Virus record (IMG/VR): IMGVR_UViG_3300030228_000019
Origin: a virus
Direction: 5' to 3' (one strand)
Length of the DNA: 64,000 bases
In this document: one piece after another, positions 1 through 64,000 of the stretch
Position numbering within the stretch: position 1 is the first letter of the stretch
Layout: each line of letters starts with the position of its first letter
Made by a program: the position numbers and the translations under genes
The notes under the pieces: model-generated
What the model saw: the letters and a program-made list of their open reading frames with translations, nothing else
What the model was told of the DNA's origin: nothing
Database searches by the model: none

Positions 1-167
1 ATACTGCAATACAAATCAAGAAGTGTATTATTTTGTAATTTATAAATGTCTGTTGGCTTAACCATTACCTGTGCATCAATTAATGTTTTTATTAAATCAA
101 AAAATTCATTTTTTGTCATTTTATCAATAATTATTATAAAAAGAATGTTTAAAATAAAAAACAAATA

Positions 168-175
168 TTTAAATA
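168..175 (+). promoter_or_regulatory. Archaeal TATA box (TTTAAATA) upstream of ORF 207
   Basis: TTTAAATA about 30 nt before the ATG; the same motif lies 20-35 nt upstream of starts at 21145, 29521 and 30887. Confidence 0.55.
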
Positions 176-206
176 TATAAAATATTAATATTATAGTATT
201 GATAAT

Positions 207-839
207 ATGGCTGGAATTAAAACAGTTTTGCTCATTATTTTAATAGTGGCAGTAATTTTTGCATATTTGTATATATTTCATCCAAGTTATATTGGTAAAA
301 AATTAACAACTACTACTGTTTTACCATCAAATAATACAATAACTAATGCCTTTAATAATTATACAACAACAGCAGAAAAAGAATTTAATGTTTCTAATTC
401 AAGTGTTGTTTCAATTTTGCCAAACAAAGAACCCTATTTATTAAATGAGGTTCTTGAGTCTAATCCCAACCCAATACTTATTATCAATTATACTTATAAT
501 GGAAAAATATATCAGTTACCACAATGGTTTTCTCTATCATTTTCAAATGTAACAGCAAATCTTCCAAATTTTAATGGTCAACATGTTCAATTTTTATTTT
601 TTATGAACAAAACAGCAGCAATAAATTATACTGGAAATCCAGCTAATAGCACACCAATGATATTTAACTACAGTGTTGCTGTGAATGGAACTACTTATAA
701 ATTTACATTTATAAATAATAAAAATAATAAAATAATATCTGTCCTTTCAATTCCATTTAATAAACATCAAGTATTTTATACAATTGGTTTTGAATATAAT
801 AAAACTGTTTATTTAATTCCAGACATAGCAATTGGTTAA
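207..839 (+). CDS. Membrane-anchored secreted protein
   Basis: N-terminal TM helix; Asn/Thr-rich with many N-x-S/T sequons. Confidence 0.8.
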   Translation: MAGIKTVLLIILIVAVIFAYLYIFHPSYIGKKLTTTTVLPSNNTITNAFNNYTTTAEKEFNVSNSSVVSILPNKEPYLLNEVLESNPNPILIINYTYNGKIYQLPQWFSLSFSNVTANLPNFNGQHVQFLFFMNKTAAINYTGNPANSTPMIFNYSVAVNGTTYKFTFINNKNNKIISVLSIPFNKHQVFYTIGFEYNKTVYLIPDIAIG

Positions 840-844
840 TAAAA

Positions 845-3800
845 TTATGTTCTAACATTTTCATATAATGCATAGCCATTAATTGATGAGCCAGATATTG
901 ACCTTGTTGAACTTTCAAGAATATACTCAGATTTTGATATATATAAAAGGTTTGTAGTTCCATCATTATTTACCAGTTTGGTGTTTGCAAACCCTCTAAT
1001 ATAAGCATCAGTTTTACACACCTTATTATTACAAAATCCATATGATACACCACTTGGTTCAGAAGGAATTGTTGTATTGAAAGTTCCTGGTGCTATACTG
1101 ATTTGTGTGGTGGTATTATATATAATAATTCCAGCAACTTGTGAATCAGCTACTCTTTCAGGGGTTCCACCTATAATACCACAACTATGATAAAAATTCT
1201 TTGATGTTATAAGATAATTATATAAAGATTGATACTGGGTGACAAAATTGTTGCAAGTGCTTGGTGGTGAATCAGTAATATTTATATTATAACTTTCAAA
1301 TATAGGAACAGTATAACCATAAAATAAATTAAAGGTAGCTGGTTCCACTGGTAAAATTGAATAACTATTTGATAAATTAAAAAAAGTATCATAGCCTGGT
1401 CCTATATTTAAATTTTGCAGAGATTGTATTGTAACAAGTGGTGTATAACCAAATGTTTTAGTATATGCAGAGATTCCTGTGTTTCCACTAGGACCATTAA
1501 TGTCATAATTAGCAGTTCCATTTGAAAATAATGCTGTTGAAATAAGACCACTTTTAGTTACAGTTGAAACCTGTCCATTAATATTTCCAATAACTAAACA
1601 ATTATCAAGTATTCCAGAATCATAACATTTTGTATAATTTCCATTATTTGAAATTGTCTGTGAACTTGAAACAAAATGATTATTATTGGTGTTGTAAAAT
1701 CCTTCTGTTAGGGAGTATGTGGTTCCACTATACAAGTTAATATATTTAGAAGGGGCTGGTAATACAAAAAGATGTTGTGTGGCTATACTTGTGTTTTTTA
1801 TATAACTGCTATCAAAAGAAGTAAAGATGGGACCACCTGTAATATTATAAGGAACAGTTGTCCATCCAAGTGTTGAAAAACTATAAGGTTGACCAACTAA
1901 ATTTGTTGTTATATTTAGTGGAACAAGGTAAATTGCAATTATAGTATAATTATTTTTATCTGACAAACCAGATATTGTTTTACCAGTTACACCAGAAATT
2001 ATTTCATTTTTTATACCACTAACATATGTTTTTGTTGTATTATCATAAATGGTTAATAAATAATTTTTATTTTTTAAATAATTTGAATAATAAAATTTTA
2101 CTGGATTAATATCTATACTATATATTGTTGGTGAACCCTCTAAATAATAAGTTGTTATATTTGTATATGGTTCACTGGTATTAACTGTTGTATAACCAAA
2201 ATTAGTAGAAACAGCATGAGGAATTAATGAAATATCACCAATACTATCAGGATAGTTATACACAGTGATTGTTCCTGTTGATTTTATTATTTTATTAAAA
2301 AGCACTGATACATTTACAGATATAGTATCAATATATGTTTTATTTATTTTTGGATAACTTTGATTAAACAAGATTGCTGCTTCTTGTTCTGTTATATTAA
2401 TTGGTAAAGAAGTTGTTGATGTTGGTGGTGCTTTGTTTGATTTCAAAACTGTTCCATTTTTTAAATAATATGTAAATTGTATTGTGCTTTCTGGTAAATT
2501 TATTGAATAATTTTGTGAATTATATACAAATTTGTTTTTTGTATTTATATAAAAATATGTTGTATTATCACCAGGTATATCTTGGAATATAGCACCATTT
2601 GAATTTCCATACACTGGGTCAAAACTGTTACCCCAGTTTGAATGTGCAGACACCTGATAAAATGAAAAATTATCATTACCACTGTTTAATTCAGGATTTG
2701 AATACATTTCTATTTTTCCAGCATTATTTATATAAACAGTCAAATTATTTATATTTAAATTTGATGTTGTAAGATTATTAGCAACTGCTGTTGGATAAAT
2801 ATCTGATATTAACACATTTTTCCAAGCAGCATTTAAATACCCTGTTCCTGTCACATGACAGTTATTTCCACTGCACCCACCAGTTCCACCACCAGTGGGT
2901 GGAGGTGGTGGTATTACATGATAGTTTGCTATTATTGTAACATTTTGGCAACCATTAAGTGCTTTCCAATTGTAATTAAAACTTTCTGAATTAGAATTTG
3001 AAATTTTATCACCATTGCAATAAACATTTTGTGATACAAAACTTCCACTGCTTGAAGAGGTTGCTGCAAATGTCCATGTAAATCCAAATGTTGTATTTAA
3101 AGTATTAGCTGAAAATACATTTGTTTTATTAAATGTAAAAGTATAAGGTGTTGCTGTATTTGTTTGATTAGACCAGCCTATTAATGAATTTGTTGGTATT
3201 GCATTTGCTGAAAATGTTGTTGAAACACCACCTAAATTACTGGTTGCTTCCCATGAAATTGTTGGTAAACTAATCTTGAAATTAGCAGTATAGTTTGTTG
3301 CATTTACAACAGTAAATGTATAAGGATTTTGTGTTATTGTTGTTCCAGCATGGGTCCAATTACTAAAAGCATAATATGTATTTGCATTTCCAGTTATTAT
3401 TACTGATTTTCCTTTTGGAACAAATTCACTAATATTATTTCCTGTTATAGTTTTATTATTATATGGTGTATATATACTAACATTTCCTCTTGAACTATTT
3501 GAAGTTTTTACACTAATATTATATTCATATTCATAATCAGCTTGTAAGGTGCAGGGTGCAAATGATAATGATTTAACTGTTTGTGATGGATTAAACAAAT
3601 TAAATCCAGTTGAACATGATAATGAAACAGATGTGTTAAAATCAACAAATGCTAATGCTTTGGTCTTTGTTTTTGTTAAAATAGCAGGATAATTAAAAGA
3701 ATAAGGTGCTGCATCCTGATACATTGTATATGGTAAATTTCTTACAGATTGTTGAATACAAAATCTTGAGGCATCAACACCACAAGTAATATTTGTATCA

Positions 3801-4591
3801 TTATTTATTTTATTATTAACATTTGATGTAAACAATATATTTCCAAAATAATTTAATTCAAGTGTTACTGCACCAGTTGCATTTGTAATATTTAATTCTG
3901 TTGTTTGTGAACTTTTATTTTGTAATGTAATTGTTCCACTATAACTTGTTGATAACCAGTTTGTAAAATACAAATCACTTGAAACATTTGTCTGCAATCC
4001 TGTAATTGTATAGACACCATTTGGTAAATAAACAGTTTGACCATTTGAAACTGTTTTTGAGGTTCCTTGCCCATTTACTGTTATGTCCCATGTTCTTGTT
4101 TGAGGAAAAATATAAAAAGTTATAAATTGCCCACCACTAACAGTTGTGTTGGGTGTTATTAAAAAGTTTTCAACAGATAAATAAACCTTTGACCCATCCT
4201 GTTTTGTATAAGATATAAGACTTATGTGTGCATTTGTCTTTGTTAAAGCTGCAAATATTGTTGAGTTTATTGTAGTTGTAAAATTATATTTATTTTGTTG
4301 TCTAATAATACCCTTTGTATATGTTGAATTTGTCATGGGAAGGGTTGTTGTTAAATTATTTATAAAGAATGTAATGTTTTTGGGATTTGTAAAATTGTCA
4401 GGTGTTATTACTGATATTAAAGCTGAATTTGAAGTAAGTGATAACACCTTTACTTGACTAATATCAAGTAGTGGTTTTGCATTTAAAGAAGGTGCTGCAA
4501 AATGATAAGCTAATACTATAAACAAGGCTACAAGAACAATAGCAAAACTTATAAGTATTATATTTTCAGCAATAAACTGTCCTTTTATCAT
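845..4591 (-). CDS. Large pilin-like adhesin (1248 aa) with class III signal peptide
   Basis: MIKG/QFIAE plus hydrophobic helix (Glu at +5); beta-rich Asn/Thr/Ser repeats, InlB-B-repeat-like segment (GNANTYYAFSNWT...YTANF), Pro/Gly linker PPPPPTGGGTGG. Confidence 0.75.
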   Translation of the reverse strand: MIKGQFIAENIILISFAIVLVALFIVLAYHFAAPSLNAKPLLDISQVKVLSLTSNSALISVITPDNFTNPKNITFFINNLTTTLPMTNSTYTKGIIRQQNKYNFTTTINSTIFAALTKTNAHISLISYTKQDGSKVYLSVENFLITPNTTVSGGQFITFYIFPQTRTWDITVNGQGTSKTVSNGQTVYLPNGVYTITGLQTNVSSDLYFTNWLSTSYSGTITLQNKSSQTTELNITNATGAVTLELNYFGNILFTSNVNNKINNDTNITCGVDASRFCIQQSVRNLPYTMYQDAAPYSFNYPAILTKTKTKALAFVDFNTSVSLSCSTGFNLFNPSQTVKSLSFAPCTLQADYEYEYNISVKTSNSSRGNVSIYTPYNNKTITGNNISEFVPKGKSVIITGNANTYYAFSNWTHAGTTITQNPYTFTVVNATNYTANFKISLPTISWEATSNLGGVSTTFSANAIPTNSLIGWSNQTNTATPYTFTFNKTNVFSANTLNTTFGFTWTFAATSSSSGSFVSQNVYCNGDKISNSNSESFNYNWKALNGCQNVTIIANYHVIPPPPPTGGGTGGCSGNNCHVTGTGYLNAAWKNVLISDIYPTAVANNLTTSNLNINNLTVYINNAGKIEMYSNPELNSGNDNFSFYQVSAHSNWGNSFDPVYGNSNGAIFQDIPGDNTTYFYINTKNKFVYNSQNYSINLPESTIQFTYYLKNGTVLKSNKAPPTSTTSLPINITEQEAAILFNQSYPKINKTYIDTISVNVSVLFNKIIKSTGTITVYNYPDSIGDISLIPHAVSTNFGYTTVNTSEPYTNITTYYLEGSPTIYSIDINPVKFYYSNYLKNKNYLLTIYDNTTKTYVSGIKNEIISGVTGKTISGLSDKNNYTIIAIYLVPLNITTNLVGQPYSFSTLGWTTVPYNITGGPIFTSFDSSYIKNTSIATQHLFVLPAPSKYINLYSGTTYSLTEGFYNTNNNHFVSSSQTISNNGNYTKCYDSGILDNCLVIGNINGQVSTVTKSGLISTALFSNGTANYDINGPSGNTGISAYTKTFGYTPLVTIQSLQNLNIGPGYDTFFNLSNSYSILPVEPATFNLFYGYTVPIFESYNINITDSPPSTCNNFVTQYQSLYNYLITSKNFYHSCGIIGGTPERVADSQVAGIIIYNTTTQISIAPGTFNTTIPSEPSGVSYGFCNNKVCKTDAYIRGFANTKLVNNDGTTNLLYISKSEYILESSTRSISGSSINGYALYENVRT

Positions 4592-4636
4592 TAAAGTAAT
4601 ATATATGTTTTATTTTAAATATTAATAGTTATAGAA

Positions 4637-5554
4637 TTAGTCAGGTTTTTCTTCTTCATCAATAGGTATTGCTTTCTTTTTATCAGCAAGTTTCTTTTCA
4701 ATAATTTTATGTTTTCTTTCTTCAATAGCCAGTGCCTGTGTTTTTTGTGCAAGTTTATTTGCTTTTTCAGCCTCTATCTTTTTTCTTTGTTCTTCATAGT
4801 TTTTTGCTGGCAAAAATAATTCTTTTATAAACTGTTTTATTGCTTCAACTGTTTCACTTTTTTCTTTTTCTGGTTTTATTTTATTTTCCAGTTCCAACTG
4901 TTCAATATCATATTCAGTTTGTGGTGCATTTAAAGGCTGTATGGCTTTCTGTTTAACTAAAGGAATATTGGTTGCTGTTTTAGGCTGAACAACTTGTTTT
5001 TGTTCTTCCTGTGGTTTTTTAATATTTGCAATTGTATTAGAAATTTCTATTTGCAGTGGTTGTATTCCTTTTCCACTATATTGCAGTAATATTTGATTTT
5101 CTCTATCTGCAATAAAATCAGTTTCAGTTACCCCATATTTTGAAAGTTGTGTTTTCATATACACATCAATAAAGGATATTGCTTCATTTATAGTGTTTAT
5201 AACATTTTGATTGTTTGTAAATAGAAATTTCTTTATTGTGCAATATATTATTCTATCAGTTCCAATTGAAAAAGTTGTATCAAGAAGGTCTTGATTATTT
5301 ATTATTTTTTGAAAGGTTTCTGGTGAAACTTTAAAAGTTATTGATGCACCAACTATTTGGTTTTCAGCACCTAACACAACATATCTAGACATTTCAACAT
5401 CAACAAAACTTTTTACTTTATTAAAAAGAGATTCACCAATGACTCTTGTTATAAGAATTTTTGGTATTAAGTCTGAATTTGAAAATATTATTCTGTCTGG
5501 ATTATCAACATAGCTGTAAATACTATTTCCAAGTGAAGTATTGGCATCCATCAT
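4637..5554 (-). CDS. Hypothetical protein, charged coiled-coil C-terminus
   Basis: 305-aa ORF co-oriented downstream of the VirB4-like gene. Confidence 0.75.
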   Translation of the reverse strand: MMDANTSLGNSIYSYVDNPDRIIFSNSDLIPKILITRVIGESLFNKVKSFVDVEMSRYVVLGAENQIVGASITFKVSPETFQKIINNQDLLDTTFSIGTDRIIYCTIKKFLFTNNQNVINTINEAISFIDVYMKTQLSKYGVTETDFIADRENQILLQYSGKGIQPLQIEISNTIANIKKPQEEQKQVVQPKTATNIPLVKQKAIQPLNAPQTEYDIEQLELENKIKPEKEKSETVEAIKQFIKELFLPAKNYEEQRKKIEAEKANKLAQKTQALAIEERKHKIIEKKLADKKKAIPIDEEEKPD

Positions 5555-5687
5555 ATTTTATATATCAATTATCCTTAAATTTTAATCATTCAAATAAAAA
5601 ATAGATTTTTTAATTATAATTATAATTATTATAAATATAATAAGATTAATCCAACCAATAACTAAAAATTAAATAAAAATAGAAACA

Positions 5688-8600
5688 TTAACTGAATATT
5701 TCATGGAAAAGATTTAAATATTCATTAAATCTAAATATATTTTTTGGAACAAGTCCTGAGCTTGATTTAGTATTATATAAATCTGTAAAAAGAACATAAT
5801 ACTGTTCAATTTTTTCATTTGCAATATCATTTGTTTGATTTGAAAATTGTGTAAAATATTCTGATAATACTCTTATTTGTATCCTTTTTTCATTATATAG
5901 TATTTTTTCTTTTAAGAAGTTTTCTTGTTCTTGTGGATATATTATTTCTTTATTTGTATCTATATTGTGAACATAAATGAAATTATTATTTATTGTTGAT
6001 TTGCTAAAGTAGTCTTTTTTGGGTGATGGTTCTATTTTTATATTTTCATTTTCAATTGTCCATAATTGAGTTGAATCTGTGCTTGGAACATATACATAAA
6101 AACTACCATTTGTTTTCATTTCTTTGATTCTAAATGAAATATCATTTTGTTCTTCAATAATGTCACCCAACAATAGATTTGAATATTCTCTTTTGATTTT
6201 TTCTATTAAAAATTTATTATATATTGCAATCTGGTCCTGTAATGAACTTTTTACATAGAACATCTCTGGTCCAAATATTTCTTCAAGTTCTGGTGAAGCC
6301 TGAACTTCTTTATAACCATTTTTTAACAAATAAATTGATTCATCAATATTTATTCCTTCACCAAATATTTGTTCCTTGTTACTATCAAGAGAATAAATAC
6401 CAGCATCTTTTATAACAAAATTTCTAACCTGTTCTTCATTATAAGAAGAACCTGCTATAACACTTCTTTCTATATTTGATTTTATATCTCTAAGTGTATC
6501 AAGTATCAAAGAATAATAACTTATAAGTTTTTCTTCATAATCACTTGAAATACCTTGTTCTTTTTTTGCAGTTATCTCTGTTTCAAGCTCTTCTATCTTT
6601 TTTCTGTTGTTTATTATTTCAACAGGAAGCATTCTTAACAATGAATCTGGATTTGATTCTGAAAATTTTACTTCATTTTTTGTAAGCATGAATTTTATTC
6701 TATAATTATCATCTTTAAATCTTAATATTCCTCTTGCTGCTTTTCCTTCTGGTGTTAAGGCAAGTTTATTTGAGCCAGCATAATTTTTAAGAAAATAAAT
6801 ATCATCATCATTAAGTTTGAAAAGTTGTTTTAATGAATTCATAACTGAATCTTCTCCCTGAATTCTATAAAGATATGCAAATTGGATGTTTTCAACCAAT
6901 GCTCTGCCTTCATCACTATCAAAGTCTTTTATTTGTTGTGTTGTTATTATTAACCCCAATCTAAATTTTCTTGCTGTTTTTGCTATTATTTTTATGTATT
7001 GTGAACCAAGCATAGACAATACTTTCCAGCCTTCATCAATGAGGAATATCTTGTCTTCTGTTAAACCAGTTTTCATTGTTTTTATAACATAGTTCATAAT
7101 TACATAAGTAACCAATATTTGCAATTTTTCTGGTAACCCTGCTGTATTAAAGGCAATAAACTTGTTTGAAAGATTTATATTTGTTTTACCCATAAACATT
7201 GAATACTCTGGAAGTTTTAATGTTTCACAGGCACTTGTAATTAAGGCAAATGCCTTTTTATAATTTGAAAAATTTATGTCTGCTGCTGTATAGGTTTTAT
7301 TATACAAATGCAGTTCATTTTTTTCATTAAAAGTTTTATTTATAGCATCAATATATGCAATAAATTCATTAAGGGTTGGCACAGTTTCATTTGTAATGTC
7401 AGTTATTGAATATATATTTTTAGAATTATAAAAACTTATTATTAATGTTGTTAAAAATTGATTATATATAGGTTCTTGTTTTAATTCATTATGTTTTTCA
7501 GTTGTTACAGTTAAAGCTATAAAATCAGCAATATCATTTATTTTTAGTGAAAAGGCAGTTCCACTTCCTTTATCTTCTATTTCATAATCAGCTTTATCAA
7601 AAATATTTAGAGAAAGTTGTGATTTTTTGTTTTCTTGCAAAACATTTATATATTCACCACCAACCATTTTAGTAACATATAAATATTCAGCTTGGGGGTC
7701 AATGATTATTATTTTTCTATTTTTAAATATAAGATTTCTTGTTAAGAAAGCCTTTGAGGTTGCTGATTTTCCAGAACCCATCATCCCTATTATTATACCA
7801 TTTTGAGAATCAAGGTCCCACAAATCTTTTAGTATTGGCTGACCAGTTCCTATGTAATTTCCAAATATAACTTTATCTGAATTTATAAAAGAGGGATAAA
7901 CAAATGGATACAAATGTCCAGTTGCATCATTAACAGAATAAATATAATACATGTAAGTTACAGGGTCAAGTGTATTTATATAATCAAACATTGTAAACTG
8001 TTGTCTATTAGTTGTTTTTTCAAGAATATGTCCTTGTTGTTGTATTGAATGTCTAAAATTTTCATATTCTGGTTGTATTACATTTGTAAAATCAGAATTT
8101 TCATATTTTTTTCTAAAAGCAACATTAAACCTAGTAACAGTTGAGTTTATATCATTTTCAATATTGGTTTGTGTATATTGTAAAAGTTTTAACATGCTTT
8201 GTGATTCTTTAAGAAGTCTTTCTGCTTTGCTATCTTGCTTATTCACTCTTAATTCTTCTTGATATGTGTTTATTGCTGTTGTTAAATATAAAATATCTCC
8301 TCTGATTTTTCTTAGCATTTCATATTTTGGAATATTTTCAAATTTCAAATAATAATCACTATTATCTGAAACAGCATTTGAAACAAATGTTTCTGGAATT
8401 GAAACATTTGCAAGATTAGTTATTTTGAATATTGTTGAAACTGTATTGTCAATTACAGAATATGTTGGTTTAAAAATAACAAAATGAAGACTTAGTTTTC
8501 CCTTTGCTTTAAATAAATTATCATAAAATATTTTTACAGGTGTAATAGTTGCTTTGAATTTTAAATTATCATTGAATTTAATGTTTTGAATTTCTTTTCT

Positions 8601-8690
8601 ATAAAGAAAATCATTTAATTTTGTGTGCTGAAGCTGCACAGGATTAAAAACATATTCTAAAACTTGTGATATTTTATTATTAAGCTTCAC
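5688..8690 (-). CDS. virB4: VirB4/TraC-like T4SS ATPase
   Basis: Walker A GMMGSGKS, IIIIDPQAEY, Walker B FLIDEGW, ARKFRLGLIITTQ; GTG start after AGGTGG RBS. Confidence 0.85.
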   Translation of the reverse strand: MKLNNKISQVLEYVFNPVQLQHTKLNDFLYRKEIQNIKFNDNLKFKATITPVKIFYDNLFKAKGKLSLHFVIFKPTYSVIDNTVSTIFKITNLANVSIPETFVSNAVSDNSDYYLKFENIPKYEMLRKIRGDILYLTTAINTYQEELRVNKQDSKAERLLKESQSMLKLLQYTQTNIENDINSTVTRFNVAFRKKYENSDFTNVIQPEYENFRHSIQQQGHILEKTTNRQQFTMFDYINTLDPVTYMYYIYSVNDATGHLYPFVYPSFINSDKVIFGNYIGTGQPILKDLWDLDSQNGIIIGMMGSGKSATSKAFLTRNLIFKNRKIIIIDPQAEYLYVTKMVGGEYINVLQENKKSQLSLNIFDKADYEIEDKGSGTAFSLKINDIADFIALTVTTEKHNELKQEPIYNQFLTTLIISFYNSKNIYSITDITNETVPTLNEFIAYIDAINKTFNEKNELHLYNKTYTAADINFSNYKKAFALITSACETLKLPEYSMFMGKTNINLSNKFIAFNTAGLPEKLQILVTYVIMNYVIKTMKTGLTEDKIFLIDEGWKVLSMLGSQYIKIIAKTARKFRLGLIITTQQIKDFDSDEGRALVENIQFAYLYRIQGEDSVMNSLKQLFKLNDDDIYFLKNYAGSNKLALTPEGKAARGILRFKDDNYRIKFMLTKNEVKFSESNPDSLLRMLPVEIINNRKKIEELETEITAKKEQGISSDYEEKLISYYSLILDTLRDIKSNIERSVIAGSSYNEEQVRNFVIKDAGIYSLDSNKEQIFGEGINIDESIYLLKNGYKEVQASPELEEIFGPEMFYVKSSLQDQIAIYNKFLIEKIKREYSNLLLGDIIEEQNDISFRIKEMKTNGSFYVYVPSTDSTQLWTIENENIKIEPSPKKDYFSKSTINNNFIYVHNIDTNKEIIYPQEQENFLKEKILYNEKRIQIRVLSEYFTQFSNQTNDIANEKIEQYYVLFTDLYNTKSSSGLVPKNIFRFNEYLNLFHEIFS

Positions 8691-10224
8691 CCAACCACCT
8701 GTTTGTTTTTGACAATTCTTTCATTTTTGAAATTTGACTATTGTCATCAGTTGTTATTATATTTACATTCTTAAAAATTTGATAAACATTATAAATATGA
8801 AACAGTGGTTTACTATGTATAAAGAAACCACTTGTATCATATGATAAATCAAACAATTTAAGTGTTTCCTTTTTGGATGGTGGAAGCAGTCTTATTTCAA
8901 GATTGGCTTTTTTAGCATCATTTACAAATTCAGTTAATTGATTTTTAAAAATTAAATGATTTATAGCATATTCACCAACAGAATATGCTTTTTCAGCATT
9001 ATCAAGTAGTTTATTTTTTATTTTTAAATAATAGTCCTCATTGTTTTTTATTTCTTCTCTGTATGCTTCAAGCAATCTTGGTGATTCCTCTTCTTTTGAT
9101 ATTATTGTGCTTAATTTTAATCTTCCTATTTTTATTTTATTGTCAATATAAGATATAAGTTCATCTTTATTTATTTCTTGTATTTTCAAAATTATATCAA
9201 AATTTCCACTAAGGTCATCAATATACTTCATAAAATTTTCATTATAATTTGTCATTGTTTTTGTTCCTGCTACAAAATATATCTGTGATTTTGAAACTGA
9301 ACTTACAATTGTTGAATTGTTACTTATTTCAACATAATCAAAATTTTTTATAAGTGGTTTTATTATATCAAAATATTTTTCACCATTTCTTCCTGGTGCA
9401 ATAAGTTCATTATATACATCAACCATTGTCATGTATTTGTCTCCAAAATAAATTGATTCATACAAAAAACTATTAAACAACCCAGTTATCTCATCTGTTC
9501 CAGTTAATGTATATAACTTGGCTTCTGTTTCAAGTTGCATAATTGTATTTTTATTTTGTGCTGTTATATTTTGTTCTTCATCAGTCTGTGTATTATAAAT
9601 ATCAAGAGATGGAAGAATTATGTTTTCATATAAATATTTTGATATGTCATTATTTTTTATTTTCAATTCTTGTATTCTTTTATTATATTCTAAAAAGGAT
9701 AGTTTTTCAATACCTTTTGTCATATCATTATATTCTTTGAAGTATTTTTCTTTTTCTTTTTTATATTTTAATTGAACTTCTTTTATTTTATTTGGTTTTA
9801 ATCCAATTTTTAAAGGCACAAAAACATAAACCACTTTTTTAGGTTTTATATGGTTAGTCACTTGTTTTAACTCTTCACTAAAATCATTATATAATGCATC
9901 ATATTTTTTAAATTTGTTATATATTTTGTTGCTACTTGTTTCTATTTCTTCTTCAGTTTTTGAAAGATAGTCCTGTGTTTGAAATTCTTTCATAACAAAA
10001 TTTTTGTGAAGTGGTGCAAATATTTCTGCAAGATAATTTTGAGTTTTTACAACAATTATAATTCCTTGAATGTTTTTGAAAAGCACAGGCATCTTGTTTA
10101 GGGCTTCTTCTTGGGTTATTTTATATCCTTTGTAGAATATGTTTGATTTAAAATCAACAAGTGTATCATCTGTAATTGCAAAATTACTTCCAAACAAAAA
10201 ATCTTCACTATTTTTTTGTATCAC
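8680..10224 (-). CDS. Hypothetical protein translationally coupled to the VirB4-like gene
   Basis: 514 aa, overlaps the VirB4 start, GTG start after GTGA RBS. Confidence 0.75.
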   Translation of the reverse strand: MIQKNSEDFLFGSNFAITDDTLVDFKSNIFYKGYKITQEEALNKMPVLFKNIQGIIIVVKTQNYLAEIFAPLHKNFVMKEFQTQDYLSKTEEEIETSSNKIYNKFKKYDALYNDFSEELKQVTNHIKPKKVVYVFVPLKIGLKPNKIKEVQLKYKKEKEKYFKEYNDMTKGIEKLSFLEYNKRIQELKIKNNDISKYLYENIILPSLDIYNTQTDEEQNITAQNKNTIMQLETEAKLYTLTGTDEITGLFNSFLYESIYFGDKYMTMVDVYNELIAPGRNGEKYFDIIKPLIKNFDYVEISNNSTIVSSVSKSQIYFVAGTKTMTNYNENFMKYIDDLSGNFDIILKIQEINKDELISYIDNKIKIGRLKLSTIISKEEESPRLLEAYREEIKNNEDYYLKIKNKLLDNAEKAYSVGEYAINHLIFKNQLTEFVNDAKKANLEIRLLPPSKKETLKLFDLSYDTSGFFIHSKPLFHIYNVYQIFKNVNIITTDDNSQISKMKELSKTNRWLGEA

Positions 10225-10252
10225 ACTATCACTATTTATTTGATTATTAAAT

Positions 10253-11089
10253 TTAAAAATCTGAAATTATAGGTAATTTTGCAGAAGTTTCATAACCAGG
10301 TGAAACTGTTAAATCTTTTAGATATGTATAAATTTCTTCTCCTGTCAAAAATTCTGGCATTCTTTCAGTTGATATATTAAATCTACTTGTAACTAATTGA
10401 TTATAAAATTGTTGAACTGGTGTTGTAATTGCAGAATCTTTTGTTTTTGCTGGAAATCTCAGTTCAATATAATAATCAAAATCATCAACACTAGAAGTTA
10501 TGTCAATATATTCTTTTGTAAAATTTTTATAGTATTCATCATAAATTATGTTTTGAGACAAAACATCAGAATTTTTAACTGTAAAATAATCAAAATAATT
10601 TTTAATATTTAATTTTTTATTTATTACTCTAAAAATAATTTTTGGGATATAATTACTATTGTATATTATTAAACTATTAAACTCTTCTTTTATAAATTCT
10701 CTTATTTCATCAGGTTGGTCAAAATAAGTGCCTGAATAAACCTTTATAACTGTTATTTTTTCATCCATTGTTGTAACAATGTTATTATTTATTGTTTTTA
10801 TCCTTGAAAACAAATATTTTGTTATAAAGGATTGGTCATATTTAGATAAAGTTGGTGTTATTAAATTATAAACCAAAGTATCAAGTGGTGTTAACAATAA
10901 TAGTGCAAGTGGACCAATTATAGCAAAAATAACAATTCCAGCAATTAAATTAAATTTTAGAAACATTAATAGAAATATTCCTATAAGAAAAACTAAAACA
11001 AGAAACATTCCTGTTTTTAGTGGTAAATTAACTATAGTATCATAATCAACATTTTTGTAGCCAAAAATTGAATTTGGATTGTCCATCAT
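10253..11089 (-). CDS. PrgI/VirB3-like membrane protein
   Basis: Two N-terminal TM helices then a soluble domain, upstream of VirB4; the family call rests on topology and position only. Confidence 0.5.
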   Translation of the reverse strand: MMDNPNSIFGYKNVDYDTIVNLPLKTGMFLVLVFLIGIFLLMFLKFNLIAGIVIFAIIGPLALLLLTPLDTLVYNLITPTLSKYDQSFITKYLFSRIKTINNNIVTTMDEKITVIKVYSGTYFDQPDEIREFIKEEFNSLIIYNSNYIPKIIFRVINKKLNIKNYFDYFTVKNSDVLSQNIIYDEYYKNFTKEYIDITSSVDDFDYYIELRFPAKTKDSAITTPVQQFYNQLVTSRFNISTERMPEFLTGEEIYTYLKDLTVSPGYETSAKLPIISDF

Positions 11090-11147
11090 TTAAAATAATG
11101 GTATTGTTACTTAAAAATTGAAAAATTAAAAAGAAGAAGAAAAATAA

Positions 11148-11567
11148 TTAAGGGCAACTTAATGCTACTGGTAATACTGCAACTATAAAAGCAAGTATTA
11201 CACCAACTATTACTCCAACAACTAAAAGATTTATAAACTGTCCAATAGATACTGGTGCATCAGCACTTTCAGCTTCATGGACCTTTCTAGTATATATTGA
11301 AAGAGTTGCTATTCCACCTATAATAACAGGAAGTAAAAAGGCAGCCATAACATGTAAACCTGTTCCACCAAAATCATTACTTAATTTACAAAAGGGGGTA
11401 GTAATAACTGAACTATTGGTGCTGGGGGTGCTAGCAAATACTGGCATAACTATAAGTTGTGCAATTATTAGTGTTAAAACCAATAACTGCCTCATTGCTA
11501 TTATTTTTCCAAGTAGACTGATTTTTTTAGTTTTTATTATTTTTTTATTTGTTTGTTTTCCAAACAT
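11148..11567 (-). CDS. VirB2/TrbC-like pilin candidate
   Basis: Basic leader, signal peptide ending MPVFA/ST, two TM helices, 139 aa, first small gene of the VirB4 cluster. Confidence 0.55.
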   Translation of the reverse strand: MFGKQTNKKIIKTKKISLLGKIIAMRQLLVLTLIIAQLIVMPVFASTPSTNSSVITTPFCKLSNDFGGTGLHVMAAFLLPVIIGGIATLSIYTRKVHEAESADAPVSIGQFINLLVVGVIVGVILAFIVAVLPVALSCP

Positions 11568-11612
11568 AATATCACAATCAATTGTAATAAATTATAATAC
11601 CTTAAAATCTTT

Positions 11613-14267
11613 TTAAGTTCTATTTTTATATTCATCTGAAATCCTTAAAATTTCAAGAATCATTTTTCTATTATTTTCAGAATTATAATTATCAATATAT
11701 TCAGTTATAAACAGTCTTGCATCTGTTGAAAATTGTCTGTTAACTTCTATTAACATCATTATTTTTTCTATAAATTGTAAAGTGTTTGTTGAAAAAGCTT
11801 TTGTATTTAATTCATTATCTGGAAGTGAAAGCTGTTCACTAAGTGATGGTTCTAACACATCAGTTAAATAATTTCTTATTTTTATTTCATCTTGTTCTGT
11901 GAAAGAAGCAAGCACAAGTTTTCCTTCATTATTTAATAAATCAAATCCTATTTTTAATGGTGCTAACTGTATTTTTAATTCAGTATTACTTACAAAATTT
12001 TGTGCAAGATATGGTTGTATTTCTGCTGAATATTTATCTTTACCATATTCCATTATATCTGGCAGTTGTGCCCTATTAGGAAATGACTTTATTGCAGTGG
12101 TATCTCTTGAAAGATAATTTCCATCTTCATCAACAAAAAAGTTATCATTATCATATGTAAAAGTAAGCATGAGTGTATTTATAAACTGAAGTATATATTT
12201 GTTGAATATTTTTGAGAACCTTGTTTTTTGTGAACTGACATCACCTGATTGTTGCCCAAATAAAACATAATTTCCCAGAGACTCCTGTTTACCAAAACTT
12301 TTCATAAATATTCTCTGGCTGGAAAATATCCATCCTCTATTTCTTAATCTGTCTGTTCTTTGTGCATCTGTCAATACCTTATTTAACACAGCATCATCAT
12401 TTAGATAGTGTGCTTCATCAATAAATACAGCAGTATAACATTCATTTTCAACCATTCCTGGTATTTTTAGTTTTTCACCTCTAACCAATAGATAATATAT
12501 ATAAATAATATAAAAACCAACCAAGTCAGGATTAGTTCTTATTGTTATGTAAAAATTGGTCTTCATATTTGATACAATATTTGTTAATATTGTGTAAAGA
12601 TTTATTCCATTCTCAAAATCTATTATTTTTTTAGCCAAATTATTATCATATACATTATTTATAAATCTTAATTCTTCACTATCTGGTTTCAAGTCTTTTC
12701 CAAACATTGAATAGTCATGTATCCAATTTGCAAAATCAAAATTTGTTGGAAATACAGAAAATCCTGTTTTTTCCATAAAAGTTATTATTTTATTTGTTAC
12801 AAAATCAGCAATAACAGAAATAAACTTATCTGATGATATTGAACTCTTTTGTGATAAAACTCTAAAATAAACAGTTAACATTAAATTTAATCCTTCTTTA
12901 TATTCTTGTTTTCCAGCATTATATTCAGCACTATTTTCTTTCCCATTTTTTTGTTCTTGTGTTAATTTTACAAGTTCTAGTCTTAATTGATTGTCAAGTA
13001 TATTTAGTGTTGTAAAGCTTCTTATGTTTTCAAGTTCATCAGGATTATTATATATAACAATTGGAACAATATCATTTCCAAATCTATTTTTAAATCCTCC
13101 AATACTTGGGTTTAAAAGTTTTAATGCTTCTTGTGGAATGTCTTCTTTTGTAAACATTATATTCTTTTCTGGTTTCAATGTTCCCTTATATCTTTCTGAA
13201 TTCATTATCTCATTTAATATTCTGTCAGAACTTTCAGGTTTTTTAATCAGGGTTGAACTATAGTCTATACTTCCACTTTTTATATCAAATGCAAAAATAT
13301 TTACACCATGATACAATAAACTGTGTATCAAATTATTATTAAATGATGTTTTACCACTACCAGTTTTTCCAGATATAAACATATGTGTTGTTAAAATTTT
13401 GTTAAAATCTTTTGGTGAGAAATAAATTTTTACTGGTGCTTTATTTTGATTTATATCATATTCCCAACTATATGTATTATCAACACTATTACCATCAACT
13501 TTTATTTTATAACCAACAAAATAATGAGGGTCTATTTTTGTTTTATGTTGTGATTTTATTTCTTTAACTTTTTGTGTTATATCAGACATTGGTTCTGAAA
13601 GTATTTTTGTGTTTGATGTAAAAAATTCTGTTGCTACTGTGTTTTCTGATTTTGATGATTTTTTAACTTCTTCTGTTTCTTTTTTATCAAATACTGTTTT
13701 TTCTGGTTCAACCTGTTGTTCAGTTATAATTTGTTCTTTTTTAATTGAACTTTTTTTAAAATTGTCAGCAGGTCCATTTTCATAATCTTCAAACTGAACT
13801 TCTTTATAATTTAAAAGACTAATACTATTTATTTTTTTGATTCCTTCAACTGATGCACTTAATATTATTCTTGCAAGAGAGTCATCAATAAGTGTTTTCC
13901 CAATTCCAAATTTATCAATAATTGTTCCAAGTTCTTTATAATTATCTATTGTAAAAGTTGTTTCAGCAACAGCATATTTTACAGAATCAATGTCAAATAA
14001 TATAATTATTGAAAGGTCATCTCCATTGTCATTTTTAAAAAGAAATTTTGATTGGGAATCAAAGGCAGTTATTACAAAAGAATATAATAATATATCATTT
14101 CCAGTAATGAAATATACATCTTTTTCTTTTGTTTTAAATCTATATAAAGAATATCTTTTATTACCAAAAACCATAGAAGTGATTGGACTTATGTCAACAT
14201 TATTTGACCTTTTAACTGGTTTTTCAGTTAGGTCAGTTTCTTTTTTCAAAAATGGAAAATTCATCAA
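11613..14267 (-). CDS. HerA/VirD4/FtsK-superfamily ATPase (possible coupling protein)
   Basis: Walker A ISGKTGSGKT, FAFDIK, Walker B VFIDEAH, WIFSSQ. Confidence 0.75.
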   Translation of the reverse strand: MMNFPFLKKETDLTEKPVKRSNNVDISPITSMVFGNKRYSLYRFKTKEKDVYFITGNDILLYSFVITAFDSQSKFLFKNDNGDDLSIIILFDIDSVKYAVAETTFTIDNYKELGTIIDKFGIGKTLIDDSLARIILSASVEGIKKINSISLLNYKEVQFEDYENGPADNFKKSSIKKEQIITEQQVEPEKTVFDKKETEEVKKSSKSENTVATEFFTSNTKILSEPMSDITQKVKEIKSQHKTKIDPHYFVGYKIKVDGNSVDNTYSWEYDINQNKAPVKIYFSPKDFNKILTTHMFISGKTGSGKTSFNNNLIHSLLYHGVNIFAFDIKSGSIDYSSTLIKKPESSDRILNEIMNSERYKGTLKPEKNIMFTKEDIPQEALKLLNPSIGGFKNRFGNDIVPIVIYNNPDELENIRSFTTLNILDNQLRLELVKLTQEQKNGKENSAEYNAGKQEYKEGLNLMLTVYFRVLSQKSSISSDKFISVIADFVTNKIITFMEKTGFSVFPTNFDFANWIHDYSMFGKDLKPDSEELRFINNVYDNNLAKKIIDFENGINLYTILTNIVSNMKTNFYITIRTNPDLVGFYIIYIYYLLVRGEKLKIPGMVENECYTAVFIDEAHYLNDDAVLNKVLTDAQRTDRLRNRGWIFSSQRIFMKSFGKQESLGNYVLFGQQSGDVSSQKTRFSKIFNKYILQFINTLMLTFTYDNDNFFVDEDGNYLSRDTTAIKSFPNRAQLPDIMEYGKDKYSAEIQPYLAQNFVSNTELKIQLAPLKIGFDLLNNEGKLVLASFTEQDEIKIRNYLTDVLEPSLSEQLSLPDNELNTKAFSTNTLQFIEKIMMLIEVNRQFSTDARLFITEYIDNYNSENNRKMILEILRISDEYKNRT

Positions 14268-14283
14268 TAATAATTAATAACTG

Positions 14284-16209
14284 ATGTTTAAATTTTTAAG
14301 TGTCATAAATAAGGTTTTGTTGATGGAAGGGCTTGAAGAAATAATAAAGAAATATAAAAAAATTAATGCTCAATCTAATGAAGATACTAATACCAAAGAA
14401 ATTGGTGTCCAAAGAATAAGTCAGCAAATAATTGAGCAGGCAAATGTTGACAAGATGAGTAGCAAGTCAGCAAATGATGTAACTGGTGCTGAAAAAAAGA
14501 AAGCTTATTTGGTTGCAAAAACAATAAAAGATTATCAGTTTATTAGTAAACTTGCACCAAATGTTTCAAATGAAAAAGACCTTGTTGATGAACCAAGAAT
14601 TGTTTTTGAAGACAATGGAATTTCTATTGTAAAAGCTATTCTTAAAATTAAAACAAATAAATATATTGTTGAAGAAGAACCATTAAGACCAGAAGAACTT
14701 GCTGTTATAAATCTTTATAAACAATTTGATAAACTTACACAAAAAATTGATTTTTCAAAGAAAAAAATATATGATGTCTATAAAGAAATAGTTGAAGTCA
14801 TAAATGATTTTATAAAACAACAAAATATAGATGCTGGTTATATAAGAACTGAAGTTATTGCTTATTATTTAGTAAAAGAATTTGGTTATTATGAGCTAAC
14901 ACCAGTTCTTCTTGATAAATACATAGAAGATATAAATGGTGTAGAAAATACAGAAATGGTAATACATGACTCAAAATACACACAAGATTTTATAACAAAT
15001 ATTTTTTTATCAAGACAAAAAATGGACACAATATTGAAAAGATTTGCTGAATATGGAAAAAGAACAATAACACCACAAGAACTGACAGCAGCAGTAACAC
15101 TTCCAGAAGGTTCAAGATTTGTATGCATATATCCCTTTGAAAATCAGGGTGTTATGAGTTTTTCAATAAGAAAACAAGTATTTGGTTTAATAAGTCCAAT
15201 GAAATCAATTGATTCAAATTTTGTAACACTTGATGAAATGTCATTTCTTGCATGGGTTATGTCAAAAAATGAACTTGGCAAAATTGGTTATATAGGATTA
15301 CCTGGTTCAGGAAAAACATCCTTCTTAAAAACAATGGCTTTATTTATGCCAGAGTCTGCAAGAGTTTATTCTATTGAAACAACACCAGAACTAATGTTGA
15401 CACAAAAAAGCTGGACAAAAAATACTTATGCTTATGAAAATGAAGCACAAGTTAAATTAATTGAATCAAGTCTTATGTATAAACCAGATTATCTTATAAT
15501 AGGAGAAGTAAAACTTGAAAAAGATTTAGTTGACAATATGTTTGCAGCCATGTCTTCTGGTTTTAAAACATCATTTACTTTTCATGCTGATACAACCTCT
15601 GCTTTTATAAGCAAGATGCAAAGTAGAAGCTTAGATATACAACCAGATAGAATAATGAATATAAAATTTCTTATTTTTATAATAGAAGACCTTTCTGTAA
15701 AAAAAAGATATATTGCAAATATTGATGAAATATACAATTTTGATGTTGATAATAATAGATTAGATTATCAAACAATTTTATCAACAAAAAACATCAAAAA
15801 AGAATCAAATTATATGTCATTATGTTCACTTGATTATAATACAGGAGCACCAAATTCAATATCAGAAGAGTTATATAATAAATTTATTTTAGATGCAAGA
15901 CTCCCATTAAAAACAGGACCAGGGGTTGACCCTGATATATTGTTACTTATGGTGTTAAAATCAAAAAACATTGAAGGTTATGCTAAAATATATGGTCATG
16001 GTGAGGATGAAAGACCTGAATATATTGAACCACAACTTAGATATATTGGTCAGTATAAAAAAATATATCTTGAAATGAGTGGCATAAGAAACTTTTTGAT
16101 AGAAGAATTAAATAAATATATTGAAAATAAAAATAATCCAAACTTTAATGATGTTGCTGTTTTCTTAAATGATTTAAACAGAAATTATAACACATTATTT
16201 AATTTATAA
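14284..16209 (+). CDS. VirB11/TadA/FlaI-family secretion ATPase
   Basis: Walker A GLPGSGKT, Asp box SIETTPEL, Walker B PDYLIIGEV, His box FTFHAD; divergent from the VirB4 cluster. Confidence 0.85.
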   Translation: MFKFLSVINKVLLMEGLEEIIKKYKKINAQSNEDTNTKEIGVQRISQQIIEQANVDKMSSKSANDVTGAEKKKAYLVAKTIKDYQFISKLAPNVSNEKDLVDEPRIVFEDNGISIVKAILKIKTNKYIVEEEPLRPEELAVINLYKQFDKLTQKIDFSKKKIYDVYKEIVEVINDFIKQQNIDAGYIRTEVIAYYLVKEFGYYELTPVLLDKYIEDINGVENTEMVIHDSKYTQDFITNIFLSRQKMDTILKRFAEYGKRTITPQELTAAVTLPEGSRFVCIYPFENQGVMSFSIRKQVFGLISPMKSIDSNFVTLDEMSFLAWVMSKNELGKIGYIGLPGSGKTSFLKTMALFMPESARVYSIETTPELMLTQKSWTKNTYAYENEAQVKLIESSLMYKPDYLIIGEVKLEKDLVDNMFAAMSSGFKTSFTFHADTTSAFISKMQSRSLDIQPDRIMNIKFLIFIIEDLSVKKRYIANIDEIYNFDVDNNRLDYQTILSTKNIKKESNYMSLCSLDYNTGAPNSISEELYNKFILDARLPLKTGPGVDPDILLLMVLKSKNIEGYAKIYGHGEDERPEYIEPQLRYIGQYKKIYLEMSGIRNFLIEELNKYIENKNNPNFNDVAVFLNDLNRNYNTLFNL

Positions 16210-17172
16210 TTTATCTTTTATTTTTTCAACATTAAATCCCAATGAAGTTAAATAGTTTTCTATTTCTACTTTATCATATTTTCCATATATTATATTTTCA
16301 GAAACTGGCATATTTTTAATTTCAGAATAAGCTGCTTTAATTTCTGAAAGAATTTTTTCTTTATCATCTTCCATTATTTTTTCATCATCAACTAATTCTT
16401 CAACAGTTTCTTCTATTGTGTTATTATTTTTTATATATTTTATTCCTTTTTTTGCACCAATACCAAAAATTCCAGTATTAAAATCTGTTCCAGTTAAAGT
16501 TGCAAGATAAATTAACTTATCTCTTGTTAATCCTGTTAATTTAAGAATTTTGCTGCTTGAAATTATTTGTAATGGCAAATAATGTCCTTTATAACTTAAA
16601 CCAAGATTTCTAAGAATATGGTCACAGCTATAAAGTATTGCATCATAATCTTGTGTTGAAGCATAATCAGCTTTGCCAATATTTACAAGATGAACAACAT
16701 TTGCTTCAGCCTCCTCTGGTGCATCAACATAATCACAGCCAAACATCAAAAGAAGTTTTTTAAATGACTTTATAATTGCAGAAGTTAAATAAACAGTTCT
16801 TTGTGAATATAATTTTGCTTTTTCAAGGTCTCCATCTTTAACAGCTTTTTTCCTTAATTCTTCTGATTCTATTTTAATTCTTTTTCTTTCAGTTAATGTT
16901 TTATTTTTTAACTGAGATGGAAATCCATCAAATACAAATATAAAATGCATGTTATAGTTTTTTATAAGATAAGCATATCTATTTATAAAACCATAAAGAT
17001 GACTAATAACAACATCATCATGTTTTAAAATATCTCCATTATTATCTCTTATTGCTGTTAAAAACTGATATATGGCATTGTAGGCATCAACAGCAATTGT
17101 TTTTCCTTTGAGGTCTTCTAATTTTATTGTTTCTATTGGTATAAAATCTCTAAAGGATGAATTAAGTCCCAT
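16204..17172 (-). CDS. fen: Flap endonuclease-1, archaeal type
   Basis: AVDAYNAIYQFL, SHLYG, FVFDG, APEEAEA, STQDYDAILY, GTDFNTGIFGIGAKKG. Confidence 0.93.
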   Translation of the reverse strand: MGLNSSFRDFIPIETIKLEDLKGKTIAVDAYNAIYQFLTAIRDNNGDILKHDDVVISHLYGFINRYAYLIKNYNMHFIFVFDGFPSQLKNKTLTERKRIKIESEELRKKAVKDGDLEKAKLYSQRTVYLTSAIIKSFKKLLLMFGCDYVDAPEEAEANVVHLVNIGKADYASTQDYDAILYSCDHILRNLGLSYKGHYLPLQIISSSKILKLTGLTRDKLIYLATLTGTDFNTGIFGIGAKKGIKYIKNNNTIEETVEELVDDEKIMEDDKEKILSEIKAAYSEIKNMPVSENIIYGKYDKVEIENYLTSLGFNVEKIKDKL

Positions 17173-17193
17173 TATTACACTTTAATTATTTTA

Positions 17194-17538
17194 TTATTTA
17201 AATTTTGTTATTTCAACTACATTTCCCAAAATATTTTCATAATAATTTAGTTCATTGGAGTCTAATTTAAAATAAGTAATTGTCTTTTTTGCTTTATGCT
17301 TTTTATTTTCAACTATTATTTCCCTTTTTATTACTGTATGTGAATCAATTTCATAAGACAACCATTTTGATTTATATTTGCTTCCATTAAAAAGAAAACT
17401 TGTATGCTGTATTTCTTCAGCCATTTCTCCTGCTCTATAAAAAATATTCTCTTCTTTAATATAGAATTTTACAGTTATTGTTTTATCAGATGAAATATAT
17501 TCACTTTCATTAAAACATATGTTTGAAGTCTTCATCAA
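17194..17538 (-). CDS. Hypothetical protein
   Basis: 114-aa ORF in the co-oriented run. Confidence 0.65.
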   Translation of the reverse strand: MMKTSNICFNESEYISSDKTITVKFYIKEENIFYRAGEMAEEIQHTSFLFNGSKYKSKWLSYEIDSHTVIKREIIVENKKHKAKKTITYFKLDSNELNYYENILGNVVEITKFK

Positions 17539-17571
17539 ATTTTCTTTTCATAATAAGCTTAAAATAAACAA

Positions 17572-18084
17572 CTATGGAATCAGAGTTTCAGCAGGTGTTG
17601 ACAGTTTATAAAGAAATTCTTTGGTGTTATTTGTAACTAAAATGGAATCAATTGTTCCTGTTGAGCTTTCAGGCACTTGTGTAAAAAGGGAACAAACAGT
17701 AGAATTAAAAGGGTGAAGTGTTGTCATATATTTATAATGATACATGTTACCAATTTGACTATATGAATATGCTGTATATGTGCTATTGTTTATTGGTGCC
17801 AAAAAACTTGTTTGTTGTGCTGTAATAAATCTAAGTTTTATTGGCAATAATGATGTATTTTTTTGCATATCAAAAGTGAAGTTAAAAGAACAATTTCCTG
17901 AAATAGCATTAGCTGAGAATGCAATAATTTTAAAATTAACAACTGGTATTTCTGTTGTTTTTATGTTTTGGGTTGTGCTATTAAAAAACATATATACTGT
18001 TACAGAAACAATTAATATTAACACTAAAACAGCAACAATTAAAAAATTGTATTCAATAACAGTCTGTGCTTTCAACTTTTTCAC
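17572..18084 (-). CDS. Type IV pilin-like protein (class III signal)
   Basis: MKKLKA/QTVIEY plus hydrophobic helix. Confidence 0.8.
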   Translation of the reverse strand: MKKLKAQTVIEYNFLIVAVLVLILIVSVTVYMFFNSTTQNIKTTEIPVVNFKIIAFSANAISGNCSFNFTFDMQKNTSLLPIKLRFITAQQTSFLAPINNSTYTAYSYSQIGNMYHYKYMTTLHPFNSTVCSLFTQVPESSTGTIDSILVTNNTKEFLYKLSTPAETLIP

Positions 18085-18678
18085 TCATATAAATTTTATT
18101 TTACTATTGCAACTTGTGCAATAAAAACTATTCTTTTTCATTTTTGTTTTTGTTGGTTCAAGGTCTGTTTCATAATTTATAAAAACAAAATTACCACACC
18201 TACACTGACCATAAATTGTGTTTATCATTTTATTAAAATCAGAAAGACTAACTTTTAATTGAAAAAATACAGGATGTATTAAATAAGATGAAGAAAAGAA
18301 ACTATAAAGCCACACAGCAATAAACTCTTTTTTATTATAATCAAATGGTATATAAGCAATATCATAACTTAAGGCATTACTTCTCTTTAATGTAAAAACT
18401 GGTGATAGTTTTTGTTTATTTGTTATATCTTCTAAAAATAAAGAAACAAGTTTTACTTTATCATAGTTTTCAGTTTGATTAACTTCATAAAAATTCTCAA
18501 ACTTTCTATAAAGTTTAATTGACTCTTCTGTATAATCAGTTGTTTCTGCAAGAAAACCATAAGTTTCCCTTACAGGCATTCCATCATTTTCTATTAAAAG
18601 ATGTGTTTTGCAATAATTTACAAGATTTTCTTCTTCTTTATCATAAAACATATTATCAGTTATAGTTGTAATAAACAA
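18085..18678 (-). CDS. Hypothetical protein with C-terminal Zn ribbon
   Basis: CRCG...CTSC. Confidence 0.7.
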   Translation of the reverse strand: MFITTITDNMFYDKEEENLVNYCKTHLLIENDGMPVRETYGFLAETTDYTEESIKLYRKFENFYEVNQTENYDKVKLVSLFLEDITNKQKLSPVFTLKRSNALSYDIAYIPFDYNKKEFIAVWLYSFFSSSYLIHPVFFQLKVSLSDFNKMINTIYGQCRCGNFVFINYETDLEPTKTKMKKNSFYCTSCNSKIKFI

Positions 18679-18686
18679 TTTAAAAA

Positions 18687-19364
18687 TCAGGAAGTATAAA
18701 AGACAGAATAAGCTTCTCCATTTGTTGTTTTATTGCTTGCAACAACTTTTAATGTTGAATTGTATCCAGTATTTGGTGTTGTAAAAGAACATGTGTCAGT
18801 AGTGCAAGTTGTTAAATCAACATTATTAAGATAATAATTAAAAGTTGCATTATTTATATTTGTAATAACATTTGCAGTATCAATTGAACCATGCTGTGGA
18901 AAATAGTTTGATAATTCAATCTGTATAAAAGTTATAACTTTATTTATTCCAAAAACAGTTGGCATAGAATCCACCACTTTGGCAGCATATGACTTTCCAT
19001 TTTTTACAATAATTATAGCAGCAACATTTACTGTTCTGTTATTTATTGTTAAATTATCTTTTGTATTTATATTATAAACATTGATATAGGTTCCATTATG
19101 AATAGTTGTTCCAATTAATTGAGTTCCTGAAAGAGTAATGTTGGTTAATGTAGCAAGTTGTATTGTAATACTCTGAACAGAACTGCTATTAAAACTTGTT
19201 AATAGTTCTGTAATGTTATTATCTGAAATAATTTTATAAACATAAAAAGTTGAAGAAATATTTTCTTTCAAAAAGAAACCATATAAAAGAGCAATAACTG
19301 CAACTGTAATTATTAGCCCCACTATTAACCAAATTGTTAAAGGAATAATTATTTGAGCCTTCAT
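18687..19364 (-). CDS. Type IV pilin-like protein
   Basis: MKA/QIIIPL plus hydrophobic helix; Asn/Thr-rich. Confidence 0.7.
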   Translation of the reverse strand: MKAQIIIPLTIWLIVGLIITVAVIALLYGFFLKENISSTFYVYKIISDNNITELLTSFNSSSVQSITIQLATLTNITLSGTQLIGTTIHNGTYINVYNINTKDNLTINNRTVNVAAIIIVKNGKSYAAKVVDSMPTVFGINKVITFIQIELSNYFPQHGSIDTANVITNINNATFNYYLNNVDLTTCTTDTCSFTTPNTGYNSTLKVVASNKTTNGEAYSVFYTS

Positions 19365-19441
19365 TATTTTTAATCTGGTAAAAGCTTTTAAAGTTTTAAA
19401 AGTATTTTAAACTTCTTAAAATCTATAAAATAGATGATAAG

Positions 19442-20116
19442 ATGAGTTTTCATAACAACTATATAAATAATAGAATAGAACTGGTAAATAAGTTTGTAAA
19501 GAAAAATATAAGAAGGGATTTATATACATATGTAAGAATTTCTGATTGGAAAATAAAAGGACTGGCAAACAGGCTATTAACTGATAAATTAACACCAGAA
19601 GATATGAGATATTTGAATCAAACTTTGACAAATGCACACAGACAAGATTACAGGACACCAGACCAGATGGCTTTAAATTTAATACTTGGTTGGGTTGTTG
19701 AAGATGTTATAAGAGATAAATTAAATGCACTTGGTATAAAAACAGAAAATGCTGGGACTGATAAAGAAAGAAGTTTTGGACCAATAGTTGCAAATGTTCC
19801 AGACCTTTCAACTGAAACAACAAAAGGAACAAGATTTCTTGAAGTTGTAATGGGATATACTGGAAGAGAAAAAGAAAATGGTGTTGCATTAAGGGACAAT
19901 AAATATGAAAATCTTATAATGTTTCACTCTTATCTTGTTGGCATAGACCTATTAAATGAACAAATGTTTGTTATAACTGATTTAGAAAAAAGAAAAGCTG
20001 GAGAAAAACAATATAATAGTGGATTTGGAAAGATAACCAGAACTGTTGAACTTACAAACAAAGACTTTTATGACTATGTAAAGGGGTTTGAAAGGCTTCA
20101 AAAAATATTAAAGTGA
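19442..20116 (+). CDS. Putative PD-(D/E)XK nuclease, restriction-endonuclease-like
   Basis: LGWVVED helix, then VPDL-x9-FLEVV, then ALRDNKY, the layout of type II REase cores; family not identified. Confidence 0.5.
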   Translation: MSFHNNYINNRIELVNKFVKKNIRRDLYTYVRISDWKIKGLANRLLTDKLTPEDMRYLNQTLTNAHRQDYRTPDQMALNLILGWVVEDVIRDKLNALGIKTENAGTDKERSFGPIVANVPDLSTETTKGTRFLEVVMGYTGREKENGVALRDNKYENLIMFHSYLVGIDLLNEQMFVITDLEKRKAGEKQYNSGFGKITRTVELTNKDFYDYVKGFERLQKILK

Positions 20117-20121
20117 TAAAC

Positions 20122-20250
20122 ATGAATATGAAAAAGAAAGCATGGTATAAAGAGAAAAAATATAGTAAAATGACAAAATATCTTGAAAGAAAAACACTAT
20201 TAGAAAAAAGAAAGAAAACTAAAAAAGAACATAATAAAAATAATCCATAA
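20122..20250 (+). CDS. Small very basic peptide (42 aa)
   Basis: MNMKKKAWYKEKKYSK...; GTGA RBS; not in the ORF track. Confidence 0.45.
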   Translation: MNMKKKAWYKEKKYSKMTKYLERKTLLEKRKKTKKEHNKNNP

Positions 20251-20270
20251 ATAAAAAATATTTTTAATTG

Positions 20271-20296
20271 TTGACCAAACTAAACAAATTGGTCAA
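20271..20296. promoter_or_regulatory. Inverted-repeat operator candidate TTGACCAA-N10-TTGGTCAA
   Basis: Perfect 8-bp arms in the intergenic region about 45 nt upstream of ORF 20340. Confidence 0.5.
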
Positions 20297-20339
20297 TAAA
20301 TCCTTTTAAAGTTTATTTCTTTTTATTTATTGACACTAT

Positions 20340-21119
20340 ATGCTTGGTATAATATTAACTGGTGGATTTGCAAAAAGAATGAAAGAAAATACAACATATA
20401 CACCTAAATCCATGCTAACTGTTGGTGGTAAAACAATTCTTGACCACATTATATCTAAAATTGAAAGAATTGATGAAATAAAAAAAGTTTATATTTTAAC
20501 AAATTCAAAATTCAAACATATTTTTCTTGAATTTGCAAATGAATATATGGCAAGAAAATCAAAACTTCAAATTATTGTAATTGAAGAACCAAATACATAT
20601 ACTGAAAAAACAAAACTTGGTTCAATTGGTGGTCTTCATTATTTCATCAAAACCTATGGTATCATAGATGATTTTTTAATAATTGGTGGTGATAATTTTT
20701 TTACATTTAATCTTGACAGTTTTATAACAGCTTTTTATAAACATAAAAAACCAATTGTAATAATAAAAGAAATTCAAAATAAAAATTATTTAAAAACACT
20801 TGCTGTTGCAAAAGTTAAAAAAGGCAAAATAATTAATTACAGCATAAAACCTAAAAATCCATCAACTCATTTTGCAGGAACAATGATTTATGTTATTCCT
20901 AAAGACAAAATTACAATAATTGATGAGGCATATTATAACCATATAACAGACCCAACTGGTAAACTTATTGAATTGCTTGTAAAAAAGAAAACACCAGTGA
21001 TGGCATATATTGAAAAAACAGGCATGTGGGCTGATATTGGAACAAAATCAATTTATAAAAAAATATTTACATTCTATATGCAAAATAATGCTGATTTTGA
21101 ACAAAAACTAAAAATATAA
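20340..21119 (+). CDS. Sugar-phosphate nucleotidyltransferase (NTP_transferase family)
   Basis: GIILTGGFAKRM...TPKSMLTVGGKTIL, IIGGDN, WADIGT. Confidence 0.85.
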   Translation: MLGIILTGGFAKRMKENTTYTPKSMLTVGGKTILDHIISKIERIDEIKKVYILTNSKFKHIFLEFANEYMARKSKLQIIVIEEPNTYTEKTKLGSIGGLHYFIKTYGIIDDFLIIGGDNFFTFNLDSFITAFYKHKKPIVIIKEIQNKNYLKTLAVAKVKKGKIINYSIKPKNPSTHFAGTMIYVIPKDKITIIDEAYYNHITDPTGKLIELLVKKKTPVMAYIEKTGMWADIGTKSIYKKIFTFYMQNNADFEQKLKI

Positions 21120-21171
21120 GTCTTTTAAGAGCAATGTTTATATATTTAAATATATAGTATAAAATGACTAT

Positions 21172-22035
21172 ATGGAACATAATGTTTTTTTAACAAATAA
21201 AGAAGAAATAATACTTGAAAATAAAATACCAGAAAGTAAAAAATCTGAATTTAAATTCATAGTTTATCTAATTGAAAATGGAATAAATAACATAAATTTT
21301 TCTGAACTTGTAGAAGTTACAAAAGCAACAAAAGAAGAATTAGAACTATGGCTTTCAAAGCTTAAAAGTGCTGAATTTTTTAATGAAGATGGTTCTGTAA
21401 AAATTAATGGTATATACAAAGAGGCATCACCTGATTTTGAAAAACTCAATTTTGAAATAGAAAGTGCTATGCTTATAGCTGAAGGAAAAATAACAGGAAA
21501 ATTTAGAGAAAAACCAACTTATGTTCTTACATCTGAAAAAGAAAATAAAGATGTTTTAATATTTAATGGTGAATGGTTTAAAATAATGAAAAGTAATATT
21601 GACAACAGCCTTTATATTGCAAAAGCAGATTCAGTTGTAATACTTCCTTTTATAAATAATAATACTATTCTTTTTGAAAGACAACATAGAGCAGCAATAA
21701 ATAAACATTTATTTGAAATTCCAGCAGGGTCTATTAAAACATATGATTATGAAAACAAAGAAGAGGCTGTAAACAAGATACTTCTTGCAGAAACTGGATA
21801 TATTGCTAAAAAAATATATCCAATGTTTCAAAGTTTTGCCAGCCCTGGTATCTATAACACAATGCATAATTTTTATGTTGCAAGAGAACTTGAAAAGATG
21901 GAACACAGTATAGATAATAAAATAGAAATAATGAAAATTAATTTTAATAATGCCCTTAATTACATAAAAACAGGAGAAATACAAGATAATAAGACAAGTC
22001 TTGCAATTCTTTTTTATAACACATTTATGAAATGA
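21172..22035 (+). CDS. NUDIX hydrolase (ADP-ribose pyrophosphatase-like) with N-terminal extension
   Basis: RQHRAAI...FEIPAGS...LAETGY, FASPG, IQDNKTSLAI; the Nudix box is partly degenerate. Confidence 0.8.
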   Translation: MEHNVFLTNKEEIILENKIPESKKSEFKFIVYLIENGINNINFSELVEVTKATKEELELWLSKLKSAEFFNEDGSVKINGIYKEASPDFEKLNFEIESAMLIAEGKITGKFREKPTYVLTSEKENKDVLIFNGEWFKIMKSNIDNSLYIAKADSVVILPFINNNTILFERQHRAAINKHLFEIPAGSIKTYDYENKEEAVNKILLAETGYIAKKIYPMFQSFASPGIYNTMHNFYVARELEKMEHSIDNKIEIMKINFNNALNYIKTGEIQDNKTSLAILFYNTFMK

Positions 22036-22060
22036 TTTAAATAAAAACAGGTAGTTAAAA

Positions 22061-23020
22061 ATGGAGGAAGAATTAAAGAACAGGGTGCCAGTTAACAAGA
22101 ACATTCTTGTTGTTGGTTATGAACATTTTATTTCATCTGATTTAGTTTCACTTTTACAAGCAAAAAATAATAAAGTAACATATAGTCTGGAAGACACTCA
22201 GATTGATTATTCAAAACTATTAGTTGGCTCATATATTACTATTTATAATTCAAAAGAATTTATTTCTGATATTAAAAAAAGTGATATAATTTACTTTTTA
22301 CAATTTGCTAACAGAAATAAAAAAATTGAACAAAAAGAAATTGAAACATTTAAAAAAATAGTAACACTTGTTAAAAATACAGATAAAGATATAAAAATAG
22401 TTTTGTTGAGCAGTATTGATGTATATGGAACAAAAAGAAAAGATGAAACTTGTTTTGTTGATAGCCCACTATCACCAAATAATTATAATGGTGTAATGCT
22501 TGCATTTGTTGAAGAGTTTTTATTTAATACAATTGAAAATTATTCAATAATAAGAAGTTCTGAAATAATGACCAGAGAAATAATAAAAGAATTTTATCCA
22601 CTTTTTTCTGACTTGTTTAAACAAAAAATATTTTTGATACCTAAAGCATCAAATCATATTAACATGTCAAGTAAATCAACTATATTGTCTGCTTTATTAA
22701 TAGCTGGTGCTGAAGAAAATAAAGAATTTATAATAAATATTACAGAAACACCAAGTCTAACCTTTACTGAATTTTTTGAAAAACTTTATTTTTATGCAAA
22801 AAGAGATTTAAAAATAGAAATACCAAAAAGATATATAAATTTATTTTTATGGAAAACAAAATTTCATAATATACCTAAATTTTTATTTAATGACCAAAAA
22901 ATTTCAACAATAGAAGCCAATACTGCTGATGTGATTTTTAGTTGGAGTTCAGATTTGTTTATACAAAAATTGCTAGAAAATTATAACAAAGCTGTTTCTT
23001 TAGAAAATAAATCTATATAA
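22061..23020 (+). CDS. NAD-dependent epimerase/dehydratase-like protein, degenerate
   Basis: ILVVGYEHFISS, VLLSSIDVYG, SPNNY; lacks the canonical GxxGxxG and the YxxxK lysine. Confidence 0.6.
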   Translation: MEEELKNRVPVNKNILVVGYEHFISSDLVSLLQAKNNKVTYSLEDTQIDYSKLLVGSYITIYNSKEFISDIKKSDIIYFLQFANRNKKIEQKEIETFKKIVTLVKNTDKDIKIVLLSSIDVYGTKRKDETCFVDSPLSPNNYNGVMLAFVEEFLFNTIENYSIIRSSEIMTREIIKEFYPLFSDLFKQKIFLIPKASNHINMSSKSTILSALLIAGAEENKEFIINITETPSLTFTEFFEKLYFYAKRDLKIEIPKRYINLFLWKTKFHNIPKFLFNDQKISTIEANTADVIFSWSSDLFIQKLLENYNKAVSLENKSI

Positions 23021-23475
23021 ATATTTGAAAAAAGAACATCAAGATTATATGGAATATCAGAATTATTATATTCAAAAACATAAGTGCTATCATTAATTGT
23101 TAATTTATTATTTGAATATAATTTGATTAAATCCTTTTTAAAAAAGACAGCTATTTTCTTTGTATTTGTATCTTTTAATATTATTAATGGGATTCTTATG
23201 TTTTTATATGAAAAACTTTTCCATTTATTTATTTGTTTTTCATTAAGACTTGATAGATACAATATCCCTTTTTTTCTTGCTTTTAATTCAGAATTAAAAA
23301 CAACATTTTTAAAAAATACTAAATAATCAGCAACATCAACTCTTTTCATTTTGCTACCACTATCTTTTAACCTTATAATGTAGCTTTCATTTTCATCTTT
23401 TGTCTGTATTGGATATATTTTATTAAATGAATTCACAAACTGTCTTTCAAAGTATTTTCCACTATTAGTCATCAA
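22981..23475 (-). CDS. hjc: Holliday junction resolvase-like (Hjc/RecU) nuclease
   Basis: GKYFERQ...RLKDSGS...ADYLVF...SELK...Q motif order. Confidence 0.65.
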   Translation of the reverse strand: MMTNSGKYFERQFVNSFNKIYPIQTKDENESYIIRLKDSGSKMKRVDVADYLVFFKNVVFNSELKARKKGILYLSSLNEKQINKWKSFSYKNIRIPLIILKDTNTKKIAVFFKKDLIKLYSNNKLTINDSTYVFEYNNSDIPYNLDVLFSNIYIDLFSKETALL

Positions 23476-23527
23476 TATTAAGGTTAAACAAATATTTAAA
23501 TTAAAAAAGTCAATACTTATTGATGAA

Positions 23528-23659
23528 ATGGTTAAAACACAAAGTAAAAAAATAAATAAATTTAAAAAAGAAGCATGCCCATATTGTCATCAAATAATAT
23601 ATTATTATGATATTGCAGAACATTCTGAAGTATGTCTTGGACAACATTTAGATAAATAA
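23528..23659 (+). CDS. Small C2HC zinc-finger protein (43 aa)
   Basis: CPYC-x11-HSEVC; not in the ORF track. Confidence 0.6.
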   Translation: MVKTQSKKINKFKKEACPYCHQIIYYYDIAEHSEVCLGQHLDK

Positions 23660-23671
23660 ACAAAAAATGTA

Positions 23672-25888
23672 ATGATAAAAATGAAAAGTCAAGCAACTGT
23701 TACAACAACATTAATAGTGGTAATAAGTATTGTGTTAGCTTTGATGCTTTTCTTTTTTATTTATGATTTTTATCATCAAACATTTGTAAATCCAACACCA
23801 GCATTAAATATTGCTAATTTTCAGATTTTTGGATTTAAACAAAATTCAGCAAGTGCAGGATATTGCTCTTTTTCATTTAGTTTTACAACAACACAGCCAA
23901 TAAATAATTTTAACAATGAAAAGCTGGGATTTGTTACATCACAGGGATTTACTATTTTTCCAAATTATAATAATCTTACAGAAACCTCTTCTATTGTAAC
24001 TAATGGTGAATATCTATATCAATTTATTGCAAATAATAATTTTATAAACTACAATACAACAATATGCAACTATATTTCAAATGGTATGACAAAAACTGAA
24101 TATATTACTGGAATAAAAAGAAGTATAAACAACAAAATAATTTATCAGCCCTTTACATCAAGTATGCTTTTTACTGTTGATACACCAAATACAAATCCAG
24201 CACAACTATTTGATAAAAATATAATAAGTGTTGCTTCAACTTATAATTTTGGATATATTTTAGTGTCTTCATTAACTAACAGTTCATTTAAACCCATTTA
24301 TGCACCATCTGGTGAATTTTTATATCTTCAAAATGGAAAATATCAAATAGAATATATTTCTGGTTCAGCACCAGTAATATTTTTACAATGGCAGGGTATT
24401 GGTGGTGTTTCAATAACTGATAATCTTGAGCAAATTACAAACATGACTGTTATAAATAATGGTGAAATAAAAATTGACAATTATGAAACAACAGCACCAA
24501 CTTCCCATTTTGTTATTTCTGCAAATAGAACAGAAGCATTACTTAATCAGACAATAAATGTTTCTTCAAATATAGACATGCCTGGCTATTATACTTTTTC
24601 AATAAACAATGTGCCAATCAATAATTGTGTAGATATAACAAATGATTACTGTAAAATAACAGAATCAGCACCTAATACTTACAATGTTTCAGTTACCTTT
24701 AAAAACACCACTTCATATAAAATAGCTATACCAATTTCAATAAAATTTTTATTATACAAAAATTATGTTCCTATAACTTTTACTAACACACAATCAGATG
24801 CAACCCCTTCACCATTTCAGCAAATGTTTATATTTAATCCTTCAAATTATAGCAATTTTATAAATAATAATTTAGGTAATGTAAGATTCTTTTATGGCAG
24901 CACTCCAATTCATAGTTGGTGTGAATATGGATGTTCAAACACCTCAACATATTCAATAATTTGGTTGAACATACCACAAGGAATTAATAGTAAAAGTGCA
25001 ATAACAATAAATATGTCTTTTTTAAATATGAAAACAAATTATGATGGCAATATTGCAGGTGAAGCACCAGTTTTACCAAATACATTTGGTCAGCATGAGT
25101 CCTCATATGCTGCACATGATAATGGTGCTAAGGTATTTGAGTATTATGAAAACTTTGCAGGTTCACACTCATTTCCTTATGACAATTATTATGCAAACCA
25201 TACACAGTATGCTCATATTGATAATGGTTTGTATATAAATGCCAGTGGGGGTGGAACAAATGGAAATTATATATATACCAGCACCACATTTCCAACTGGA
25301 GTTTTTGGTTATTATTTCAACAGTGGTGCTGCTGCTGGTGGAGTTAGAAACTATCAAGGAGTTTATTATAGTTCATCTGAATTTCCAACTACTCCAGCAA
25401 TTGGAACAGCTTGGTATTATGCTGCTTTTGGTTATGATTATGTTGCAAATATACAAATGTTTATGGATAATGATAGTATAAATGGAAATATGAATTCTGC
25501 AACACAATATGGAGTCTCAACTTCTTGGCTGGGGAATCAGTTCTATTCAACATTTTCAATAAATCCATCTGGTTATTTAACAAATGCCTTTTTCTTAGGA
25601 CCATATTATAATTATCCACATCCAGCAAATGCTACAAATCCTGATGTTGGAATATTTAACATTAAACCAACACCATCAAACAATCCACCATATGGCTGGG
25701 CTACACCTGAAAACATTACAAGCTATTATGTTTATTTAAATAAAACATATGATGGAACACCAATAACAACAGGGCATTTAATTATATATCCACACACAGG
25801 CAGCACTAGTGTATGGTATTATATATTTGAAGCAGCATATCCTCCAAATGGAGTTATGCCAAGTATAAAAATAGGAAATGTTCAATAA
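23672..25888 (+). CDS. Pilin-like adhesin with DUF2341-like domain
   Basis: MKS/QAT plus hydrophobic helix; N-domain resembles ORF 17572; YVPITFTNTQ...PFQQ...GNVRF...SWCE...WL...DNGAKVF. Confidence 0.75.
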   Translation: MIKMKSQATVTTTLIVVISIVLALMLFFFIYDFYHQTFVNPTPALNIANFQIFGFKQNSASAGYCSFSFSFTTTQPINNFNNEKLGFVTSQGFTIFPNYNNLTETSSIVTNGEYLYQFIANNNFINYNTTICNYISNGMTKTEYITGIKRSINNKIIYQPFTSSMLFTVDTPNTNPAQLFDKNIISVASTYNFGYILVSSLTNSSFKPIYAPSGEFLYLQNGKYQIEYISGSAPVIFLQWQGIGGVSITDNLEQITNMTVINNGEIKIDNYETTAPTSHFVISANRTEALLNQTINVSSNIDMPGYYTFSINNVPINNCVDITNDYCKITESAPNTYNVSVTFKNTTSYKIAIPISIKFLLYKNYVPITFTNTQSDATPSPFQQMFIFNPSNYSNFINNNLGNVRFFYGSTPIHSWCEYGCSNTSTYSIIWLNIPQGINSKSAITINMSFLNMKTNYDGNIAGEAPVLPNTFGQHESSYAAHDNGAKVFEYYENFAGSHSFPYDNYYANHTQYAHIDNGLYINASGGGTNGNYIYTSTTFPTGVFGYYFNSGAAAGGVRNYQGVYYSSSEFPTTPAIGTAWYYAAFGYDYVANIQMFMDNDSINGNMNSATQYGVSTSWLGNQFYSTFSINPSGYLTNAFFLGPYYNYPHPANATNPDVGIFNIKPTPSNNPPYGWATPENITSYYVYLNKTYDGTPITTGHLIIYPHTGSTSVWYYIFEAAYPPNGVMPSIKIGNVQ

Positions 25889-25893
25889 ATAAA

Positions 25894-26166
25894 TTATTCT
25901 AATTCTTCAAGTGAACTTTTTATTATATCAAAAAAGTTTTCTTTAACCATTTTCTGTATATTCCTTTCAACTGATTTTTCAAATTCTTTTTGATTAAAAC
26001 TTATTTTCATTCCATACAAATCAACTGCTGCTTTTATTGCAATTACTTTTATTTTATTGTCATCAAGCTTTAGTTTAATTTCCATAGTATCAATGTTGTT
26101 TTTATAAAAAACCTTAAATTGTTTTTTTAAATGGTTATTGTAAAAAGATATTGTGAAAAACCTCAA
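25894..26166 (-). CDS. Hypothetical protein
   Basis: 90-aa ORF; likely real start downstream at MEIK. Confidence 0.5.
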   Translation of the reverse strand: MRFFTISFYNNHLKKQFKVFYKNNIDTMEIKLKLDDNKIKVIAIKAAVDLYGMKISFNQKEFEKSVERNIQKMVKENFFDIIKSSLEELE

Positions 26167-28696
26167 GGGTCAAGTTACTATACCTTATATATTAATAGTG
26201 GTTATTGTTCTTGTTGTGGCTGTAGTATCTTTACTTTTATATTCTACACTGATTTCACACTCAGTAACATCAAAAACACTTTTACAAATAACAAACTTTT
26301 CATCAAGCAATATTTATAATGGAAACCAAAGTTTTTATTTTAATATTTTAACAAATAAAAATGTTTTTATAAAAGGAAACAACTACACCTTAAATGAAAA
26401 AATCAAATTTACCAATGGAACAAGTCTTGATGTTGCAAAAAACTTTACTTTAGTATTAGATGAAAATATTTCTCCCACAGTAAAATTTTATCAATTTTTT
26501 ACAACAAATGTAATTACTTCTAATTTTTCAGGAATTGCAACTGTATCTTTAGAATTCTTAAAAAATAATGTTTCTTCTTTTATTTATCCAACATCACCTG
26601 TTTCTGATAGTGTCAGTGTTTATTCAAAAAATTCAACAGCAAATCTCCCATATTTTCTTTTAACAACAAATACAACACCACCAAACACAGGTCTTACAAC
26701 ACCAGCATCTGAATATTTTCATGAAGGAACAATAATAAACATTAATGCAACCCCTAAACCTGGTTATGGATTTATAAGCTGGTTTGGAAGTGGAAAAGGT
26801 AATTATACAGGAGAAGTTCAAAATATGTCATTTGTTTTAGAATCAAACACCAGTGAAATTGCCATGTTTGGTTTACTTGCTCCATTGTATATAAAATCAA
26901 CCTATCCTGGTCTTTCTGTAAAACTTGGTGGACAAGTTTATACAACAAATGCATCAACTGTTTTAACAGAAGGCAATGAATATACATATCTATTTCCAAC
27001 AACATATACTTCTTCAACTGGGGTTTTTTATAATTTAAAATATGTAAGCAACTGTGGAACAGATACTAATTCAACTGGAACAATTTTTATGTCACCCTCT
27101 TATGCAAACTGTTCTTTGACTGGTTATTACAATGTATTAGTTCCAATCAACATAAATATAAATAATATTGGAAGTGAAATTTCAGGAACTTCTGTGCAAA
27201 TAACTTTTGCAAATGGCAGCACAAGCAGTTGCTCTGCAAGTTGTAAATATATGGCACAGGTTGGACAACAAATAAAATTATATGCTATAAGTTCAAGTAA
27301 TGGTTATTTTAATAACTATACTGGAACTGGAACAGGGAGTTATAGTGGAACAAATAAAACTATTACACTAACAGTTTCAAATCCAATAACAGAAATTGCT
27401 AATTTTATTCCTGGAGAAACTGTTTTTATAGCATCTAGTTCACAAGTTTCAGGAAATATAAATAATAAAATACCAATAACAACAAATACAACAATAACAT
27501 TACCTGCTAATAGACCATTTAATTTTACAAGTAATGGTATTTTATTACCTGGTTTTATTTTAAAAAATTGGGGAACAAGATTAGATTATTCAATTAATTC
27601 AAGCAAAACAAGCTGTTTAAATTCTGGAAACATATTTACAGCAACAAATAAAACAAATTCAACCAGAACAGAATGCTCTGTTTATTTTTCACCACCAACT
27701 ATACAGTATGCTATTATATTTAAAGAGACATTGAATGGAATAAATACAACTGGATTTCCATATGGAAATGTATTTTTTGACAATGGAACTGAAGCACAAA
27801 CTGTAAACTGGATAAATGCAAATACAGTTGTTCAATTCTATGGAACAAATAATGAAGGAAATTATGGATTTAAAAATTTTACAACAATAAGTGGCACTAT
27901 AAATGGAACAACTGTTAATACTGGTTTTTCTGGAATTGATTCAGTCCCCACAACACAACCAACCAATATTAATTGTCAATGCAGCAATTATAATCAGTTC
28001 TTTGAAACCCAGGGTTATTCCTTTGCTTGGTATCAATATAATTACAGCACACCAACTGTAAATATAACTAGTCCAATAATTGAACAAGCAAATTATGTTA
28101 AAACTAATAGTGTTATATCTGGAACACAATCTATAACAATTAATTATAACTATTATAATATATCAGAAGATTATTCATCTAGTAGCAGCAATCAGTGGGA
28201 TTATTATTTGTCTAGTTATACAACAAAAAGTGGGCAGTTAACTATAAATGAAACATTAACAACACCAATAAGTAATTACACAGCAGGAATTGGAACATAT
28301 AATATTTATTATGAAGGGACCAATGAATTATTTGTATCACTCACAACCAACCCTGACACTTTTATGTATAATTTAAATGTGGTTAACAGTAAATCCTTTT
28401 TTGCAATGTCACCTGAATTTAAAAATATATTTAATTCAATTAATAGTTATATGAATAATAAATTTCCATATATTAGGACTAATGTTGGACCATATGATTA
28501 TAATATAAAATACATTAGTTTTAGTTATACATTTGACAATATGACAGTTTATGAAAATTATGGTAAACCAACTGGGTCTGGTCAGTATTGTGGAGATTTG
28601 TCTTATGAAAATACAGGAGGTTCCACTGAATGGGTGTTATGTTCAACCAGATTTGCTTTTTCAAACACTTATGCTGGACAATATTTATATTACTAG
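26153..28696 (+). CDS. Pilin-like adhesin with InlB-B-repeat-like modules
   Basis: MKNLKG/QVTIPY plus hydrophobic helix; ATPKPGYGFISWFGSG..YTG and NYTGTGTGSYSG...ITEIANF repeats. Confidence 0.75.
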   Translation: MKNLKGQVTIPYILIVVIVLVVAVVSLLLYSTLISHSVTSKTLLQITNFSSSNIYNGNQSFYFNILTNKNVFIKGNNYTLNEKIKFTNGTSLDVAKNFTLVLDENISPTVKFYQFFTTNVITSNFSGIATVSLEFLKNNVSSFIYPTSPVSDSVSVYSKNSTANLPYFLLTTNTTPPNTGLTTPASEYFHEGTIININATPKPGYGFISWFGSGKGNYTGEVQNMSFVLESNTSEIAMFGLLAPLYIKSTYPGLSVKLGGQVYTTNASTVLTEGNEYTYLFPTTYTSSTGVFYNLKYVSNCGTDTNSTGTIFMSPSYANCSLTGYYNVLVPINININNIGSEISGTSVQITFANGSTSSCSASCKYMAQVGQQIKLYAISSSNGYFNNYTGTGTGSYSGTNKTITLTVSNPITEIANFIPGETVFIASSSQVSGNINNKIPITTNTTITLPANRPFNFTSNGILLPGFILKNWGTRLDYSINSSKTSCLNSGNIFTATNKTNSTRTECSVYFSPPTIQYAIIFKETLNGINTTGFPYGNVFFDNGTEAQTVNWINANTVVQFYGTNNEGNYGFKNFTTISGTINGTTVNTGFSGIDSVPTTQPTNINCQCSNYNQFFETQGYSFAWYQYNYSTPTVNITSPIIEQANYVKTNSVISGTQSITINYNYYNISEDYSSSSSNQWDYYLSSYTTKSGQLTINETLTTPISNYTAGIGTYNIYYEGTNELFVSLTTNPDTFMYNLNVVNSKSFFAMSPEFKNIFNSINSYMNNKFPYIRTNVGPYDYNIKYISFSYTFDNMTVYENYGKPTGSGQYCGDLSYENTGGSTEWVLCSTRFAFSNTYAGQYLYY
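27180..27218 (+). repeat. 39-bp exact repeat, inverted copy at 50866-50904
   Basis: TTTCAGGAACTTCTGTGCAAATAACTTTTGCAAATGGCA is identical in both adhesin genes and in the same reading frame. Confidence 0.9.
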
Positions 28697-28883
28697 AAGG
28701 TCTATTATTTAAAATAAAAACAGTTTATAAAAAAATATTTATTGTTTTTATTTGTGTGGTGTTCTTGCCACAAATCCTTCTTAGTAATAAAATAAAGATG
28801 CCAAAATCTCTTTCTATCTTTTCTTTGCTAATCTTTTTAGCTGTTATTTTTTAGCTGCTAATAAATATTCATTTAAAAGATTG

Positions 28884-29363
28884 TTAGCTGTTAATTATAT
28901 TTCTAAATAATTCATTAACAAGCTTATTTACTTCATCTTCAAACTCAGTTAATTCTGGATTATTAAAATTAACTTTTATTGTTTCTTCTAGTGAATGTGG
29001 TCTTTCTGGCAAATTAGAAAAAGTATCTTTAAATTCAACTTCCATAAAAACTATTTCAGTTTTTGTTTCTGAAACTGATTCATTTATAATTGCAATAATT
29101 GAAAAATTTGTTTCACTTGGAATCAAAACAGGTCTTATTTTGTTTGGATAAAGTTTTTTAGTTGTTAAATTTATATGAAGTCCAACTTCCAGATTTGTAG
29201 TGAGTGGCAAATCAGGCTGAATAAATACTCTCTTTATAACAAAATCAAAAGGATAAACATGAGTATCTTCTATATTTTTATCATTTGGAAGTAAGAATTT
29301 GCCAATAATAACAGCCCCTTCTTTTGTATCCTTTTTAATTAAAAAATCAACAGGAATTATCAA
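28884..29363 (-). CDS. Hypothetical protein
   Basis: 159 aa, TTG start after GGTGTGA. Confidence 0.7.
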   Translation of the reverse strand: MIIPVDFLIKKDTKEGAVIIGKFLLPNDKNIEDTHVYPFDFVIKRVFIQPDLPLTTNLEVGLHINLTTKKLYPNKIRPVLIPSETNFSIIAIINESVSETKTEIVFMEVEFKDTFSNLPERPHSLEETIKVNFNNPELTEFEDEVNKLVNELFRNIINS

Positions 29364-29562
29364 TTAATCACACCTTTTTTACTATTACTTTATTATAAAA
29401 TATTTATTATTATATGTCAATATATAATATTTGTTTATTATTTCATTTTTTTTATAAACCTGACTGTTTTCATATGATATATGTTCAAATACCATTTAAA
29501 TGTTTTTATAATACAACTATTTTAAATATCTATTTAAAGATTATAAAATAATAGGTGATTAC

Positions 29563-29750
29563 CTGAACAAAGAAAATGAAGAAATATTAAAAAACAGAAT
29601 ATATGATTTTTTAATCAGATGGAGTTAACTAATCAAACAGTAACCTTTGAAGAATTAATCAACCACTTTAAAGAAGATTCAATAAATGAAGTGCTAAAAA
29701 TAGTTAAAGAAATGATTAAGAATAAAGAACTAAATATAAAAAATAGATGA
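29563..29750 (+). pseudogene. Small helical (wHTH-like) gene split by a -1 frameshift at T TTT TTA
   Basis: GGTGA RBS plus CTG start; frame 1 stops after 21 codons; the -1 frame (MELTNQTVTFEELINHF...) ends in an ATGA overlap with the Fic gene. Confidence 0.45.
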
Positions 29751-30430
29751 ATGATTTCATGGTTAGAAAAATGACATGGAAAGAGTTTGCTGTTTCTTTT
29801 ACCTACAATACAAATAAGATTGAGGGAAGCAAATTAAGTTTTGATGATGTTAAAACTATAATTTATAAAAATATAATACCAATAAATGCAGATAGAAATG
29901 ACATTGAGGAATGCTATGGTTTATATAATGCAATAAATGCTATTAAACTTTTAGCAACATCAACAAATATTATTTTATCACCAGCTTTTATTAAAGAGAT
30001 ACATTATATGGTATTTTTAAAAACTAAACCATTTGCAGGAAAATTTAGAGAAAAGCCAGCTGAAAATGTTGTAATTGTAAATAATTATGGAAACATTTTA
30101 GCAACACCACCTTCATCTGAAAAAGTAGTATCAGAAATAACAGACCTTTGCAATACAACAAACATACTAAATGAAAATAAGGATGAGCCATTTAAATTTC
30201 ATATAGGGTTTGAAAATATTCATCCTTTTATGGATGGAAATGGAAGAGTTGGAAGACTACTTTTAAATTTTATGTTGTTACAAAGAAAAATGAATCCCAT
30301 AGACATAGAATTTGAAAACAGACTTATTTATTATAGCTGTCTTGAAATGCCCTCTGAGGATTATATTAAGGCACTTAAAAAACTTTATGAAAAAGAACAA
30401 GTAGAAATACTTATACCTAAACCACAATAA
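29747..30430 (+). CDS. Fic-domain protein
   Basis: TNKIEGS and the canonical HPFMDGNGRVGR. Confidence 0.92.
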   Translation: MNDFMVRKMTWKEFAVSFTYNTNKIEGSKLSFDDVKTIIYKNIIPINADRNDIEECYGLYNAINAIKLLATSTNIILSPAFIKEIHYMVFLKTKPFAGKFREKPAENVVIVNNYGNILATPPSSEKVVSEITDLCNTTNILNENKDEPFKFHIGFENIHPFMDGNGRVGRLLLNFMLLQRKMNPIDIEFENRLIYYSCLEMPSEDYIKALKKLYEKEQVEILIPKPQ

Positions 30431-30492
30431 ATTAAATAAAATAAAAAATATAACATTCATAATTTTATAAAAGAACAGTTACAGTGGTTATC

Positions 30493-30809
30493 ATGCTACA
30501 AAAATACATGAAATACATTTAAATATATATTGAGCATATAAACTATGATAATATGAAAAAGAAAATTTAGTTAGAATTTATTTTAAAAAATATGATTCAA
30601 TGTTTGATGAGTATGACACTGAAACATTTGGTCTTATTAAAACCAATATTGAAGAATCTGCTACTCTGAAAAAATTATATAATGAATATATAGACACCAT
30701 GAATATAAAAAGAAATAATATAATTGAATTTTGCAATTTTCTAAAAACTAAAAATTATAATGCAACACCTGTATTTTTAGAGTTTGAACTATGTGTGGAT
30801 GATGTTTAA
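30493..30809 (+). pseudogene. Disrupted hypothetical gene (only 30600-30809 open)
   Basis: Coding-like sequence continues upstream of 30600 through a frameshift and an in-frame TAA to an ATG at 30493. Confidence 0.4.
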
Positions 30810-30916
30810 TTTTAAAATAAGAATACTTGCAAGGAAGTATAATACCTGATTATACCAAAGTCTCATACTAAAATATAGAGGTAATATTTAAATATATTCA
30901 CAACAGTCATAATAAT

Positions 30917-31351
30917 ATGAATAATTTAAAAAGTATTACAAGACAGGAACTTGCCTATAATTATCACCAGCTTGGCTTTTATTTAACTGATGAAAAAACA
31001 AAAAAAGGAAAAATACTTTCTATTGAAGAGACCATTTTTTTAATGAGTTTTAGCAAAAATCCAAGAGTAAAATATGGGGCATTTCCAATATTATATAGAT
31101 GGGGATATAAAATAAATACAAAAAAATTATATGAATTATATAGTGATAAAAATAGAACTTTTATGCTAAAAGGAATAATAAAAGCAGTTTTACCATATTT
31201 GCTAAAAAATCCAACACCTAAAAACATACTGGCTGCCTTCAAGTTTAAAAGCCTAATTGTAACAAAAATAAATTATAAATATTTTTATAGCTTTAATAAC
31301 CAGTTGATTTCAAAATACATTGACTTATATGGAAGTGATAGATATGATTGA
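30917..31351 (+). CDS. Hypothetical protein, probable partner of the downstream nucleotidyltransferase
   Basis: 144 aa, own TATA box, directly upstream of the DUF6036-like gene. Confidence 0.7.
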   Translation: MNNLKSITRQELAYNYHQLGFYLTDEKTKKGKILSIEETIFLMSFSKNPRVKYGAFPILYRWGYKINTKKLYELYSDKNRTFMLKGIIKAVLPYLLKNPTPKNILAAFKFKSLIVTKINYKYFYSFNNQLISKYIDLYGSDRYD

Positions 31352-31409
31352 TAAACCAGAACTATTAAATGATACATATTAGGAGATTTTGAATCAAGAA
31401 GGTGATTAA

Positions 31410-31949
31410 CTGAATAATTTAACAAAAATTACAAAAAAGAAGCTTTTGAGATATATTGATTTACTTAATACAAAACTATTTGATAATAAACTAAAAAATA
31501 AAACACAATTAGTTGCCATTGGTCAAACAGCAATGATGCTGTTAGGGTTTACTAAAACAACAGATGACCTTGATTTTAATATTCCAAATAAAGAAGATTA
31601 TTTAATATTTAAAACACTTTATATTCAACTGAAAGCAAATTTTCCAAAGATTGATATTTGTTCAGAAAACAGTATTTTTTCAACATTTGTTCCAGAAGAT
31701 TATATTAACAAAATATTACTATACAGATTATATAATAATATTGAACTTTATATTTTAAATCCAATAGATATTATTTGCACAAAGATTGCAGCAGGAAGAG
31801 AGACTGATGTTGAAGATATTAAAATTATGCAAAAAAAATATCATTTTAAAAGAGAAGAAATACTCAGAAGATTAAAAGAATATCAGTTTGCAGGAAATGA
31901 TAATATTGCTTTTAAAAATTTTGATGCTGTTAGTTATTTATTCAATTAA
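31410..31949 (+). CDS. DUF6036-like nucleotidyltransferase
   Basis: AIGQTAM...TTDDLDF...PIDIICTKIAAGRETDVEDI; I extend the start to an in-frame CTG after AGGTGA. Confidence 0.75.
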   Translation: MNNLTKITKKKLLRYIDLLNTKLFDNKLKNKTQLVAIGQTAMMLLGFTKTTDDLDFNIPNKEDYLIFKTLYIQLKANFPKIDICSENSIFSTFVPEDYINKILLYRLYNNIELYILNPIDIICTKIAAGRETDVEDIKIMQKKYHFKREEILRRLKEYQFAGNDNIAFKNFDAVSYLFN

Positions 31950-31973
31950 AAAAGAGAAGATAAAGAAATTTTT

Positions 31974-32225
31974 ATGACTTTATATGATGAAGAGGTTAAA
32001 AAATTAAATACATACATGCAAAGAGAAAATAAAACCAACAAGCAAATACTTGTATTTGACTCTGTAAAAGAAAATGGTCTTATAATATCTTTTCAAAAAA
32101 TGGAAAATAACTCATTAAAAATAAAAATGGGAAATGAAAAAATAAACACAGCATGTTTTGTTGTTCTTGAAAAAGAGCAAGTTGAAGATGTTAGAAAACT
32201 TATAGAACTTTCTTTAAAAAAGTAG
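31974..32225 (+). CDS. Hypothetical protein
   Basis: 83-aa ORF. Confidence 0.65.
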   Translation: MTLYDEEVKKLNTYMQRENKTNKQILVFDSVKENGLIISFQKMENNSLKIKMGNEKINTACFVVLEKEQVEDVRKLIELSLKK

Positions 32226-32290
32226 TTTTTATTTAATTTTGTAGATATTTATTTTTAAACTATAATTTTAATAAAAGCTGATGTGATATA

Positions 32291-32380
32291 ATGGCTAAAA
32301 CACAAGAAGATACAGATGAAGATGACCTTGATGAGGACTTTGAAGATTTTGATGATGATGGTGAATCTGAAGCTGTCTGA
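32291..32380 (+). CDS. Very acidic 29-aa peptide
   Basis: MAKTQEDTDEDDLDEDFEDFDDDGESEAV; GTGA RBS; not in the ORF track. Confidence 0.6.
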   Translation: MAKTQEDTDEDDLDEDFEDFDDDGESEAV

Positions 32381-32418
32381 AAAATAAATAATTTTAATTT
32401 TTTGTTTTATTTTTTATT

Positions 32419-32492
32419 GGGTCTGTAACTCAGGTTGGTTAGAGTCCTGCACTTTTAGCAGGAGGTCATGGGTTCAAATCCCTTCAAACCCA
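32419..32492 (+). tRNA. tRNA-Lys(TTT)-like, atypical anticodon loop
   Basis: Acceptor GGGTCTG/CAAACCC, D stem ACTC/GAGT, stem CCTGC/GCAGG around ACTTTTA, T arm GGG-TTCAAAT-CCC. Confidence 0.75.
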
Positions 32493-32493
32493 T

Positions 32494-32820
32494 TTATTTA
32501 TTTTCTGGTTCTTTATAACAAGTTTCACATTCCCAGTAATTAATATATTTTGGTTTTGTCCCAGTAACATATTCTTCATTTTTAATCTTTTTTACTTTCA
32601 TACTTCCATCCTTATTAAGAAGCATCTTATTATTTTTATCAAAAAGAACCTCATATAGATATTTACTTCTTTTTATTGAATTAAGGTCAAATTTTCCAAA
32701 ATATTCAAAGGTGTGACCAAGTATTTTTCTATCAGATTTTCTGATTTTTACAACTCCTTTTTTACCACATACAAGGCATTGAGCTTTTTTAGTTTCAATA
32801 TTTTTTTCTGCTGTTCTCAT
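32494..32820 (-). CDS. Zn-binding hypothetical protein
   Basis: CLVC...CETC. Confidence 0.7.
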   Translation of the reverse strand: MRTAEKNIETKKAQCLVCGKKGVVKIRKSDRKILGHTFEYFGKFDLNSIKRSKYLYEVLFDKNNKMLLNKDGSMKVKKIKNEEYVTGTKPKYINYWECETCYKEPENK

Positions 32821-32880
32821 TGTTTTCTACCTTTTTATTCTAATACTTATTATTATATTATTTTAATCATTATTAAAAAA

Positions 32881-33249
32881 TTATTCTGCAAGTTTAATAA
32901 GTCCAACTGTTTTATTTAAATAATTTTTCATTTCTTCATGCAAATAAATTATCATATTAGCATCAGTATCAATTTCTTTTATGCTTCCTGTTTTTATAAC
33001 TGGAAATAATTTAACAGTATATTCTTTTTCTCCAATTTTTGCTGTAAAATTATTTTTTATAAAATTAACAGATTCTTCTTTGTTCATTGCTGTATTTACA
33101 CCAACATAACCAACAATTGTGTCATTAAAAATATTTGTCATCTCTTGTGCTGGCACTGGAGTAGCTATAAAATATTTTATATCAAAAGAAATTGTTTCAC
33201 CTCTCAATAATTGTTTGTTCCATTTATCTGTATAAGTTTTAGTTATCAT
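32881..33249 (-). CDS. Hypothetical protein
   Basis: 122-aa ORF. Confidence 0.7.
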   Translation of the reverse strand: MITKTYTDKWNKQLLRGETISFDIKYFIATPVPAQEMTNIFNDTIVGYVGVNTAMNKEESVNFIKNNFTAKIGEKEYTVKLFPVIKTGSIKEIDTDANMIIYLHEEMKNYLNKTVGLIKLAE

Positions 33250-33299
33250 GGTTTTATAATAAAAAAGTTATTTAAAATATATAACATCAAATGATGTAT

Positions 33300-33587
33300 T
33301 TACAGTTTTTTATTTGAAACAATAATTTGTTTATTTTTTCCTTTTATATTGTAATATAAAATTGGTGTTGTTAATGCAAAACTTATTCCACCCTGTAAAA
33401 TAAGTGGATAACTTATTATTAAAAATCCATAAACCACATATAAAGCAAGTCCTGTCATTATGATGAGTAAATAATAAATAGAAAAATCTCTTGCTTCTTT
33501 TATTTTCAATGTTTTATAAACCTGTGGTAAATAAGCAACAACAATAAAGAAACTTGCAATATAGCCAATAATAACAGCAAACAACAT
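33300..33587 (-). CDS. SemiSWEET/PQ-loop membrane protein
   Basis: IGYIAS...YLPQVYKTLK...DFS, three TM helices. Confidence 0.85.
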   Translation of the reverse strand: MLFAVIIGYIASFFIVVAYLPQVYKTLKIKEARDFSIYYLLIIMTGLALYVVYGFLIISYPLILQGGISFALTTPILYYNIKGKNKQIIVSNKKL

Positions 33588-33625
33588 TTTATTATTTTTT
33601 TATATCAAAAGAATGGTGGTGGTGA

Positions 33626-33997
33626 TTAAGCCAGTCTCATCCCATAGGAAATTGACACTTTTTTATCAAGAACTGTTAATTTTCCCTTTAATTCATTTCT
33701 TTTTTCTTGCCATAGTTTATTTATTTCAACTGGTAACCAAAGGGTGACCTTTGTTTCATCTTCAAGTTCAGCATAAGCAACTGCCTTTGGTCCAAATTTT
33801 GTATTAACTTCTTTCATATAAAATATTTTTACAGGTGTTTGTTTTAATATTGTTTTTGTTTTTTTATCAAACCCACCAAAAACAAATGGTGAACCATAAG
33901 AAGGTGTGTTTCTCCAATCATTAAAATCTATATCCCATTTTTTCTTTTCTTTTCCAATTTCTTTAGAAACTGATTCTTTCATTTTTTCTTCAGACAT
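33626..33997 (-). CDS. Hypothetical protein
   Basis: 123 aa, GTGA RBS. Confidence 0.7.
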   Translation of the reverse strand: MSEEKMKESVSKEIGKEKKKWDIDFNDWRNTPSYGSPFVFGGFDKKTKTILKQTPVKIFYMKEVNTKFGPKAVAYAELEDETKVTLWLPVEINKLWQEKRNELKGKLTVLDKKVSISYGMRLA

Positions 33998-34073
33998 TTA
34001 TATCACTAATTAATTATTTATTTATTAATATATTTTATTTAAATTGCATTTATTTTAATTTTTTATTAAAGTA

Positions 34074-34568
34074 TTATTCTTTATAATTAAAAATATGCTT
34101 CATTAAAAAAGTCATGTTTTCAATATTACCATGCAATTGTATTGAATTAATAGCATTTTCTGAAAAATAAAGTTGATAAACCTCTTTTTCATTTTTTCTT
34201 GTTTGAATTGCCATTGGCTTTTCTAAAAACAAATCATATAAATTTTTTACAACAGTATTAAAAAATATTTTTGAATTATCTGGTGCTGTCATTTCAACTA
34301 AAAACCCATAATTTTCTAATTCCTTATCATAACTATATGCTACTAAACTATTAATTATTTTATCAGAAAATATTACCCAAACTGAATCCTCAACAAATAT
34401 TTTATTATTAAATGCAGCATTTTTAATATCAGAAAATTCAGTAAAAAGATTTAATGGTTTGACTTTTATAACTTCATTTTCAACTCTTTGTAATTTATTA
34501 TAATACTCTTTACTCACTATCTCAATTTTTGGAACTGGGTGTTCTTTTTTATTTTCTATTTCAACCAT
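34074..34568 (-). CDS. Hypothetical protein, paralog of 34602
   Basis: Shares YYNKLxRVE, AYxYDKEL and YQLYFS. Confidence 0.75.
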   Translation of the reverse strand: MVEIENKKEHPVPKIEIVSKEYYNKLQRVENEVIKVKPLNLFTEFSDIKNAAFNNKIFVEDSVWVIFSDKIINSLVAYSYDKELENYGFLVEMTAPDNSKIFFNTVVKNLYDLFLEKPMAIQTRKNEKEVYQLYFSENAINSIQLHGNIENMTFLMKHIFNYKE

Positions 34569-34601
34569 AAGCTCAACATTTTTTATTTAAAAATGCTTAA
34601 A

Positions 34602-35108
34602 CTATCTTTTAAGTTTTTTATAATCCTCTTCACTCACTTCTTGTAACTCACACAAATATCCCATCTTTATTATTCCATCACCAAATCTTGTTCTAAGCTG
34701 TAAAAGGTCAGCATTTATATCTGAAAAATATAACTGATAAGTTTCTTTATTTTTTCTTACAGTTTCTATTATTTGTGGATGGTCTGGCATCAACTGAAAC
34801 ATGTCTTTTACAATAATATTATAGAATACAGCCTTTCCATATTTATCTTCAGCACCAACTCTGAACACCTTGCCTACAAGTTCTTTATCATAAGCATAAG
34901 CCACTGCTGCAAAGCTTTCTTTTCCATTCATAAAAAGTTTATAAAGTTCAGGCTCTTTTTGTTGTTTCAGATATTTGAAATCTTCACTCAAAAACATTGG
35001 TTTTATGGAAAATACTTCTTTACTTTCAACCCTTTTTAATTTATTATAATAATCAGAATTTAATATTTCAACTTTCATTGTTGGTTTTTTGTCATTATAA
35101 ATTTCCAT
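34602..35108 (-). CDS. Hypothetical protein, paralog of 34074
   Basis: Shares YYNKLxRVE, AYxYDKEL and YQLYFS. Confidence 0.75.
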   Translation of the reverse strand: MEIYNDKKPTMKVEILNSDYYNKLKRVESKEVFSIKPMFLSEDFKYLKQQKEPELYKLFMNGKESFAAVAYAYDKELVGKVFRVGAEDKYGKAVFYNIIVKDMFQLMPDHPQIIETVRKNKETYQLYFSDINADLLQLRTRFGDGIIKMGYLCELQEVSEEDYKKLKR

Positions 35109-35184
35109 ATACTCAATATTATATTATAATTTATATATTTATACTTTACTATTTTATAATTATATAAAACCAGTTCATTAAGAA

Positions 35185-35250
35185 GGACTTAGGTTAATCA
35201 GCTTGATGTAAATGAGAATAAATTCATTTTAACCAATTAACCCAAAGTCC
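35185..35250. ncRNA. Candidate small structured RNA
   Basis: About 14-bp closing stem (GGACTT..GGTTAAT / ATTAACC..AAGTCC) enclosing an AAATGA/TCATTT hairpin, in an otherwise AT-rich intergenic stretch. Confidence 0.35.
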
Positions 35251-35420
35251 AATACTTAAATAAACTATTAAATATTTAATACTTTTGTTAAAACAATAAA
35301 AAGATAGGTTAAAATATATCACCACCAACTTACAACAGATTATTTTTTTATATTAGAAAAAAATAATTAATATTATTGGTGTATGATTATTTATATGACA
35401 CTGGTGCTAAAAATAAAAAG

Positions 35421-35960
35421 TTAAACCCATTTTAAATAAGGTTTTATAATTTCAAATTCCTTTATAATATTATTTTTATCAGAAAAATGAATAAAATTAT
35501 ATATTACTCTTCCTTTTTTTGTTGCCATCAGCTTGTTGTCTTTTGATAAACTTCTTATTGTTCCTTTTTTAGCTTTAGCTGGGTCTGTGCTACCAACTAA
35601 TAATTTAGCAGAATTTATTGCAGAACCTTTTTTCATTGCAACTATAATAACTGAAAAACCAGAAGTCATATATTTTGCTTGATTGTTTATTATTGTATTT
35701 CCCAATGATAATGGTTCTGTTGTTTTATAAATTTTGTTAATATTGATATTTCTTTCTTTATCCAAATCAATTACAGATTGACCAATTTGTTTAAGAACTA
35801 AATCTGTTTTATAATAAAATTTTTTCATATCCTTATATGAAAATAAAACTTTCTTTTTTATAACAAAAATAAAACCTGCTTTCTTAAGTTTGGATTCTAT
35901 TATTTTTTGTAAGGAACTTGTTACACCTGGCTTTATTATAAAAAGTTCAATTTCATACAT
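35421..35960 (-). CDS. ndk: Nucleoside diphosphate kinase
   Basis: FIIKPG, YMTSG, LVGSTDP...GTIRS, NFIHFSD (catalytic His). Confidence 0.9.
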   Translation of the reverse strand: MYEIELFIIKPGVTSSLQKIIESKLKKAGFIFVIKKKVLFSYKDMKKFYYKTDLVLKQIGQSVIDLDKERNININKIYKTTEPLSLGNTIINNQAKYMTSGFSVIIVAMKKGSAINSAKLLVGSTDPAKAKKGTIRSLSKDNKLMATKKGRVIYNFIHFSDKNNIIKEFEIIKPYLKWV

Positions 35961-36113
35961 TGTTTCAATTTAGTTTTAATATAATGATTTAAAATTTATG
36001 TGTAAAATATGACTTAGAAGCTGTGTATTTGCTGCCCAATCTAAACCCTAACCTATAAATATTATAATTAATATATAATATTGCAATAAGTTCAAATCCC
36101 AATGAAGTTATAT

Positions 36114-36184
36114 GCTTGGGTGGTGCATGGAAGCATTGAAGGGTTGTGACTCTTCAGAAGTGGAATCCTTTTCCACCCCAAGCT
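36114..36184 (+). tRNA. tRNA-His(GTG)-like, atypical
   Basis: Acceptor GCTTGGG/CCCAAGC, D stem GTGC/GCAT, loop TTGTGAC with one extra base, T stem GTGGA/TCCAC with non-canonical loop ATCCTTT. Confidence 0.7.
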
Positions 36185-36187
36185 TAA

Positions 36188-36272
36188 GGTGGTTTATCAA
36201 AGTAGACAAATGAAGTTGATTCAAAATCAACTGGATTTAGTTCCTTCAGAGGTGCAAATCCTCTAACCACCA
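36188..36272 (+). tRNA. tRNA-Leu(CAA)
   Basis: Acceptor GGTGGTT/AACCACC plus A, anticodon arm GTTGA-TTCAAAA-TCAAC, long variable arm, T arm AGAGG-TGCAAAT-CCTCT. Confidence 0.85.
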
Positions 36273-36285
36273 AAAAATTTCTTAA

Positions 36286-36996
36286 ATGAATAACATAAAT
36301 ATATTTAAATATTTATATAACTACATTATTATTTATATGGATAATAATATTACAGAACCAGATGTGCTGTTTTCTGTTTTTAAAAGAAAAGAATTCTGCA
36401 TCAGAGATATTTTTTATAAGTTAAAACTTCCACCAGACCTTGTTCTTTTTATAAATAAAAACCCTAACAATAGACATTATGGAAATTTTATAAACCAATT
36501 TATAAAAAATAAAGGAAGAACTGGATTTGCATATGGTAATTTATTAAATCAACCAAATATACTTAATTTTATTTATGATATAAAAAACAATGATTATATA
36601 AATATTTATATAATAAGTTACAAAAATACAAATGGTGCTTATCTTTTTAAAAATAATGAATATTTGACAGATGCCATCTTAAATGGAATAATATTATCAC
36701 ATACCAAAGAATTTATCAGAAATGGTCAAAAGATTAGCCAGGAATATAGTATTACTTTAAATGATATTAAACAATCAAAGAGATTTATTATCCAGTTCAT
36801 CAAGGAAAGCAGTTTTCTAGATATTGATTTTGTTAAAAAACAGAAGGATTCTTATTATAATGAAACAAAAACTGAAATAATTAGACCAATCCTGTTAAAA
36901 AATCATCTTTATAAAAAAATTGAAGAACTTGGACAAGAAAAAAGATTGGAAATAATAAATGAACTTTATAGTGAAATAATTAAACTGATTAACTGA
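36286..36996 (+). CDS. Hypothetical protein
   Basis: 236-aa ORF; likely real start at MDNN. Confidence 0.7.
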   Translation: MNNINIFKYLYNYIIIYMDNNITEPDVLFSVFKRKEFCIRDIFYKLKLPPDLVLFINKNPNNRHYGNFINQFIKNKGRTGFAYGNLLNQPNILNFIYDIKNNDYINIYIISYKNTNGAYLFKNNEYLTDAILNGIILSHTKEFIRNGQKISQEYSITLNDIKQSKRFIIQFIKESSFLDIDFVKKQKDSYYNETKTEIIRPILLKNHLYKKIEELGQEKRLEIINELYSEIIKLIN

Positions 36997-37368
36997 TTTT
37001 GTCTATTTTTATACAAAAAGTTACCCTTATATTTTTATAAAAAAGCTGTTTTTAGTATTTTTGTAATGGTAATTTCAATAATAAATGACATTATTTAATG
37101 AAGATTATTGCCATTTTTCTAAAATGGCTATAATTAAGCAAAATAAGCCCTAGAATCAATTTAGTTTATTACCCACTATTCTTTTGGGGTATTCAAATAA
37201 AATGCAGCACAGGTCAAAATTAAGCAATTATGGGGATTCTAGTGGAAGCTTATAATCTCACAAGAACCATAAAATAATATAAAACAGTTAAACCAACCCT
37301 AATTAGATAAAAATAATCAGTCAATATTTGGTTAATTTAATTTAGTCAGAATAATTATAAGCAAATAA

Positions 37369-37407
37369 TGGTCAAGTATAAGTTGGTCAAATATATAAGA
37401 TGGTCAA
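37369..37407 (+). repeat. Three TGGTCAA direct repeats, 15-17 bp spacing
   Basis: Copies at 37369, 37384 and 37401. Confidence 0.75.
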
Positions 37408-37810
37408 ATATAAACTATCAGTTATAAAATAGATTTGATTAGATATTATATATACATAATTATATAAGACCAAGTTATAGCCCATCTTAAATTAGATATT
37501 ACTAACCCTCTAGAATCCACACAGTGAGCAGGAATGGCACCTAGAAACTCTTATCTTTTTTATGGTAACAAAATATTATGCAAATAGATTAAATGACAGC
37601 CTGGATGAAATTAAGGGCATTTATAGCAATGAAAGAAACCCTGGAAAATAAATAGTGAAAAAACTGGACTGAAAAATACTCTAATTAGGGGATTAAAATA
37701 TTTTATTTGTATAATAATAAAGATAATGCCATAAAATAGATAAAAATATGTTATATAATGCTATAAAATAGGTAAAAATATTACCTGAAGAGGAAGGGTG
37801 GCTCTTTGCA

Positions 37811-37842
37811 CAAGCTTTCTCACTTAAAAGGGAGAAAGCTTG
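37811..37842. repeat. Perfect 11-bp inverted repeat CAAGCTTTCTC-N10-GAGAAAGCTTG
   Basis: Read directly; followed by a 9-bp inverted repeat at 37864-37887. Confidence 0.85.
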
Positions 37843-37910
37843 ATATTATAAACTAAATCTGTTAAAGTTATATTTTTCTATAACTTTGATTAATTAACTT
37901 AATTTTTTAT

Positions 37911-38010
37911 TTACCAGTCTATTTCTCTTTCTATTCAAATTCCATTTTTATGAAAAGTCATTACCAGAGTAATTCTCTCTCTAATCATATTCCATTTTTA
38001 TGGAAGATTT
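37911..38010 (+). repeat. Two tandem 50-bp repeats (39/50 identical)
   Basis: TTACCAG...TTCCATTTTTATG unit; inverted copy at 38241-38290 matches copy 2 at 43/50. Confidence 0.85.
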
Positions 38011-38119
38011 TAATAAAAAGTGAAAAACCATCTGATTCAGAATTAAGATTTGGCTATTTGGAACACACATATACAAGTATATAATATATATAGTATAGAT
38101 GGATTGAGTTCCCAAATCA

Positions 38120-38150
38120 ATGGTCCCTGCACATATAGTGCAGGGACCAT
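38120..38150. repeat. Perfect 13-bp palindrome ATGGTCCCTGCAC-ATATA-GTGCAGGGACCAT
   Basis: Read directly; centre of the larger symmetric structure. Confidence 0.95.
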
Positions 38151-38220
38151 CCATTTAAGGTCTCAATCTATGTTAACTATATATATATCCTTCTTGTATA
38201 TGTCCCAAAAAAGTAGCTAA

Positions 38221-38260
38221 AATCTTCCATAAAAATGGAAAATCTTCCATAAAAATGGAA
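38221..38260 (+). repeat. Tandem 20-mer AATCTTCCATAAAAATGGAA x2
   Basis: Exact reverse complement at 37990-38009. Confidence 0.95.
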
Positions 38261-38493
38261 AAGGTTTAGAGATAAAAATACTCTGGTAAAAAAATGTATA
38301 AAAAGCTTTTTATATATTGATTAATCAGGTAATGTAGCAGCCCTTCCTCTATTTCAATCCAGTTCACACCCAGACACCCTGTCTTTCAGGAGGAAGCAGC
38401 CCTTTTTTGCCATAATAACATGCCAACTCTATTTGCCAGTAAAAATAAACCAATTAGCTCACCATTACTTTATTTAACAGTTTACTATATTAT

Positions 38494-38673
38494 GAGTCAT
38501 TATTTAATTAATCAAATAATTTGAGTCATAAATAATAGGAGTCATATTATAATCTGTCACCCTAAATTGATGACCTATATTTATGTTGATATAATAGGTT
38601 GGCAATATAATGTGTGATAATATATGTGCTATAATATTATTATGACTCATATTATTATGACTCATATTATTAT
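38494..38673. repeat. GAGTCAT x3 facing ATGACTC x2 (the latter in a tandem 15-mer)
   Basis: Copies at 38494, 38523, 38539 and at 38642, 38657. Confidence 0.8.
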
Positions 38674-39433
38674 CAAATCAAATTTACTGGCATATAATGC
38701 TTTAGTTTGGAGTTCTATTTAATATATTCAGGTAAACCTATTTTTATTAAAAATATAATAATAAAAGAGAGCAAACTAATGGATTGTTTTGAAAAATCCT
38801 TCATATCTGAAAAAACAGCCTTCTCTTCTACAATATTCAAATTTGAATATTTACTTTACTACAAGCTCTCTCTCTCTATTCTACATGTAAAAAATGCCAT
38901 TTTTTCAATGTGGGTAAAAATTCACCTATTGTTTTAGCCAAATACCTACCCTTTTTTGCTAATTTTTCAAATTAATTGATTTTCTCTCTATAAAATAAGG
39001 TTTCTGAAATTAATACAATTTTCACAAAAATTAGATTAAAATTAATCTGGTTTATCAATGTAATACTGCAACAGTTTCTCTTAAATAATTATCTGGCATT
39101 AATTCTTTAATTGGCTGGCTTTCTAACTTTGTTAGATTTATAAAGAAATAAAGCTTTTTATAATAATTACCTGCCTATTACAAAAGCTGGTCAATAAAAT
39201 ATATAACCTGTTTTTTATATGCTTTTATATTGTTTTATAGTTTGTTCTCAAAACTTTACTATCAGTTTAATCCTGTATCTTTCAATTTTTTAATGATTTC
39301 TTTTTTATTATAAATACTATTTTCTAAAAGTTCTGGCATATGGTTAATTCTTCTCTTTCATAATCACATTTTTTGTTTAGGTATTTGAACAACTATTTTT
39401 AAGGTGTTGTTTAATTAAATAATTAATGATTAA

Positions 39434-39859
39434 ATGAGTAAAAAAATTAAATTAGAAAAAGAAACAGATGAATATGCTGATATACAAAGAAATCCTTTTA
39501 GAGAAGCTGCTGCAAATATACTTGACCTTCTTGAAGATTACCTTGCTGCTATTGGAATAAAGCCATCAAAAAAAGCTCTTGAAGATACTGAAATAGCTGC
39601 TATAATTTATGGTGAAAAATATTATTCTTATGAAGATGATTTTACTGATTCTTTATATAGCCTAATATATTCAAAAATAAAAGATGCTAAAACAATTGAG
39701 CAATATATGTTTTCACATGAAATGGCACCACTTATACTTTATTATGCAAGAATAAATAAAGTAACAATATCTCTTGAAGATGCCCATGAAAAACTGCAAA
39801 AAGACACTCTAAACATAATAAAATCCTTGCTTTTTTTAAATAAAAGATGGGGCATCTAA
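39434..39859 (+). CDS. Hypothetical protein
   Basis: 141-aa ORF. Confidence 0.7.
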   Translation: MSKKIKLEKETDEYADIQRNPFREAAANILDLLEDYLAAIGIKPSKKALEDTEIAAIIYGEKYYSYEDDFTDSLYSLIYSKIKDAKTIEQYMFSHEMAPLILYYARINKVTISLEDAHEKLQKDTLNIIKSLLFLNKRWGI

Positions 39860-40055
39860 TATGAAAGCAAAAAAACATTAAAACAAAAAATAAATAATAA
39901 AATAAAAAGAAGGATTTGATTCATTATAAATAGACCTTTCTGTTATATTTTGAATATAACATAATTGAGTTTAATTATATTGGGTCTAAACTGTTTGTTA
40001 ATTTGAATAAAAAAGTTTAAATATATTAAAGTAATATGTATTATTGGTAAATGAT

Positions 40056-40220
40056 ATGAAAACAGATAAACCTAAAAAGAAACATTCTGCATCAAAAAAT
40101 TATATGTTGTATGACTTGCCACTATTTGGTGTTGTTGTTTTAACTAATGATTATATTAAAACAAAAATAAAAGCAAAATTAAAAAAAGTAAACAATAAAA
40201 ACACAAAAAGTAAACAATAA
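40056..40220 (+). CDS. Small basic hypothetical protein (54 aa)
   Basis: MKTDKPKKKHSASKNYMLYDLPLFG...; not in the ORF track. Confidence 0.4.
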   Translation: MKTDKPKKKHSASKNYMLYDLPLFGVVVLTNDYIKTKIKAKLKKVNNKNTKSKQ

Positions 40221-40279
40221 AATAAAAAAAGACTTGATTTATTATAGATAAATTATAATAATTAAAAGATACACTGGTG

Positions 40280-40662
40280 TTGATTATTAAACATACTTTA
40301 CAAGAAATACAGTAATATAAACAAGAATATGGTGCTTATAAAAGAACAATGGCTTTGTTAAAAATTAGTCAATTAAAAAAGCTTGGATTCACTATTACAC
40401 AAAAAGGTATTGTTAAAAAAGATGGAGAGCCAATTTTAGTTAATAACTGGCATGATGGTGGAATAAAAACAAAAGAACCAATAAATATATTTAATGATTA
40501 TAGAACAAAAATAATATATGTAAATAACCAGCTTGTTTTTTATAAAAATTTTGTATTTTTGTTTCAGATTATTTGTTTGAAAAAAGAGAAGATGCTTTTG
40601 AAATTTATGATATAGTTAATAAAAAATTTGCCTCAGACCCAGACTTGTTTTTAACATTATAG
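40280..40662 (+). pseudogene. Disrupted hypothetical gene
   Basis: In-frame TAA at 40313 and a -1 shift at the T4 run 40549-40552 give a continuous coding-like product ending at TAG 40662. Confidence 0.45.
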
Positions 40663-40764
40663 ATTAATTTTATTATGCCATTTTTTAAATATTATTTAAA
40701 AATCATTAAAAATGAATATAAAATTAAAACCTATTAAAATTATAATTATTCTTGAAATATATGT

Positions 40765-42333
40765 TTAAAACCCATTTTTCAATATTCTGTAAAACCACAC
40801 ATATCCATGCTTTGTTGTTTTTAACAACACTCCTTTTTTTATATGTCTTAGGTAGTCAGGTCTTAATAAAAAGTTTTTATCCCCATTTATTTTTATTTTA
40901 TAAAGTCTTTTATTATATTTTTCTTCAGGATGGTTCTGAAAATATTGTTCAATGTTTTTATAATATAATTTTTTCTCTTCAATTGTAATGTGCATAATAA
41001 ACAATATTATATTTAAAAATTAGCCTAAAAAAGAATCAAATTCTTTTTTTAATTTTATCCAACATTTTTTTATTGGTTGTAAAAATTGTTGAATTATTTG
41101 TTTTAAAAAATGTTTTTACAAGAATATCTTTTTTATCTGTTTTAAATTCTCTTGATGTTTTTTCTTTGGCTTCTGTTTTGTTAGAAAAATTATTTACACC
41201 TTTTAATACCCAACTTTTTGTATTATGATTATATTTATAAACAGCAAACATTGTCATATTATAATAAAAAAAAAATAAAACTTAAAATATAATATTATTA
41301 TATTTTGGTAATACCAGCAGCATTCAGTGTTTTTAAATCAAGATAACCTTTTTTATATTCACTCACACTTCCAATTCTGGCTGCTCTTTCTTCATCAGCA
41401 TCATAAAACCAGCCATATTCAGTTTCCTTTGTGTCATTTCCAAAAAAATCCTTTAAATAAAATTTAGCCCTTTTTTCAGCATCTTCAATAGTTTTTGCTA
41501 TGGTATAGTGTGTATAAGCATATTCATGTTCTCCATCTTTTACATCAATTTGTATTATATAGTAGTTCATTTTATTACCTTTTATTTCTTTTCATTATAT
41601 TTTTCAATAATATAATTACCATATAGATTATTTAAATATGTTCCATCTTTTTTATTTATATTTGTAAAAACAGCAGTATCATCTTTGTGGTTTGATTTAC
41701 TTTTTTTAATAAAACCAGTATATTTTAAACCATCCAATTTTAATGAAAATTTATTTTTATTAAATTTTAAATCAGTTAATTTTTCAAAGTTCATTTCATC
41801 ATCTTTTAATCTGGCTCCCATTTTAATATTGGTATAGGAATAACATCTCCCAGTGGTTTTTTATTAGATATAGTAATTACAATATCTTTATTTTTAAGAT
41901 AAAAATAATCTTCAATATAAATATTTGGCTGTTTTATAATTTTTTCAATTGATTTTATAATAAATTTTTGATATTCTTTATAATTGTCAAAGTTTTTATG
42001 CAAATACATAAAATCAATAATGTCACTATCATCTTCTTTACTTTTATAATTTGTTTTATATACATTAACAGAAATTTCACTCATTAATTTTTTTTGAATT
42101 GGATTTAGTATTTTTTCTATTTTTTGTTTTACTTTTTTTGTTGTTTTATAGTATTTTCCATAGCTTTTTATATAGTGGTTACTATTGGTTCTATCATAAA
42201 TATCTTCCTGAATTTCTATTTGACTATAATCTAGATTTTTATAATTTGTTTTTGTTGTCATATTTATAAAATAAGCAAAGTATTTAAAATAGTTTATAAT
42301 CAAATAATAACTTTTAAGGTAATTAATTGTCAT
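40765..42333 (-). other. Run of five small hypothetical CDS (40765-41004, 41036-41257, 41298-41570, 41582-41821, 41806-42333)
   Basis: Co-oriented, tightly packed ORFans; functions unknown. Confidence 0.65.
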
Positions 42334-42346
42334 AAAACTGATTATT

Positions 42347-42565
42347 ATGAAAACAAAAGATAAGACTGCAAAGAAAAATAAAAAGAAAAAAATAGATAAA
42401 ATACAATCAATAGAAATGGACCTATATTTTAGTGATTTAACACCAGATGCACAGAAAAGATTTTTAAAATTTGAAGGATTGAAATCAGCAGCAGAAGGAA
42501 ATTATGACATGGATATACTGCCTATTACAACTGTTGTTAGAGAAGAAGAAGACATAACTGATTGA
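42347..42565 (+). CDS. Hypothetical protein
   Basis: 72 aa, basic N-terminus, acidic C-terminus. Confidence 0.65.
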   Translation: MKTKDKTAKKNKKKKIDKIQSIEMDLYFSDLTPDAQKRFLKFEGLKSAAEGNYDMDILPITTVVREEEDITD

Positions 42566-42566
42566 C

Positions 42567-42583
42567 TTGTCAGCCTATGACAA
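42567..42583. promoter_or_regulatory. TTGTCA-N5-TGACAA inverted repeat between convergent genes
   Basis: Read directly; terminator or protein-binding site. Confidence 0.4.
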
Positions 42584-42645
42584 TTTTTTAGACAACTAGT
42601 TAAAAAACTGGCAATGGTTGGTCATATAAATTTATAAATTTAAGT

Positions 42646-43099
42646 CTAAATTCCAAACCTTTCTGCTTTTTCTTTTAATTCTTTATCCAAAAGGAATTCT
42701 TTAGTTTTTTCATATTTTTCTTTAATGAGCTTTACCCAATTACCATTTATAAATTTTTTAATTGTTATATTATAACATATTTTAGGATTTTCTGAAAATG
42801 GTTCATCATAAAGAAACTCTGAAAAAGTAGCATCAAGCAATACCTTTGCTGTGTCTAAATCAGTTATAAGCATTTTACTATCTAAGAAATTTTCTTTATA
42901 ATATAATACAAGTGATACTTTATAGTCTGGAGACATAATTGTAACATTATCTGGTTTAAAAAATAGCTTTTTTTCTTTTATTATTTTTAATTGAAGTATT
43001 ACCATATTTGTAAAAATATAAACTCCAAGTTGTAACTTTTTTTGCTAATTCTTCAAGTTCATTAAGTTTATTTTCAAGTTCTTTATTTTCTTTTGCCAA
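42646..43099 (-). pseudogene. Hypothetical gene interrupted by a +1 shift at ATT TTT TAA A
   Basis: TTG start after GTGA RBS; frame 1 ends at TAA 42956-42958; the +1 frame continues as ORF 42646-43005. Confidence 0.5.
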
Positions 43100-43115
43100 C
43101 TAATCACTTATTATT

Positions 43116-44122
43116 TTAATTATTTGAACCTGTAAAATAATATATTCCACTTTCATTTTTTATTTCAATATTACTTATTTTTACATTTTTTATTGGTGTT
43201 TCATAAGCTCTTTCTTCCCTATGTCTCCACCAAGAATCATCCATTTCTATTTTAAAATTAAAAAGTGCAAGTGGTATTTCTTTTTTAGATATTGGATGAT
43301 ATGTTACCACATAACCCCTTCCATTTTCAGGAAATTCATTAAAATCATTAGTATCTGGCACATCACCTGACTTATATTCAAGGCTTCCATCCCCAAATTT
43401 CTCAGCAAGGTCTTCAAGTTCCTTTGTTTCTTCAGGAAATTGCTCTTTAAATTCATCTCTTAAAGTCTCTGTCACAAATCTAAAGCCTTCACTACTCATT
43501 TATATCATCATATTTATTATAAAACCAACTTATTTAAAGATTACCTTTGCAGGTATTACCTTTACATTTGCAGGTATTACCTTTACATTATTGCTAACCC
43601 AAGTATGTATGTCAGCAACAATATCTTCATCTACATCTTCATTATAGGTGCAACTTATAATTGTATCCTTAAAAACATCATATACAAAAGTTGCCTTTTT
43701 TCCTCTTTTTATAAAGGCTACTTCTATGTAGCCATCCATCCAATCTTTTACAATTTTTTTGGCTTGACCACTATACTTGTCTTAACACTTTTGCTTAATC
43801 TTTCCTGTATCATTTTAGTTGCAAGTCCATCACAAATAGATTTTAAAGCATCTTCAACAAAAACAATATATTCAGCCTTTTCTGCATCAGTATATTTTTT
43901 GGGTAATATATTTGGCTCTTTAAAGTCAACATAAGTTACAATATCATTTTTTAGTTCCTTTTTTTTAGGCACACCCTCAAATACCCTTCTGAAATCTTTT
44001 TCCTCAAAATAAATTTTTTCAGTTACATCTGGTATATTCTTTTTTGTCTTCCTAACCTTTGGAGCAATTCTTTCATTTCTTATTATCATTTTCAGTTTGC
44101 TAAAATCTATTCCTTCCAACAT
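43116..44122 (-). other. Three small hypothetical CDS (43116-43499, 43530-43739, 43748-44122)
   Basis: Co-oriented ORFs with RBS-like GTGA/GATGA. Confidence 0.65.
43546..43587. repeat. Exact in-frame 21-bp tandem duplication
   Basis: TTTGCAGGTATTACCTTTACA x2, encoding the repeated NVKVIPA. Confidence 0.9.
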
Positions 44123-44154
44123 AATATCACTTATTTATGTTTATGCTAAAGTGT

Positions 44155-44688
44155 TTAAAATACATTATAAAAATAATTATATATTTCTCCCCAATTTTTC
44201 ATTACTAAAATATTTTTATTTAAAGGCAATTCTATTTCTTTTCTTGTTGAAAACAAAATTCCTGTCTGTTTTTTTGAAAGTGTTTTTAATATATCAATCC
44301 TGTCATCTATGAGAATATCACAGTGCTTGTGTTTATCAGAGGGACTTACATGCCAAAATTCTGAATACATTATATTTTTTAACTTTAACCACCTTTTAAT
44401 ATTTTCTGTGTTTCCATAAGTAGATGTTATTATTACAATCTTATATTTTTGAGAAAGAGTTTTAACATAAAATGGTATATTTTCATCATATAATTTAACT
44501 TTTTTCCAGTTAGCCCATTTATAATTAAAATAAGTTCCCATTGCAAATTTAATTATCTTTTCAAAAACACCATTTTCTGTTGCAACTTTGTTATACATCT
44601 TTCTTAATAGTTCTTTTTGTGAAGTTGAAAAACTACTTTCCAGTGATTTTGAAAGGACTCCATCCACATCTATTCCAAGTGTTTGCAT
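44155..44688 (-). CDS. HAD-family 5'(3')-deoxyribonucleotidase-like
   Basis: IDVDGVL, IITS, K...DILIDD. Confidence 0.8.
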   Translation of the reverse strand: MQTLGIDVDGVLSKSLESSFSTSQKELLRKMYNKVATENGVFEKIIKFAMGTYFNYKWANWKKVKLYDENIPFYVKTLSQKYKIVIITSTYGNTENIKRWLKLKNIMYSEFWHVSPSDKHKHCDILIDDRIDILKTLSKKQTGILFSTRKEIELPLNKNILVMKNWGEIYNYFYNVF

Positions 44689-44774
44689 GTATTATCACTT
44701 GCATGTATATTTTAAATTATTATTATTTTAAAATAACATTTTCATTTTTTCTGAAATATCAAAATATAGTATAG

Positions 44775-45467
44775 TTAGAGTTTCTTTTGTTTTTTATCAG
44801 TTATTACTTTTGCCAGTTTAAAAACATCTTGATTATTTTTAACAAAATGATTTCTTGCTTCTATAAAGGCTGTTGTAGATATTTTTGATTGCCACTCATA
44901 AACAGCATCTCTTATTTCATCTTCTACTAAATTAAGATTTAAAAATAAATCAGAAATTGATTGTGCTTTTAAAATAGCATATTTTGCATTTCTTTTATAA
45001 TCCTTAATATTTTCTTTTTCAAAATCTTCATAATCAAGGTTGACATTTTCCTTTGTTTCTTCTATTATTTCATTTAGCTGTTCATTTGTTAGATTTGGAA
45101 ATTCATCAAGTAAATCATCTTTATATGATTCATAATCAACTGACTCATATAAATTTCCAAAATGCCATGCATTATTGTCTCCAGAAATCTCATATAAACC
45201 ATTTCCTGTTTTTAGAGAATTTAGTAACATTGTTTTTATTTTTAATAATGTTATATTACCTTCTGTTATTTGTTTGTCTAATTCTCTTGCAAACTCAACA
45301 CTATATTTTGAATTTTTGCATCTTATCATGAAACCCATTAAATCTGAATCATCACCACTCCAAAACCAACCAGCATCAGTCATGTTTCCAAGTGTCAATT
45401 CCATTTTTCCATTATCATATTCCATTTTTATATTGTTAGATATTTCTATTCTAAAGTTCATGTTCAC
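44775..45467 (-). CDS. Hypothetical acidic protein
   Basis: 230-aa ORF. Confidence 0.7.
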   Translation of the reverse strand: MNMNFRIEISNNIKMEYDNGKMELTLGNMTDAGWFWSGDDSDLMGFMIRCKNSKYSVEFARELDKQITEGNITLLKIKTMLLNSLKTGNGLYEISGDNNAWHFGNLYESVDYESYKDDLLDEFPNLTNEQLNEIIEETKENVNLDYEDFEKENIKDYKRNAKYAILKAQSISDLFLNLNLVEDEIRDAVYEWQSKISTTAFIEARNHFVKNNQDVFKLAKVITDKKQKKL

Positions 45468-45511
45468 ACCTTATCAATATATTTTTTAATAGTTTATTAT
45501 TTATTCTTCAG

Positions 45512-45757
45512 CTATTCTTTTCTTTTTAATACTTCAATTATATCTTTTATCATATCATTATATAAATATATGGTTTCTGCTTCTCCATAAAAGTCCTTAT
45601 TGGTGATAGATATTCCTTTAACTTTATCATTATATTTAGTAATTTCAACATAATACTCTCCAAAATCATAGTCTTTTAGTCCACCAATTATAGTATATAT
45701 TATGTTTCCATCTTTGTCAATCTTTCTCTTAACATTTTCTATTTTTAGTTTTTACAT
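45512..45757 (-). pseudogene. 81-codon gene with TAA at codon 2
   Basis: ATG TAA then an open coding-like frame KLKIENVKRKIDKDGNIIYTIIGG... to TAG. Confidence 0.55.
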
Positions 45758-45775
45758 GTTATCATCTATATACTG

Positions 45776-46063
45776 TTATTTAGTATTTAAAACCTTTTCT
45801 CTATAATAAGCTTTTGTTATTTGTCTATCTACAACTCTGTTAAAATTTGTTAATTCTTGCTGTAGTTCTTTTTTATATATTTCTTTATGAGCCCTTACCT
45901 TTTTCAACCCAGCTCTATAAATGTTCACTAAAGAGAGAGATGTAAATTTATCTAAGCTATGATTATTATAAGATTCTATAATATAAGATAAATTATCTTG
46001 TATAGTTTTTTCAAGAATGTTGCTATTTATTAAGTTTTCAATCTCTTTATATTTTTCATTCAT
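45776..46063 (-). CDS. Hypothetical protein
   Basis: 95-aa ORF. Confidence 0.65.
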   Translation of the reverse strand: MNEKYKEIENLINSNILEKTIQDNLSYIIESYNNHSLDKFTSLSLVNIYRAGLKKVRAHKEIYKKELQQELTNFNRVVDRQITKAYYREKVLNTK

Positions 46064-46113
46064 TTTAATACCCCTTTGTCATATATTTAATAAATATATG
46101 CATACACAAATAT

Positions 46114-46875
46114 TTAATGTTTTCTTATTAGATTATAAGAATAAACCTGTGTTATTTTGGTCTTTTCTTTATTAAGCTCACAATTATTTAAAATTATAAT
46201 ATATGCAGTAGTTATTGATTCATCTTTTATAATAAAAGCATCATCAATTTCTAATTTGCCAGTATCATCTGTTACAAATAATTTATCATTTTCAATAACA
46301 GGTGTTCCTCTTATATTTAAGAAAGGTTTATTTAGTTTAATATCTTTTATCTTTGTATAAAATATATTTTCATCAGAAAGATATTTTTTTATAATATCAG
46401 TTGAAATAGCTTTTTTTGATAAAGAAAATGCTTTTTGTGGTTGGCTTAAACACCTATTACATCTTGTGTAAATCCAACCTGTTTGTTCTAGCTGACCATT
46501 TTCAACAAGTTTTCCACAGGATTCACATATTTTTGAAGAAAGAGATTCTGCCCTTGAAATAATTTCATCTTCTTTTTCAGTTGAGCCATAGACATAAAAT
46601 CTTAGTGTGCCAAATTTTTCTTTTACTTCTTCAACAACAATGTTTTTATTATTTTCAATTTGTGAGCAGAGAACATCAATTAAATTAAACCAGCCATTGC
46701 CACACATTAAGCCAAAAACCAATAAATCTGTTATTGGCTGAATCTCTTTCTCATAAATTGAAGGATTCCATATTTCCATATTTTGCTCAATAATATTTTT
46801 GATAATATTTTTGTTTTGTTTTGGCTGTAATATTGGATGTTTTCTTTCAAGTATTAGTTCATATTTTTTATCCAT
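46114..46875 (-). CDS. Phage-type conserved protein (KEKFGTLRFY motif) with Zn site
   Basis: CGNGWFNLI...VKEKFGTLRFY...ICESCG...CNRC; extra C-terminal domain. Confidence 0.7.
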   Translation of the reverse strand: MDKKYELILERKHPILQPKQNKNIIKNIIEQNMEIWNPSIYEKEIQPITDLLVFGLMCGNGWFNLIDVLCSQIENNKNIVVEEVKEKFGTLRFYVYGSTEKEDEIISRAESLSSKICESCGKLVENGQLEQTGWIYTRCNRCLSQPQKAFSLSKKAISTDIIKKYLSDENIFYTKIKDIKLNKPFLNIRGTPVIENDKLFVTDDTGKLEIDDAFIIKDESITTAYIIILNNCELNKEKTKITQVYSYNLIRKH

Positions 46876-46889
46876 TTACATCACAGGTT

Positions 46890-47641
46890 TTAGATACAAT
46901 TATCTTCAACAATATATTTATTTAAGTCTTTTTCATAATCCTTCTGCATTTTTTTTATTTTTGCATCAATTTTTCCTGCTTGTTTTTCTAATTGTCTTTT
47001 ATATATTTCTTCAAAAAGATATTCATTAAGTAGAGTGTCATTGTCTGAAAAAGATTTGCCAATTGATAAACAATAACCAACTGTTTCATACTCTTCTAAA
47101 AGCTCTTCATCAGACATTGTTTTAATATTTTCTTTTTCTAACTCAAGCATACTGTAACCAATTAAACTTCAGTTTTTTCATTAAATTCTTTTTTATATTC
47201 TGGTTCTTTACTACATCCATTATTTTTTCTATTTCTGTTTTTACCATTTTATCACTTAATAAAATTATCATCTTTATCTTTATTCTTCAGCCACACCTCA
47301 TAAACTGATGTTGGAGAGTGCCCCAAATAAACAGTTTCTCTTATTGAGTTTTTTTCATATGTTGTTATTTTATATTTTTTAAGAATTGTTTCAATAATAT
47401 CTGTAAATTTCTTTTCTGGTAAATAATATTTAAAAAACCAGTTGCTTTTATCTCCTGCATATTTCTTTTTTACAAGTTCATAATCAATGCTTGGTGTGGC
47501 TTCTGCAAATAGTTTGGTATATATTTCATCTACAATTTTAAATAATTTATCTCTGCTTGTCATTAAATCTCCCTTTTTCTTTTTCAGTGTTTGCTGCCAT
47601 TTTATTATCAATTGATACTCATTCTGTTTACTTAAAAACAA
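46890..47641 (-). other. Two small hypothetical CDS (46890-47150, 47252-47641)
   Basis: Co-oriented ORFs; the second probably starts at MTSRDK. Confidence 0.6.
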
Positions 47642-47997
47642 TACAATATTGTAATACCTAATATTTATAGATTATGCTATAAATAATTTTATGTGAATAT
47701 AATCAAAAACAAGAGATTATTTATAAAGAAGTCTTCTTGCAAAATATTTCAAATAAACTTGAACTAGGATTTTGTCCATCATCAGAATTTTTGTTTATTC
47801 TAATAGAATCTTTATTATTCATAAAATGCACCAGCTTGATTTATTCATTTTTTTAATAAATTATGCTGCTTTCATATCAGACTTATCTGTTTTTTAATTA
47901 TTTCACAGTCTCTTTTATTATAAGCAGATATATCACCAATAAATTTTAATCAACAACATTATATATAAAAGTATTTAAAATGTTTATTTTGATTTAA

Positions 47998-49665
47998 TTA
48001 AAGAAGTTTATTAACAGCCTCTTCCATTTCATTCTTTGAAAAATTAAATCCAAGTTTTTCAACACTATTTTTTTCTCCAGTCAAAGCACTTGAATATGCT
48101 ATTTTTTTCATAAGTATTTTTTTAACAGTTTCATCAAATTTTGTGTTTGTTAACAAATAATAAACATTTACTTTATCAGTTGTTGATGTTTTTCTTATCA
48201 TTCTATATGTTCTTTGCCTTATTTTGCTTGCAAGAAGGGGTAGGTCATAATGCACCATTGCAGTTGTTGTTTCAAGATTTATTCCATAGGCAAGAATATC
48301 TGATGTGACTAAAATGTTTATTTCTTTTGAGTCTTTGTATTCTTTTATTTTTACTTCTCTTTCTGTCTTTTTTAAATCAGAAGTTATACTAATAACCTTG
48401 AATCCATCATTTTGCAATTGAATTGTTAATTTATTCAAAATCAGTCTATATGAAGTAAATACAACCAGTTTTTCATTTATTTTTTCATTGAGTAGTTTTT
48501 TTAATTCATCATATTTTTTACTGGATATTTCTTTTTCAGGCATGTTGTAATTAGCATCATCTAAAACAAGCCTTGTTCTCTGAAACATGTCTAAAAGCAT
48601 GTTTGTGTCTGATTTATATTTTTTAAACATGAGTTCCTGCCTTAGTTTTTGTAGTTCAAGACCCTGTTCTTTGCTAAGGTCAACAAATATATCTTTTACT
48701 ATAATGTTTATTTTATTTAGTTCAGTGCCAACATCCTCTCTTGTTCTTTTTAGAAAGTATGGTTCAATTTCTTTAATTAGTTGTGATAAATTTTTAAAAA
48801 GAACAGGCTTTTTGATTATTTTGTTTCCAAAATGAAGAGTTTTGTAAACAACATAGTTGTTTACAAAGGTATCATATTCAAAAATATTAGTAAAGGTGTT
48901 TACTATATAAAAAAGGTCTAAAGGATGTTTTTCAACAATTTCACCAGACAATAACCAGTAATATTTTGCTTTAATCTTCATTAAACCAGTTCTTGCTTGT
49001 GTTGGATTTCTAAGAATACTTGCTTCATCACACACAATAATATCTGGATTAAATTTTATGTATTCTTCAAGATTTTTAGACCTTAATTGTTCATAATTTA
49101 TTATTGTTGTATTTTTTTCAAATTCAGGATTATCATAAGAAAAAACATTTATTGTTTTTTGCCATGCTGAAATTGTGCTGGGCAAAACAACAATCAAAAT
49201 CTTATTTATTTTTTTGGAATCAAATAAAAGTTTTAATGCAATAACTGTTTCAACTGTTTTGCCAAGACCTAAATCATCACCAAGTATTGCAAAGGTTCTA
49301 TTCAAAAGAAAATGAACACCATCAATTTGATATTTTGCAATTTCAAAATTGAAATCAGGATTTTTAACATCAAGGTCTGTTTTTATTTTATTCATTTTTT
49401 CTTCAACAAAATCCTTGTTAAAATTATTGGTTACATATAATTTTTCAATAGTTTGTTCTTCAAAACTTATGTTGTTTAAAAGAAAAGCAGTTTCTAAGTC
49501 TTTCTTTTTATCTTTTTGTAAAACCCAGAGTTTTGTTATTGGCTGATATTTGCACCCAAATTCTTTTAATATTTCATTTATTTTTTTATCAATAACATCA
49601 AATTTAAAACTATTATTTTTTATTGAAATAATATTATTATTTTCAAATATTGTTATTTTTTGCAT
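47998..49665 (-). CDS. SNF2/SMARCAL1-like helicase
   Basis: LGDDLGLGKT, VCDEAS, LVVFTSY, YGINL, VHYDLP; short HARP-like N-terminus; motifs III and VI are divergent. Confidence 0.85.
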   Translation of the reverse strand: MQKITIFENNNIISIKNNSFKFDVIDKKINEILKEFGCKYQPITKLWVLQKDKKKDLETAFLLNNISFEEQTIEKLYVTNNFNKDFVEEKMNKIKTDLDVKNPDFNFEIAKYQIDGVHFLLNRTFAILGDDLGLGKTVETVIALKLLFDSKKINKILIVVLPSTISAWQKTINVFSYDNPEFEKNTTIINYEQLRSKNLEEYIKFNPDIIVCDEASILRNPTQARTGLMKIKAKYYWLLSGEIVEKHPLDLFYIVNTFTNIFEYDTFVNNYVVYKTLHFGNKIIKKPVLFKNLSQLIKEIEPYFLKRTREDVGTELNKINIIVKDIFVDLSKEQGLELQKLRQELMFKKYKSDTNMLLDMFQRTRLVLDDANYNMPEKEISSKKYDELKKLLNEKINEKLVVFTSYRLILNKLTIQLQNDGFKVISITSDLKKTEREVKIKEYKDSKEINILVTSDILAYGINLETTTAMVHYDLPLLASKIRQRTYRMIRKTSTTDKVNVYYLLTNTKFDETVKKILMKKIAYSSALTGEKNSVEKLGFNFSKNEMEEAVNKLL

Positions 49666-49666
49666 A

Positions 49667-52600
49667 TTAGCCACTTTGAACATTACCAATTGTTATGCTT
49701 GGCATAATACCATTTGGTGGAACAAGTCTTGTTCTTATCCAATAAATTGGTCCAATTGTTTCACCACTTGATTGTGAAATAAAACCTAAATGCCCAGACC
49801 ATCCAGAATAATCAATTCCAGAAATGGTTGCTTTATTACCATAATTTGAAAATCCATTTAATGTTGTAGATGTTGAATAAACTGTTGGTAATTCTATACT
49901 ATAAATAACACTATTGGTATTTGGTAAATTTAATGCTGGAGAATCAGCATAAATATCACTTCCAGATGAACCCCATGCCACTAATCCATCATGTGGCACA
50001 CCACTAAATCCAAAATTTCCAATTCCACCAAAATTATTGTTATCATTTGAACTATTAATTAATCCTAAAAGGACAAGATTGTTTACCCCAGTTTTTCCAG
50101 ATACATCCATTTCACCATAAAAATCAAGTATTATTGGACCAGTTGTTGTATATGTTGTTGTGTATATTTCTGGTGGACTAGTGCCTGATTCACTTGATTC
50201 AGGGTTTACTGTGATTCCATTTGATACAACATAGTTATTATTTGTTCCATAATAAGCAGTCCATTTGCTTGTGTTTAAACTTGTTCCTTTGAAGTTAGAA
50301 TAAAAATTAAATACTTTAGCACCATTATCATATTGTCCATATGTTGAGGTCATATTTGGTGCTTCTCCTGCATAATTTTTATCATAATTAACTGTTTTTT
50401 GCTCAAAGGTCATGTTTATAACTGCACTTGAACTTCCATTTATAACAAATGGTAGCTTAACCCAAAAAACAGTATTTGTAGAAGTATTAGAACATCCAGA
50501 CTCACACCAAGAATACAATTCAGTTGTTCCATAATAAAATCTTATGTTTCCTAAATTCCCATTTTCATAAGAAGAATATGTTGAAGGATTAAAAATGATT
50601 TGTTGTTGAAATCCTGGTAATGTTGCAACTGTTTGTGAATTTGTTAATGTAATTGGTGAAAAATAAAATTTTGGTATAAAATTTGCTGTTTCTGTTATTG
50701 GATTATTTATTGTAAATGTAGTTATAGAATTTGTTCCACTATAACTTCCTGCACCAGTTCCTGTATAATTTTTAAACATACCAGTTGTTGAATTTACTGC
50801 TGTCAGTGTTATTTTTTGGTTTAATGGAACATAATAATTACAGGTTGTTTTGCAGGTTGATGTTGTGCCATTTGCAAAAGTTATTTGCACAGAAGTTCCT
50901 GAAACTGAAGATGTTGAATTATGAATAATTAAAGTAAATGGTGCTTCTCCATTATTATAGTCCCCTTCTAATGTGCAATTTGCATAAGAAGCTTTCATTA
51001 CAAAGTTTCCAGTATTTGTTGTGCCTATAATTTTATTACACAAACTTACATTCTTAAATGTATATAAATTTCCAACAGGAGAAGTGTATGTTGAAAGAAA
51101 AGTATAATTATAATTATAAGAAGCATCAAATAATGCAGATGTGTTTGTAGTATAAGTTGTTTTATTTATAACTACACTCATACCACCATAACTTGTATTT
51201 ATAAATAGGTTATATGGTGCAATTACATGAACAACAGAAACAGGACTAACTGCTGAAAAGTTTCCAGTTGAACCTTCTGCTTTTGCACAATAATAGGTTG
51301 TATTTTTAGGTGTAACAGTTGCTAATGTTGAGTTATCAATTACAGAAAATCCACTTGTTAAAGCAGTTGTGCAGGTTGTATTTGTATAACCATAATACCA
51401 ATAAGCAGTATATGGTGGTTTATAACCCAAAATATTACTGGTTAAATTTATTGATTGTCCTATGTTAATGGTTGAATTAAATGGTGTTGGCTGTGTTATA
51501 TTCATTATAAATTGATTTAGATAGAATTCACTTGCTGGACTTTTTGTAATAGAACCATTTCTATCTTCAACTGTGTAATAAAAACTATAATTACCAGTTA
51601 AATTAGCAGATGAAGTAACAAAAGTTGTATTAGCTGTTTGTGTTGTTTTATATAAACTGTATAAATTATTATTTGGTGCTTTTTCATACCATTTGAAATT
51701 GAAATAGGTTGGAACTCCACCAGTTGGGTGTGCTTGTAAATCTTCTGTTATTCTTTGATATGCTGGTATTGGTTTAAAGGTTATTGGTTTTCCAACAAGT
51801 AATGGATTTATATTTCCAATGTATAGGTAAATTGGACCTGAACCATTTATTGTTATGCTTTTTTGTGCAACAAAATGATTGAAACTTGAAAATTCTGCAA
51901 TATATTTTCCATTTTTAACAGTTATATGTGTTCCATTATCTGAAATTGGAAAAGAATAATTTGATATTCCAACAAGTGTGCTTTCTCCTGGAACAACAAT
52001 ATCATTAGCTGTTTCAATATAAAACACTGGTCTGCTTGTTTTATAAAATTTAAGATTTATTGTTGAATTTACTGGACCAAAATAAGTCCCATTTTCTATA
52101 TTAGTATTTGTGCATTTTTCATAACAATATGTTATATTTATCATTTTTCCTGAATAAGGAATATTAATGATATTGTTGTATGTTCCTGATGCTATGTTGT
52201 AATTATTATATGATTGTATATTATTAATCTTTATATTTATTTCATTTGTTGGAATAAAAGTTTGTGTTCCATTTTGTATTAAAAAACTAATATTTAATGT
52301 TTTTATTGTCAATGGTAATGTATAGTTTGTTCCAACAAAATAAGGTTTATATACATTAAAATAGGATGACATTAGCTTTAGACTATTTATATCACTTGTA
52401 ATAGGAAAATAGTAGGTTGAAAGATTCTGAAATAAGGGTTGAGTTAATTTTCCATTTATATAAACATAAGTTGAAGAATACATGTTTTTGATTTCTAATA
52501 ATTTTTGTTGAATTAATGGTATTGTTTTTACATAATAAAGATTAGTAGAATAAATAACCAGATTACCAGAAATTGTATTTGGTTGAATAAAAAATCTGCT

Positions 52601-52891
52601 TACTCCATTTGGTATCACTGTTAAAGAAAGTGTTTTAATATAAGACTTTCCTGTGGAGGTAAAACCAGTAAATGTTCCTCTTCCTATTGAAATGGGTCCA
52701 CCACTATTCACAACAAATAAAGTTGAATTTTCTAAATAGAATGATACACTGGTGGTTAAAGCTGAGTCAAAATAAGTGATGGATTGCTGTGCATTGTAGG
52801 CTGTTATAGCTGGTAATATAAAAAATACTGTAACAAATATCAGCAATAATCCAAACATAAATATTATTGCCTGTTCAACAACTTCCTCCAT
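49667..52891 (-). CDS. Large mosaic adhesin (1074 aa) with InlB-like module and DUF2341-like domain
   Basis: N-terminal hydrophobic helix; shares modules with ORFs 26153 and 23672; ends GIMPSITIGNVQ like 23672. Confidence 0.75.
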   Translation of the reverse strand: MEEVVEQAIIFMFGLLLIFVTVFFILPAITAYNAQQSITYFDSALTTSVSFYLENSTLFVVNSGGPISIGRGTFTGFTSTGKSYIKTLSLTVIPNGVSRFFIQPNTISGNLVIYSTNLYYVKTIPLIQQKLLEIKNMYSSTYVYINGKLTQPLFQNLSTYYFPITSDINSLKLMSSYFNVYKPYFVGTNYTLPLTIKTLNISFLIQNGTQTFIPTNEINIKINNIQSYNNYNIASGTYNNIINIPYSGKMINITYCYEKCTNTNIENGTYFGPVNSTINLKFYKTSRPVFYIETANDIVVPGESTLVGISNYSFPISDNGTHITVKNGKYIAEFSSFNHFVAQKSITINGSGPIYLYIGNINPLLVGKPITFKPIPAYQRITEDLQAHPTGGVPTYFNFKWYEKAPNNNLYSLYKTTQTANTTFVTSSANLTGNYSFYYTVEDRNGSITKSPASEFYLNQFIMNITQPTPFNSTINIGQSINLTSNILGYKPPYTAYWYYGYTNTTCTTALTSGFSVIDNSTLATVTPKNTTYYCAKAEGSTGNFSAVSPVSVVHVIAPYNLFINTSYGGMSVVINKTTYTTNTSALFDASYNYNYTFLSTYTSPVGNLYTFKNVSLCNKIIGTTNTGNFVMKASYANCTLEGDYNNGEAPFTLIIHNSTSSVSGTSVQITFANGTTSTCKTTCNYYVPLNQKITLTAVNSTTGMFKNYTGTGAGSYSGTNSITTFTINNPITETANFIPKFYFSPITLTNSQTVATLPGFQQQIIFNPSTYSSYENGNLGNIRFYYGTTELYSWCESGCSNTSTNTVFWVKLPFVINGSSSAVINMTFEQKTVNYDKNYAGEAPNMTSTYGQYDNGAKVFNFYSNFKGTSLNTSKWTAYYGTNNNYVVSNGITVNPESSESGTSPPEIYTTTYTTTGPIILDFYGEMDVSGKTGVNNLVLLGLINSSNDNNNFGGIGNFGFSGVPHDGLVAWGSSGSDIYADSPALNLPNTNSVIYSIELPTVYSTSTTLNGFSNYGNKATISGIDYSGWSGHLGFISQSSGETIGPIYWIRTRLVPPNGIMPSITIGNVQSG

Positions 52892-52971
52892 TTAAATATC
52901 AATATATTCTTTTTTATTCTTTTAAAATTTGGATAGGGTTTAAGCATGTTTATATCATAGTAACTGATAAT

Positions 52972-53457
52972 ATGTCCTGGAATATTAATTTTACAAATAC
53001 CATAAATTTCTATAAGGAAACCTTGATAAAAGATTCAGAAACCACAGCAACAGCTAACTCTTTTCAAAATGATGAATTTATTAAAAAAATGATTTTTACT
53101 TACACTACTTTATTTGAAACTGTTAAAAAAGAAACAGCAATTAAAACTGATTTAATACTAATAACTTCAATATTAAATTATTTCAAAACAGAAAAAAATA
53201 TAAAACCAAGTGGCATTCTTGTTCAGTGTTTAAATACAGGAATTCATAAAAATCATGACTATGGTAGCAACAATATATTAAGATTTGGTAGCAAAGGAAT
53301 ATATGTTAGAATTGTTGATAAACTTTCAAGAGTATCTAATCTTTTATTGACCCAAAAACAAGCAGAAGTATTTGATGAGAAAATAGAAGACACCATGTTA
53401 GATATAATAAATTACTGTATTTATGATATAATGCTTCAGAATAACATATGGGAATAA
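52972..53457 (+). CDS. DUF1599 (nucleotide-modification-associated domain 1) protein
   Basis: KNHDYG..NI..FG..GIYVRIVDKLSR..NL...EKIEDTMLDIINY. Confidence 0.75.
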   Translation: MSWNINFTNTINFYKETLIKDSETTATANSFQNDEFIKKMIFTYTTLFETVKKETAIKTDLILITSILNYFKTEKNIKPSGILVQCLNTGIHKNHDYGSNNILRFGSKGIYVRIVDKLSRVSNLLLTQKQAEVFDEKIEDTMLDIINYCIYDIMLQNNIWE

Positions 53458-53462
53458 CTATA

Positions 53463-53693
53463 TTAGAATACAGCATCTTTGTTATTTTTAATAAAAGCTT
53501 TTCCTTCTTTTGTTATTTTTCCAGTTTTGGTTATTAAACCAGCATCAATTAAGGAAGTAGCTTCTCTTCCATACATTCCTTGCAAAGTCCAAGCCTGTCC
53601 ATTTTCTATCAGTGCTGAAAATAAATGTAAATATTCTTCTGCTGTCATTTTTCCACCTTCCCAAGCCATCATTAAATCAAATGTTGATTTCAT
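53463..53693 (-). CDS. Small conserved phage-type protein
   Basis: WEGG...LFSALIENGQAWTLQGMYGR motif. Confidence 0.65.
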   Translation of the reverse strand: MKSTFDLMMAWEGGKMTAEEYLHLFSALIENGQAWTLQGMYGREATSLIDAGLITKTGKITKEGKAFIKNNKDAVF

Positions 53694-53979
53694 GTTTACA
53701 CCCCTTTTTAGCTATACTTTTGTTTTACAAATATATGTTTTGGCATCAATTTAAATATTTTTTTTATCTATTTTTACAACTAACTGTAATACCAGATGTT
53801 GTTGTATTAGCTGATTTTCCAGTTATTATAATACTTATGTTAGTGTTAATATTAGGATTAAGTCCAGATATTTGTGCTGGAGCTATATAACCATTCATTA
53901 TCATCTAAAAGTGATTCACAATTATTTTTATATGTTTTTTTAAAAGAGTCTGTTCTTTTTTTGGTGTTTTTCATATATA

Positions 53980-54237
53980 TTACCTCTTTATAGCATCTCT
54001 GGTTTCAGCCTGTTCTTGTTTATAAGTTTGTTTTGCTTTTTTTATTACTTCAATATATTGTTTGGACAAGTAATTAGCTTGTTCTGCTTTTACTATTTCA
54101 TATTCTCCTTTTTCAGTAAGCACTGCTATTTTAAATACACCAAATCTTTTTGGAATGGTATCAATGTAATATTTTTTGCCATCTTTTTCTTCAACAAAAA
54201 CATAATTTGTTCTTTTTACTGGCTTATCTCCAAACAT
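53980..54237 (-). CDS. Hypothetical protein
   Basis: 85-aa ORF. Confidence 0.6.
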   Translation of the reverse strand: MFGDKPVKRTNYVFVEEKDGKKYYIDTIPKRFGVFKIAVLTEKGEYEIVKAEQANYLSKQYIEVIKKAKQTYKQEQAETRDAIKR

Positions 54238-54403
54238 AAGTTCACCAATATAATTATATTCTTTCTGTTATTTAAAGGTTTGCTTTTATTAAAAAAGTTT
54301 AACTTTTTGGAAATTATATCTGACCTTTAGTTATTTATATCAAAAATATAATTTATAGTAACTTATTGGTTTTTAAACTTTTACTTTATATAATAGTGTT
54401 TAT

Positions 54404-54994
54404 ATGCTGACAGTTGGAATTGATGTTGATGGAACCCTTTCAGATACAATGGAACAGTGGCTAAAATACTATAAAGAAGAATACAATGTTGTTGTTTCAA
54501 AGGAAGACTTGTTCTTATATGATTTTTCAAGAATATTTCCATTTGTAAACAAAGAAGTTATGAGAAAATATTTTGAAAAAGTCTGGGACAATTGGAAAGA
54601 TATAAAACTTATAGATGAAAAAGTAATTCCAAATATAAATATTATTGGTAATTTTTATAATGTTAATATAATAACTTCAACCTGGGGAAACCTCAATAAT
54701 GTTAAAAAATGGTTAAAAGAAAATAACATTTATTTTAATAAGGTAAAATATGTTAAAAATTCCATAGAAAAAGTAAACTATTGTGATATTCTTGTTGATG
54801 ATAGCCTTTCAAATATTACTCAAATGGTTAATAACAACAAAATAGGCATACTTTTAAAACAGCCCTGGAATAAAAGAAATTTATCAGATAAAATAAGAAA
54901 AAATATTTTAGTTGCTGAAGACTGGCAACAAGTGCTTGAGTATTTATTAAATATTAAAAATCTTCACTCTTTTACTGAAATAACAAGAAAATAA
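54404..54994 (+). CDS. HAD-family 5'(3')-deoxyribonucleotidase-like, paralog of 44155
   Basis: IDVDGTL, IITS, K...DILVDD, QPWN. Confidence 0.85.
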   Translation: MLTVGIDVDGTLSDTMEQWLKYYKEEYNVVVSKEDLFLYDFSRIFPFVNKEVMRKYFEKVWDNWKDIKLIDEKVIPNINIIGNFYNVNIITSTWGNLNNVKKWLKENNIYFNKVKYVKNSIEKVNYCDILVDDSLSNITQMVNNNKIGILLKQPWNKRNLSDKIRKNILVAEDWQQVLEYLLNIKNLHSFTEITRK

Positions 54995-55040
54995 AAAGAA
55001 TATTTATAAATGAAAAAATGGTTGAACTAAAAAAAGAAAA

Positions 55041-55063
55041 TAAACTGGGAAATTCCCAGTTTA
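55041..55063. terminator. Hairpin between convergent genes
   Basis: TAAACTGGGAA-A-TTCCCAGTTTA, 11-bp arms. Confidence 0.6.
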
Positions 55064-55077
55064 ATTTGGCACTATTT

Positions 55078-55560
55078 TCATGGGTTGCTTATGGCAAATG
55101 GATATGAGCCAGCATATACTGGTATTCCACTTGAACTTTCTGTTACAAAAGTTTGGAGTGCACCATTTGAAGTATCTGTTAATGAAGTTATATTGCTGCC
55201 TGGTGTTAGTGACTTTAATGTTGTTATTGAGTATTCATACATATCTCCAACCATATCAGGTCCACTAACTGCTGTTCCTATAAGGGTGTGGCTACCAATT
55301 ATAACATTAACTTCTGTTGTGTTGGCTAATTTTTGATTTAGTGCAACATTTATAACATTGCCACTGTTGGTGTTATAATTAGCACCATATATCACTCCTT
55401 GTGCTGCTATATGTCCACTGTGTGAAGCAAAACTATATATTGCCACTGCTGCTATTAATGCTGCTACAACAATTATTGCAATTGTTATTGGTGAGTCAAA
55501 TGCACCTTGTGCCTTGAAGGTCTTTCTTTTTTTCTGTATTTGAAACATGTTTCCTGGCAT
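55078..55560 (-). CDS. Type IV pilin-like protein (major pilin candidate)
   Basis: FKA/QGAFD plus Ala/Ile-rich helix; small and Gly/Ala-rich. Confidence 0.7.
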   Translation of the reverse strand: MPGNMFQIQKKRKTFKAQGAFDSPITIAIIVVAALIAAVAIYSFASHSGHIAAQGVIYGANYNTNSGNVINVALNQKLANTTEVNVIIGSHTLIGTAVSGPDMVGDMYEYSITTLKSLTPGSNITSLTDTSNGALQTFVTESSSGIPVYAGSYPFAISNP

Positions 55561-55638
55561 TCAAATCATTTTAATATTAATAATAACTCCTTAAAAATTA
55601 AAATTCATTATTTAAGTCTTTTGTTAAATAAATAGTAT

Positions 55639-56517
55639 ATGTTGGGAAAAGAACACATAAAAGCAACTGCTTTTTTTGCAATAACAGCACTTGCTTTTAT
55701 TATTTTTATGATATTAAATCATTTTTCTCAACCAATAACAATCAACACTATTTTGACTGTTATTGCAACCACTTTTTACAAATATTATTTATATATGTTT
55801 CTTTTTATTGTTGGCATGATGATAAGTGCAACTGTTCCTGATATTGATATAAGCACAAATATTCAAGGGGTAAAAATTTGGAATAAAATTATTGGTATTG
55901 GTTACCAAATAACAAAAATGATATTTACTCCATTACTTGGTGCAAGAACATTTTCACACAGGCATCTTTATCATAGTGTTGTTGGTGATATAATATATAC
56001 TATATTAATTGGTGCAGTTGTTTTTAGCATTATAACACTTTTATTATTTTCATATTCAATGATTATAACACAACAAATAAATATACAAACAAGTTTTATA
56101 GCAGCAGTTTTTACTTCAACTTATAATCTTATACTTCAATACAAAGGTTTATTTTTGTGGTTTGTTGTTGGTGCTTTTATTGGTTTTATGGCACATCTTT
56201 TTGAAGATACTATTACAGTTTCTGGTATAAATTATTTTCCAGGGTTATTACATAAAAGAATAGCAGGAAAATTTATAACATGCACAGCAGCAGGTTATAG
56301 AAATCAAAAAGGAGATGTAACCCATGTTTCTTTTTTTAAAAGAAGTATTTCTGGTGTAATTTTACTTTCAACCTTTAATGTATTATTTTTGTTTATGTTC
56401 TTTGAATTGCATTTATATCTGTTGCCATTAATTCTCACTGGCTTAATTTTTTATGGTTCTCTTGTAGTATTTGAATTTATATTTTGTGGATTAAAAATCA
56501 AAAAAGATTATTATTAA
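55639..56517 (+). CDS. YdjM-like membrane metal-dependent hydrolase
   Basis: MLGKEH, VPDID, HRHLYHS, HLFED..T.SG. Confidence 0.8.
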   Translation: MLGKEHIKATAFFAITALAFIIFMILNHFSQPITINTILTVIATTFYKYYLYMFLFIVGMMISATVPDIDISTNIQGVKIWNKIIGIGYQITKMIFTPLLGARTFSHRHLYHSVVGDIIYTILIGAVVFSIITLLLFSYSMIITQQINIQTSFIAAVFTSTYNLILQYKGLFLWFVVGAFIGFMAHLFEDTITVSGINYFPGLLHKRIAGKFITCTAAGYRNQKGDVTHVSFFKRSISGVILLSTFNVLFLFMFFELHLYLLPLILTGLIFYGSLVVFEFIFCGLKIKKDYY

Positions 56518-56525
56518 ACTTTTTA

Positions 56526-56987
56526 TTATTCAGTTTTTATTTCATTTACTGCTTTTTCAATGTTGTTAAGTATTTCAAGTCTGCTTTTAAAATTTCCTTT
56601 AAAATCAGGAGATGACCATATCAGAACATTCAAATAAACCCCAAACATATAAGAGTTTATTATCTCTTGTATCTTAGTCATGTTGCCAATATTATCAATT
56701 AGTAAATCAGCCATATGCCTTGCCTCATTACTAGTTATCCAAGTTGCTATCCCAGCATCTTCAAGCCCTGTTCTTCTCAAAGAAGCTTCCAGTATTATGT
56801 CTATTTTTGTTGTTCTTTTAGCTCCAAGACTTAAAAAACCATCAGGTGTTGATAATCCAATCTAAGTTTTTATATAGGTTTGAAGATTTTTCCAAACACC
56901 TTCTGAAAATCCACCTCTTTCAACAAAGACCTCTTTTCCTTCATAATCTTTTGATTTCATATCTATTTTATCTAAAATTTCTTCCAT
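56526..56987 (-). pseudogene. Disrupted hypothetical gene (only the 3' part is open)
   Basis: ATG 56987 after GTGA; one -1 shift near GGT GTT TGG and an in-frame TAG at 56862-56864. Confidence 0.5.
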
Positions 56988-57017
56988 TCTTATCACTTAT
57001 TTAATAATTCAAATGCC

Positions 57018-58462
57018 TCAATGCTTATATTCCTTTTTCATATTTTTGAACTTTTCCTCTGATTCATTTGGTGTTTCTTTAACAAGAATTTCAGCAGCTT
57101 TATTAATAATCAAATCTACTCCAATAGGATTTAAATCTCCAAATTCAAGTTTTATTTTATTATTAAGCAATTTGCATATCAAGAGCAAATTTCTTTCCTC
57201 TGGTTTTAGCTGTTGCAGCAATCTGTTCTTTCACAATTTCTAAAATTTCTTTGTCATATTTTGTTAACATTTTATTCACCATTCATCATAAACATCTTGC
57301 AACACAACATTAACTCTTTTTTCTCCATAAATCTTTCTTAATTTATTCCAAATTTCTTGCTCTTGTTTTTCTGTTATTCTTTTACTAAAATAAGCCTCTT
57401 GTCTGAGGTCATCAACACCAAACACATCTTCAAAATCTATGGCTTCTTTAAGAGCTAAATATTGCTTCATTTCTTCTTTTGTCAATCCCATTTTAGGTTT
57501 TTCTTTAGCCATAGCATTTACCCATACTTATTGTCAAAATAATTATTTAAAAGCTTTATTGCTTTTTGTCTGAGTTTTATATCTCTTTTATCTAATTCAT
57601 ATTCAGTTAATTCAAGCAAACCTAAATAGGTATTTCTATCTTTTATATCAGCATTTAAGCCTTTCAAATTAGCTTTATAAGTAGCCAATAGTTCTGAGTC
57701 TGTCATGCTTTTTATATTTTTAGCAATTTCATTAAATTCCTTTTTTGTTTGTTTATTTTCTTTCATAAAAGCACCTTAATATACCAATGAATAATCTGAT
57801 ATAAACTCTTTAATATAAATTGGTTTTTCTGCTTTAAAAGGTTCTACTGTATTGTAAAGCTGCTGCTTATACCATTCTTTATTTTTTTCAACAATAGGGT
57901 CACATACTTCTTTAACTGCTATTTTAATATCAACTCCTTTGTATAATTTTTGCATAACTGCTTTATAAACATTTTTAATTTCAAGTTTATATGGATTTAT
58001 TAAAATGCCCTGTTTTCTAAATATATAATTATTTTCTAGTAAATGTTCTATTATTGTTTTAATATCAGAACTAGTTTCATTATGTTTATAATATGCAACT
58101 GTTAAATTCCAGGAATATCTTTTTAGTATTTCTATATTTTTATTTTCAAATAAATCAAAAAGGTCAGGATATACTTTTTCAATTTTTAAATTTCCTGTAA
58201 CACCTTTGCTGGTTCCAAAAGTAAAATAATATATTTTATTTGTTTCTTTATCATCAATCATTGCATCTGATTCAAGCAATAATTCTTTTATATCATCATT
58301 TTCAGCCAAATAACTTTTTTTAATTAGATATGTATTATATTCAATTTCATTAAGTGGTTTTCCTTTAAACAAAAATTTATGATAAGTATCAGGAAGTCTT
58401 ATTATTATTGTTTTTTTACCTTTATGCAAAATAAAAGGGAAAAGGTGTATTTTTTCATTCAT
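57018..58462 (-). other. Four hypothetical CDS (57018-57221, 57276-57512, 57518-57766, 57776-58462)
   Basis: Co-oriented, tightly packed. Confidence 0.65.
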
Positions 58463-58525
58463 ATTATCATTTCTTTTGTTTAGGATATAAACATATTATA
58501 TTTTATTTGACACTTTTTATATACT

Positions 58526-58999
58526 TTATATTTTTGATTTTGTAATTCCTTTTTGATTTTGATAATGTCCAGCATAAGCTAAATCAGTGGGTGTTTCTGT
58601 TCTTGCAAGAACTAAATATATTACTGGACTATTTGCAGCTATAACAATGTCTTGTGATGATAAATTTGCTAAACCAATTGTTAAAGTTCCAGAAAAACCA
58701 GCATCCACAATTGTTGGTGGTATTATAATTCCTTTTCTTGCATAACTGGACTTTAGGTTTATAAAACCAATTATGTCCACAGGAAGTGTTATTTTTTCAA
58801 TTGTGGTCATAAGAATATGCTGCTTAGGTTGAATAACAATTGAACTTCCTTTCATATCAGTTTGATATTCAGAAGAAAACCAGTCTCCTGCTATTTTTAG
58901 GTCAATACCATTTTCTTTAACTTGTGATTCATCAAAAGGACTTATGTTAATACTCTTCTTTTTTATTTCATTCAAAATATCTTTGTGTGATAAAATCAT
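58526..58999 (-). CDS. dut: dUTPase of the dCTP-deaminase/dUTPase family (archaeal-virus type)
   Basis: MILS, ENGIDL, LKSSYARKG..IPPTIVDAGFSG, Y.G.YQNQKG; the deaminase Glu position reads Gly (TIGL). Confidence 0.8.
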   Translation of the reverse strand: MILSHKDILNEIKKKSINISPFDESQVKENGIDLKIAGDWFSSEYQTDMKGSSIVIQPKQHILMTTIEKITLPVDIIGFINLKSSYARKGIIIPPTIVDAGFSGTLTIGLANLSSQDIVIAANSPVIYLVLARTETPTDLAYAGHYQNQKGITKSKI

Positions 59000-59008
59000 A
59001 ATATCCCT

Positions 59009-59248
59009 TTATTTAATGTTTTTAGATTTTGTAATTATTATGTTTCCAACAAATTGAGGATAAAGTTCATTTGTTTGTAATTGGTTTAAAAGACCATCTT
59101 CATTTACAACAGCAACAAATCCATCTTCCATTTTAACAATTTCAATATAACCACCAACAAAGTTTTGCATCTCTTCCAGTGTCATATGATATGCTATTTC
59201 TCTTGTTCCATCAGTTTTTAATTTCATAAATTGTTTGTCAGTGTTCAT
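59009..59248 (-). CDS. DUF3846-like protein
   Basis: TLEEMQNFVGGYIEIV...VVNEDG. Confidence 0.75.
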   Translation of the reverse strand: MNTDKQFMKLKTDGTREIAYHMTLEEMQNFVGGYIEIVKMEDGFVAVVNEDGLLNQLQTNELYPQFVGNIIITKSKNIK

Positions 59249-59275
59249 GGTTTCATCTTTTATTTTTATTTTAAA

Positions 59276-59812
59276 TTATAATCCTGTTGATGTAACTATA
59301 TCTTCAAGCATTGCTGTTACAGCATGCCCTTTTCTGAGTTCAAAAAAATAAAGTTCTGAAATATAATAGACAAGTTCAGCCTCTTCTTTTTCTTTTGTTG
59401 GTTTAGTTTCAGATGTTGATTTTATTACTACTTCAGGATAACCTGGTTGAAACATTATATTATAGCCTAATCTATTAGTTCTTTCTATCTCTTCAGCCAT
59501 AACTTCTTCAAATGTTTTTGAATAATTAACATATAATTTTTTTATACTATTTTCAAGCAGTTCATCAGGAACAGTAACTGTATTTTTATTATAGTCTATA
59601 AGAGGAACAATTTTATATTTGAGTTTATCAAATTGCACATTTAATTTCCTTATTTTTTCCATTACTGAGAAATAAGAATCAATTGTCTTATCTTTTTCAG
59701 TTTTACTTTTTTGAAGATATGGTAATTGTCTGCTTGTGGTCATTACAAGGTCAATAAAACTGAATTTCAAAACATCTTCCATGCTAAAAAATTTCTCTTC
59801 TTTTTGCATCAA
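59276..59812 (-). CDS. Hypothetical protein
   Basis: 178-aa ORF. Confidence 0.7.
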   Translation of the reverse strand: MMQKEEKFFSMEDVLKFSFIDLVMTTSRQLPYLQKSKTEKDKTIDSYFSVMEKIRKLNVQFDKLKYKIVPLIDYNKNTVTVPDELLENSIKKLYVNYSKTFEEVMAEEIERTNRLGYNIMFQPGYPEVVIKSTSETKPTKEKEEAELVYYISELYFFELRKGHAVTAMLEDIVTSTGL

Positions 59813-59887
59813 ATCAATAATAATACATCAACATATTAAATATTTAAATGTTCAATTTTTTAAGTTTAAAAACAAACATATTTAAAT

Positions 59888-60229
59888 ATGAAGGTTGGTG
59901 ATTTTAGTAATTATACAACAGCAAATATACATATACATAATAGGTATTATACTGTTTTTGTTGCTAAATCCTATTTTCAAATACTTAGAGGACTATCAAA
60001 AATAACTAAAATTCCAGATGGATTTGTTGGAATGTTGTTTGTTTTTAAAAAAATTACTAAAATGCCTTTTACTACAAAACATATGAAATTTTATATTGAT
60101 TTATTTTTTCTGGATGAAAACTACAATATCATTGAATCTCATCTTAATCTAAAGCCAGGAATCAAAAAGATTATACCTCAGAAACAATACAAATATGCTC
60201 TTGAAACAGAATCTGGTCTTCTTTTTTGA
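59888..60229 (+). CDS. DUF192-like protein
   Basis: VAKSYFQILRGL, GMLFVF, MKFYIDLFFLD, YALE. Confidence 0.8.
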   Translation: MKVGDFSNYTTANIHIHNRYYTVFVAKSYFQILRGLSKITKIPDGFVGMLFVFKKITKMPFTTKHMKFYIDLFFLDENYNIIESHLNLKPGIKKIIPQKQYKYALETESGLLF

Positions 60230-60264
60230 ATTTTAAATCAAAGAACAAATACTAATATGAACAA

Positions 60265-60816
60265 ATGTCATACTTCAAAGCACAAACAACCATTGAATAC
60301 ACTGGATTACTTGTATTATCATTAGCTTTGGCTGCTCTTGCAATTGGTTTTTTTATATCTTATTTTTCTCAAACAACAACACAAGTTTCACAAACAACTT
60401 TGATAGGAATTCAACAAATAAATTTTTATCCATTCACAGGACAGGCACCAAATGCAACAAATTATCTTGGTGATGCTGAATTAACAATTTATTCAACTAA
60501 TCCTGTGAGTATAAATAGTATGTATTTAGTTCAAACAATGAATAGTTCAACTGCATCAAACTGTCCTTCAGTTGTTAAATTTACCAATTTTCCAACAAAT
60601 GGTTTAACCTGTATTTCACTTGGTATGCCAGTAAAAACATTTCCAGAAGGAAATAATAACTATCTTCTATATTTTAATTCAGTTCTTTATAATGGAACTG
60701 CTTTTTCAGAAATGAATAATACAAATGGTGCTTTTATAAAATATGCTATACTTTCTATAAATGGAAAATATGAATATACAAAACTAAATCCACAACTTCC
60801 AATAATAATAAGTTAG
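60265..60816 (+). CDS. Type IV pilin-like protein
   Basis: FKA/QTTIEY plus hydrophobic helix. Confidence 0.8.
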   Translation: MSYFKAQTTIEYTGLLVLSLALAALAIGFFISYFSQTTTQVSQTTLIGIQQINFYPFTGQAPNATNYLGDAELTIYSTNPVSINSMYLVQTMNSSTASNCPSVVKFTNFPTNGLTCISLGMPVKTFPEGNNNYLLYFNSVLYNGTAFSEMNNTNGAFIKYAILSINGKYEYTKLNPQLPIIIS

Positions 60817-61106
60817 TTAGCTAAAAAAATATCTTTTATGAAAAGGTCTTTTGTTTTTTGAAAATCATTTATTTTTCTTAATATTATGTATTTTTCAAAG
60901 CCTTTTTTTATAAAAAGGTCAATACCATTTTCATAACTGATATTTCTATATTCTTCAAAATATTTTTGTGCTTCTTCCTGTGCAATATTTGTTAATAAAG
61001 CAGTTTCTCTTATCATATATTCTATTTTTCTTTTATAAAGTTCTTTTTCAGAAAGGGACATGTTTACACCATACAAAAAATAAATATTAAAATAATTAAC
61101 TACCAC
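60813..61106 (-). CDS. Hypothetical protein
   Basis: Likely start MSLSEK. Confidence 0.55.
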   Translation of the reverse strand: MVVNYFNIYFLYGVNMSLSEKELYKRKIEYMIRETALLTNIAQEEAQKYFEEYRNISYENGIDLFIKKGFEKYIILRKINDFQKTKDLFIKDIFLAN

Positions 61107-61108
61107 TC

Positions 61109-61795
61109 TTATTTATTTGATTCCTCAAAATATACAGAAGTATCATGCACATATTTTTCAAAATGTATGTTTAATGCAGCTATTGCTGGTGCAATTGGAA
61201 CATCTTTATATTCTGGCAAATAATGTTCTTTGAATTTCATCAAAGTATAAACTTCACATTCAAGTTGTGCCCCAGTCAATGCATTGTGAGGGTGCCTTTC
61301 ATCTGGTAGTCCATAATAACCAAGTGTTTCATTAAGTTTTGGATATTTTCCAGGTATTTTTTCTTTTTCAACTAATGGAAATATATTATCATTATTTATA
61401 AACTCATTCATAGCAATTTCCATAAGGTCATATGCTTTTGGTGGAAGTCCATTCATTTTCAATCTCTTTCCAATTGAATGTGTAAAATTTATATCAAATC
61501 CAGCATTATAAGCTGCCAGGAAAAGAGTTTTATGTGCTTTGCAGAATTCAATAAAATGTTTATAAAGTTCCTCAGAAGTTTCTTTTGAAGGGTCTTTTAT
61601 TTGTTCTTCAGTAAATCCATTTACATCAAGTGCTTTTTGATTCACAATACTGTTCTCAGGTATTCTACATTCTTCATAAAAAGTATCTCCAGTTGCAACA
61701 TCTACTGCACCAAGAGCTACTATGCTGTTTTCATTAGGTCTTAGTCCTGTTGTTTCACAATCAAAAACAACTGTTCTCTCTTTTGATTTATCCAT
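61109..61795 (-). CDS. DnaQ-like DEDDh 3'-5' exonuclease
   Basis: FDCETTG, AYNAGFD, HNAL..A (last Asp not conserved). Confidence 0.8.
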   Translation of the reverse strand: MDKSKERTVVFDCETTGLRPNENSIVALGAVDVATGDTFYEECRIPENSIVNQKALDVNGFTEEQIKDPSKETSEELYKHFIEFCKAHKTLFLAAYNAGFDINFTHSIGKRLKMNGLPPKAYDLMEIAMNEFINNDNIFPLVEKEKIPGKYPKLNETLGYYGLPDERHPHNALTGAQLECEVYTLMKFKEHYLPEYKDVPIAPAIAALNIHFEKYVHDTSVYFEESNK

Positions 61796-61833
61796 ATAAT
61801 CATTTATTTAGTATTGTAAAGGTTTAAAAATGT

Positions 61834-64000: not shown

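What the first reader, a model, noticed from the sequence alone, without database searches (positions are those of the whole stretch)
27180..50904. Exact 39-bp in-frame inverted repeat joins two oppositely oriented adhesins 23.6 kb apart
Seen: 27180-27218 equals the reverse complement of 50866-50904 (SGTSVQITFANG), inside a homologous module of about 160 aa whose other codons have diverged (other exact matches I saw are only 16-18 bp). Inference: recombination here would invert the whole segment, including the tRNAs and the palindromic control region, and swap the C-terminal halves of the two adhesins in frame, as in a shufflon. Recent gene conversion is the alternative. No site-specific recombinase was recognised in the window.
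Basis: partly seen in the sequence, partly recalled or inferred. Interest (0 to 1): 0.7.

Follow-up and report, generated by a model that had tools for sequence, protein, structure and literature searches.

The report
Gene-conversion patch in inverted adhesin paralogues
Two oppositely oriented pilin-like surface-protein genes of a very AT-rich archaeal replicon share one exact 39-base stretch that is most likely a small patch copied from one gene to the other, and nothing shows that the 23.6 kb between them flips.

Summary
Bases 27180-27218 are the exact reverse complement of 50866-50904. This is the longest exact repeat in the window. It lies in frame in a shared module of about 195 aa (48% aa, 60% nt identity) of two pilin-like adhesin genes, A (26153-28696, +) and B (49667-52891, -).

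The identity exceeds chance. All 12 fully shared codons are identical, including two rare ones (GTG, GGC). Outside the run 67% of same-residue codons match and none of 10 pairs with a rare codon is shared (P about 1e-3; codon-column shuffles 3/20000). The peptide lies in the first strand of an InlB-B-repeat domain, a part that varies across the family, so protein constraint does not explain it.

The shufflon-like reading is not supported:
- no recombinase was detected;
- the site has only two copies;
- both genes are complete;
- every locus that reaches gene A or B (19 loci, 8 JGI samples and 3 SRA runs) is collinear with the window;
- no chimeric A/B protein exists among 5.8 billion protein clusters.

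Reads were not available, so rare inversion cannot be excluded.

My verdict is a short gene-conversion patch between paralogues, a known process. This scan has noted similar patches in other small archaea.

The parts
27180..27218 (+). 39-nt exact repeat, copy in gene A (codons for SGTSVQITFANG plus flanking bases)
50866..50904 (-). 39-nt exact repeat, copy in gene B, inverted relative to the copy in A
   Evidence: Logan k=31 contigs end at 50875, 30 nt into it.
26153..28696 (+). Gene A: 847-aa pilin-like adhesin. The N-terminus (KGQ followed by a hydrophobic helix) looks like an archaeal class III signal. PF18998 InlB B-repeat at residues 171-239. The C-terminal third is hypervariable between strains.
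49667..52891 (-). Gene B: 1074-aa surface protein with a hydrophobic N-terminus and DUF2341 at residues 781-878. Its C-terminal half resembles gene 23672-25888. It overlaps the start of the SNF2 helicase ORF 47998-49689 by 23 nt (JGI gene calls vary between 555 and 561 aa).
26843..27412 (+). Shared module in A (residues 231-420)
50672..51256 (-). Shared module in B (residues 546-740): two beta-sandwich subdomains, the second an InlB-B-repeat-like domain. The 39-mer encodes the end of the linker and strand 1 of the second subdomain.
27219..50865 (.). The 23.6-kb segment that a crossover at the repeat would invert. It holds Fic, a DUF6036 nucleotidyltransferase, tRNA-Lys, NDK, an imperfect palindrome near 38135, many ORFans and an SNF2 helicase. 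No recombinase was detected.
23672..25888 (+). Gene C: a third pilin-like paralogue (738 aa), related to the C-terminal half of B (30% over about 600 aa). It shows the family's mosaic history.

Best explanation
A and B are paralogous, modular, pilin-like surface adhesins of a nearly clonal, very AT-rich (25% GC), probably archaeal replicon. The 39-nt identity is a short patch of interlocus gene conversion. The two inverted modules paired by homologous recombination, and a non-crossover outcome or short-patch repair of heteroduplex overwrote about 39-41 nt of one copy with the other. The patch lies at the boundary between two beta-sandwich subdomains, in the first strand of the B-repeat-like domain. 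It was fixed before the sampled strains diverged.

Shown: the identity, its statistical excess, its position in a part of the domain that varies across the family, and the absence of inverted or chimeric forms in assemblies.

Inferred: the conversion mechanism itself. Also inferred is that the patch is a by-product of adhesin-family evolution and not a dedicated switch. It remains a possible low-frequency substrate for RadA-type recombination.
For: 1. The run is exact over 39 nt inside a module that is otherwise 60% identical at the nucleotide level. NG86 dS is about 0.82 and dN about 0.54 outside the run, and all 12 fully shared codons are identical.
2. Outside the run 56 of 83 same-residue codon pairs are identical (54% expected from codon usage alone). 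This gives P(12/12) of 9e-3 by the crude rate and about 1e-3 with a fitted ancestry term and the actual codons.
3. The two rare codons in the run, GTG (9.5% of Val) and GGC (7% of Gly), are shared. None of the 10 same-residue pairs outside the run that include a rare codon is shared.
4. Codon-column shuffles reach 39 nt in 3 of 20000 trials.
5. In an alignment of 31 B-repeat copies from 12 other proteins (33 rows with A and B), the conserved core is F..WTGTG.GSYSGT..VTMN.PITETA.W. That core explains the 18- and 16-nt runs. The 12-residue tract falls in the variable first strand, so protein constraint does not predict it. The AF2 model (pLDDT 84.6) places it at the start of subdomain 2.
6. The family has a mosaic history: B's middle matches A and its C-terminal half matches gene C.
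7. Short-patch, discontinuous conversion separating markers 20-30 nt apart is documented for an archaeon, Sulfolobus acidocaldarius (PMC3367456).
8. No feature of a dedicated inversion system was found (see the rival explanations).
Against: The population is about 99.9% identical and has no SNP inside the module. No divergent relative carries orthologues of A and B; the nearest module homologues are 33-37% identical. The classic phylogenetic proof of conversion, a patch tree that differs from the flank tree, therefore cannot be made. A tract of 39-41 nt is very short. The statistics were computed after the fact on one striking run. Lineage-specific selection on this peptide together with codon choice could mimic a patch.
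Confidence: 0.6

Rival explanations
1. There was no recent exchange. The 12-residue peptide is under lineage-specific purifying selection, and the synonymous identity comes from strong codon bias, residual common ancestry and perhaps selection on codon choice. An example of the last would be rare GTG/GGC codons acting as a translational pause at a domain boundary.
For: Codon bias is extreme (TTT 91%, AAT 83%, CAA 77%). Synonymous sites outside the run are not fully saturated: 67% identical against 54% expected. The crude P is only about 9e-3. The tract sits at a subdomain boundary, where conserved rare codons have been described in other proteins (from my own knowledge, not tested here).
Against: The tract lies in the part of the B-repeat that varies most across the family. 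Zero of 10 rare-codon positions are shared elsewhere against 2 of 2 in the run. The joint shuffle probability is 1.5e-4.
Confidence: 0.2
2. The 39-mer pair is a working recombination site. Crossover there, by a site-specific enzyme or by general homologous recombination, reversibly inverts 23.6 kb. This swaps the C-terminal parts of A (from residue 358) and B (from residue 677), as in a shufflon or the phiCh1/phiH1 tail-fibre switch.
For: The repeats are inverted, exact, in frame and at a subdomain boundary, so both chimeras should fold. The genes are pilin-like adhesins near a pilus ATPase, the kind of protein that shufflons vary. As I recall, 39 nt exceeds the minimal homology known for RecA-type recombination in E. 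coli. Assemblies report only the majority orientation.
Against: No tyrosine or serine recombinase appears in the window or in about 10 kb beyond one end by Pfam or PHROGs, and there is no H-x-x-R motif in ten ORFs examined within the segment. There are only two copies and no partial copies. Both genes keep their own starts. All 19 fetched loci that reach gene A or B, from 8 JGI samples and 3 SRA runs, are collinear with the window, and two records verifiably carry both genes in the parental arrangement. No chimeric protein of any length from 30 to 1880 aa exists among 5.8 billion clusters. The co-directional gene block 40.8-62.3 kb runs uninterrupted across the B junction, and B overlaps the downstream SNF2 gene.
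Confidence: 0.08
3. The 39-mer is a nucleotide-level cis element present in both mRNAs, for example an RNA structure or a target of a shared antisense regulator, and is conserved for that reason.
For: Both mRNAs carry the same sense sequence. It contains a small 6-5-6 hairpin, TGCAAA-TAACT-TTTGCA.
Against: The folding energy is ordinary, with z -0.4 to -1.0 in three contexts, and the hairpin is not kept in the minimum-energy fold of B's context. No complementary or partial copy of 13 nt or more exists elsewhere in the window. Rfam finds nothing there.
Confidence: 0.05

Closest known systems
Interlocus (ectopic) gene conversion between prokaryotic paralogues, including the short-patch conversion shown experimentally in Sulfolobus acidocaldarius (PMC3367456)
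   Same: A short tract of perfect identity, synonymous sites included, embedded in diverged paralogous sequence with sharp borders. The copies are inverted on one replicon, and no dedicated enzyme is needed.
   Different: Here it is inferred from one tract in one nearly clonal population, with no strain or species contrast to show the event. The host is an uncultured AT-rich lineage, not Sulfolobus.
phiCh1/phiH1 ORF34-36 invertible tail-fibre region of haloarchaeal viruses (described in PMC6210493)
   Same: Archaeal. Two oppositely oriented receptor-binding or fibre-type genes whose shared repeats allow an in-frame exchange of C-terminal parts.
   Different: There a tyrosine recombinase (Int1) lies between the genes, each gene holds numerous short repeats, the segment is about 3.5 kb, and one partner lacks a start codon. 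Here there is no recombinase, a single 39-nt pair, 23.6 kb between the copies, and both genes are complete.
R64-type shufflon (Rci recombinase, sfx sites, pilV C-terminal cassettes); from my own knowledge
   Same: The target is a type IV pilin-like adhesin, and the proposed outcome is an exchange of C-terminal segments by inversion.
   Different: There is no Rci-like gene, no set of multiple sfx-like sites, and no promoterless cassettes. See the membership test.
Campylobacter fetus sap locus (RecA-dependent inversion between conserved 5' regions of S-layer gene copies); from my own knowledge
   Same: Inversion by general homologous recombination between inverted surface-protein paralogues would be the analogous mechanism if this locus ever flips.
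   Different: The sap homology is hundreds of bases long and inversion is observed. Here the homology is 39 nt and inversion is not observed.

Membership tests
Shufflon (Rci/sfx type) | Dedicated tyrosine recombinase encoded next to the invertible region | tested here: not met
   No integrase, recombinase or resolvase family was found by Pfam or PHROGs for ORFs of the window or in the precomputed Pfam of called genes on related loci. There is no H-x-x-R motif in ten ORFs examined within the segment. About 40 kb of the roughly 116-kb replicon was not seen.
Shufflon (Rci/sfx type) | Several short crossover sites in both orientations separating cassettes | tested here: not met
   There are exactly two copies with up to 3 mismatches and no sub-copy of 13 nt or more.
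Shufflon (Rci/sfx type) | One constant 5' gene part joined to alternative promoterless 3' cassettes | tested here: not met
   A and B each have their own start codon and hydrophobic N-terminus.
Shufflon (Rci/sfx type) | Alternative orientations present in the population | tested here: inconclusive
   None of the 19 loci that reach gene A or B, from 11 datasets, shows the inverted order, and no chimeric proteins are on record. Assemblies show only the majority form, and reads are not available.
phiCh1/phiH1 Int1 invertible fibre module | Recombinase gene between two inverted fibre genes that carry arrays of short repeats | tested here: not met
   Same searches as above. Only one repeat pair was found. 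The system is described in PMC6210493.
Interlocus gene conversion patch | Tract identity, synonymous sites included, significantly above the paralogous background, with abrupt borders | tested here: met
   39/39 against 60% background. P is about 1e-3 and 1.5e-4 by shuffles. dS is about 0.82 outside the run, and the 12 fully shared codons are identical.
Interlocus gene conversion patch | Phylogenetic incongruence of the patch against its flanks across strains or species | not testable with these tools
   No polymorphism occurs in the module among strains, and no orthologous pair exists in other lineages.
InlB B-repeat domain (PF18998) | Sequence match to the family profile or to family members | tested here: met
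   A residues 171-239 match PF18998 at E 1.9e-8. The second half of the shared module matches B-repeat copies of PF18998-bearing proteins at domain E down to 3e-12.
Archaeal type IV pilin-like protein (class III signal peptide) | Short basic N-terminus, a [KR]-[GAS]-Q-type cleavage motif, then a hydrophobic helix | tested here: inconclusive
   By eye A (KGQ), C (KSQ), G_845 (KGQ) and the small pilins 17572 (KAQ) and 18687 (KAQ) fit. B (VEQA with no basic residue) is atypical. No dedicated predictor was available.

The most novel reading that the evidence does not exclude
The 39-nt pair is used, at low frequency and by the host's general recombination system, to flip a 23.6-kb arc of a circular replicon of about 116 kb. 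This would produce two chimeric pilin-like adhesins (A N-terminus with B C-terminus, and the reverse). It would be a recombinase-free surface-variation switch in an archaeal lineage in which invertible DNA is almost unstudied.
Probability: 0.07. Interest if true: 0.6.

Novelty: new member of a known kind. Interest (0 to 1): 0.22.

Why it matters
The locus adds one more example of modular, pilin-like adhesin paralogues in small, AT-rich archaea exchanging short stretches of sequence. This helps explain the mosaic architecture of these proteins. It does not reveal a new mechanism. If read-level data ever showed the inverted junctions, it would be a rare case of surface-protein switching by inversion in archaea. 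On present evidence that is unlikely.

Tried and rejected
- Exact search for the 27-nt core of the repeat in metagenome contigs and viral contigs found nothing. Those collections do not hold these samples.
- No whole genome is held for the window, and the JGI records cannot be searched by handle. The rest of the replicon was seen only through flanks of up to 10 kb.
- A search for chimeric A/B proteins at near and shorter lengths found none.
- PDB sequence searches of three mid-sized ORFans in the segment gave nothing meaningful.
- RNA folding of the tract was not distinctive.
- A diversity-generating retroelement was considered and rejected. There is no reverse transcriptase, the flanks differ at all base types, and the strain SNPs in A's C-terminus are spread over 700 nt and are not adenine-specific.
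- An assembly artefact was rejected, because independent assemblies from 8 JGI samples give the same sequence and three k=31 assemblies branch exactly at the repeat.
- GC skew follows the coding strand and gives no information on inversion history.
Full report
**Observation**

The + strand at 27180-27218 and the - strand at 50866-50904 carry the same 39 bases, with mismatches immediately on both sides. No other copy exists with up to three mismatches, and no fragment of 13 nt or more recurs in the window. An all-against-all search for exact repeats shows this is the longest in the 64 kb. The next dispersed ones are 21-23 nt and AT-rich.

Both copies are in frame. One lies in ORF A (26153-28696, +, 847 aa) and the other in ORF B (49667-52891, -, 1074 aa). 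The two proteins share one module: 94 of 195 residues identical, E 9e-39. A codon alignment of the module is 60% identical at the nucleotide level. The other exact runs are 18, 16 and 11 nt.

**What the genes are**

The window is 25% GC. A, the neighbouring gene C (23672-25888), the giant gene at 845-4591 and two small genes (17572, 18687) begin with K-[G/A/S]-Q followed by a hydrophobic stretch. This looks like the archaeal class III (type IV pilin) signal. B has a hydrophobic N-terminus without the basic residue.

A carries a PF18998 InlB-B-repeat domain and B carries DUF2341. A pilus-type ATPase, VirB4-like and FtsK-like ATPases lie upstream. FEN1 and family-B DNA polymerase genes lie on the same replicon.

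An AlphaFold2 model of B residues 541-745 (mean pLDDT 84.6) shows two beta-sandwich subdomains. Its nearest solved folds are tandem Ig-like domains of Gram-positive pilins and adhesins, though with low TM-scores of 0.3-0.4. 'Adhesin' is thus a reasonable label by analogy. The 12 shared residues form the end of the inter-domain linker and strand 1 of the second subdomain, which is the B-repeat-like one.

**Is the identity more than chance?**

- Codon usage is strongly biased.
- Outside the run, 56 of 83 codon pairs that encode the same degenerate residue are identical. Codon usage alone predicts 54%.
- At that crude rate, twelve out of twelve has P about 9e-3. With a fitted residual-ancestry term (r = 0.25) and the actual codons, P is about 1e-3.
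- The run contains two rare codons, GTG (9.5% of Val) and GGC (7% of Gly), shared by both genes. Outside the run, none of the ten same-residue pairs that include a rare codon is shared.
- Shuffling codon columns gives a run of 39 or more in 3 of 20000 trials.
- NG86 dS is about 0.82 outside the run, and all 12 fully shared codons are identical.

Does protein constraint explain the identical peptide? I aligned 31 B-repeat copies from 12 other proteins with the modules of A and B. The conserved core is F..WTGTG.GSYSGT..VTMN.PITETA.W. That core accounts for the 18- and 16-nt runs. The SGTSVQITFANG position falls in the variable first strand, where only a Gln, a hydrophobic residue followed by Thr, and a Gly recur. 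The tract is therefore an outlier that neither bias nor family-wide constraint predicts.

**Is there any sign of inversion?**

The protein database places A and B in clusters of 7 and 4 near-identical members from JGI metagenomes. I fetched 22 loci from 8 JGI samples and 3 SRA-derived Logan assemblies.

- The 21 loci aligned against the window are collinear with it at about 99.9% identity. Nineteen of them reach gene A or gene B.
- Two records verifiably carry both genes in the parental relative orientation. In Ga0188180_0003, A is at about 25.9-28.5 kb (+) and B at about 47.0-50.3 kb (-). In Ga0188172_10008, A is at 113159-115699 (+) and B at 17754-20978 (-).
- A chimera would be about 755 or 1166 residues long. 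No such protein, and no shorter fragment with a mixed junction, is present among 5.8 billion clusters.
- Three Logan contigs end at window position 50875. That is exactly 30 nt (k-1 for k = 31) into the repeat, as expected where the graph branches at a genuine repeat. This confirms the repeat in three more datasets but says nothing about orientation.
- The co-directional gene block from about 40.8 to 62.3 kb runs through the B junction, and B overlaps the start of the downstream SNF2 helicase gene.

**Is there machinery for a programmed switch?**

- Pfam and PHROGs scans of the window's ORFs find no integrase, invertase or transposase. The precomputed Pfam hits on called genes of the related loci also show none.
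- Three mid-sized ORFans in the segment have no relative in the PDB, and ten ORFs examined within the segment lack an H-x-x-R motif.
- The tract has no distinctive RNA fold (z -0.4 to -1.0), and Rfam finds nothing there.
- Each defining feature of a shufflon or of the phiCh1/phiH1 Int1 fibre switch (PMC6210493) that could be tested was not met.

**Interpretation**

The best-supported reading is a short interlocus gene-conversion patch. The two inverted modules paired, and a non-crossover outcome or short-patch repair of heteroduplex copied about 39-41 nt from one to the other before the sampled strains diverged.

Short, discontinuous conversion that separates markers 20-30 nt apart has been demonstrated in the archaeon Sulfolobus acidocaldarius (PMC3367456). 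The mosaic make-up of B (middle like A, C-terminal half like C) fits a family that recombines.

I cannot give the classic proof. The module has no polymorphism among strains, and no other lineage carries an orthologous pair. I therefore put this at 0.6. I give 0.2 to 'constraint plus bias, no recent exchange', 0.08 to a working inversion site and 0.05 to a cis element.

Invertible DNA is little studied in archaea (PMC10028968). Read-level data, which I could not access, remain the decisive test. Earlier notes of this scan describe similar conversion patches in inverted pilin-like paralogues of other small archaea. I used them only as context.

**Verdict**

The shufflon-like interpretation is unsupported. 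The phenomenon is of a known kind, and interest is low to moderate.

Noticed in passing
whole window; related records Ga0188172_10008 (118155 bp), Ga0188180_0003 (116406), Ga0188175_0008 (116446), Ga0188179_10007 (116617): Independent assemblies give contigs of 116.3-118.2 kb with different start points. In one record, A lies 2.5 kb from the 3' end and B lies 17.8 kb from the 5' end, with about the same spacing as in the window. This suggests a circular replicon of about 116 kb. It carries PolB, FEN1, dUTPase/DCD, NDK, a phosphomevalonate-kinase-like gene, VirB4-like and pilus ATPases. No ribosomal genes were seen in the roughly 75 kb examined. It could be a plasmid, a virus or a mini-chromosome; this is not resolved.
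   Followed up: partly
window 28000-28700 (3' third of gene A): This is a hotspot of strain variation in an otherwise 99.9% identical population: 12-19 differences per locus, against 0-3 per kb in most other 1-kb bins. Nearly all are nonsynonymous. There is also a 3-nt indel, a 12-nt tandem duplication (WDYY repeat) and one premature stop that removes the last two residues. It looks like diversifying selection on the adhesin tip. B is almost invariant.
   Followed up: partly
window 29653-32014: A 2.36-kb block (Fic/DOC protein, a 144-aa ORF, a DUF6036 nucleotidyltransferase and an 83-aa ORF) is present in the window and partly in L005. It is absent from L006, L007 and L009. It ends about 400 nt before tRNA-Lys (32419-32492). 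This is an accessory, toxin-antitoxin-like insertion with no integrase seen.
   Followed up: partly
window 36114-36272: ARAGORN calls a tRNA with an undetermined anticodon (36114-36184) and a tRNA-Leu(CAA) (36188-36272). Neither reaches Rfam's tRNA gathering score. Only tRNA-Lys does.
   Followed up: partly
window 37900-38300 and 43000-44000: Two further strain-variable spots were seen. The imperfect palindrome region shows 30 differences in L006, and a stretch near 43 kb shows 24 differences in L008. The palindrome centre (38135) is about 900 nt from the midpoint between the two 39-mers (39042), so the pair is only roughly symmetric about it.
   Followed up: no
window 49667-49689: Gene B's stop overlaps the start of the SNF2-family helicase ORF by 23 nt in the window's ORF list. 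JGI gene calls vary between 555 and 561 aa. This suggests co-transcription of an adhesin and a helicase, an odd pairing.
   Followed up: no

What the first reader, a model, noticed from the sequence alone, without database searches (positions are those of the whole stretch)
37789..38350. Large position-symmetric imperfect palindrome with 50-bp repeats around a perfect GC-rich hairpin
Seen: centre 38135; 13-bp perfect arms (38120-38150); GATTGAG/CTCAATC both 33 bp from centre; CATATACAAG/CTTGTATATG both 67 bp; AAGATT/AATCTT at 90/91 bp; then 50-bp units in opposite orientation (37911, 37961 versus 38241) and AGAGGAAGGG/CCCTTCCTCT (37789/38341). The sequence between matched blocks has diverged while spacing is kept, and AT-only tracts flank the hairpin. 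Inference: a two-fold symmetric protein-binding platform such as an origin, oriT, or a resolution or packaging site; the Hjc-like resolvase could act on a cruciform here. Gene orientation does not switch at this point, so a bidirectional origin is not supported by that test.
Basis: partly seen in the sequence, partly recalled or inferred. Interest (0 to 1): 0.72.

Follow-up and report, generated by a model that had tools for sequence, protein, structure and literature searches.

The report
Twin antipodal palindromes, probable replication sites
The palindrome is real, and its 90-bp core occurs twice, inverted and almost exactly opposite each other, on a ~119-kb circular CG-free archaeal-type extrachromosomal element from acid mine drainage, which makes the pair the best candidate for this unknown element's replication origins.

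Summary
A 66-nt-arm imperfect palindrome (38067-38203) is centred on 38135 around a perfect 13-bp GC-rich stem. It is the strongest mirror symmetry in the window (z 7.2; DNA fold z -10). Contigs from other samples span it, so it is not an assembly artefact.

New here:
- The window belongs to a closed circle of about 118.8 kb with no CG dinucleotide. It encodes PolB, a PriX-like primase subunit, FEN1, Topo VI and Mre11-Rad50, but no recognisable initiator.
- The inner 90 bp (38091-38180) has a second, 100% identical, inverted copy 59.1 kb away. That splits the circle 49.75/50.25 (chance about 0.005).
- Each copy lies in one of the two longest non-coding stretches, between locus-specific inverted repeat arrays and next to a shared 62-nt GC-rich hairpin.

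Best reading (about 0.4): twin two-fold-symmetric replication sites, either two origins or an origin plus a terminus.

Rivals: a two-copy palindromic mobile element, a 2-micron-like inversion site, or an RNA gene.

Limits:
- Skew and gene-orientation tests were inconclusive.
- Conservation in relatives could not be tested.
- The Hjc link is unsupported.

This scan noted comparable paired origin-like modules on other DNA (e1-3460001).

The parts
36997..39433 (.). Non-coding stretch of 2.4 kb that holds the whole feature. It is the longest in the 118.8-kb circle.
   Evidence: No ORF of substance in any frame, stop to stop. Largest gap genome-wide. No Rfam family and no terminator-like site.
38067..38203 (.). 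Full imperfect palindrome: 66-nt arms, 77% complementary, 5 nt between the arms, centre 38135.
38091..38180 (.). 90-bp core. It is identical to a second, inverted copy at L140:4277-4366 (about position 97,200-97,289 of the circle).
   Evidence: blastn 90/90 with sharp edges. Exactly two copies and no degenerate ones.
38120..38150 (.). Perfect 13-bp GC-rich stem (ATGGTCCCTGCAC / GTGCAGGGACCAT) with loop ATATA.
   Evidence: A run labelled RNA (X7) also holds a form with the loop flipped to TATAT (table 7).
38078..38098 (.). Left (TA)n-rich tract beside the core; candidate unwinding element.
   Evidence: Nearest-neighbour stability is in the least stable 0.04% of 20-bp windows of the circle.
38178..38192 (.). 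Right (TA)n tract plus TATATATCCTT. That 11-mer recurs beside copy 2, displaced by a 25-nt indel.
   Evidence: 5-7 of 500 shuffles reach the score.
37911..37960 (+). 50-bp unit L1, with degenerate dyad TTCCATTTTTATGAAA at 37940-37955.
37961..38011 (+). 50-bp unit L2, with exact dyad TTCCAT-N4-ATGGAA at 37990-38005 and TTACCAGAG at its outer end.
38219..38238 (-). Partial 20-bp copy of the unit, with an exact dyad at 38225-38240.
38239..38289 (-). Inverted 50-bp unit R: dyad at 38245-38260, CTCTGGTAA at 38281-38289, 88% complementary to L2.
   Evidence: The exact dyad occurs nowhere else in the window or the circle.
38336..38405 (+). GC-rich hairpin 'A element' (CTTCCTC...GTCTTTCAGGAGGAAGCAG, then T6). 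It is shared with locus 2 in direct genome orientation, 205 and 265 bp right of the two cores.
   Evidence: (0 of 500 shuffles).
37789..37803 (.). Outer 15-mer, inverted partner of 38336-38350 (13 of 15). The pair is not equidistant from the centre.
38491..38666 (.). Array of five TATGA(G/C)TCATA palindromic sites, operator-like.
   Evidence: 9 strand-matches against 2.4 expected; 0 of 100 shuffles.
37723..37781 (+). Two 27-nt direct repeats (93% alike), spaced 32 bp.
   Evidence: D4.
37811..37842 (.). Separate perfect 11-bp hairpin CAAGCTTTCTC / GAGAAAGCTTG.

Best explanation
The palindrome is one of two copies of a cis-acting replication site on a circular extrachromosomal element of about 118.8 kb, a virus or megaplasmid of an acid-mine-drainage archaeon. 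I think the most likely arrangement is a pair of bidirectional origins. The variant in which one copy is the origin and the antipodal copy is the terminus is included in this reading.

Proposed mechanism (all inferred, none shown):
1. The two-fold symmetric 90-bp core, with its GC-clamped 13-bp stem and mirror-placed GATTGAG/CTCAATC blocks, is bound by a dimeric or double-ring factor. Binding may be helped by cruciform extrusion.
2. The (TA)n tracts immediately beside the core melt first.
3. The flanking inverted arrays, four TTCCAT-N4-ATGGAA dyads at locus 1 and 15-bp TGACAATATTATATG repeats at locus 2, bind accessory or initiator proteins that bend the DNA and load the helicase.
4. The element's own PolB, PriX-type primase, FEN1 and Topo VI then replicate it.

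Shown: the structure, its two identical inverted copies, their antipodal placement in the two longest non-coding stretches, and the locally unstable flanks.
Inferred: every functional step.
For: 1. The structure is far beyond chance and is the top symmetry of the whole circle.
2. A second copy is 100% identical over exactly 90 bp, symmetric in extent about the palindrome centre (+-44 bp), with unrelated flanks.
3. The circle closes through overlapping contigs from several assemblies. The copies split it into arcs of 59,110 and 59,712 bp. Two random points fall this close to antipodal about 0.5% of the time.
4. Both copies sit in the two longest non-coding gaps of a genome that is 86% coding. 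They are more than 1 kb from any gene start, which argues against a simple promoter-operator role.
5. Both copies are bracketed by inverted repeat arrays, as in archaeal ORB-DUE-ORB origins, although the array sequences differ between loci.
6. The (TA)n tract beside core 1 is in the least stable 0.04% of 20-bp windows. The flanks of core 2 are in the lowest 0.5-0.9% at 40-100 bp.
7. The element carries its own replisome genes, so it needs an origin: PolB, PriX-like, FEN1, Topo VI A and B, Mre11-Rad50 and SF2 helicases.
8. The 50-bp unit holds the words TTCCA, TGGAAA and CTCTGG in the same order as P. furiosus ORB1 (PMC1904270).
9. After controlling for gene strand, the best phase of a two-site AT-skew model coincides with the palindromes (|t| 3.06).
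Against: - No initiator gene (Orc1/Cdc6, MCM, Rep, primase-helicase) was recognised next to either copy or anywhere in the parts scanned.
- The neighbours of the two loci are not paralogous.
- Cumulative GC and AT skew show no V-shape at either site.
- The AT-skew phase match does not survive permutation (p 0.13).
- Gene orientation converges about 6 kb to the right of each palindrome instead of diverging from it (p 0.09).
- At the 100-bp scale locus 1 is not especially melt-prone (19th percentile).
- The ORB-like words have non-canonical spacing and are absent from locus 2.
- 100% identity with sharp edges is also what a recent insertion or gene conversion would give.
- Conservation in relatives could not be tested.
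Confidence: 0.4

Rival explanations
1. A small non-autonomous palindromic mobile element, like a MITE or the GC clusters of yeast mitochondrial DNA, that inserted twice into AT-rich intergenic DNA. On this reading the larger symmetry and the repeat arrays belong to the target regions.
For: - The block is 100% identical over 90 bp with sharp edges and essentially unrelated flanks.
- It is an imperfect inverted repeat end to end.
- TA stands at both edges of an 85-bp inner element in both copies.
- Relative to the shared A element the core is inverted between the loci, as independent insertions would allow.
- It is a GC-rich island in 74% AT spacer DNA.
Against: - There are only two copies and no degenerate relics in 118.8 kb.
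- The k-mer depth of the core unitig is at most about twice that of its flanks in four runs.
- The hairpin has no match in 185,579 species genomes or in IMG/VR.
- No transposase was seen in the Pfam hits on the element.
- At locus 1 the flanks continue the palindrome about the same centre, with an 11-nt exact mirror match.
- TATATATCCTT recurs beside both copies.
- Antipodal placement (p about 0.005) and occupancy of the two longest non-coding gaps are unexpected for random insertion.
- A TA at each edge is weak evidence in DNA this AT-rich.
Confidence: 0.17
2. A pair of inverted recombination sites that flips one half of the circle relative to the other. This would work like the inverted repeats of the yeast 2-micron plasmid, where inversion during replication gives double rolling-circle amplification, or like chloroplast and HSV-1 isomerisation.
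For: - The two identical copies are in inverted orientation and divide the circle into near-equal halves, as in the 2-micron plasmid (PMC3147054).
- The site has 13-bp inverted arms around a short asymmetric AT spacer, like FRT or lox in outline.
- The element encodes Mre11-Rad50 and a weak Hjc-like ORF.
Against: - No tyrosine or serine recombinase was recognised.
- The perfect-arm spacer is 5 nt, while known sites have 6-8.
- All six assembled junctions from four JGI assemblies are parental, and three assemblies run through both copies without breaking.
- Copy 1 carries a private SNP (38172 G>A) in three of the four assemblies that cover it, so the copies are not being homogenised.
Confidence: 0.12
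3. A structured small RNA gene, or a transcription signal, present in two copies, perhaps acting together with the neighbouring A hairpin.
For: - The hairpin is strong.
- The A element ends in a T6 run at locus 1, as archaeal terminators do.
- A run labelled RNA holds the stretch.
Against: - There is no Rfam match beyond chance.
- The RNA-labelled run is kept as contigs and cannot show transcription. It may be a duplicate of a DNA data set.
- The DNA-level mirror symmetry extends into (TA)n tracts and flanking arrays, which an RNA gene does not need.
- The core and the A element have opposite relative orientation at the two loci.
Confidence: 0.08
4. A telomere-resolution, packaging or conjugative-transfer (oriT) site.
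For: - Palindromic targets are typical of protelomerases and relaxases.
- The element has a VirB4-type cluster.
Against: - The palindrome has an odd centre and is imperfect.
- No protelomerase, relaxase or terminase family was hit.
- The flanks are not inverted copies of each other beyond +-68 bp, so this is not a hairpin-end or concatemer junction.
- Two antipodal copies are not expected for pac, cos or oriT.
Confidence: 0.05

Closest known systems
Archaeal chromosomal and plasmid origins: inverted ORB elements flanking an AT-rich unwinding element, beside orc1/cdc6 (PMC4010727, PMC1904270)
   Same: Non-coding AT-rich region. Repeats in inverted orientation bracket a melt-prone centre. The 50-bp unit shares the words TTCCA, TGGAAA and CTCTGG, in that order, with P. 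furiosus ORB1.
   Different: The dyad spacer is 6 nt, not 1, and CTCTGG lies 20 nt from the dyad, not 5. There is no G-string and no adjacent or recognisable orc1/cdc6. Locus 2 lacks these units. A GC-clamped hairpin at the centre is not part of the ORB scheme.
Baculovirus homologous regions (hrs): dispersed repeats with an imperfect palindrome core that act as origins and enhancers on a circular dsDNA genome of about 130 kb (PMC4535591)
   Same: Several near-identical imperfect palindromes in AT-rich non-coding regions spread around a large circular dsDNA genome. Dimeric-protein recognition is implied.
   Different: hrs are tandem arrays of the palindrome-bearing unit and number 5 or more. 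Here there is one core per locus and two loci, exactly antipodal, in an archaeal-type element. No IE1-like factor is known.
Herpes simplex virus oriS and oriL (my own knowledge, not tested here)
   Same: Palindromic origins with an AT-rich centre or flanks and inverted initiator sites. oriS is present twice in inverted orientation.
   Different: The oriS copies lie inside large inverted repeats. The HSV centre is AT-rich, not GC-clamped. The UL9-type origin-binding helicase is not recognised here.
Yeast 2-micron plasmid inverted repeats with FRT, and double rolling-circle replication (PMC3147054)
   Same: Two inverted identical sequences split a circle into near-equal halves. The site outline is 13-bp arms plus a short spacer.
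   Different: The repeat is 90 bp, not 599 bp. There is no Flp-like recombinase, the spacer is 5 nt, and no inversion isomers appear in the assemblies.
MITEs and the GC-cluster palindromes of AT-rich yeast mitochondrial DNA (my own knowledge)
   Same: A short GC-rich palindromic block with sharp edges, flanked by TA, in AT-rich intergenic DNA.
   Different: Only two copies exist, none elsewhere in public genomes. There is no transposase, and the placement is antipodal.
Bacillus phage SPP1 oriL and oriR, and the paired origin-like modules noted earlier in this scan (e1-3460001; a lead only)
   Same: Two origin-like modules far apart and in inverted orientation on one replicon.
   Different: The SPP1 sites are initiator (G38P) binding boxes next to or inside the initiator gene. 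Here no initiator is known and the shared part is a palindrome.

Membership tests
Archaeal ORB-type origin | Repeats in inverted orientation flank an AT-rich unwinding element in non-coding DNA. | tested here: met
   Units at 37911-38011 against 38219-38289 around 38012-38218 (76% AT outside the core). Locus 2 has other inverted arrays around its core.
Archaeal ORB-type origin | ORB sequence: TTCC..GGAA dyad with a spacer of about 1 nt, plus a G-rich string at fixed distance. | tested here: not met
   Compared with P. furiosus ORB1-3 as printed in PMC1904270. The same words occur in the same order, but the dyad spacer is 6 nt and the distance to CTCTGG is 20 nt. There is no G-string.
Archaeal ORB-type origin | An adjacent orc1/cdc6 (or whiP) initiator gene. 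| tested here: not met
   No Cdc6/AAA_22/Cdc6_C hit in any window ORF of 100 aa or more, nor in the precomputed Pfam lists round the circle.
Archaeal ORB-type origin | Initiator binding, autonomous replication activity, or a replication bubble at the site. | not testable with these tools
   Needs ChIP, EMSA, 2D gels or marker-frequency analysis on raw reads.
Baculovirus-hr-like dispersed palindromic origin or enhancer | Several near-identical imperfect palindromes in non-coding regions dispersed on a large circular dsDNA genome. | tested here: met
   Two identical 90-bp cores 59 kb apart on a 118.8-kb circle.
Baculovirus-hr-like dispersed palindromic origin or enhancer | Each region is a tandem array of the palindrome-bearing unit. 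| tested here: not met
   There is one core per locus. The tandem units beside it are of other sequence families.
MITE or palindromic mobile element | Terminal inverted repeats and a target-site duplication. | tested here: inconclusive
   The block is an imperfect inverted repeat throughout. TA stands at both edges of both copies, but the flanks are (TA)n-rich, so this could be chance.
MITE or palindromic mobile element | Many dispersed copies, including diverged ones, and copies in related or host genomes. | tested here: not met
   Exactly 2 copies and no relics. No hit in viral contigs or genome contigs. Unitig depth is at most about twice the flanks. The metagenome collection was not scanned for the hairpin.
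MITE or palindromic mobile element | A cognate transposase with matching ends. | tested here: not met
   No transposase family among the Pfam hits on the element. Many ORFs are orphans, so this is not exhaustive.
Tyrosine-recombinase site (FRT, lox, dif type) | 11-13-bp inverted arms around a 6-8-bp asymmetric spacer. | tested here: inconclusive
   The 13-bp perfect arms are met. The spacer is 5 nt, or 7 if the arms are counted as 12.
Tyrosine-recombinase site (FRT, lox, dif type) | A recombinase gene and recombinant (inverted) junctions in the population. | tested here: not met
   No Phage_integrase or Resolvase hit. All 6 assembled junctions are parental. Raw read pairs were not examined.
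Protelomerase target (telRL type) | A perfect even-centred palindrome and a protelomerase gene. | tested here: not met
   The centre is odd (loop ATATA) and the arms are 77% complementary beyond 13 bp. No such family was hit.

The most novel reading that the evidence does not exclude
An uncultured family of CG-free circular archaeal elements of about 100-125 kb replicates from two identical GC-clamped palindromes held exactly opposite each other. They would act either as synchronised twin origins or as an origin coupled to an inverted partner that drives 2-micron-like double rolling-circle amplification, using an initiator of no known family. This would be the first such geometry described for an archaeal replicon.
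Probability: 0.2. Interest if true: 0.8.

Novelty: new variant of a known kind. Interest (0 to 1): 0.62.

Why it matters
Replication origins of archaeal viruses and megaplasmids are almost unmapped. Elements associated with DPANN/ARMAN-type communities cannot be cultured, so sequence-defined origin candidates are the only handle available.

This work yields a precise pair of sites (38091-38180 and its antipodal twin), defined candidate protein-binding dyads, and a closed 118.8-kb genome on which marker-frequency analysis of existing acid-mine-drainage reads can test the idea directly.

The exact antipodal placement of two identical palindromes, if functional, bears on how replichore balance or inversion-driven amplification is organised outside bacteria and yeast plasmids. 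The element has an archaeal replisome, no recognisable initiator and no CG dinucleotide at all, and it appears to be undescribed.

Tried and rejected
- Assembly artefact: rejected. Independent contigs span the centre.
- Chance: rejected.
- Hidden gene in the spacer: no ORF in any frame.
- Known RNA: only miRNA-model noise at E 0.2-1.
- Terminator: none found.
- Relatives by neighbour proteins: the 236-aa and 141-aa neighbours are orphans.
- Plasmid collection: no DNA match.
None had dyads or CG depletion. The scan was wasted, so the hairpin was never scanned against metagenomes.
- Genome and viral scans: none for the hairpin. The A-element 19-mer gave six chance hits in bacteria.
- Relatives through the RNA-ligase-like gene: three 21-kb pieces were fetched. 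Gene order differs and they hold no comparable palindrome, so conservation remains untested.
- Replication geometry: cumulative skews show no V. The strand-controlled AT-skew phase coincides with the palindromes but has permutation p 0.13. The gene-orientation L/2 periodicity has p 0.09, with convergence about 6 kb from the sites. All of this is inconclusive.
- Fusion of two replicons: no paralogy between the half-circles or between the neighbours of the two loci.
- Linear hairpin-ended genome or concatemer junction: rejected, because the two arcs have different genes and the flanks are not mirror copies.
- Transcription from the RNA-labelled run: cannot be judged from contigs.
- Loose end at 38001: a chance 16-mer shared with 45,416.
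- Literature: no paper on this element was found.
Full report
**Observation.**
- A perfect 13-bp GC-rich stem lies at 38120-38132 and 38138-38150 around the loop ATATA, centred on 38135.
- It sits inside a 66-nt-arm palindrome (38067-38203, 77% complementary).
- GATTGAG/CTCAATC lie at +-33 bp, CATATACAAG/CTTGTATATG at +-67 bp, and AAGATT/AATCTT at 90 and 91 bp.
- Outside this lie two direct 50-bp units (37911, 37961), an inverted unit (38239-38289) and a 20-bp partial copy (38219-38238).

Ungapped symmetry about 38135 is the strongest in the window (z 7.2 at radius 70) and in the whole replicon. Folded as single-stranded DNA the core region scores z -10.0 and the 400-nt region z -13.4.

Strict equal spacing ends at about +-91 bp. 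The 50-bp unit pairs are centred on 38125 and 38115, and the outermost pair (37789/38341) lies 346 and 215 bp from the centre.

The structure is not an assembly artefact. Logan contigs from other samples run across the centre, and four JGI assemblies carry it.

**Setting.** The palindrome lies in a 2.4-kb stretch (36997-39433) with no ORF in any frame, no Rfam family and no terminator-like site. The stretch is a mosaic of repeat families.
- Four TTCCAT-N4-ATGGAA dyads occur nowhere else.
- Five TATGA(G/C)TCATA palindromic sites lie at 38491-38666.
- There are two 27-nt direct repeats, a separate 11-bp hairpin, and a GC-rich hairpin at 38336-38405 that I call the A element.

The window is 25.5% GC and has no CG dinucleotide, where 1,041 are expected. 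No whole genome is held for it. Nine acid-mine-drainage runs contain it.

**The replicon.** I walked outwards with exact-protein look-ups. The contigs overlap into a closed circle: the genes reached to the right of the second locus run on into the 210-aa gene at window 207-839. The composite length is 118,822 bp, in line with JGI contigs of 116.4-118.2 kb.

The circle encodes:
- PolB, a PriX-like primase subunit and a TFB-like zinc-ribbon protein;
- FEN1, Topo VI A and B, Mre11-Rad50, and SNF2 and DEAD-type helicases;
- nucleotide-metabolism enzymes, a VirB4/pilus cluster, adhesins, three tRNAs and many orphans.

No ribosomal genes or other core housekeeping genes were seen. No Orc1/Cdc6, MCM, Rep, recombinase, relaxase, protelomerase or transposase family was hit (and the precomputed Pfam lists).

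PolB has relatives at 40-61% identity on contigs of 79-125 kb, one of them binned as Micrarchaeaceae. Two fetched relatives are also CG-free. I read this as a family of large archaeal extrachromosomal elements. The closed 119-kb circle without housekeeping genes speaks against that.

**The second copy.** The hairpin occurs once more in the circle. Window 38091-38180 equals L140:4277-4366 at 90 of 90 positions. The edges are sharp, the extent is symmetric about the palindrome centre, and the flanks are essentially unrelated.

In genome orientation the second copy is inverted and centred at 97,245. The two arcs are 59,110 and 59,712 bp, that is 49.75% and 50.25%. Two random points lie this close to antipodal about 0.5% of the time.

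Both copies occupy the two longest non-coding gaps of a genome that is 86% coding. Copy 2 is also bracketed by inverted arrays, but of another family: 15-bp TGACAATATTATATG repeats. One or two units of that family also occur at 38603-38623 in locus 1.

Both loci carry the A element 205 and 265 bp to the right of the core, in direct genome orientation. The core has therefore been inverted relative to the A element at one locus. An 11-mer, TATATATCCTT, follows the core at both loci, displaced by a 25-nt indel.

There are exactly two copies and no degenerate relics. The second copy explains the branch points and loose ends seen when contigs were laid on the region.

In three of the four assemblies covering copy 1, that copy has a private G>A at 38172. 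All six assembled junctions are parental. One run also holds a form with the 5-nt loop flipped.

**Interpretation.** A two-fold symmetric, locally melt-prone, non-coding site, present as two identical copies at opposite poles of a self-replicating circle, is best read as a replication site. It would be either twin bidirectional origins or an origin and its terminus (confidence about 0.4).
- The (TA)n tract at 38078 is in the least stable 0.04% of 20-bp windows. The flanks of core 2 are in the lowest 0.5-0.9%.
- The arrangement of inverted arrays around a melt-prone centre matches the archaeal ORB-DUE-ORB layout (PMC4010727).
- The 50-bp unit shares TTCCA, TGGAAA and CTCTGG in order with P. furiosus ORB1 (PMC1904270). 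Its spacing is non-canonical, there is no orc1/cdc6, and locus 2 lacks the units. Membership in the ORB class therefore fails even though the working principle may be alike.
- Functionally the nearest analogues are the dispersed palindromic origins of large viral circles: baculovirus hrs (PMC4535591) and HSV oriS/oriL (my own knowledge).

**Tests that did not decide.** Cumulative skews show no V. With gene strand controlled, the best phase of a two-site AT-skew model falls exactly on the palindromes (|t| 3.06), but permutation gives p 0.13. Gene orientation shows an L/2 periodicity (p 0.09), with genes converging about 6 kb to the right of each site, which would suit termini better than origins. 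No paralogous initiator-like neighbours exist.

**Rivals.**
- A two-copy palindromic mobile element (0.17). It explains the perfect identity, the sharp edges, the TA at both ends and the inverted core. It fits poorly with the copy number, the absence from 185,579 genomes and IMG/VR, the continued symmetry of the flanks of copy 1, and the antipodal placement.
- A 2-micron-like inversion or amplification site (0.12; PMC3147054). It fits the geometry and the 13-bp arms, but lacks a recombinase, has a 5-nt spacer, and shows no isomers in the assemblies.
- An RNA gene (0.08), or a telomere, packaging or oriT site (0.05). Both have little support.

**Not done.** Conservation in relatives is untested. 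My one metagenome scan went to a pattern that proved too loose, and the contig look-ups reached only 21-kb pieces of relatives with a different gene order. Raw-read depth and junction analysis on the closed circle is the decisive next computation.

Noticed in passing
window 1-64000; L134, L138, L140, L136, L153, L154: The CG dinucleotide is completely absent from the whole 118.8-kb circle (0 found; 1,041 expected in the window alone). It is also absent from two relatives from other samples whose PolB is 54-55% identical (0 found against 338 and 380 expected). The trait is therefore family-wide.
   Followed up: partly
window 1-64000 plus L134, L138, L140, L141, L146, L148: The window is part of a closed circle of about 118.8 kb with an archaeal replisome and repair set (PolB, PriX-like, FEN1, Topo VI A and B, Mre11-Rad50, TFB-like). 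It has no housekeeping genes and no recognisable initiator. PolB relatives lie on contigs of 79-125 kb, one binned as Micrarchaeaceae. It looks like an undescribed family of large archaeal extrachromosomal elements.
   Followed up: partly
L138:13681-13761 (about position 84,140-84,225 of the circle): Six tandem 14-bp units, each with the palindrome TTGATAATCAA, lie in a 94-nt gap between convergent genes. This is the second strongest symmetry in the genome and a candidate centromere-like or operator array.
   Followed up: no
window 38133-38137: One run (X7, labelled RNA) holds contigs in which the left flank and stem are followed by TATAT, not ATATA. This is a flipped hairpin loop, at a depth like that of the standard form. 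It could be a strain variant of one copy or a template-switch product. No assembled contig shows it.
   Followed up: partly
window 38405-38452: A 48-nt indel separates strains: the stretch is absent from L003 and L006. It lies just right of the A element.
   Followed up: no
window 38172: G>A in copy 1 in all four runs laid and in three of the four JGI assemblies covering it. Copy 2 keeps G, so the window's strain is the one with two identical copies.
   Followed up: yes
window 36114-36184: ARAGORN calls an odd tRNA-like gene with a 2-nt 'anticodon' directly upstream of tRNA-Leu(CAA) at 36188-36272. Rfam does not call either. It could be a tRNA fragment or an attachment-site remnant.
   Followed up: no
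A further adhesin paralogue lies at about 70.3-72.5 kb of the circle.
   Followed up: partly
L140:3300-3900 (about 97.7-98.6 kb of the circle): The non-coding stretch of copy 2 continues into about 600 nt of GC-richer sequence. JGI calls no ORF there and Rfam finds no match. It might be an unknown structured RNA.
   Followed up: partly
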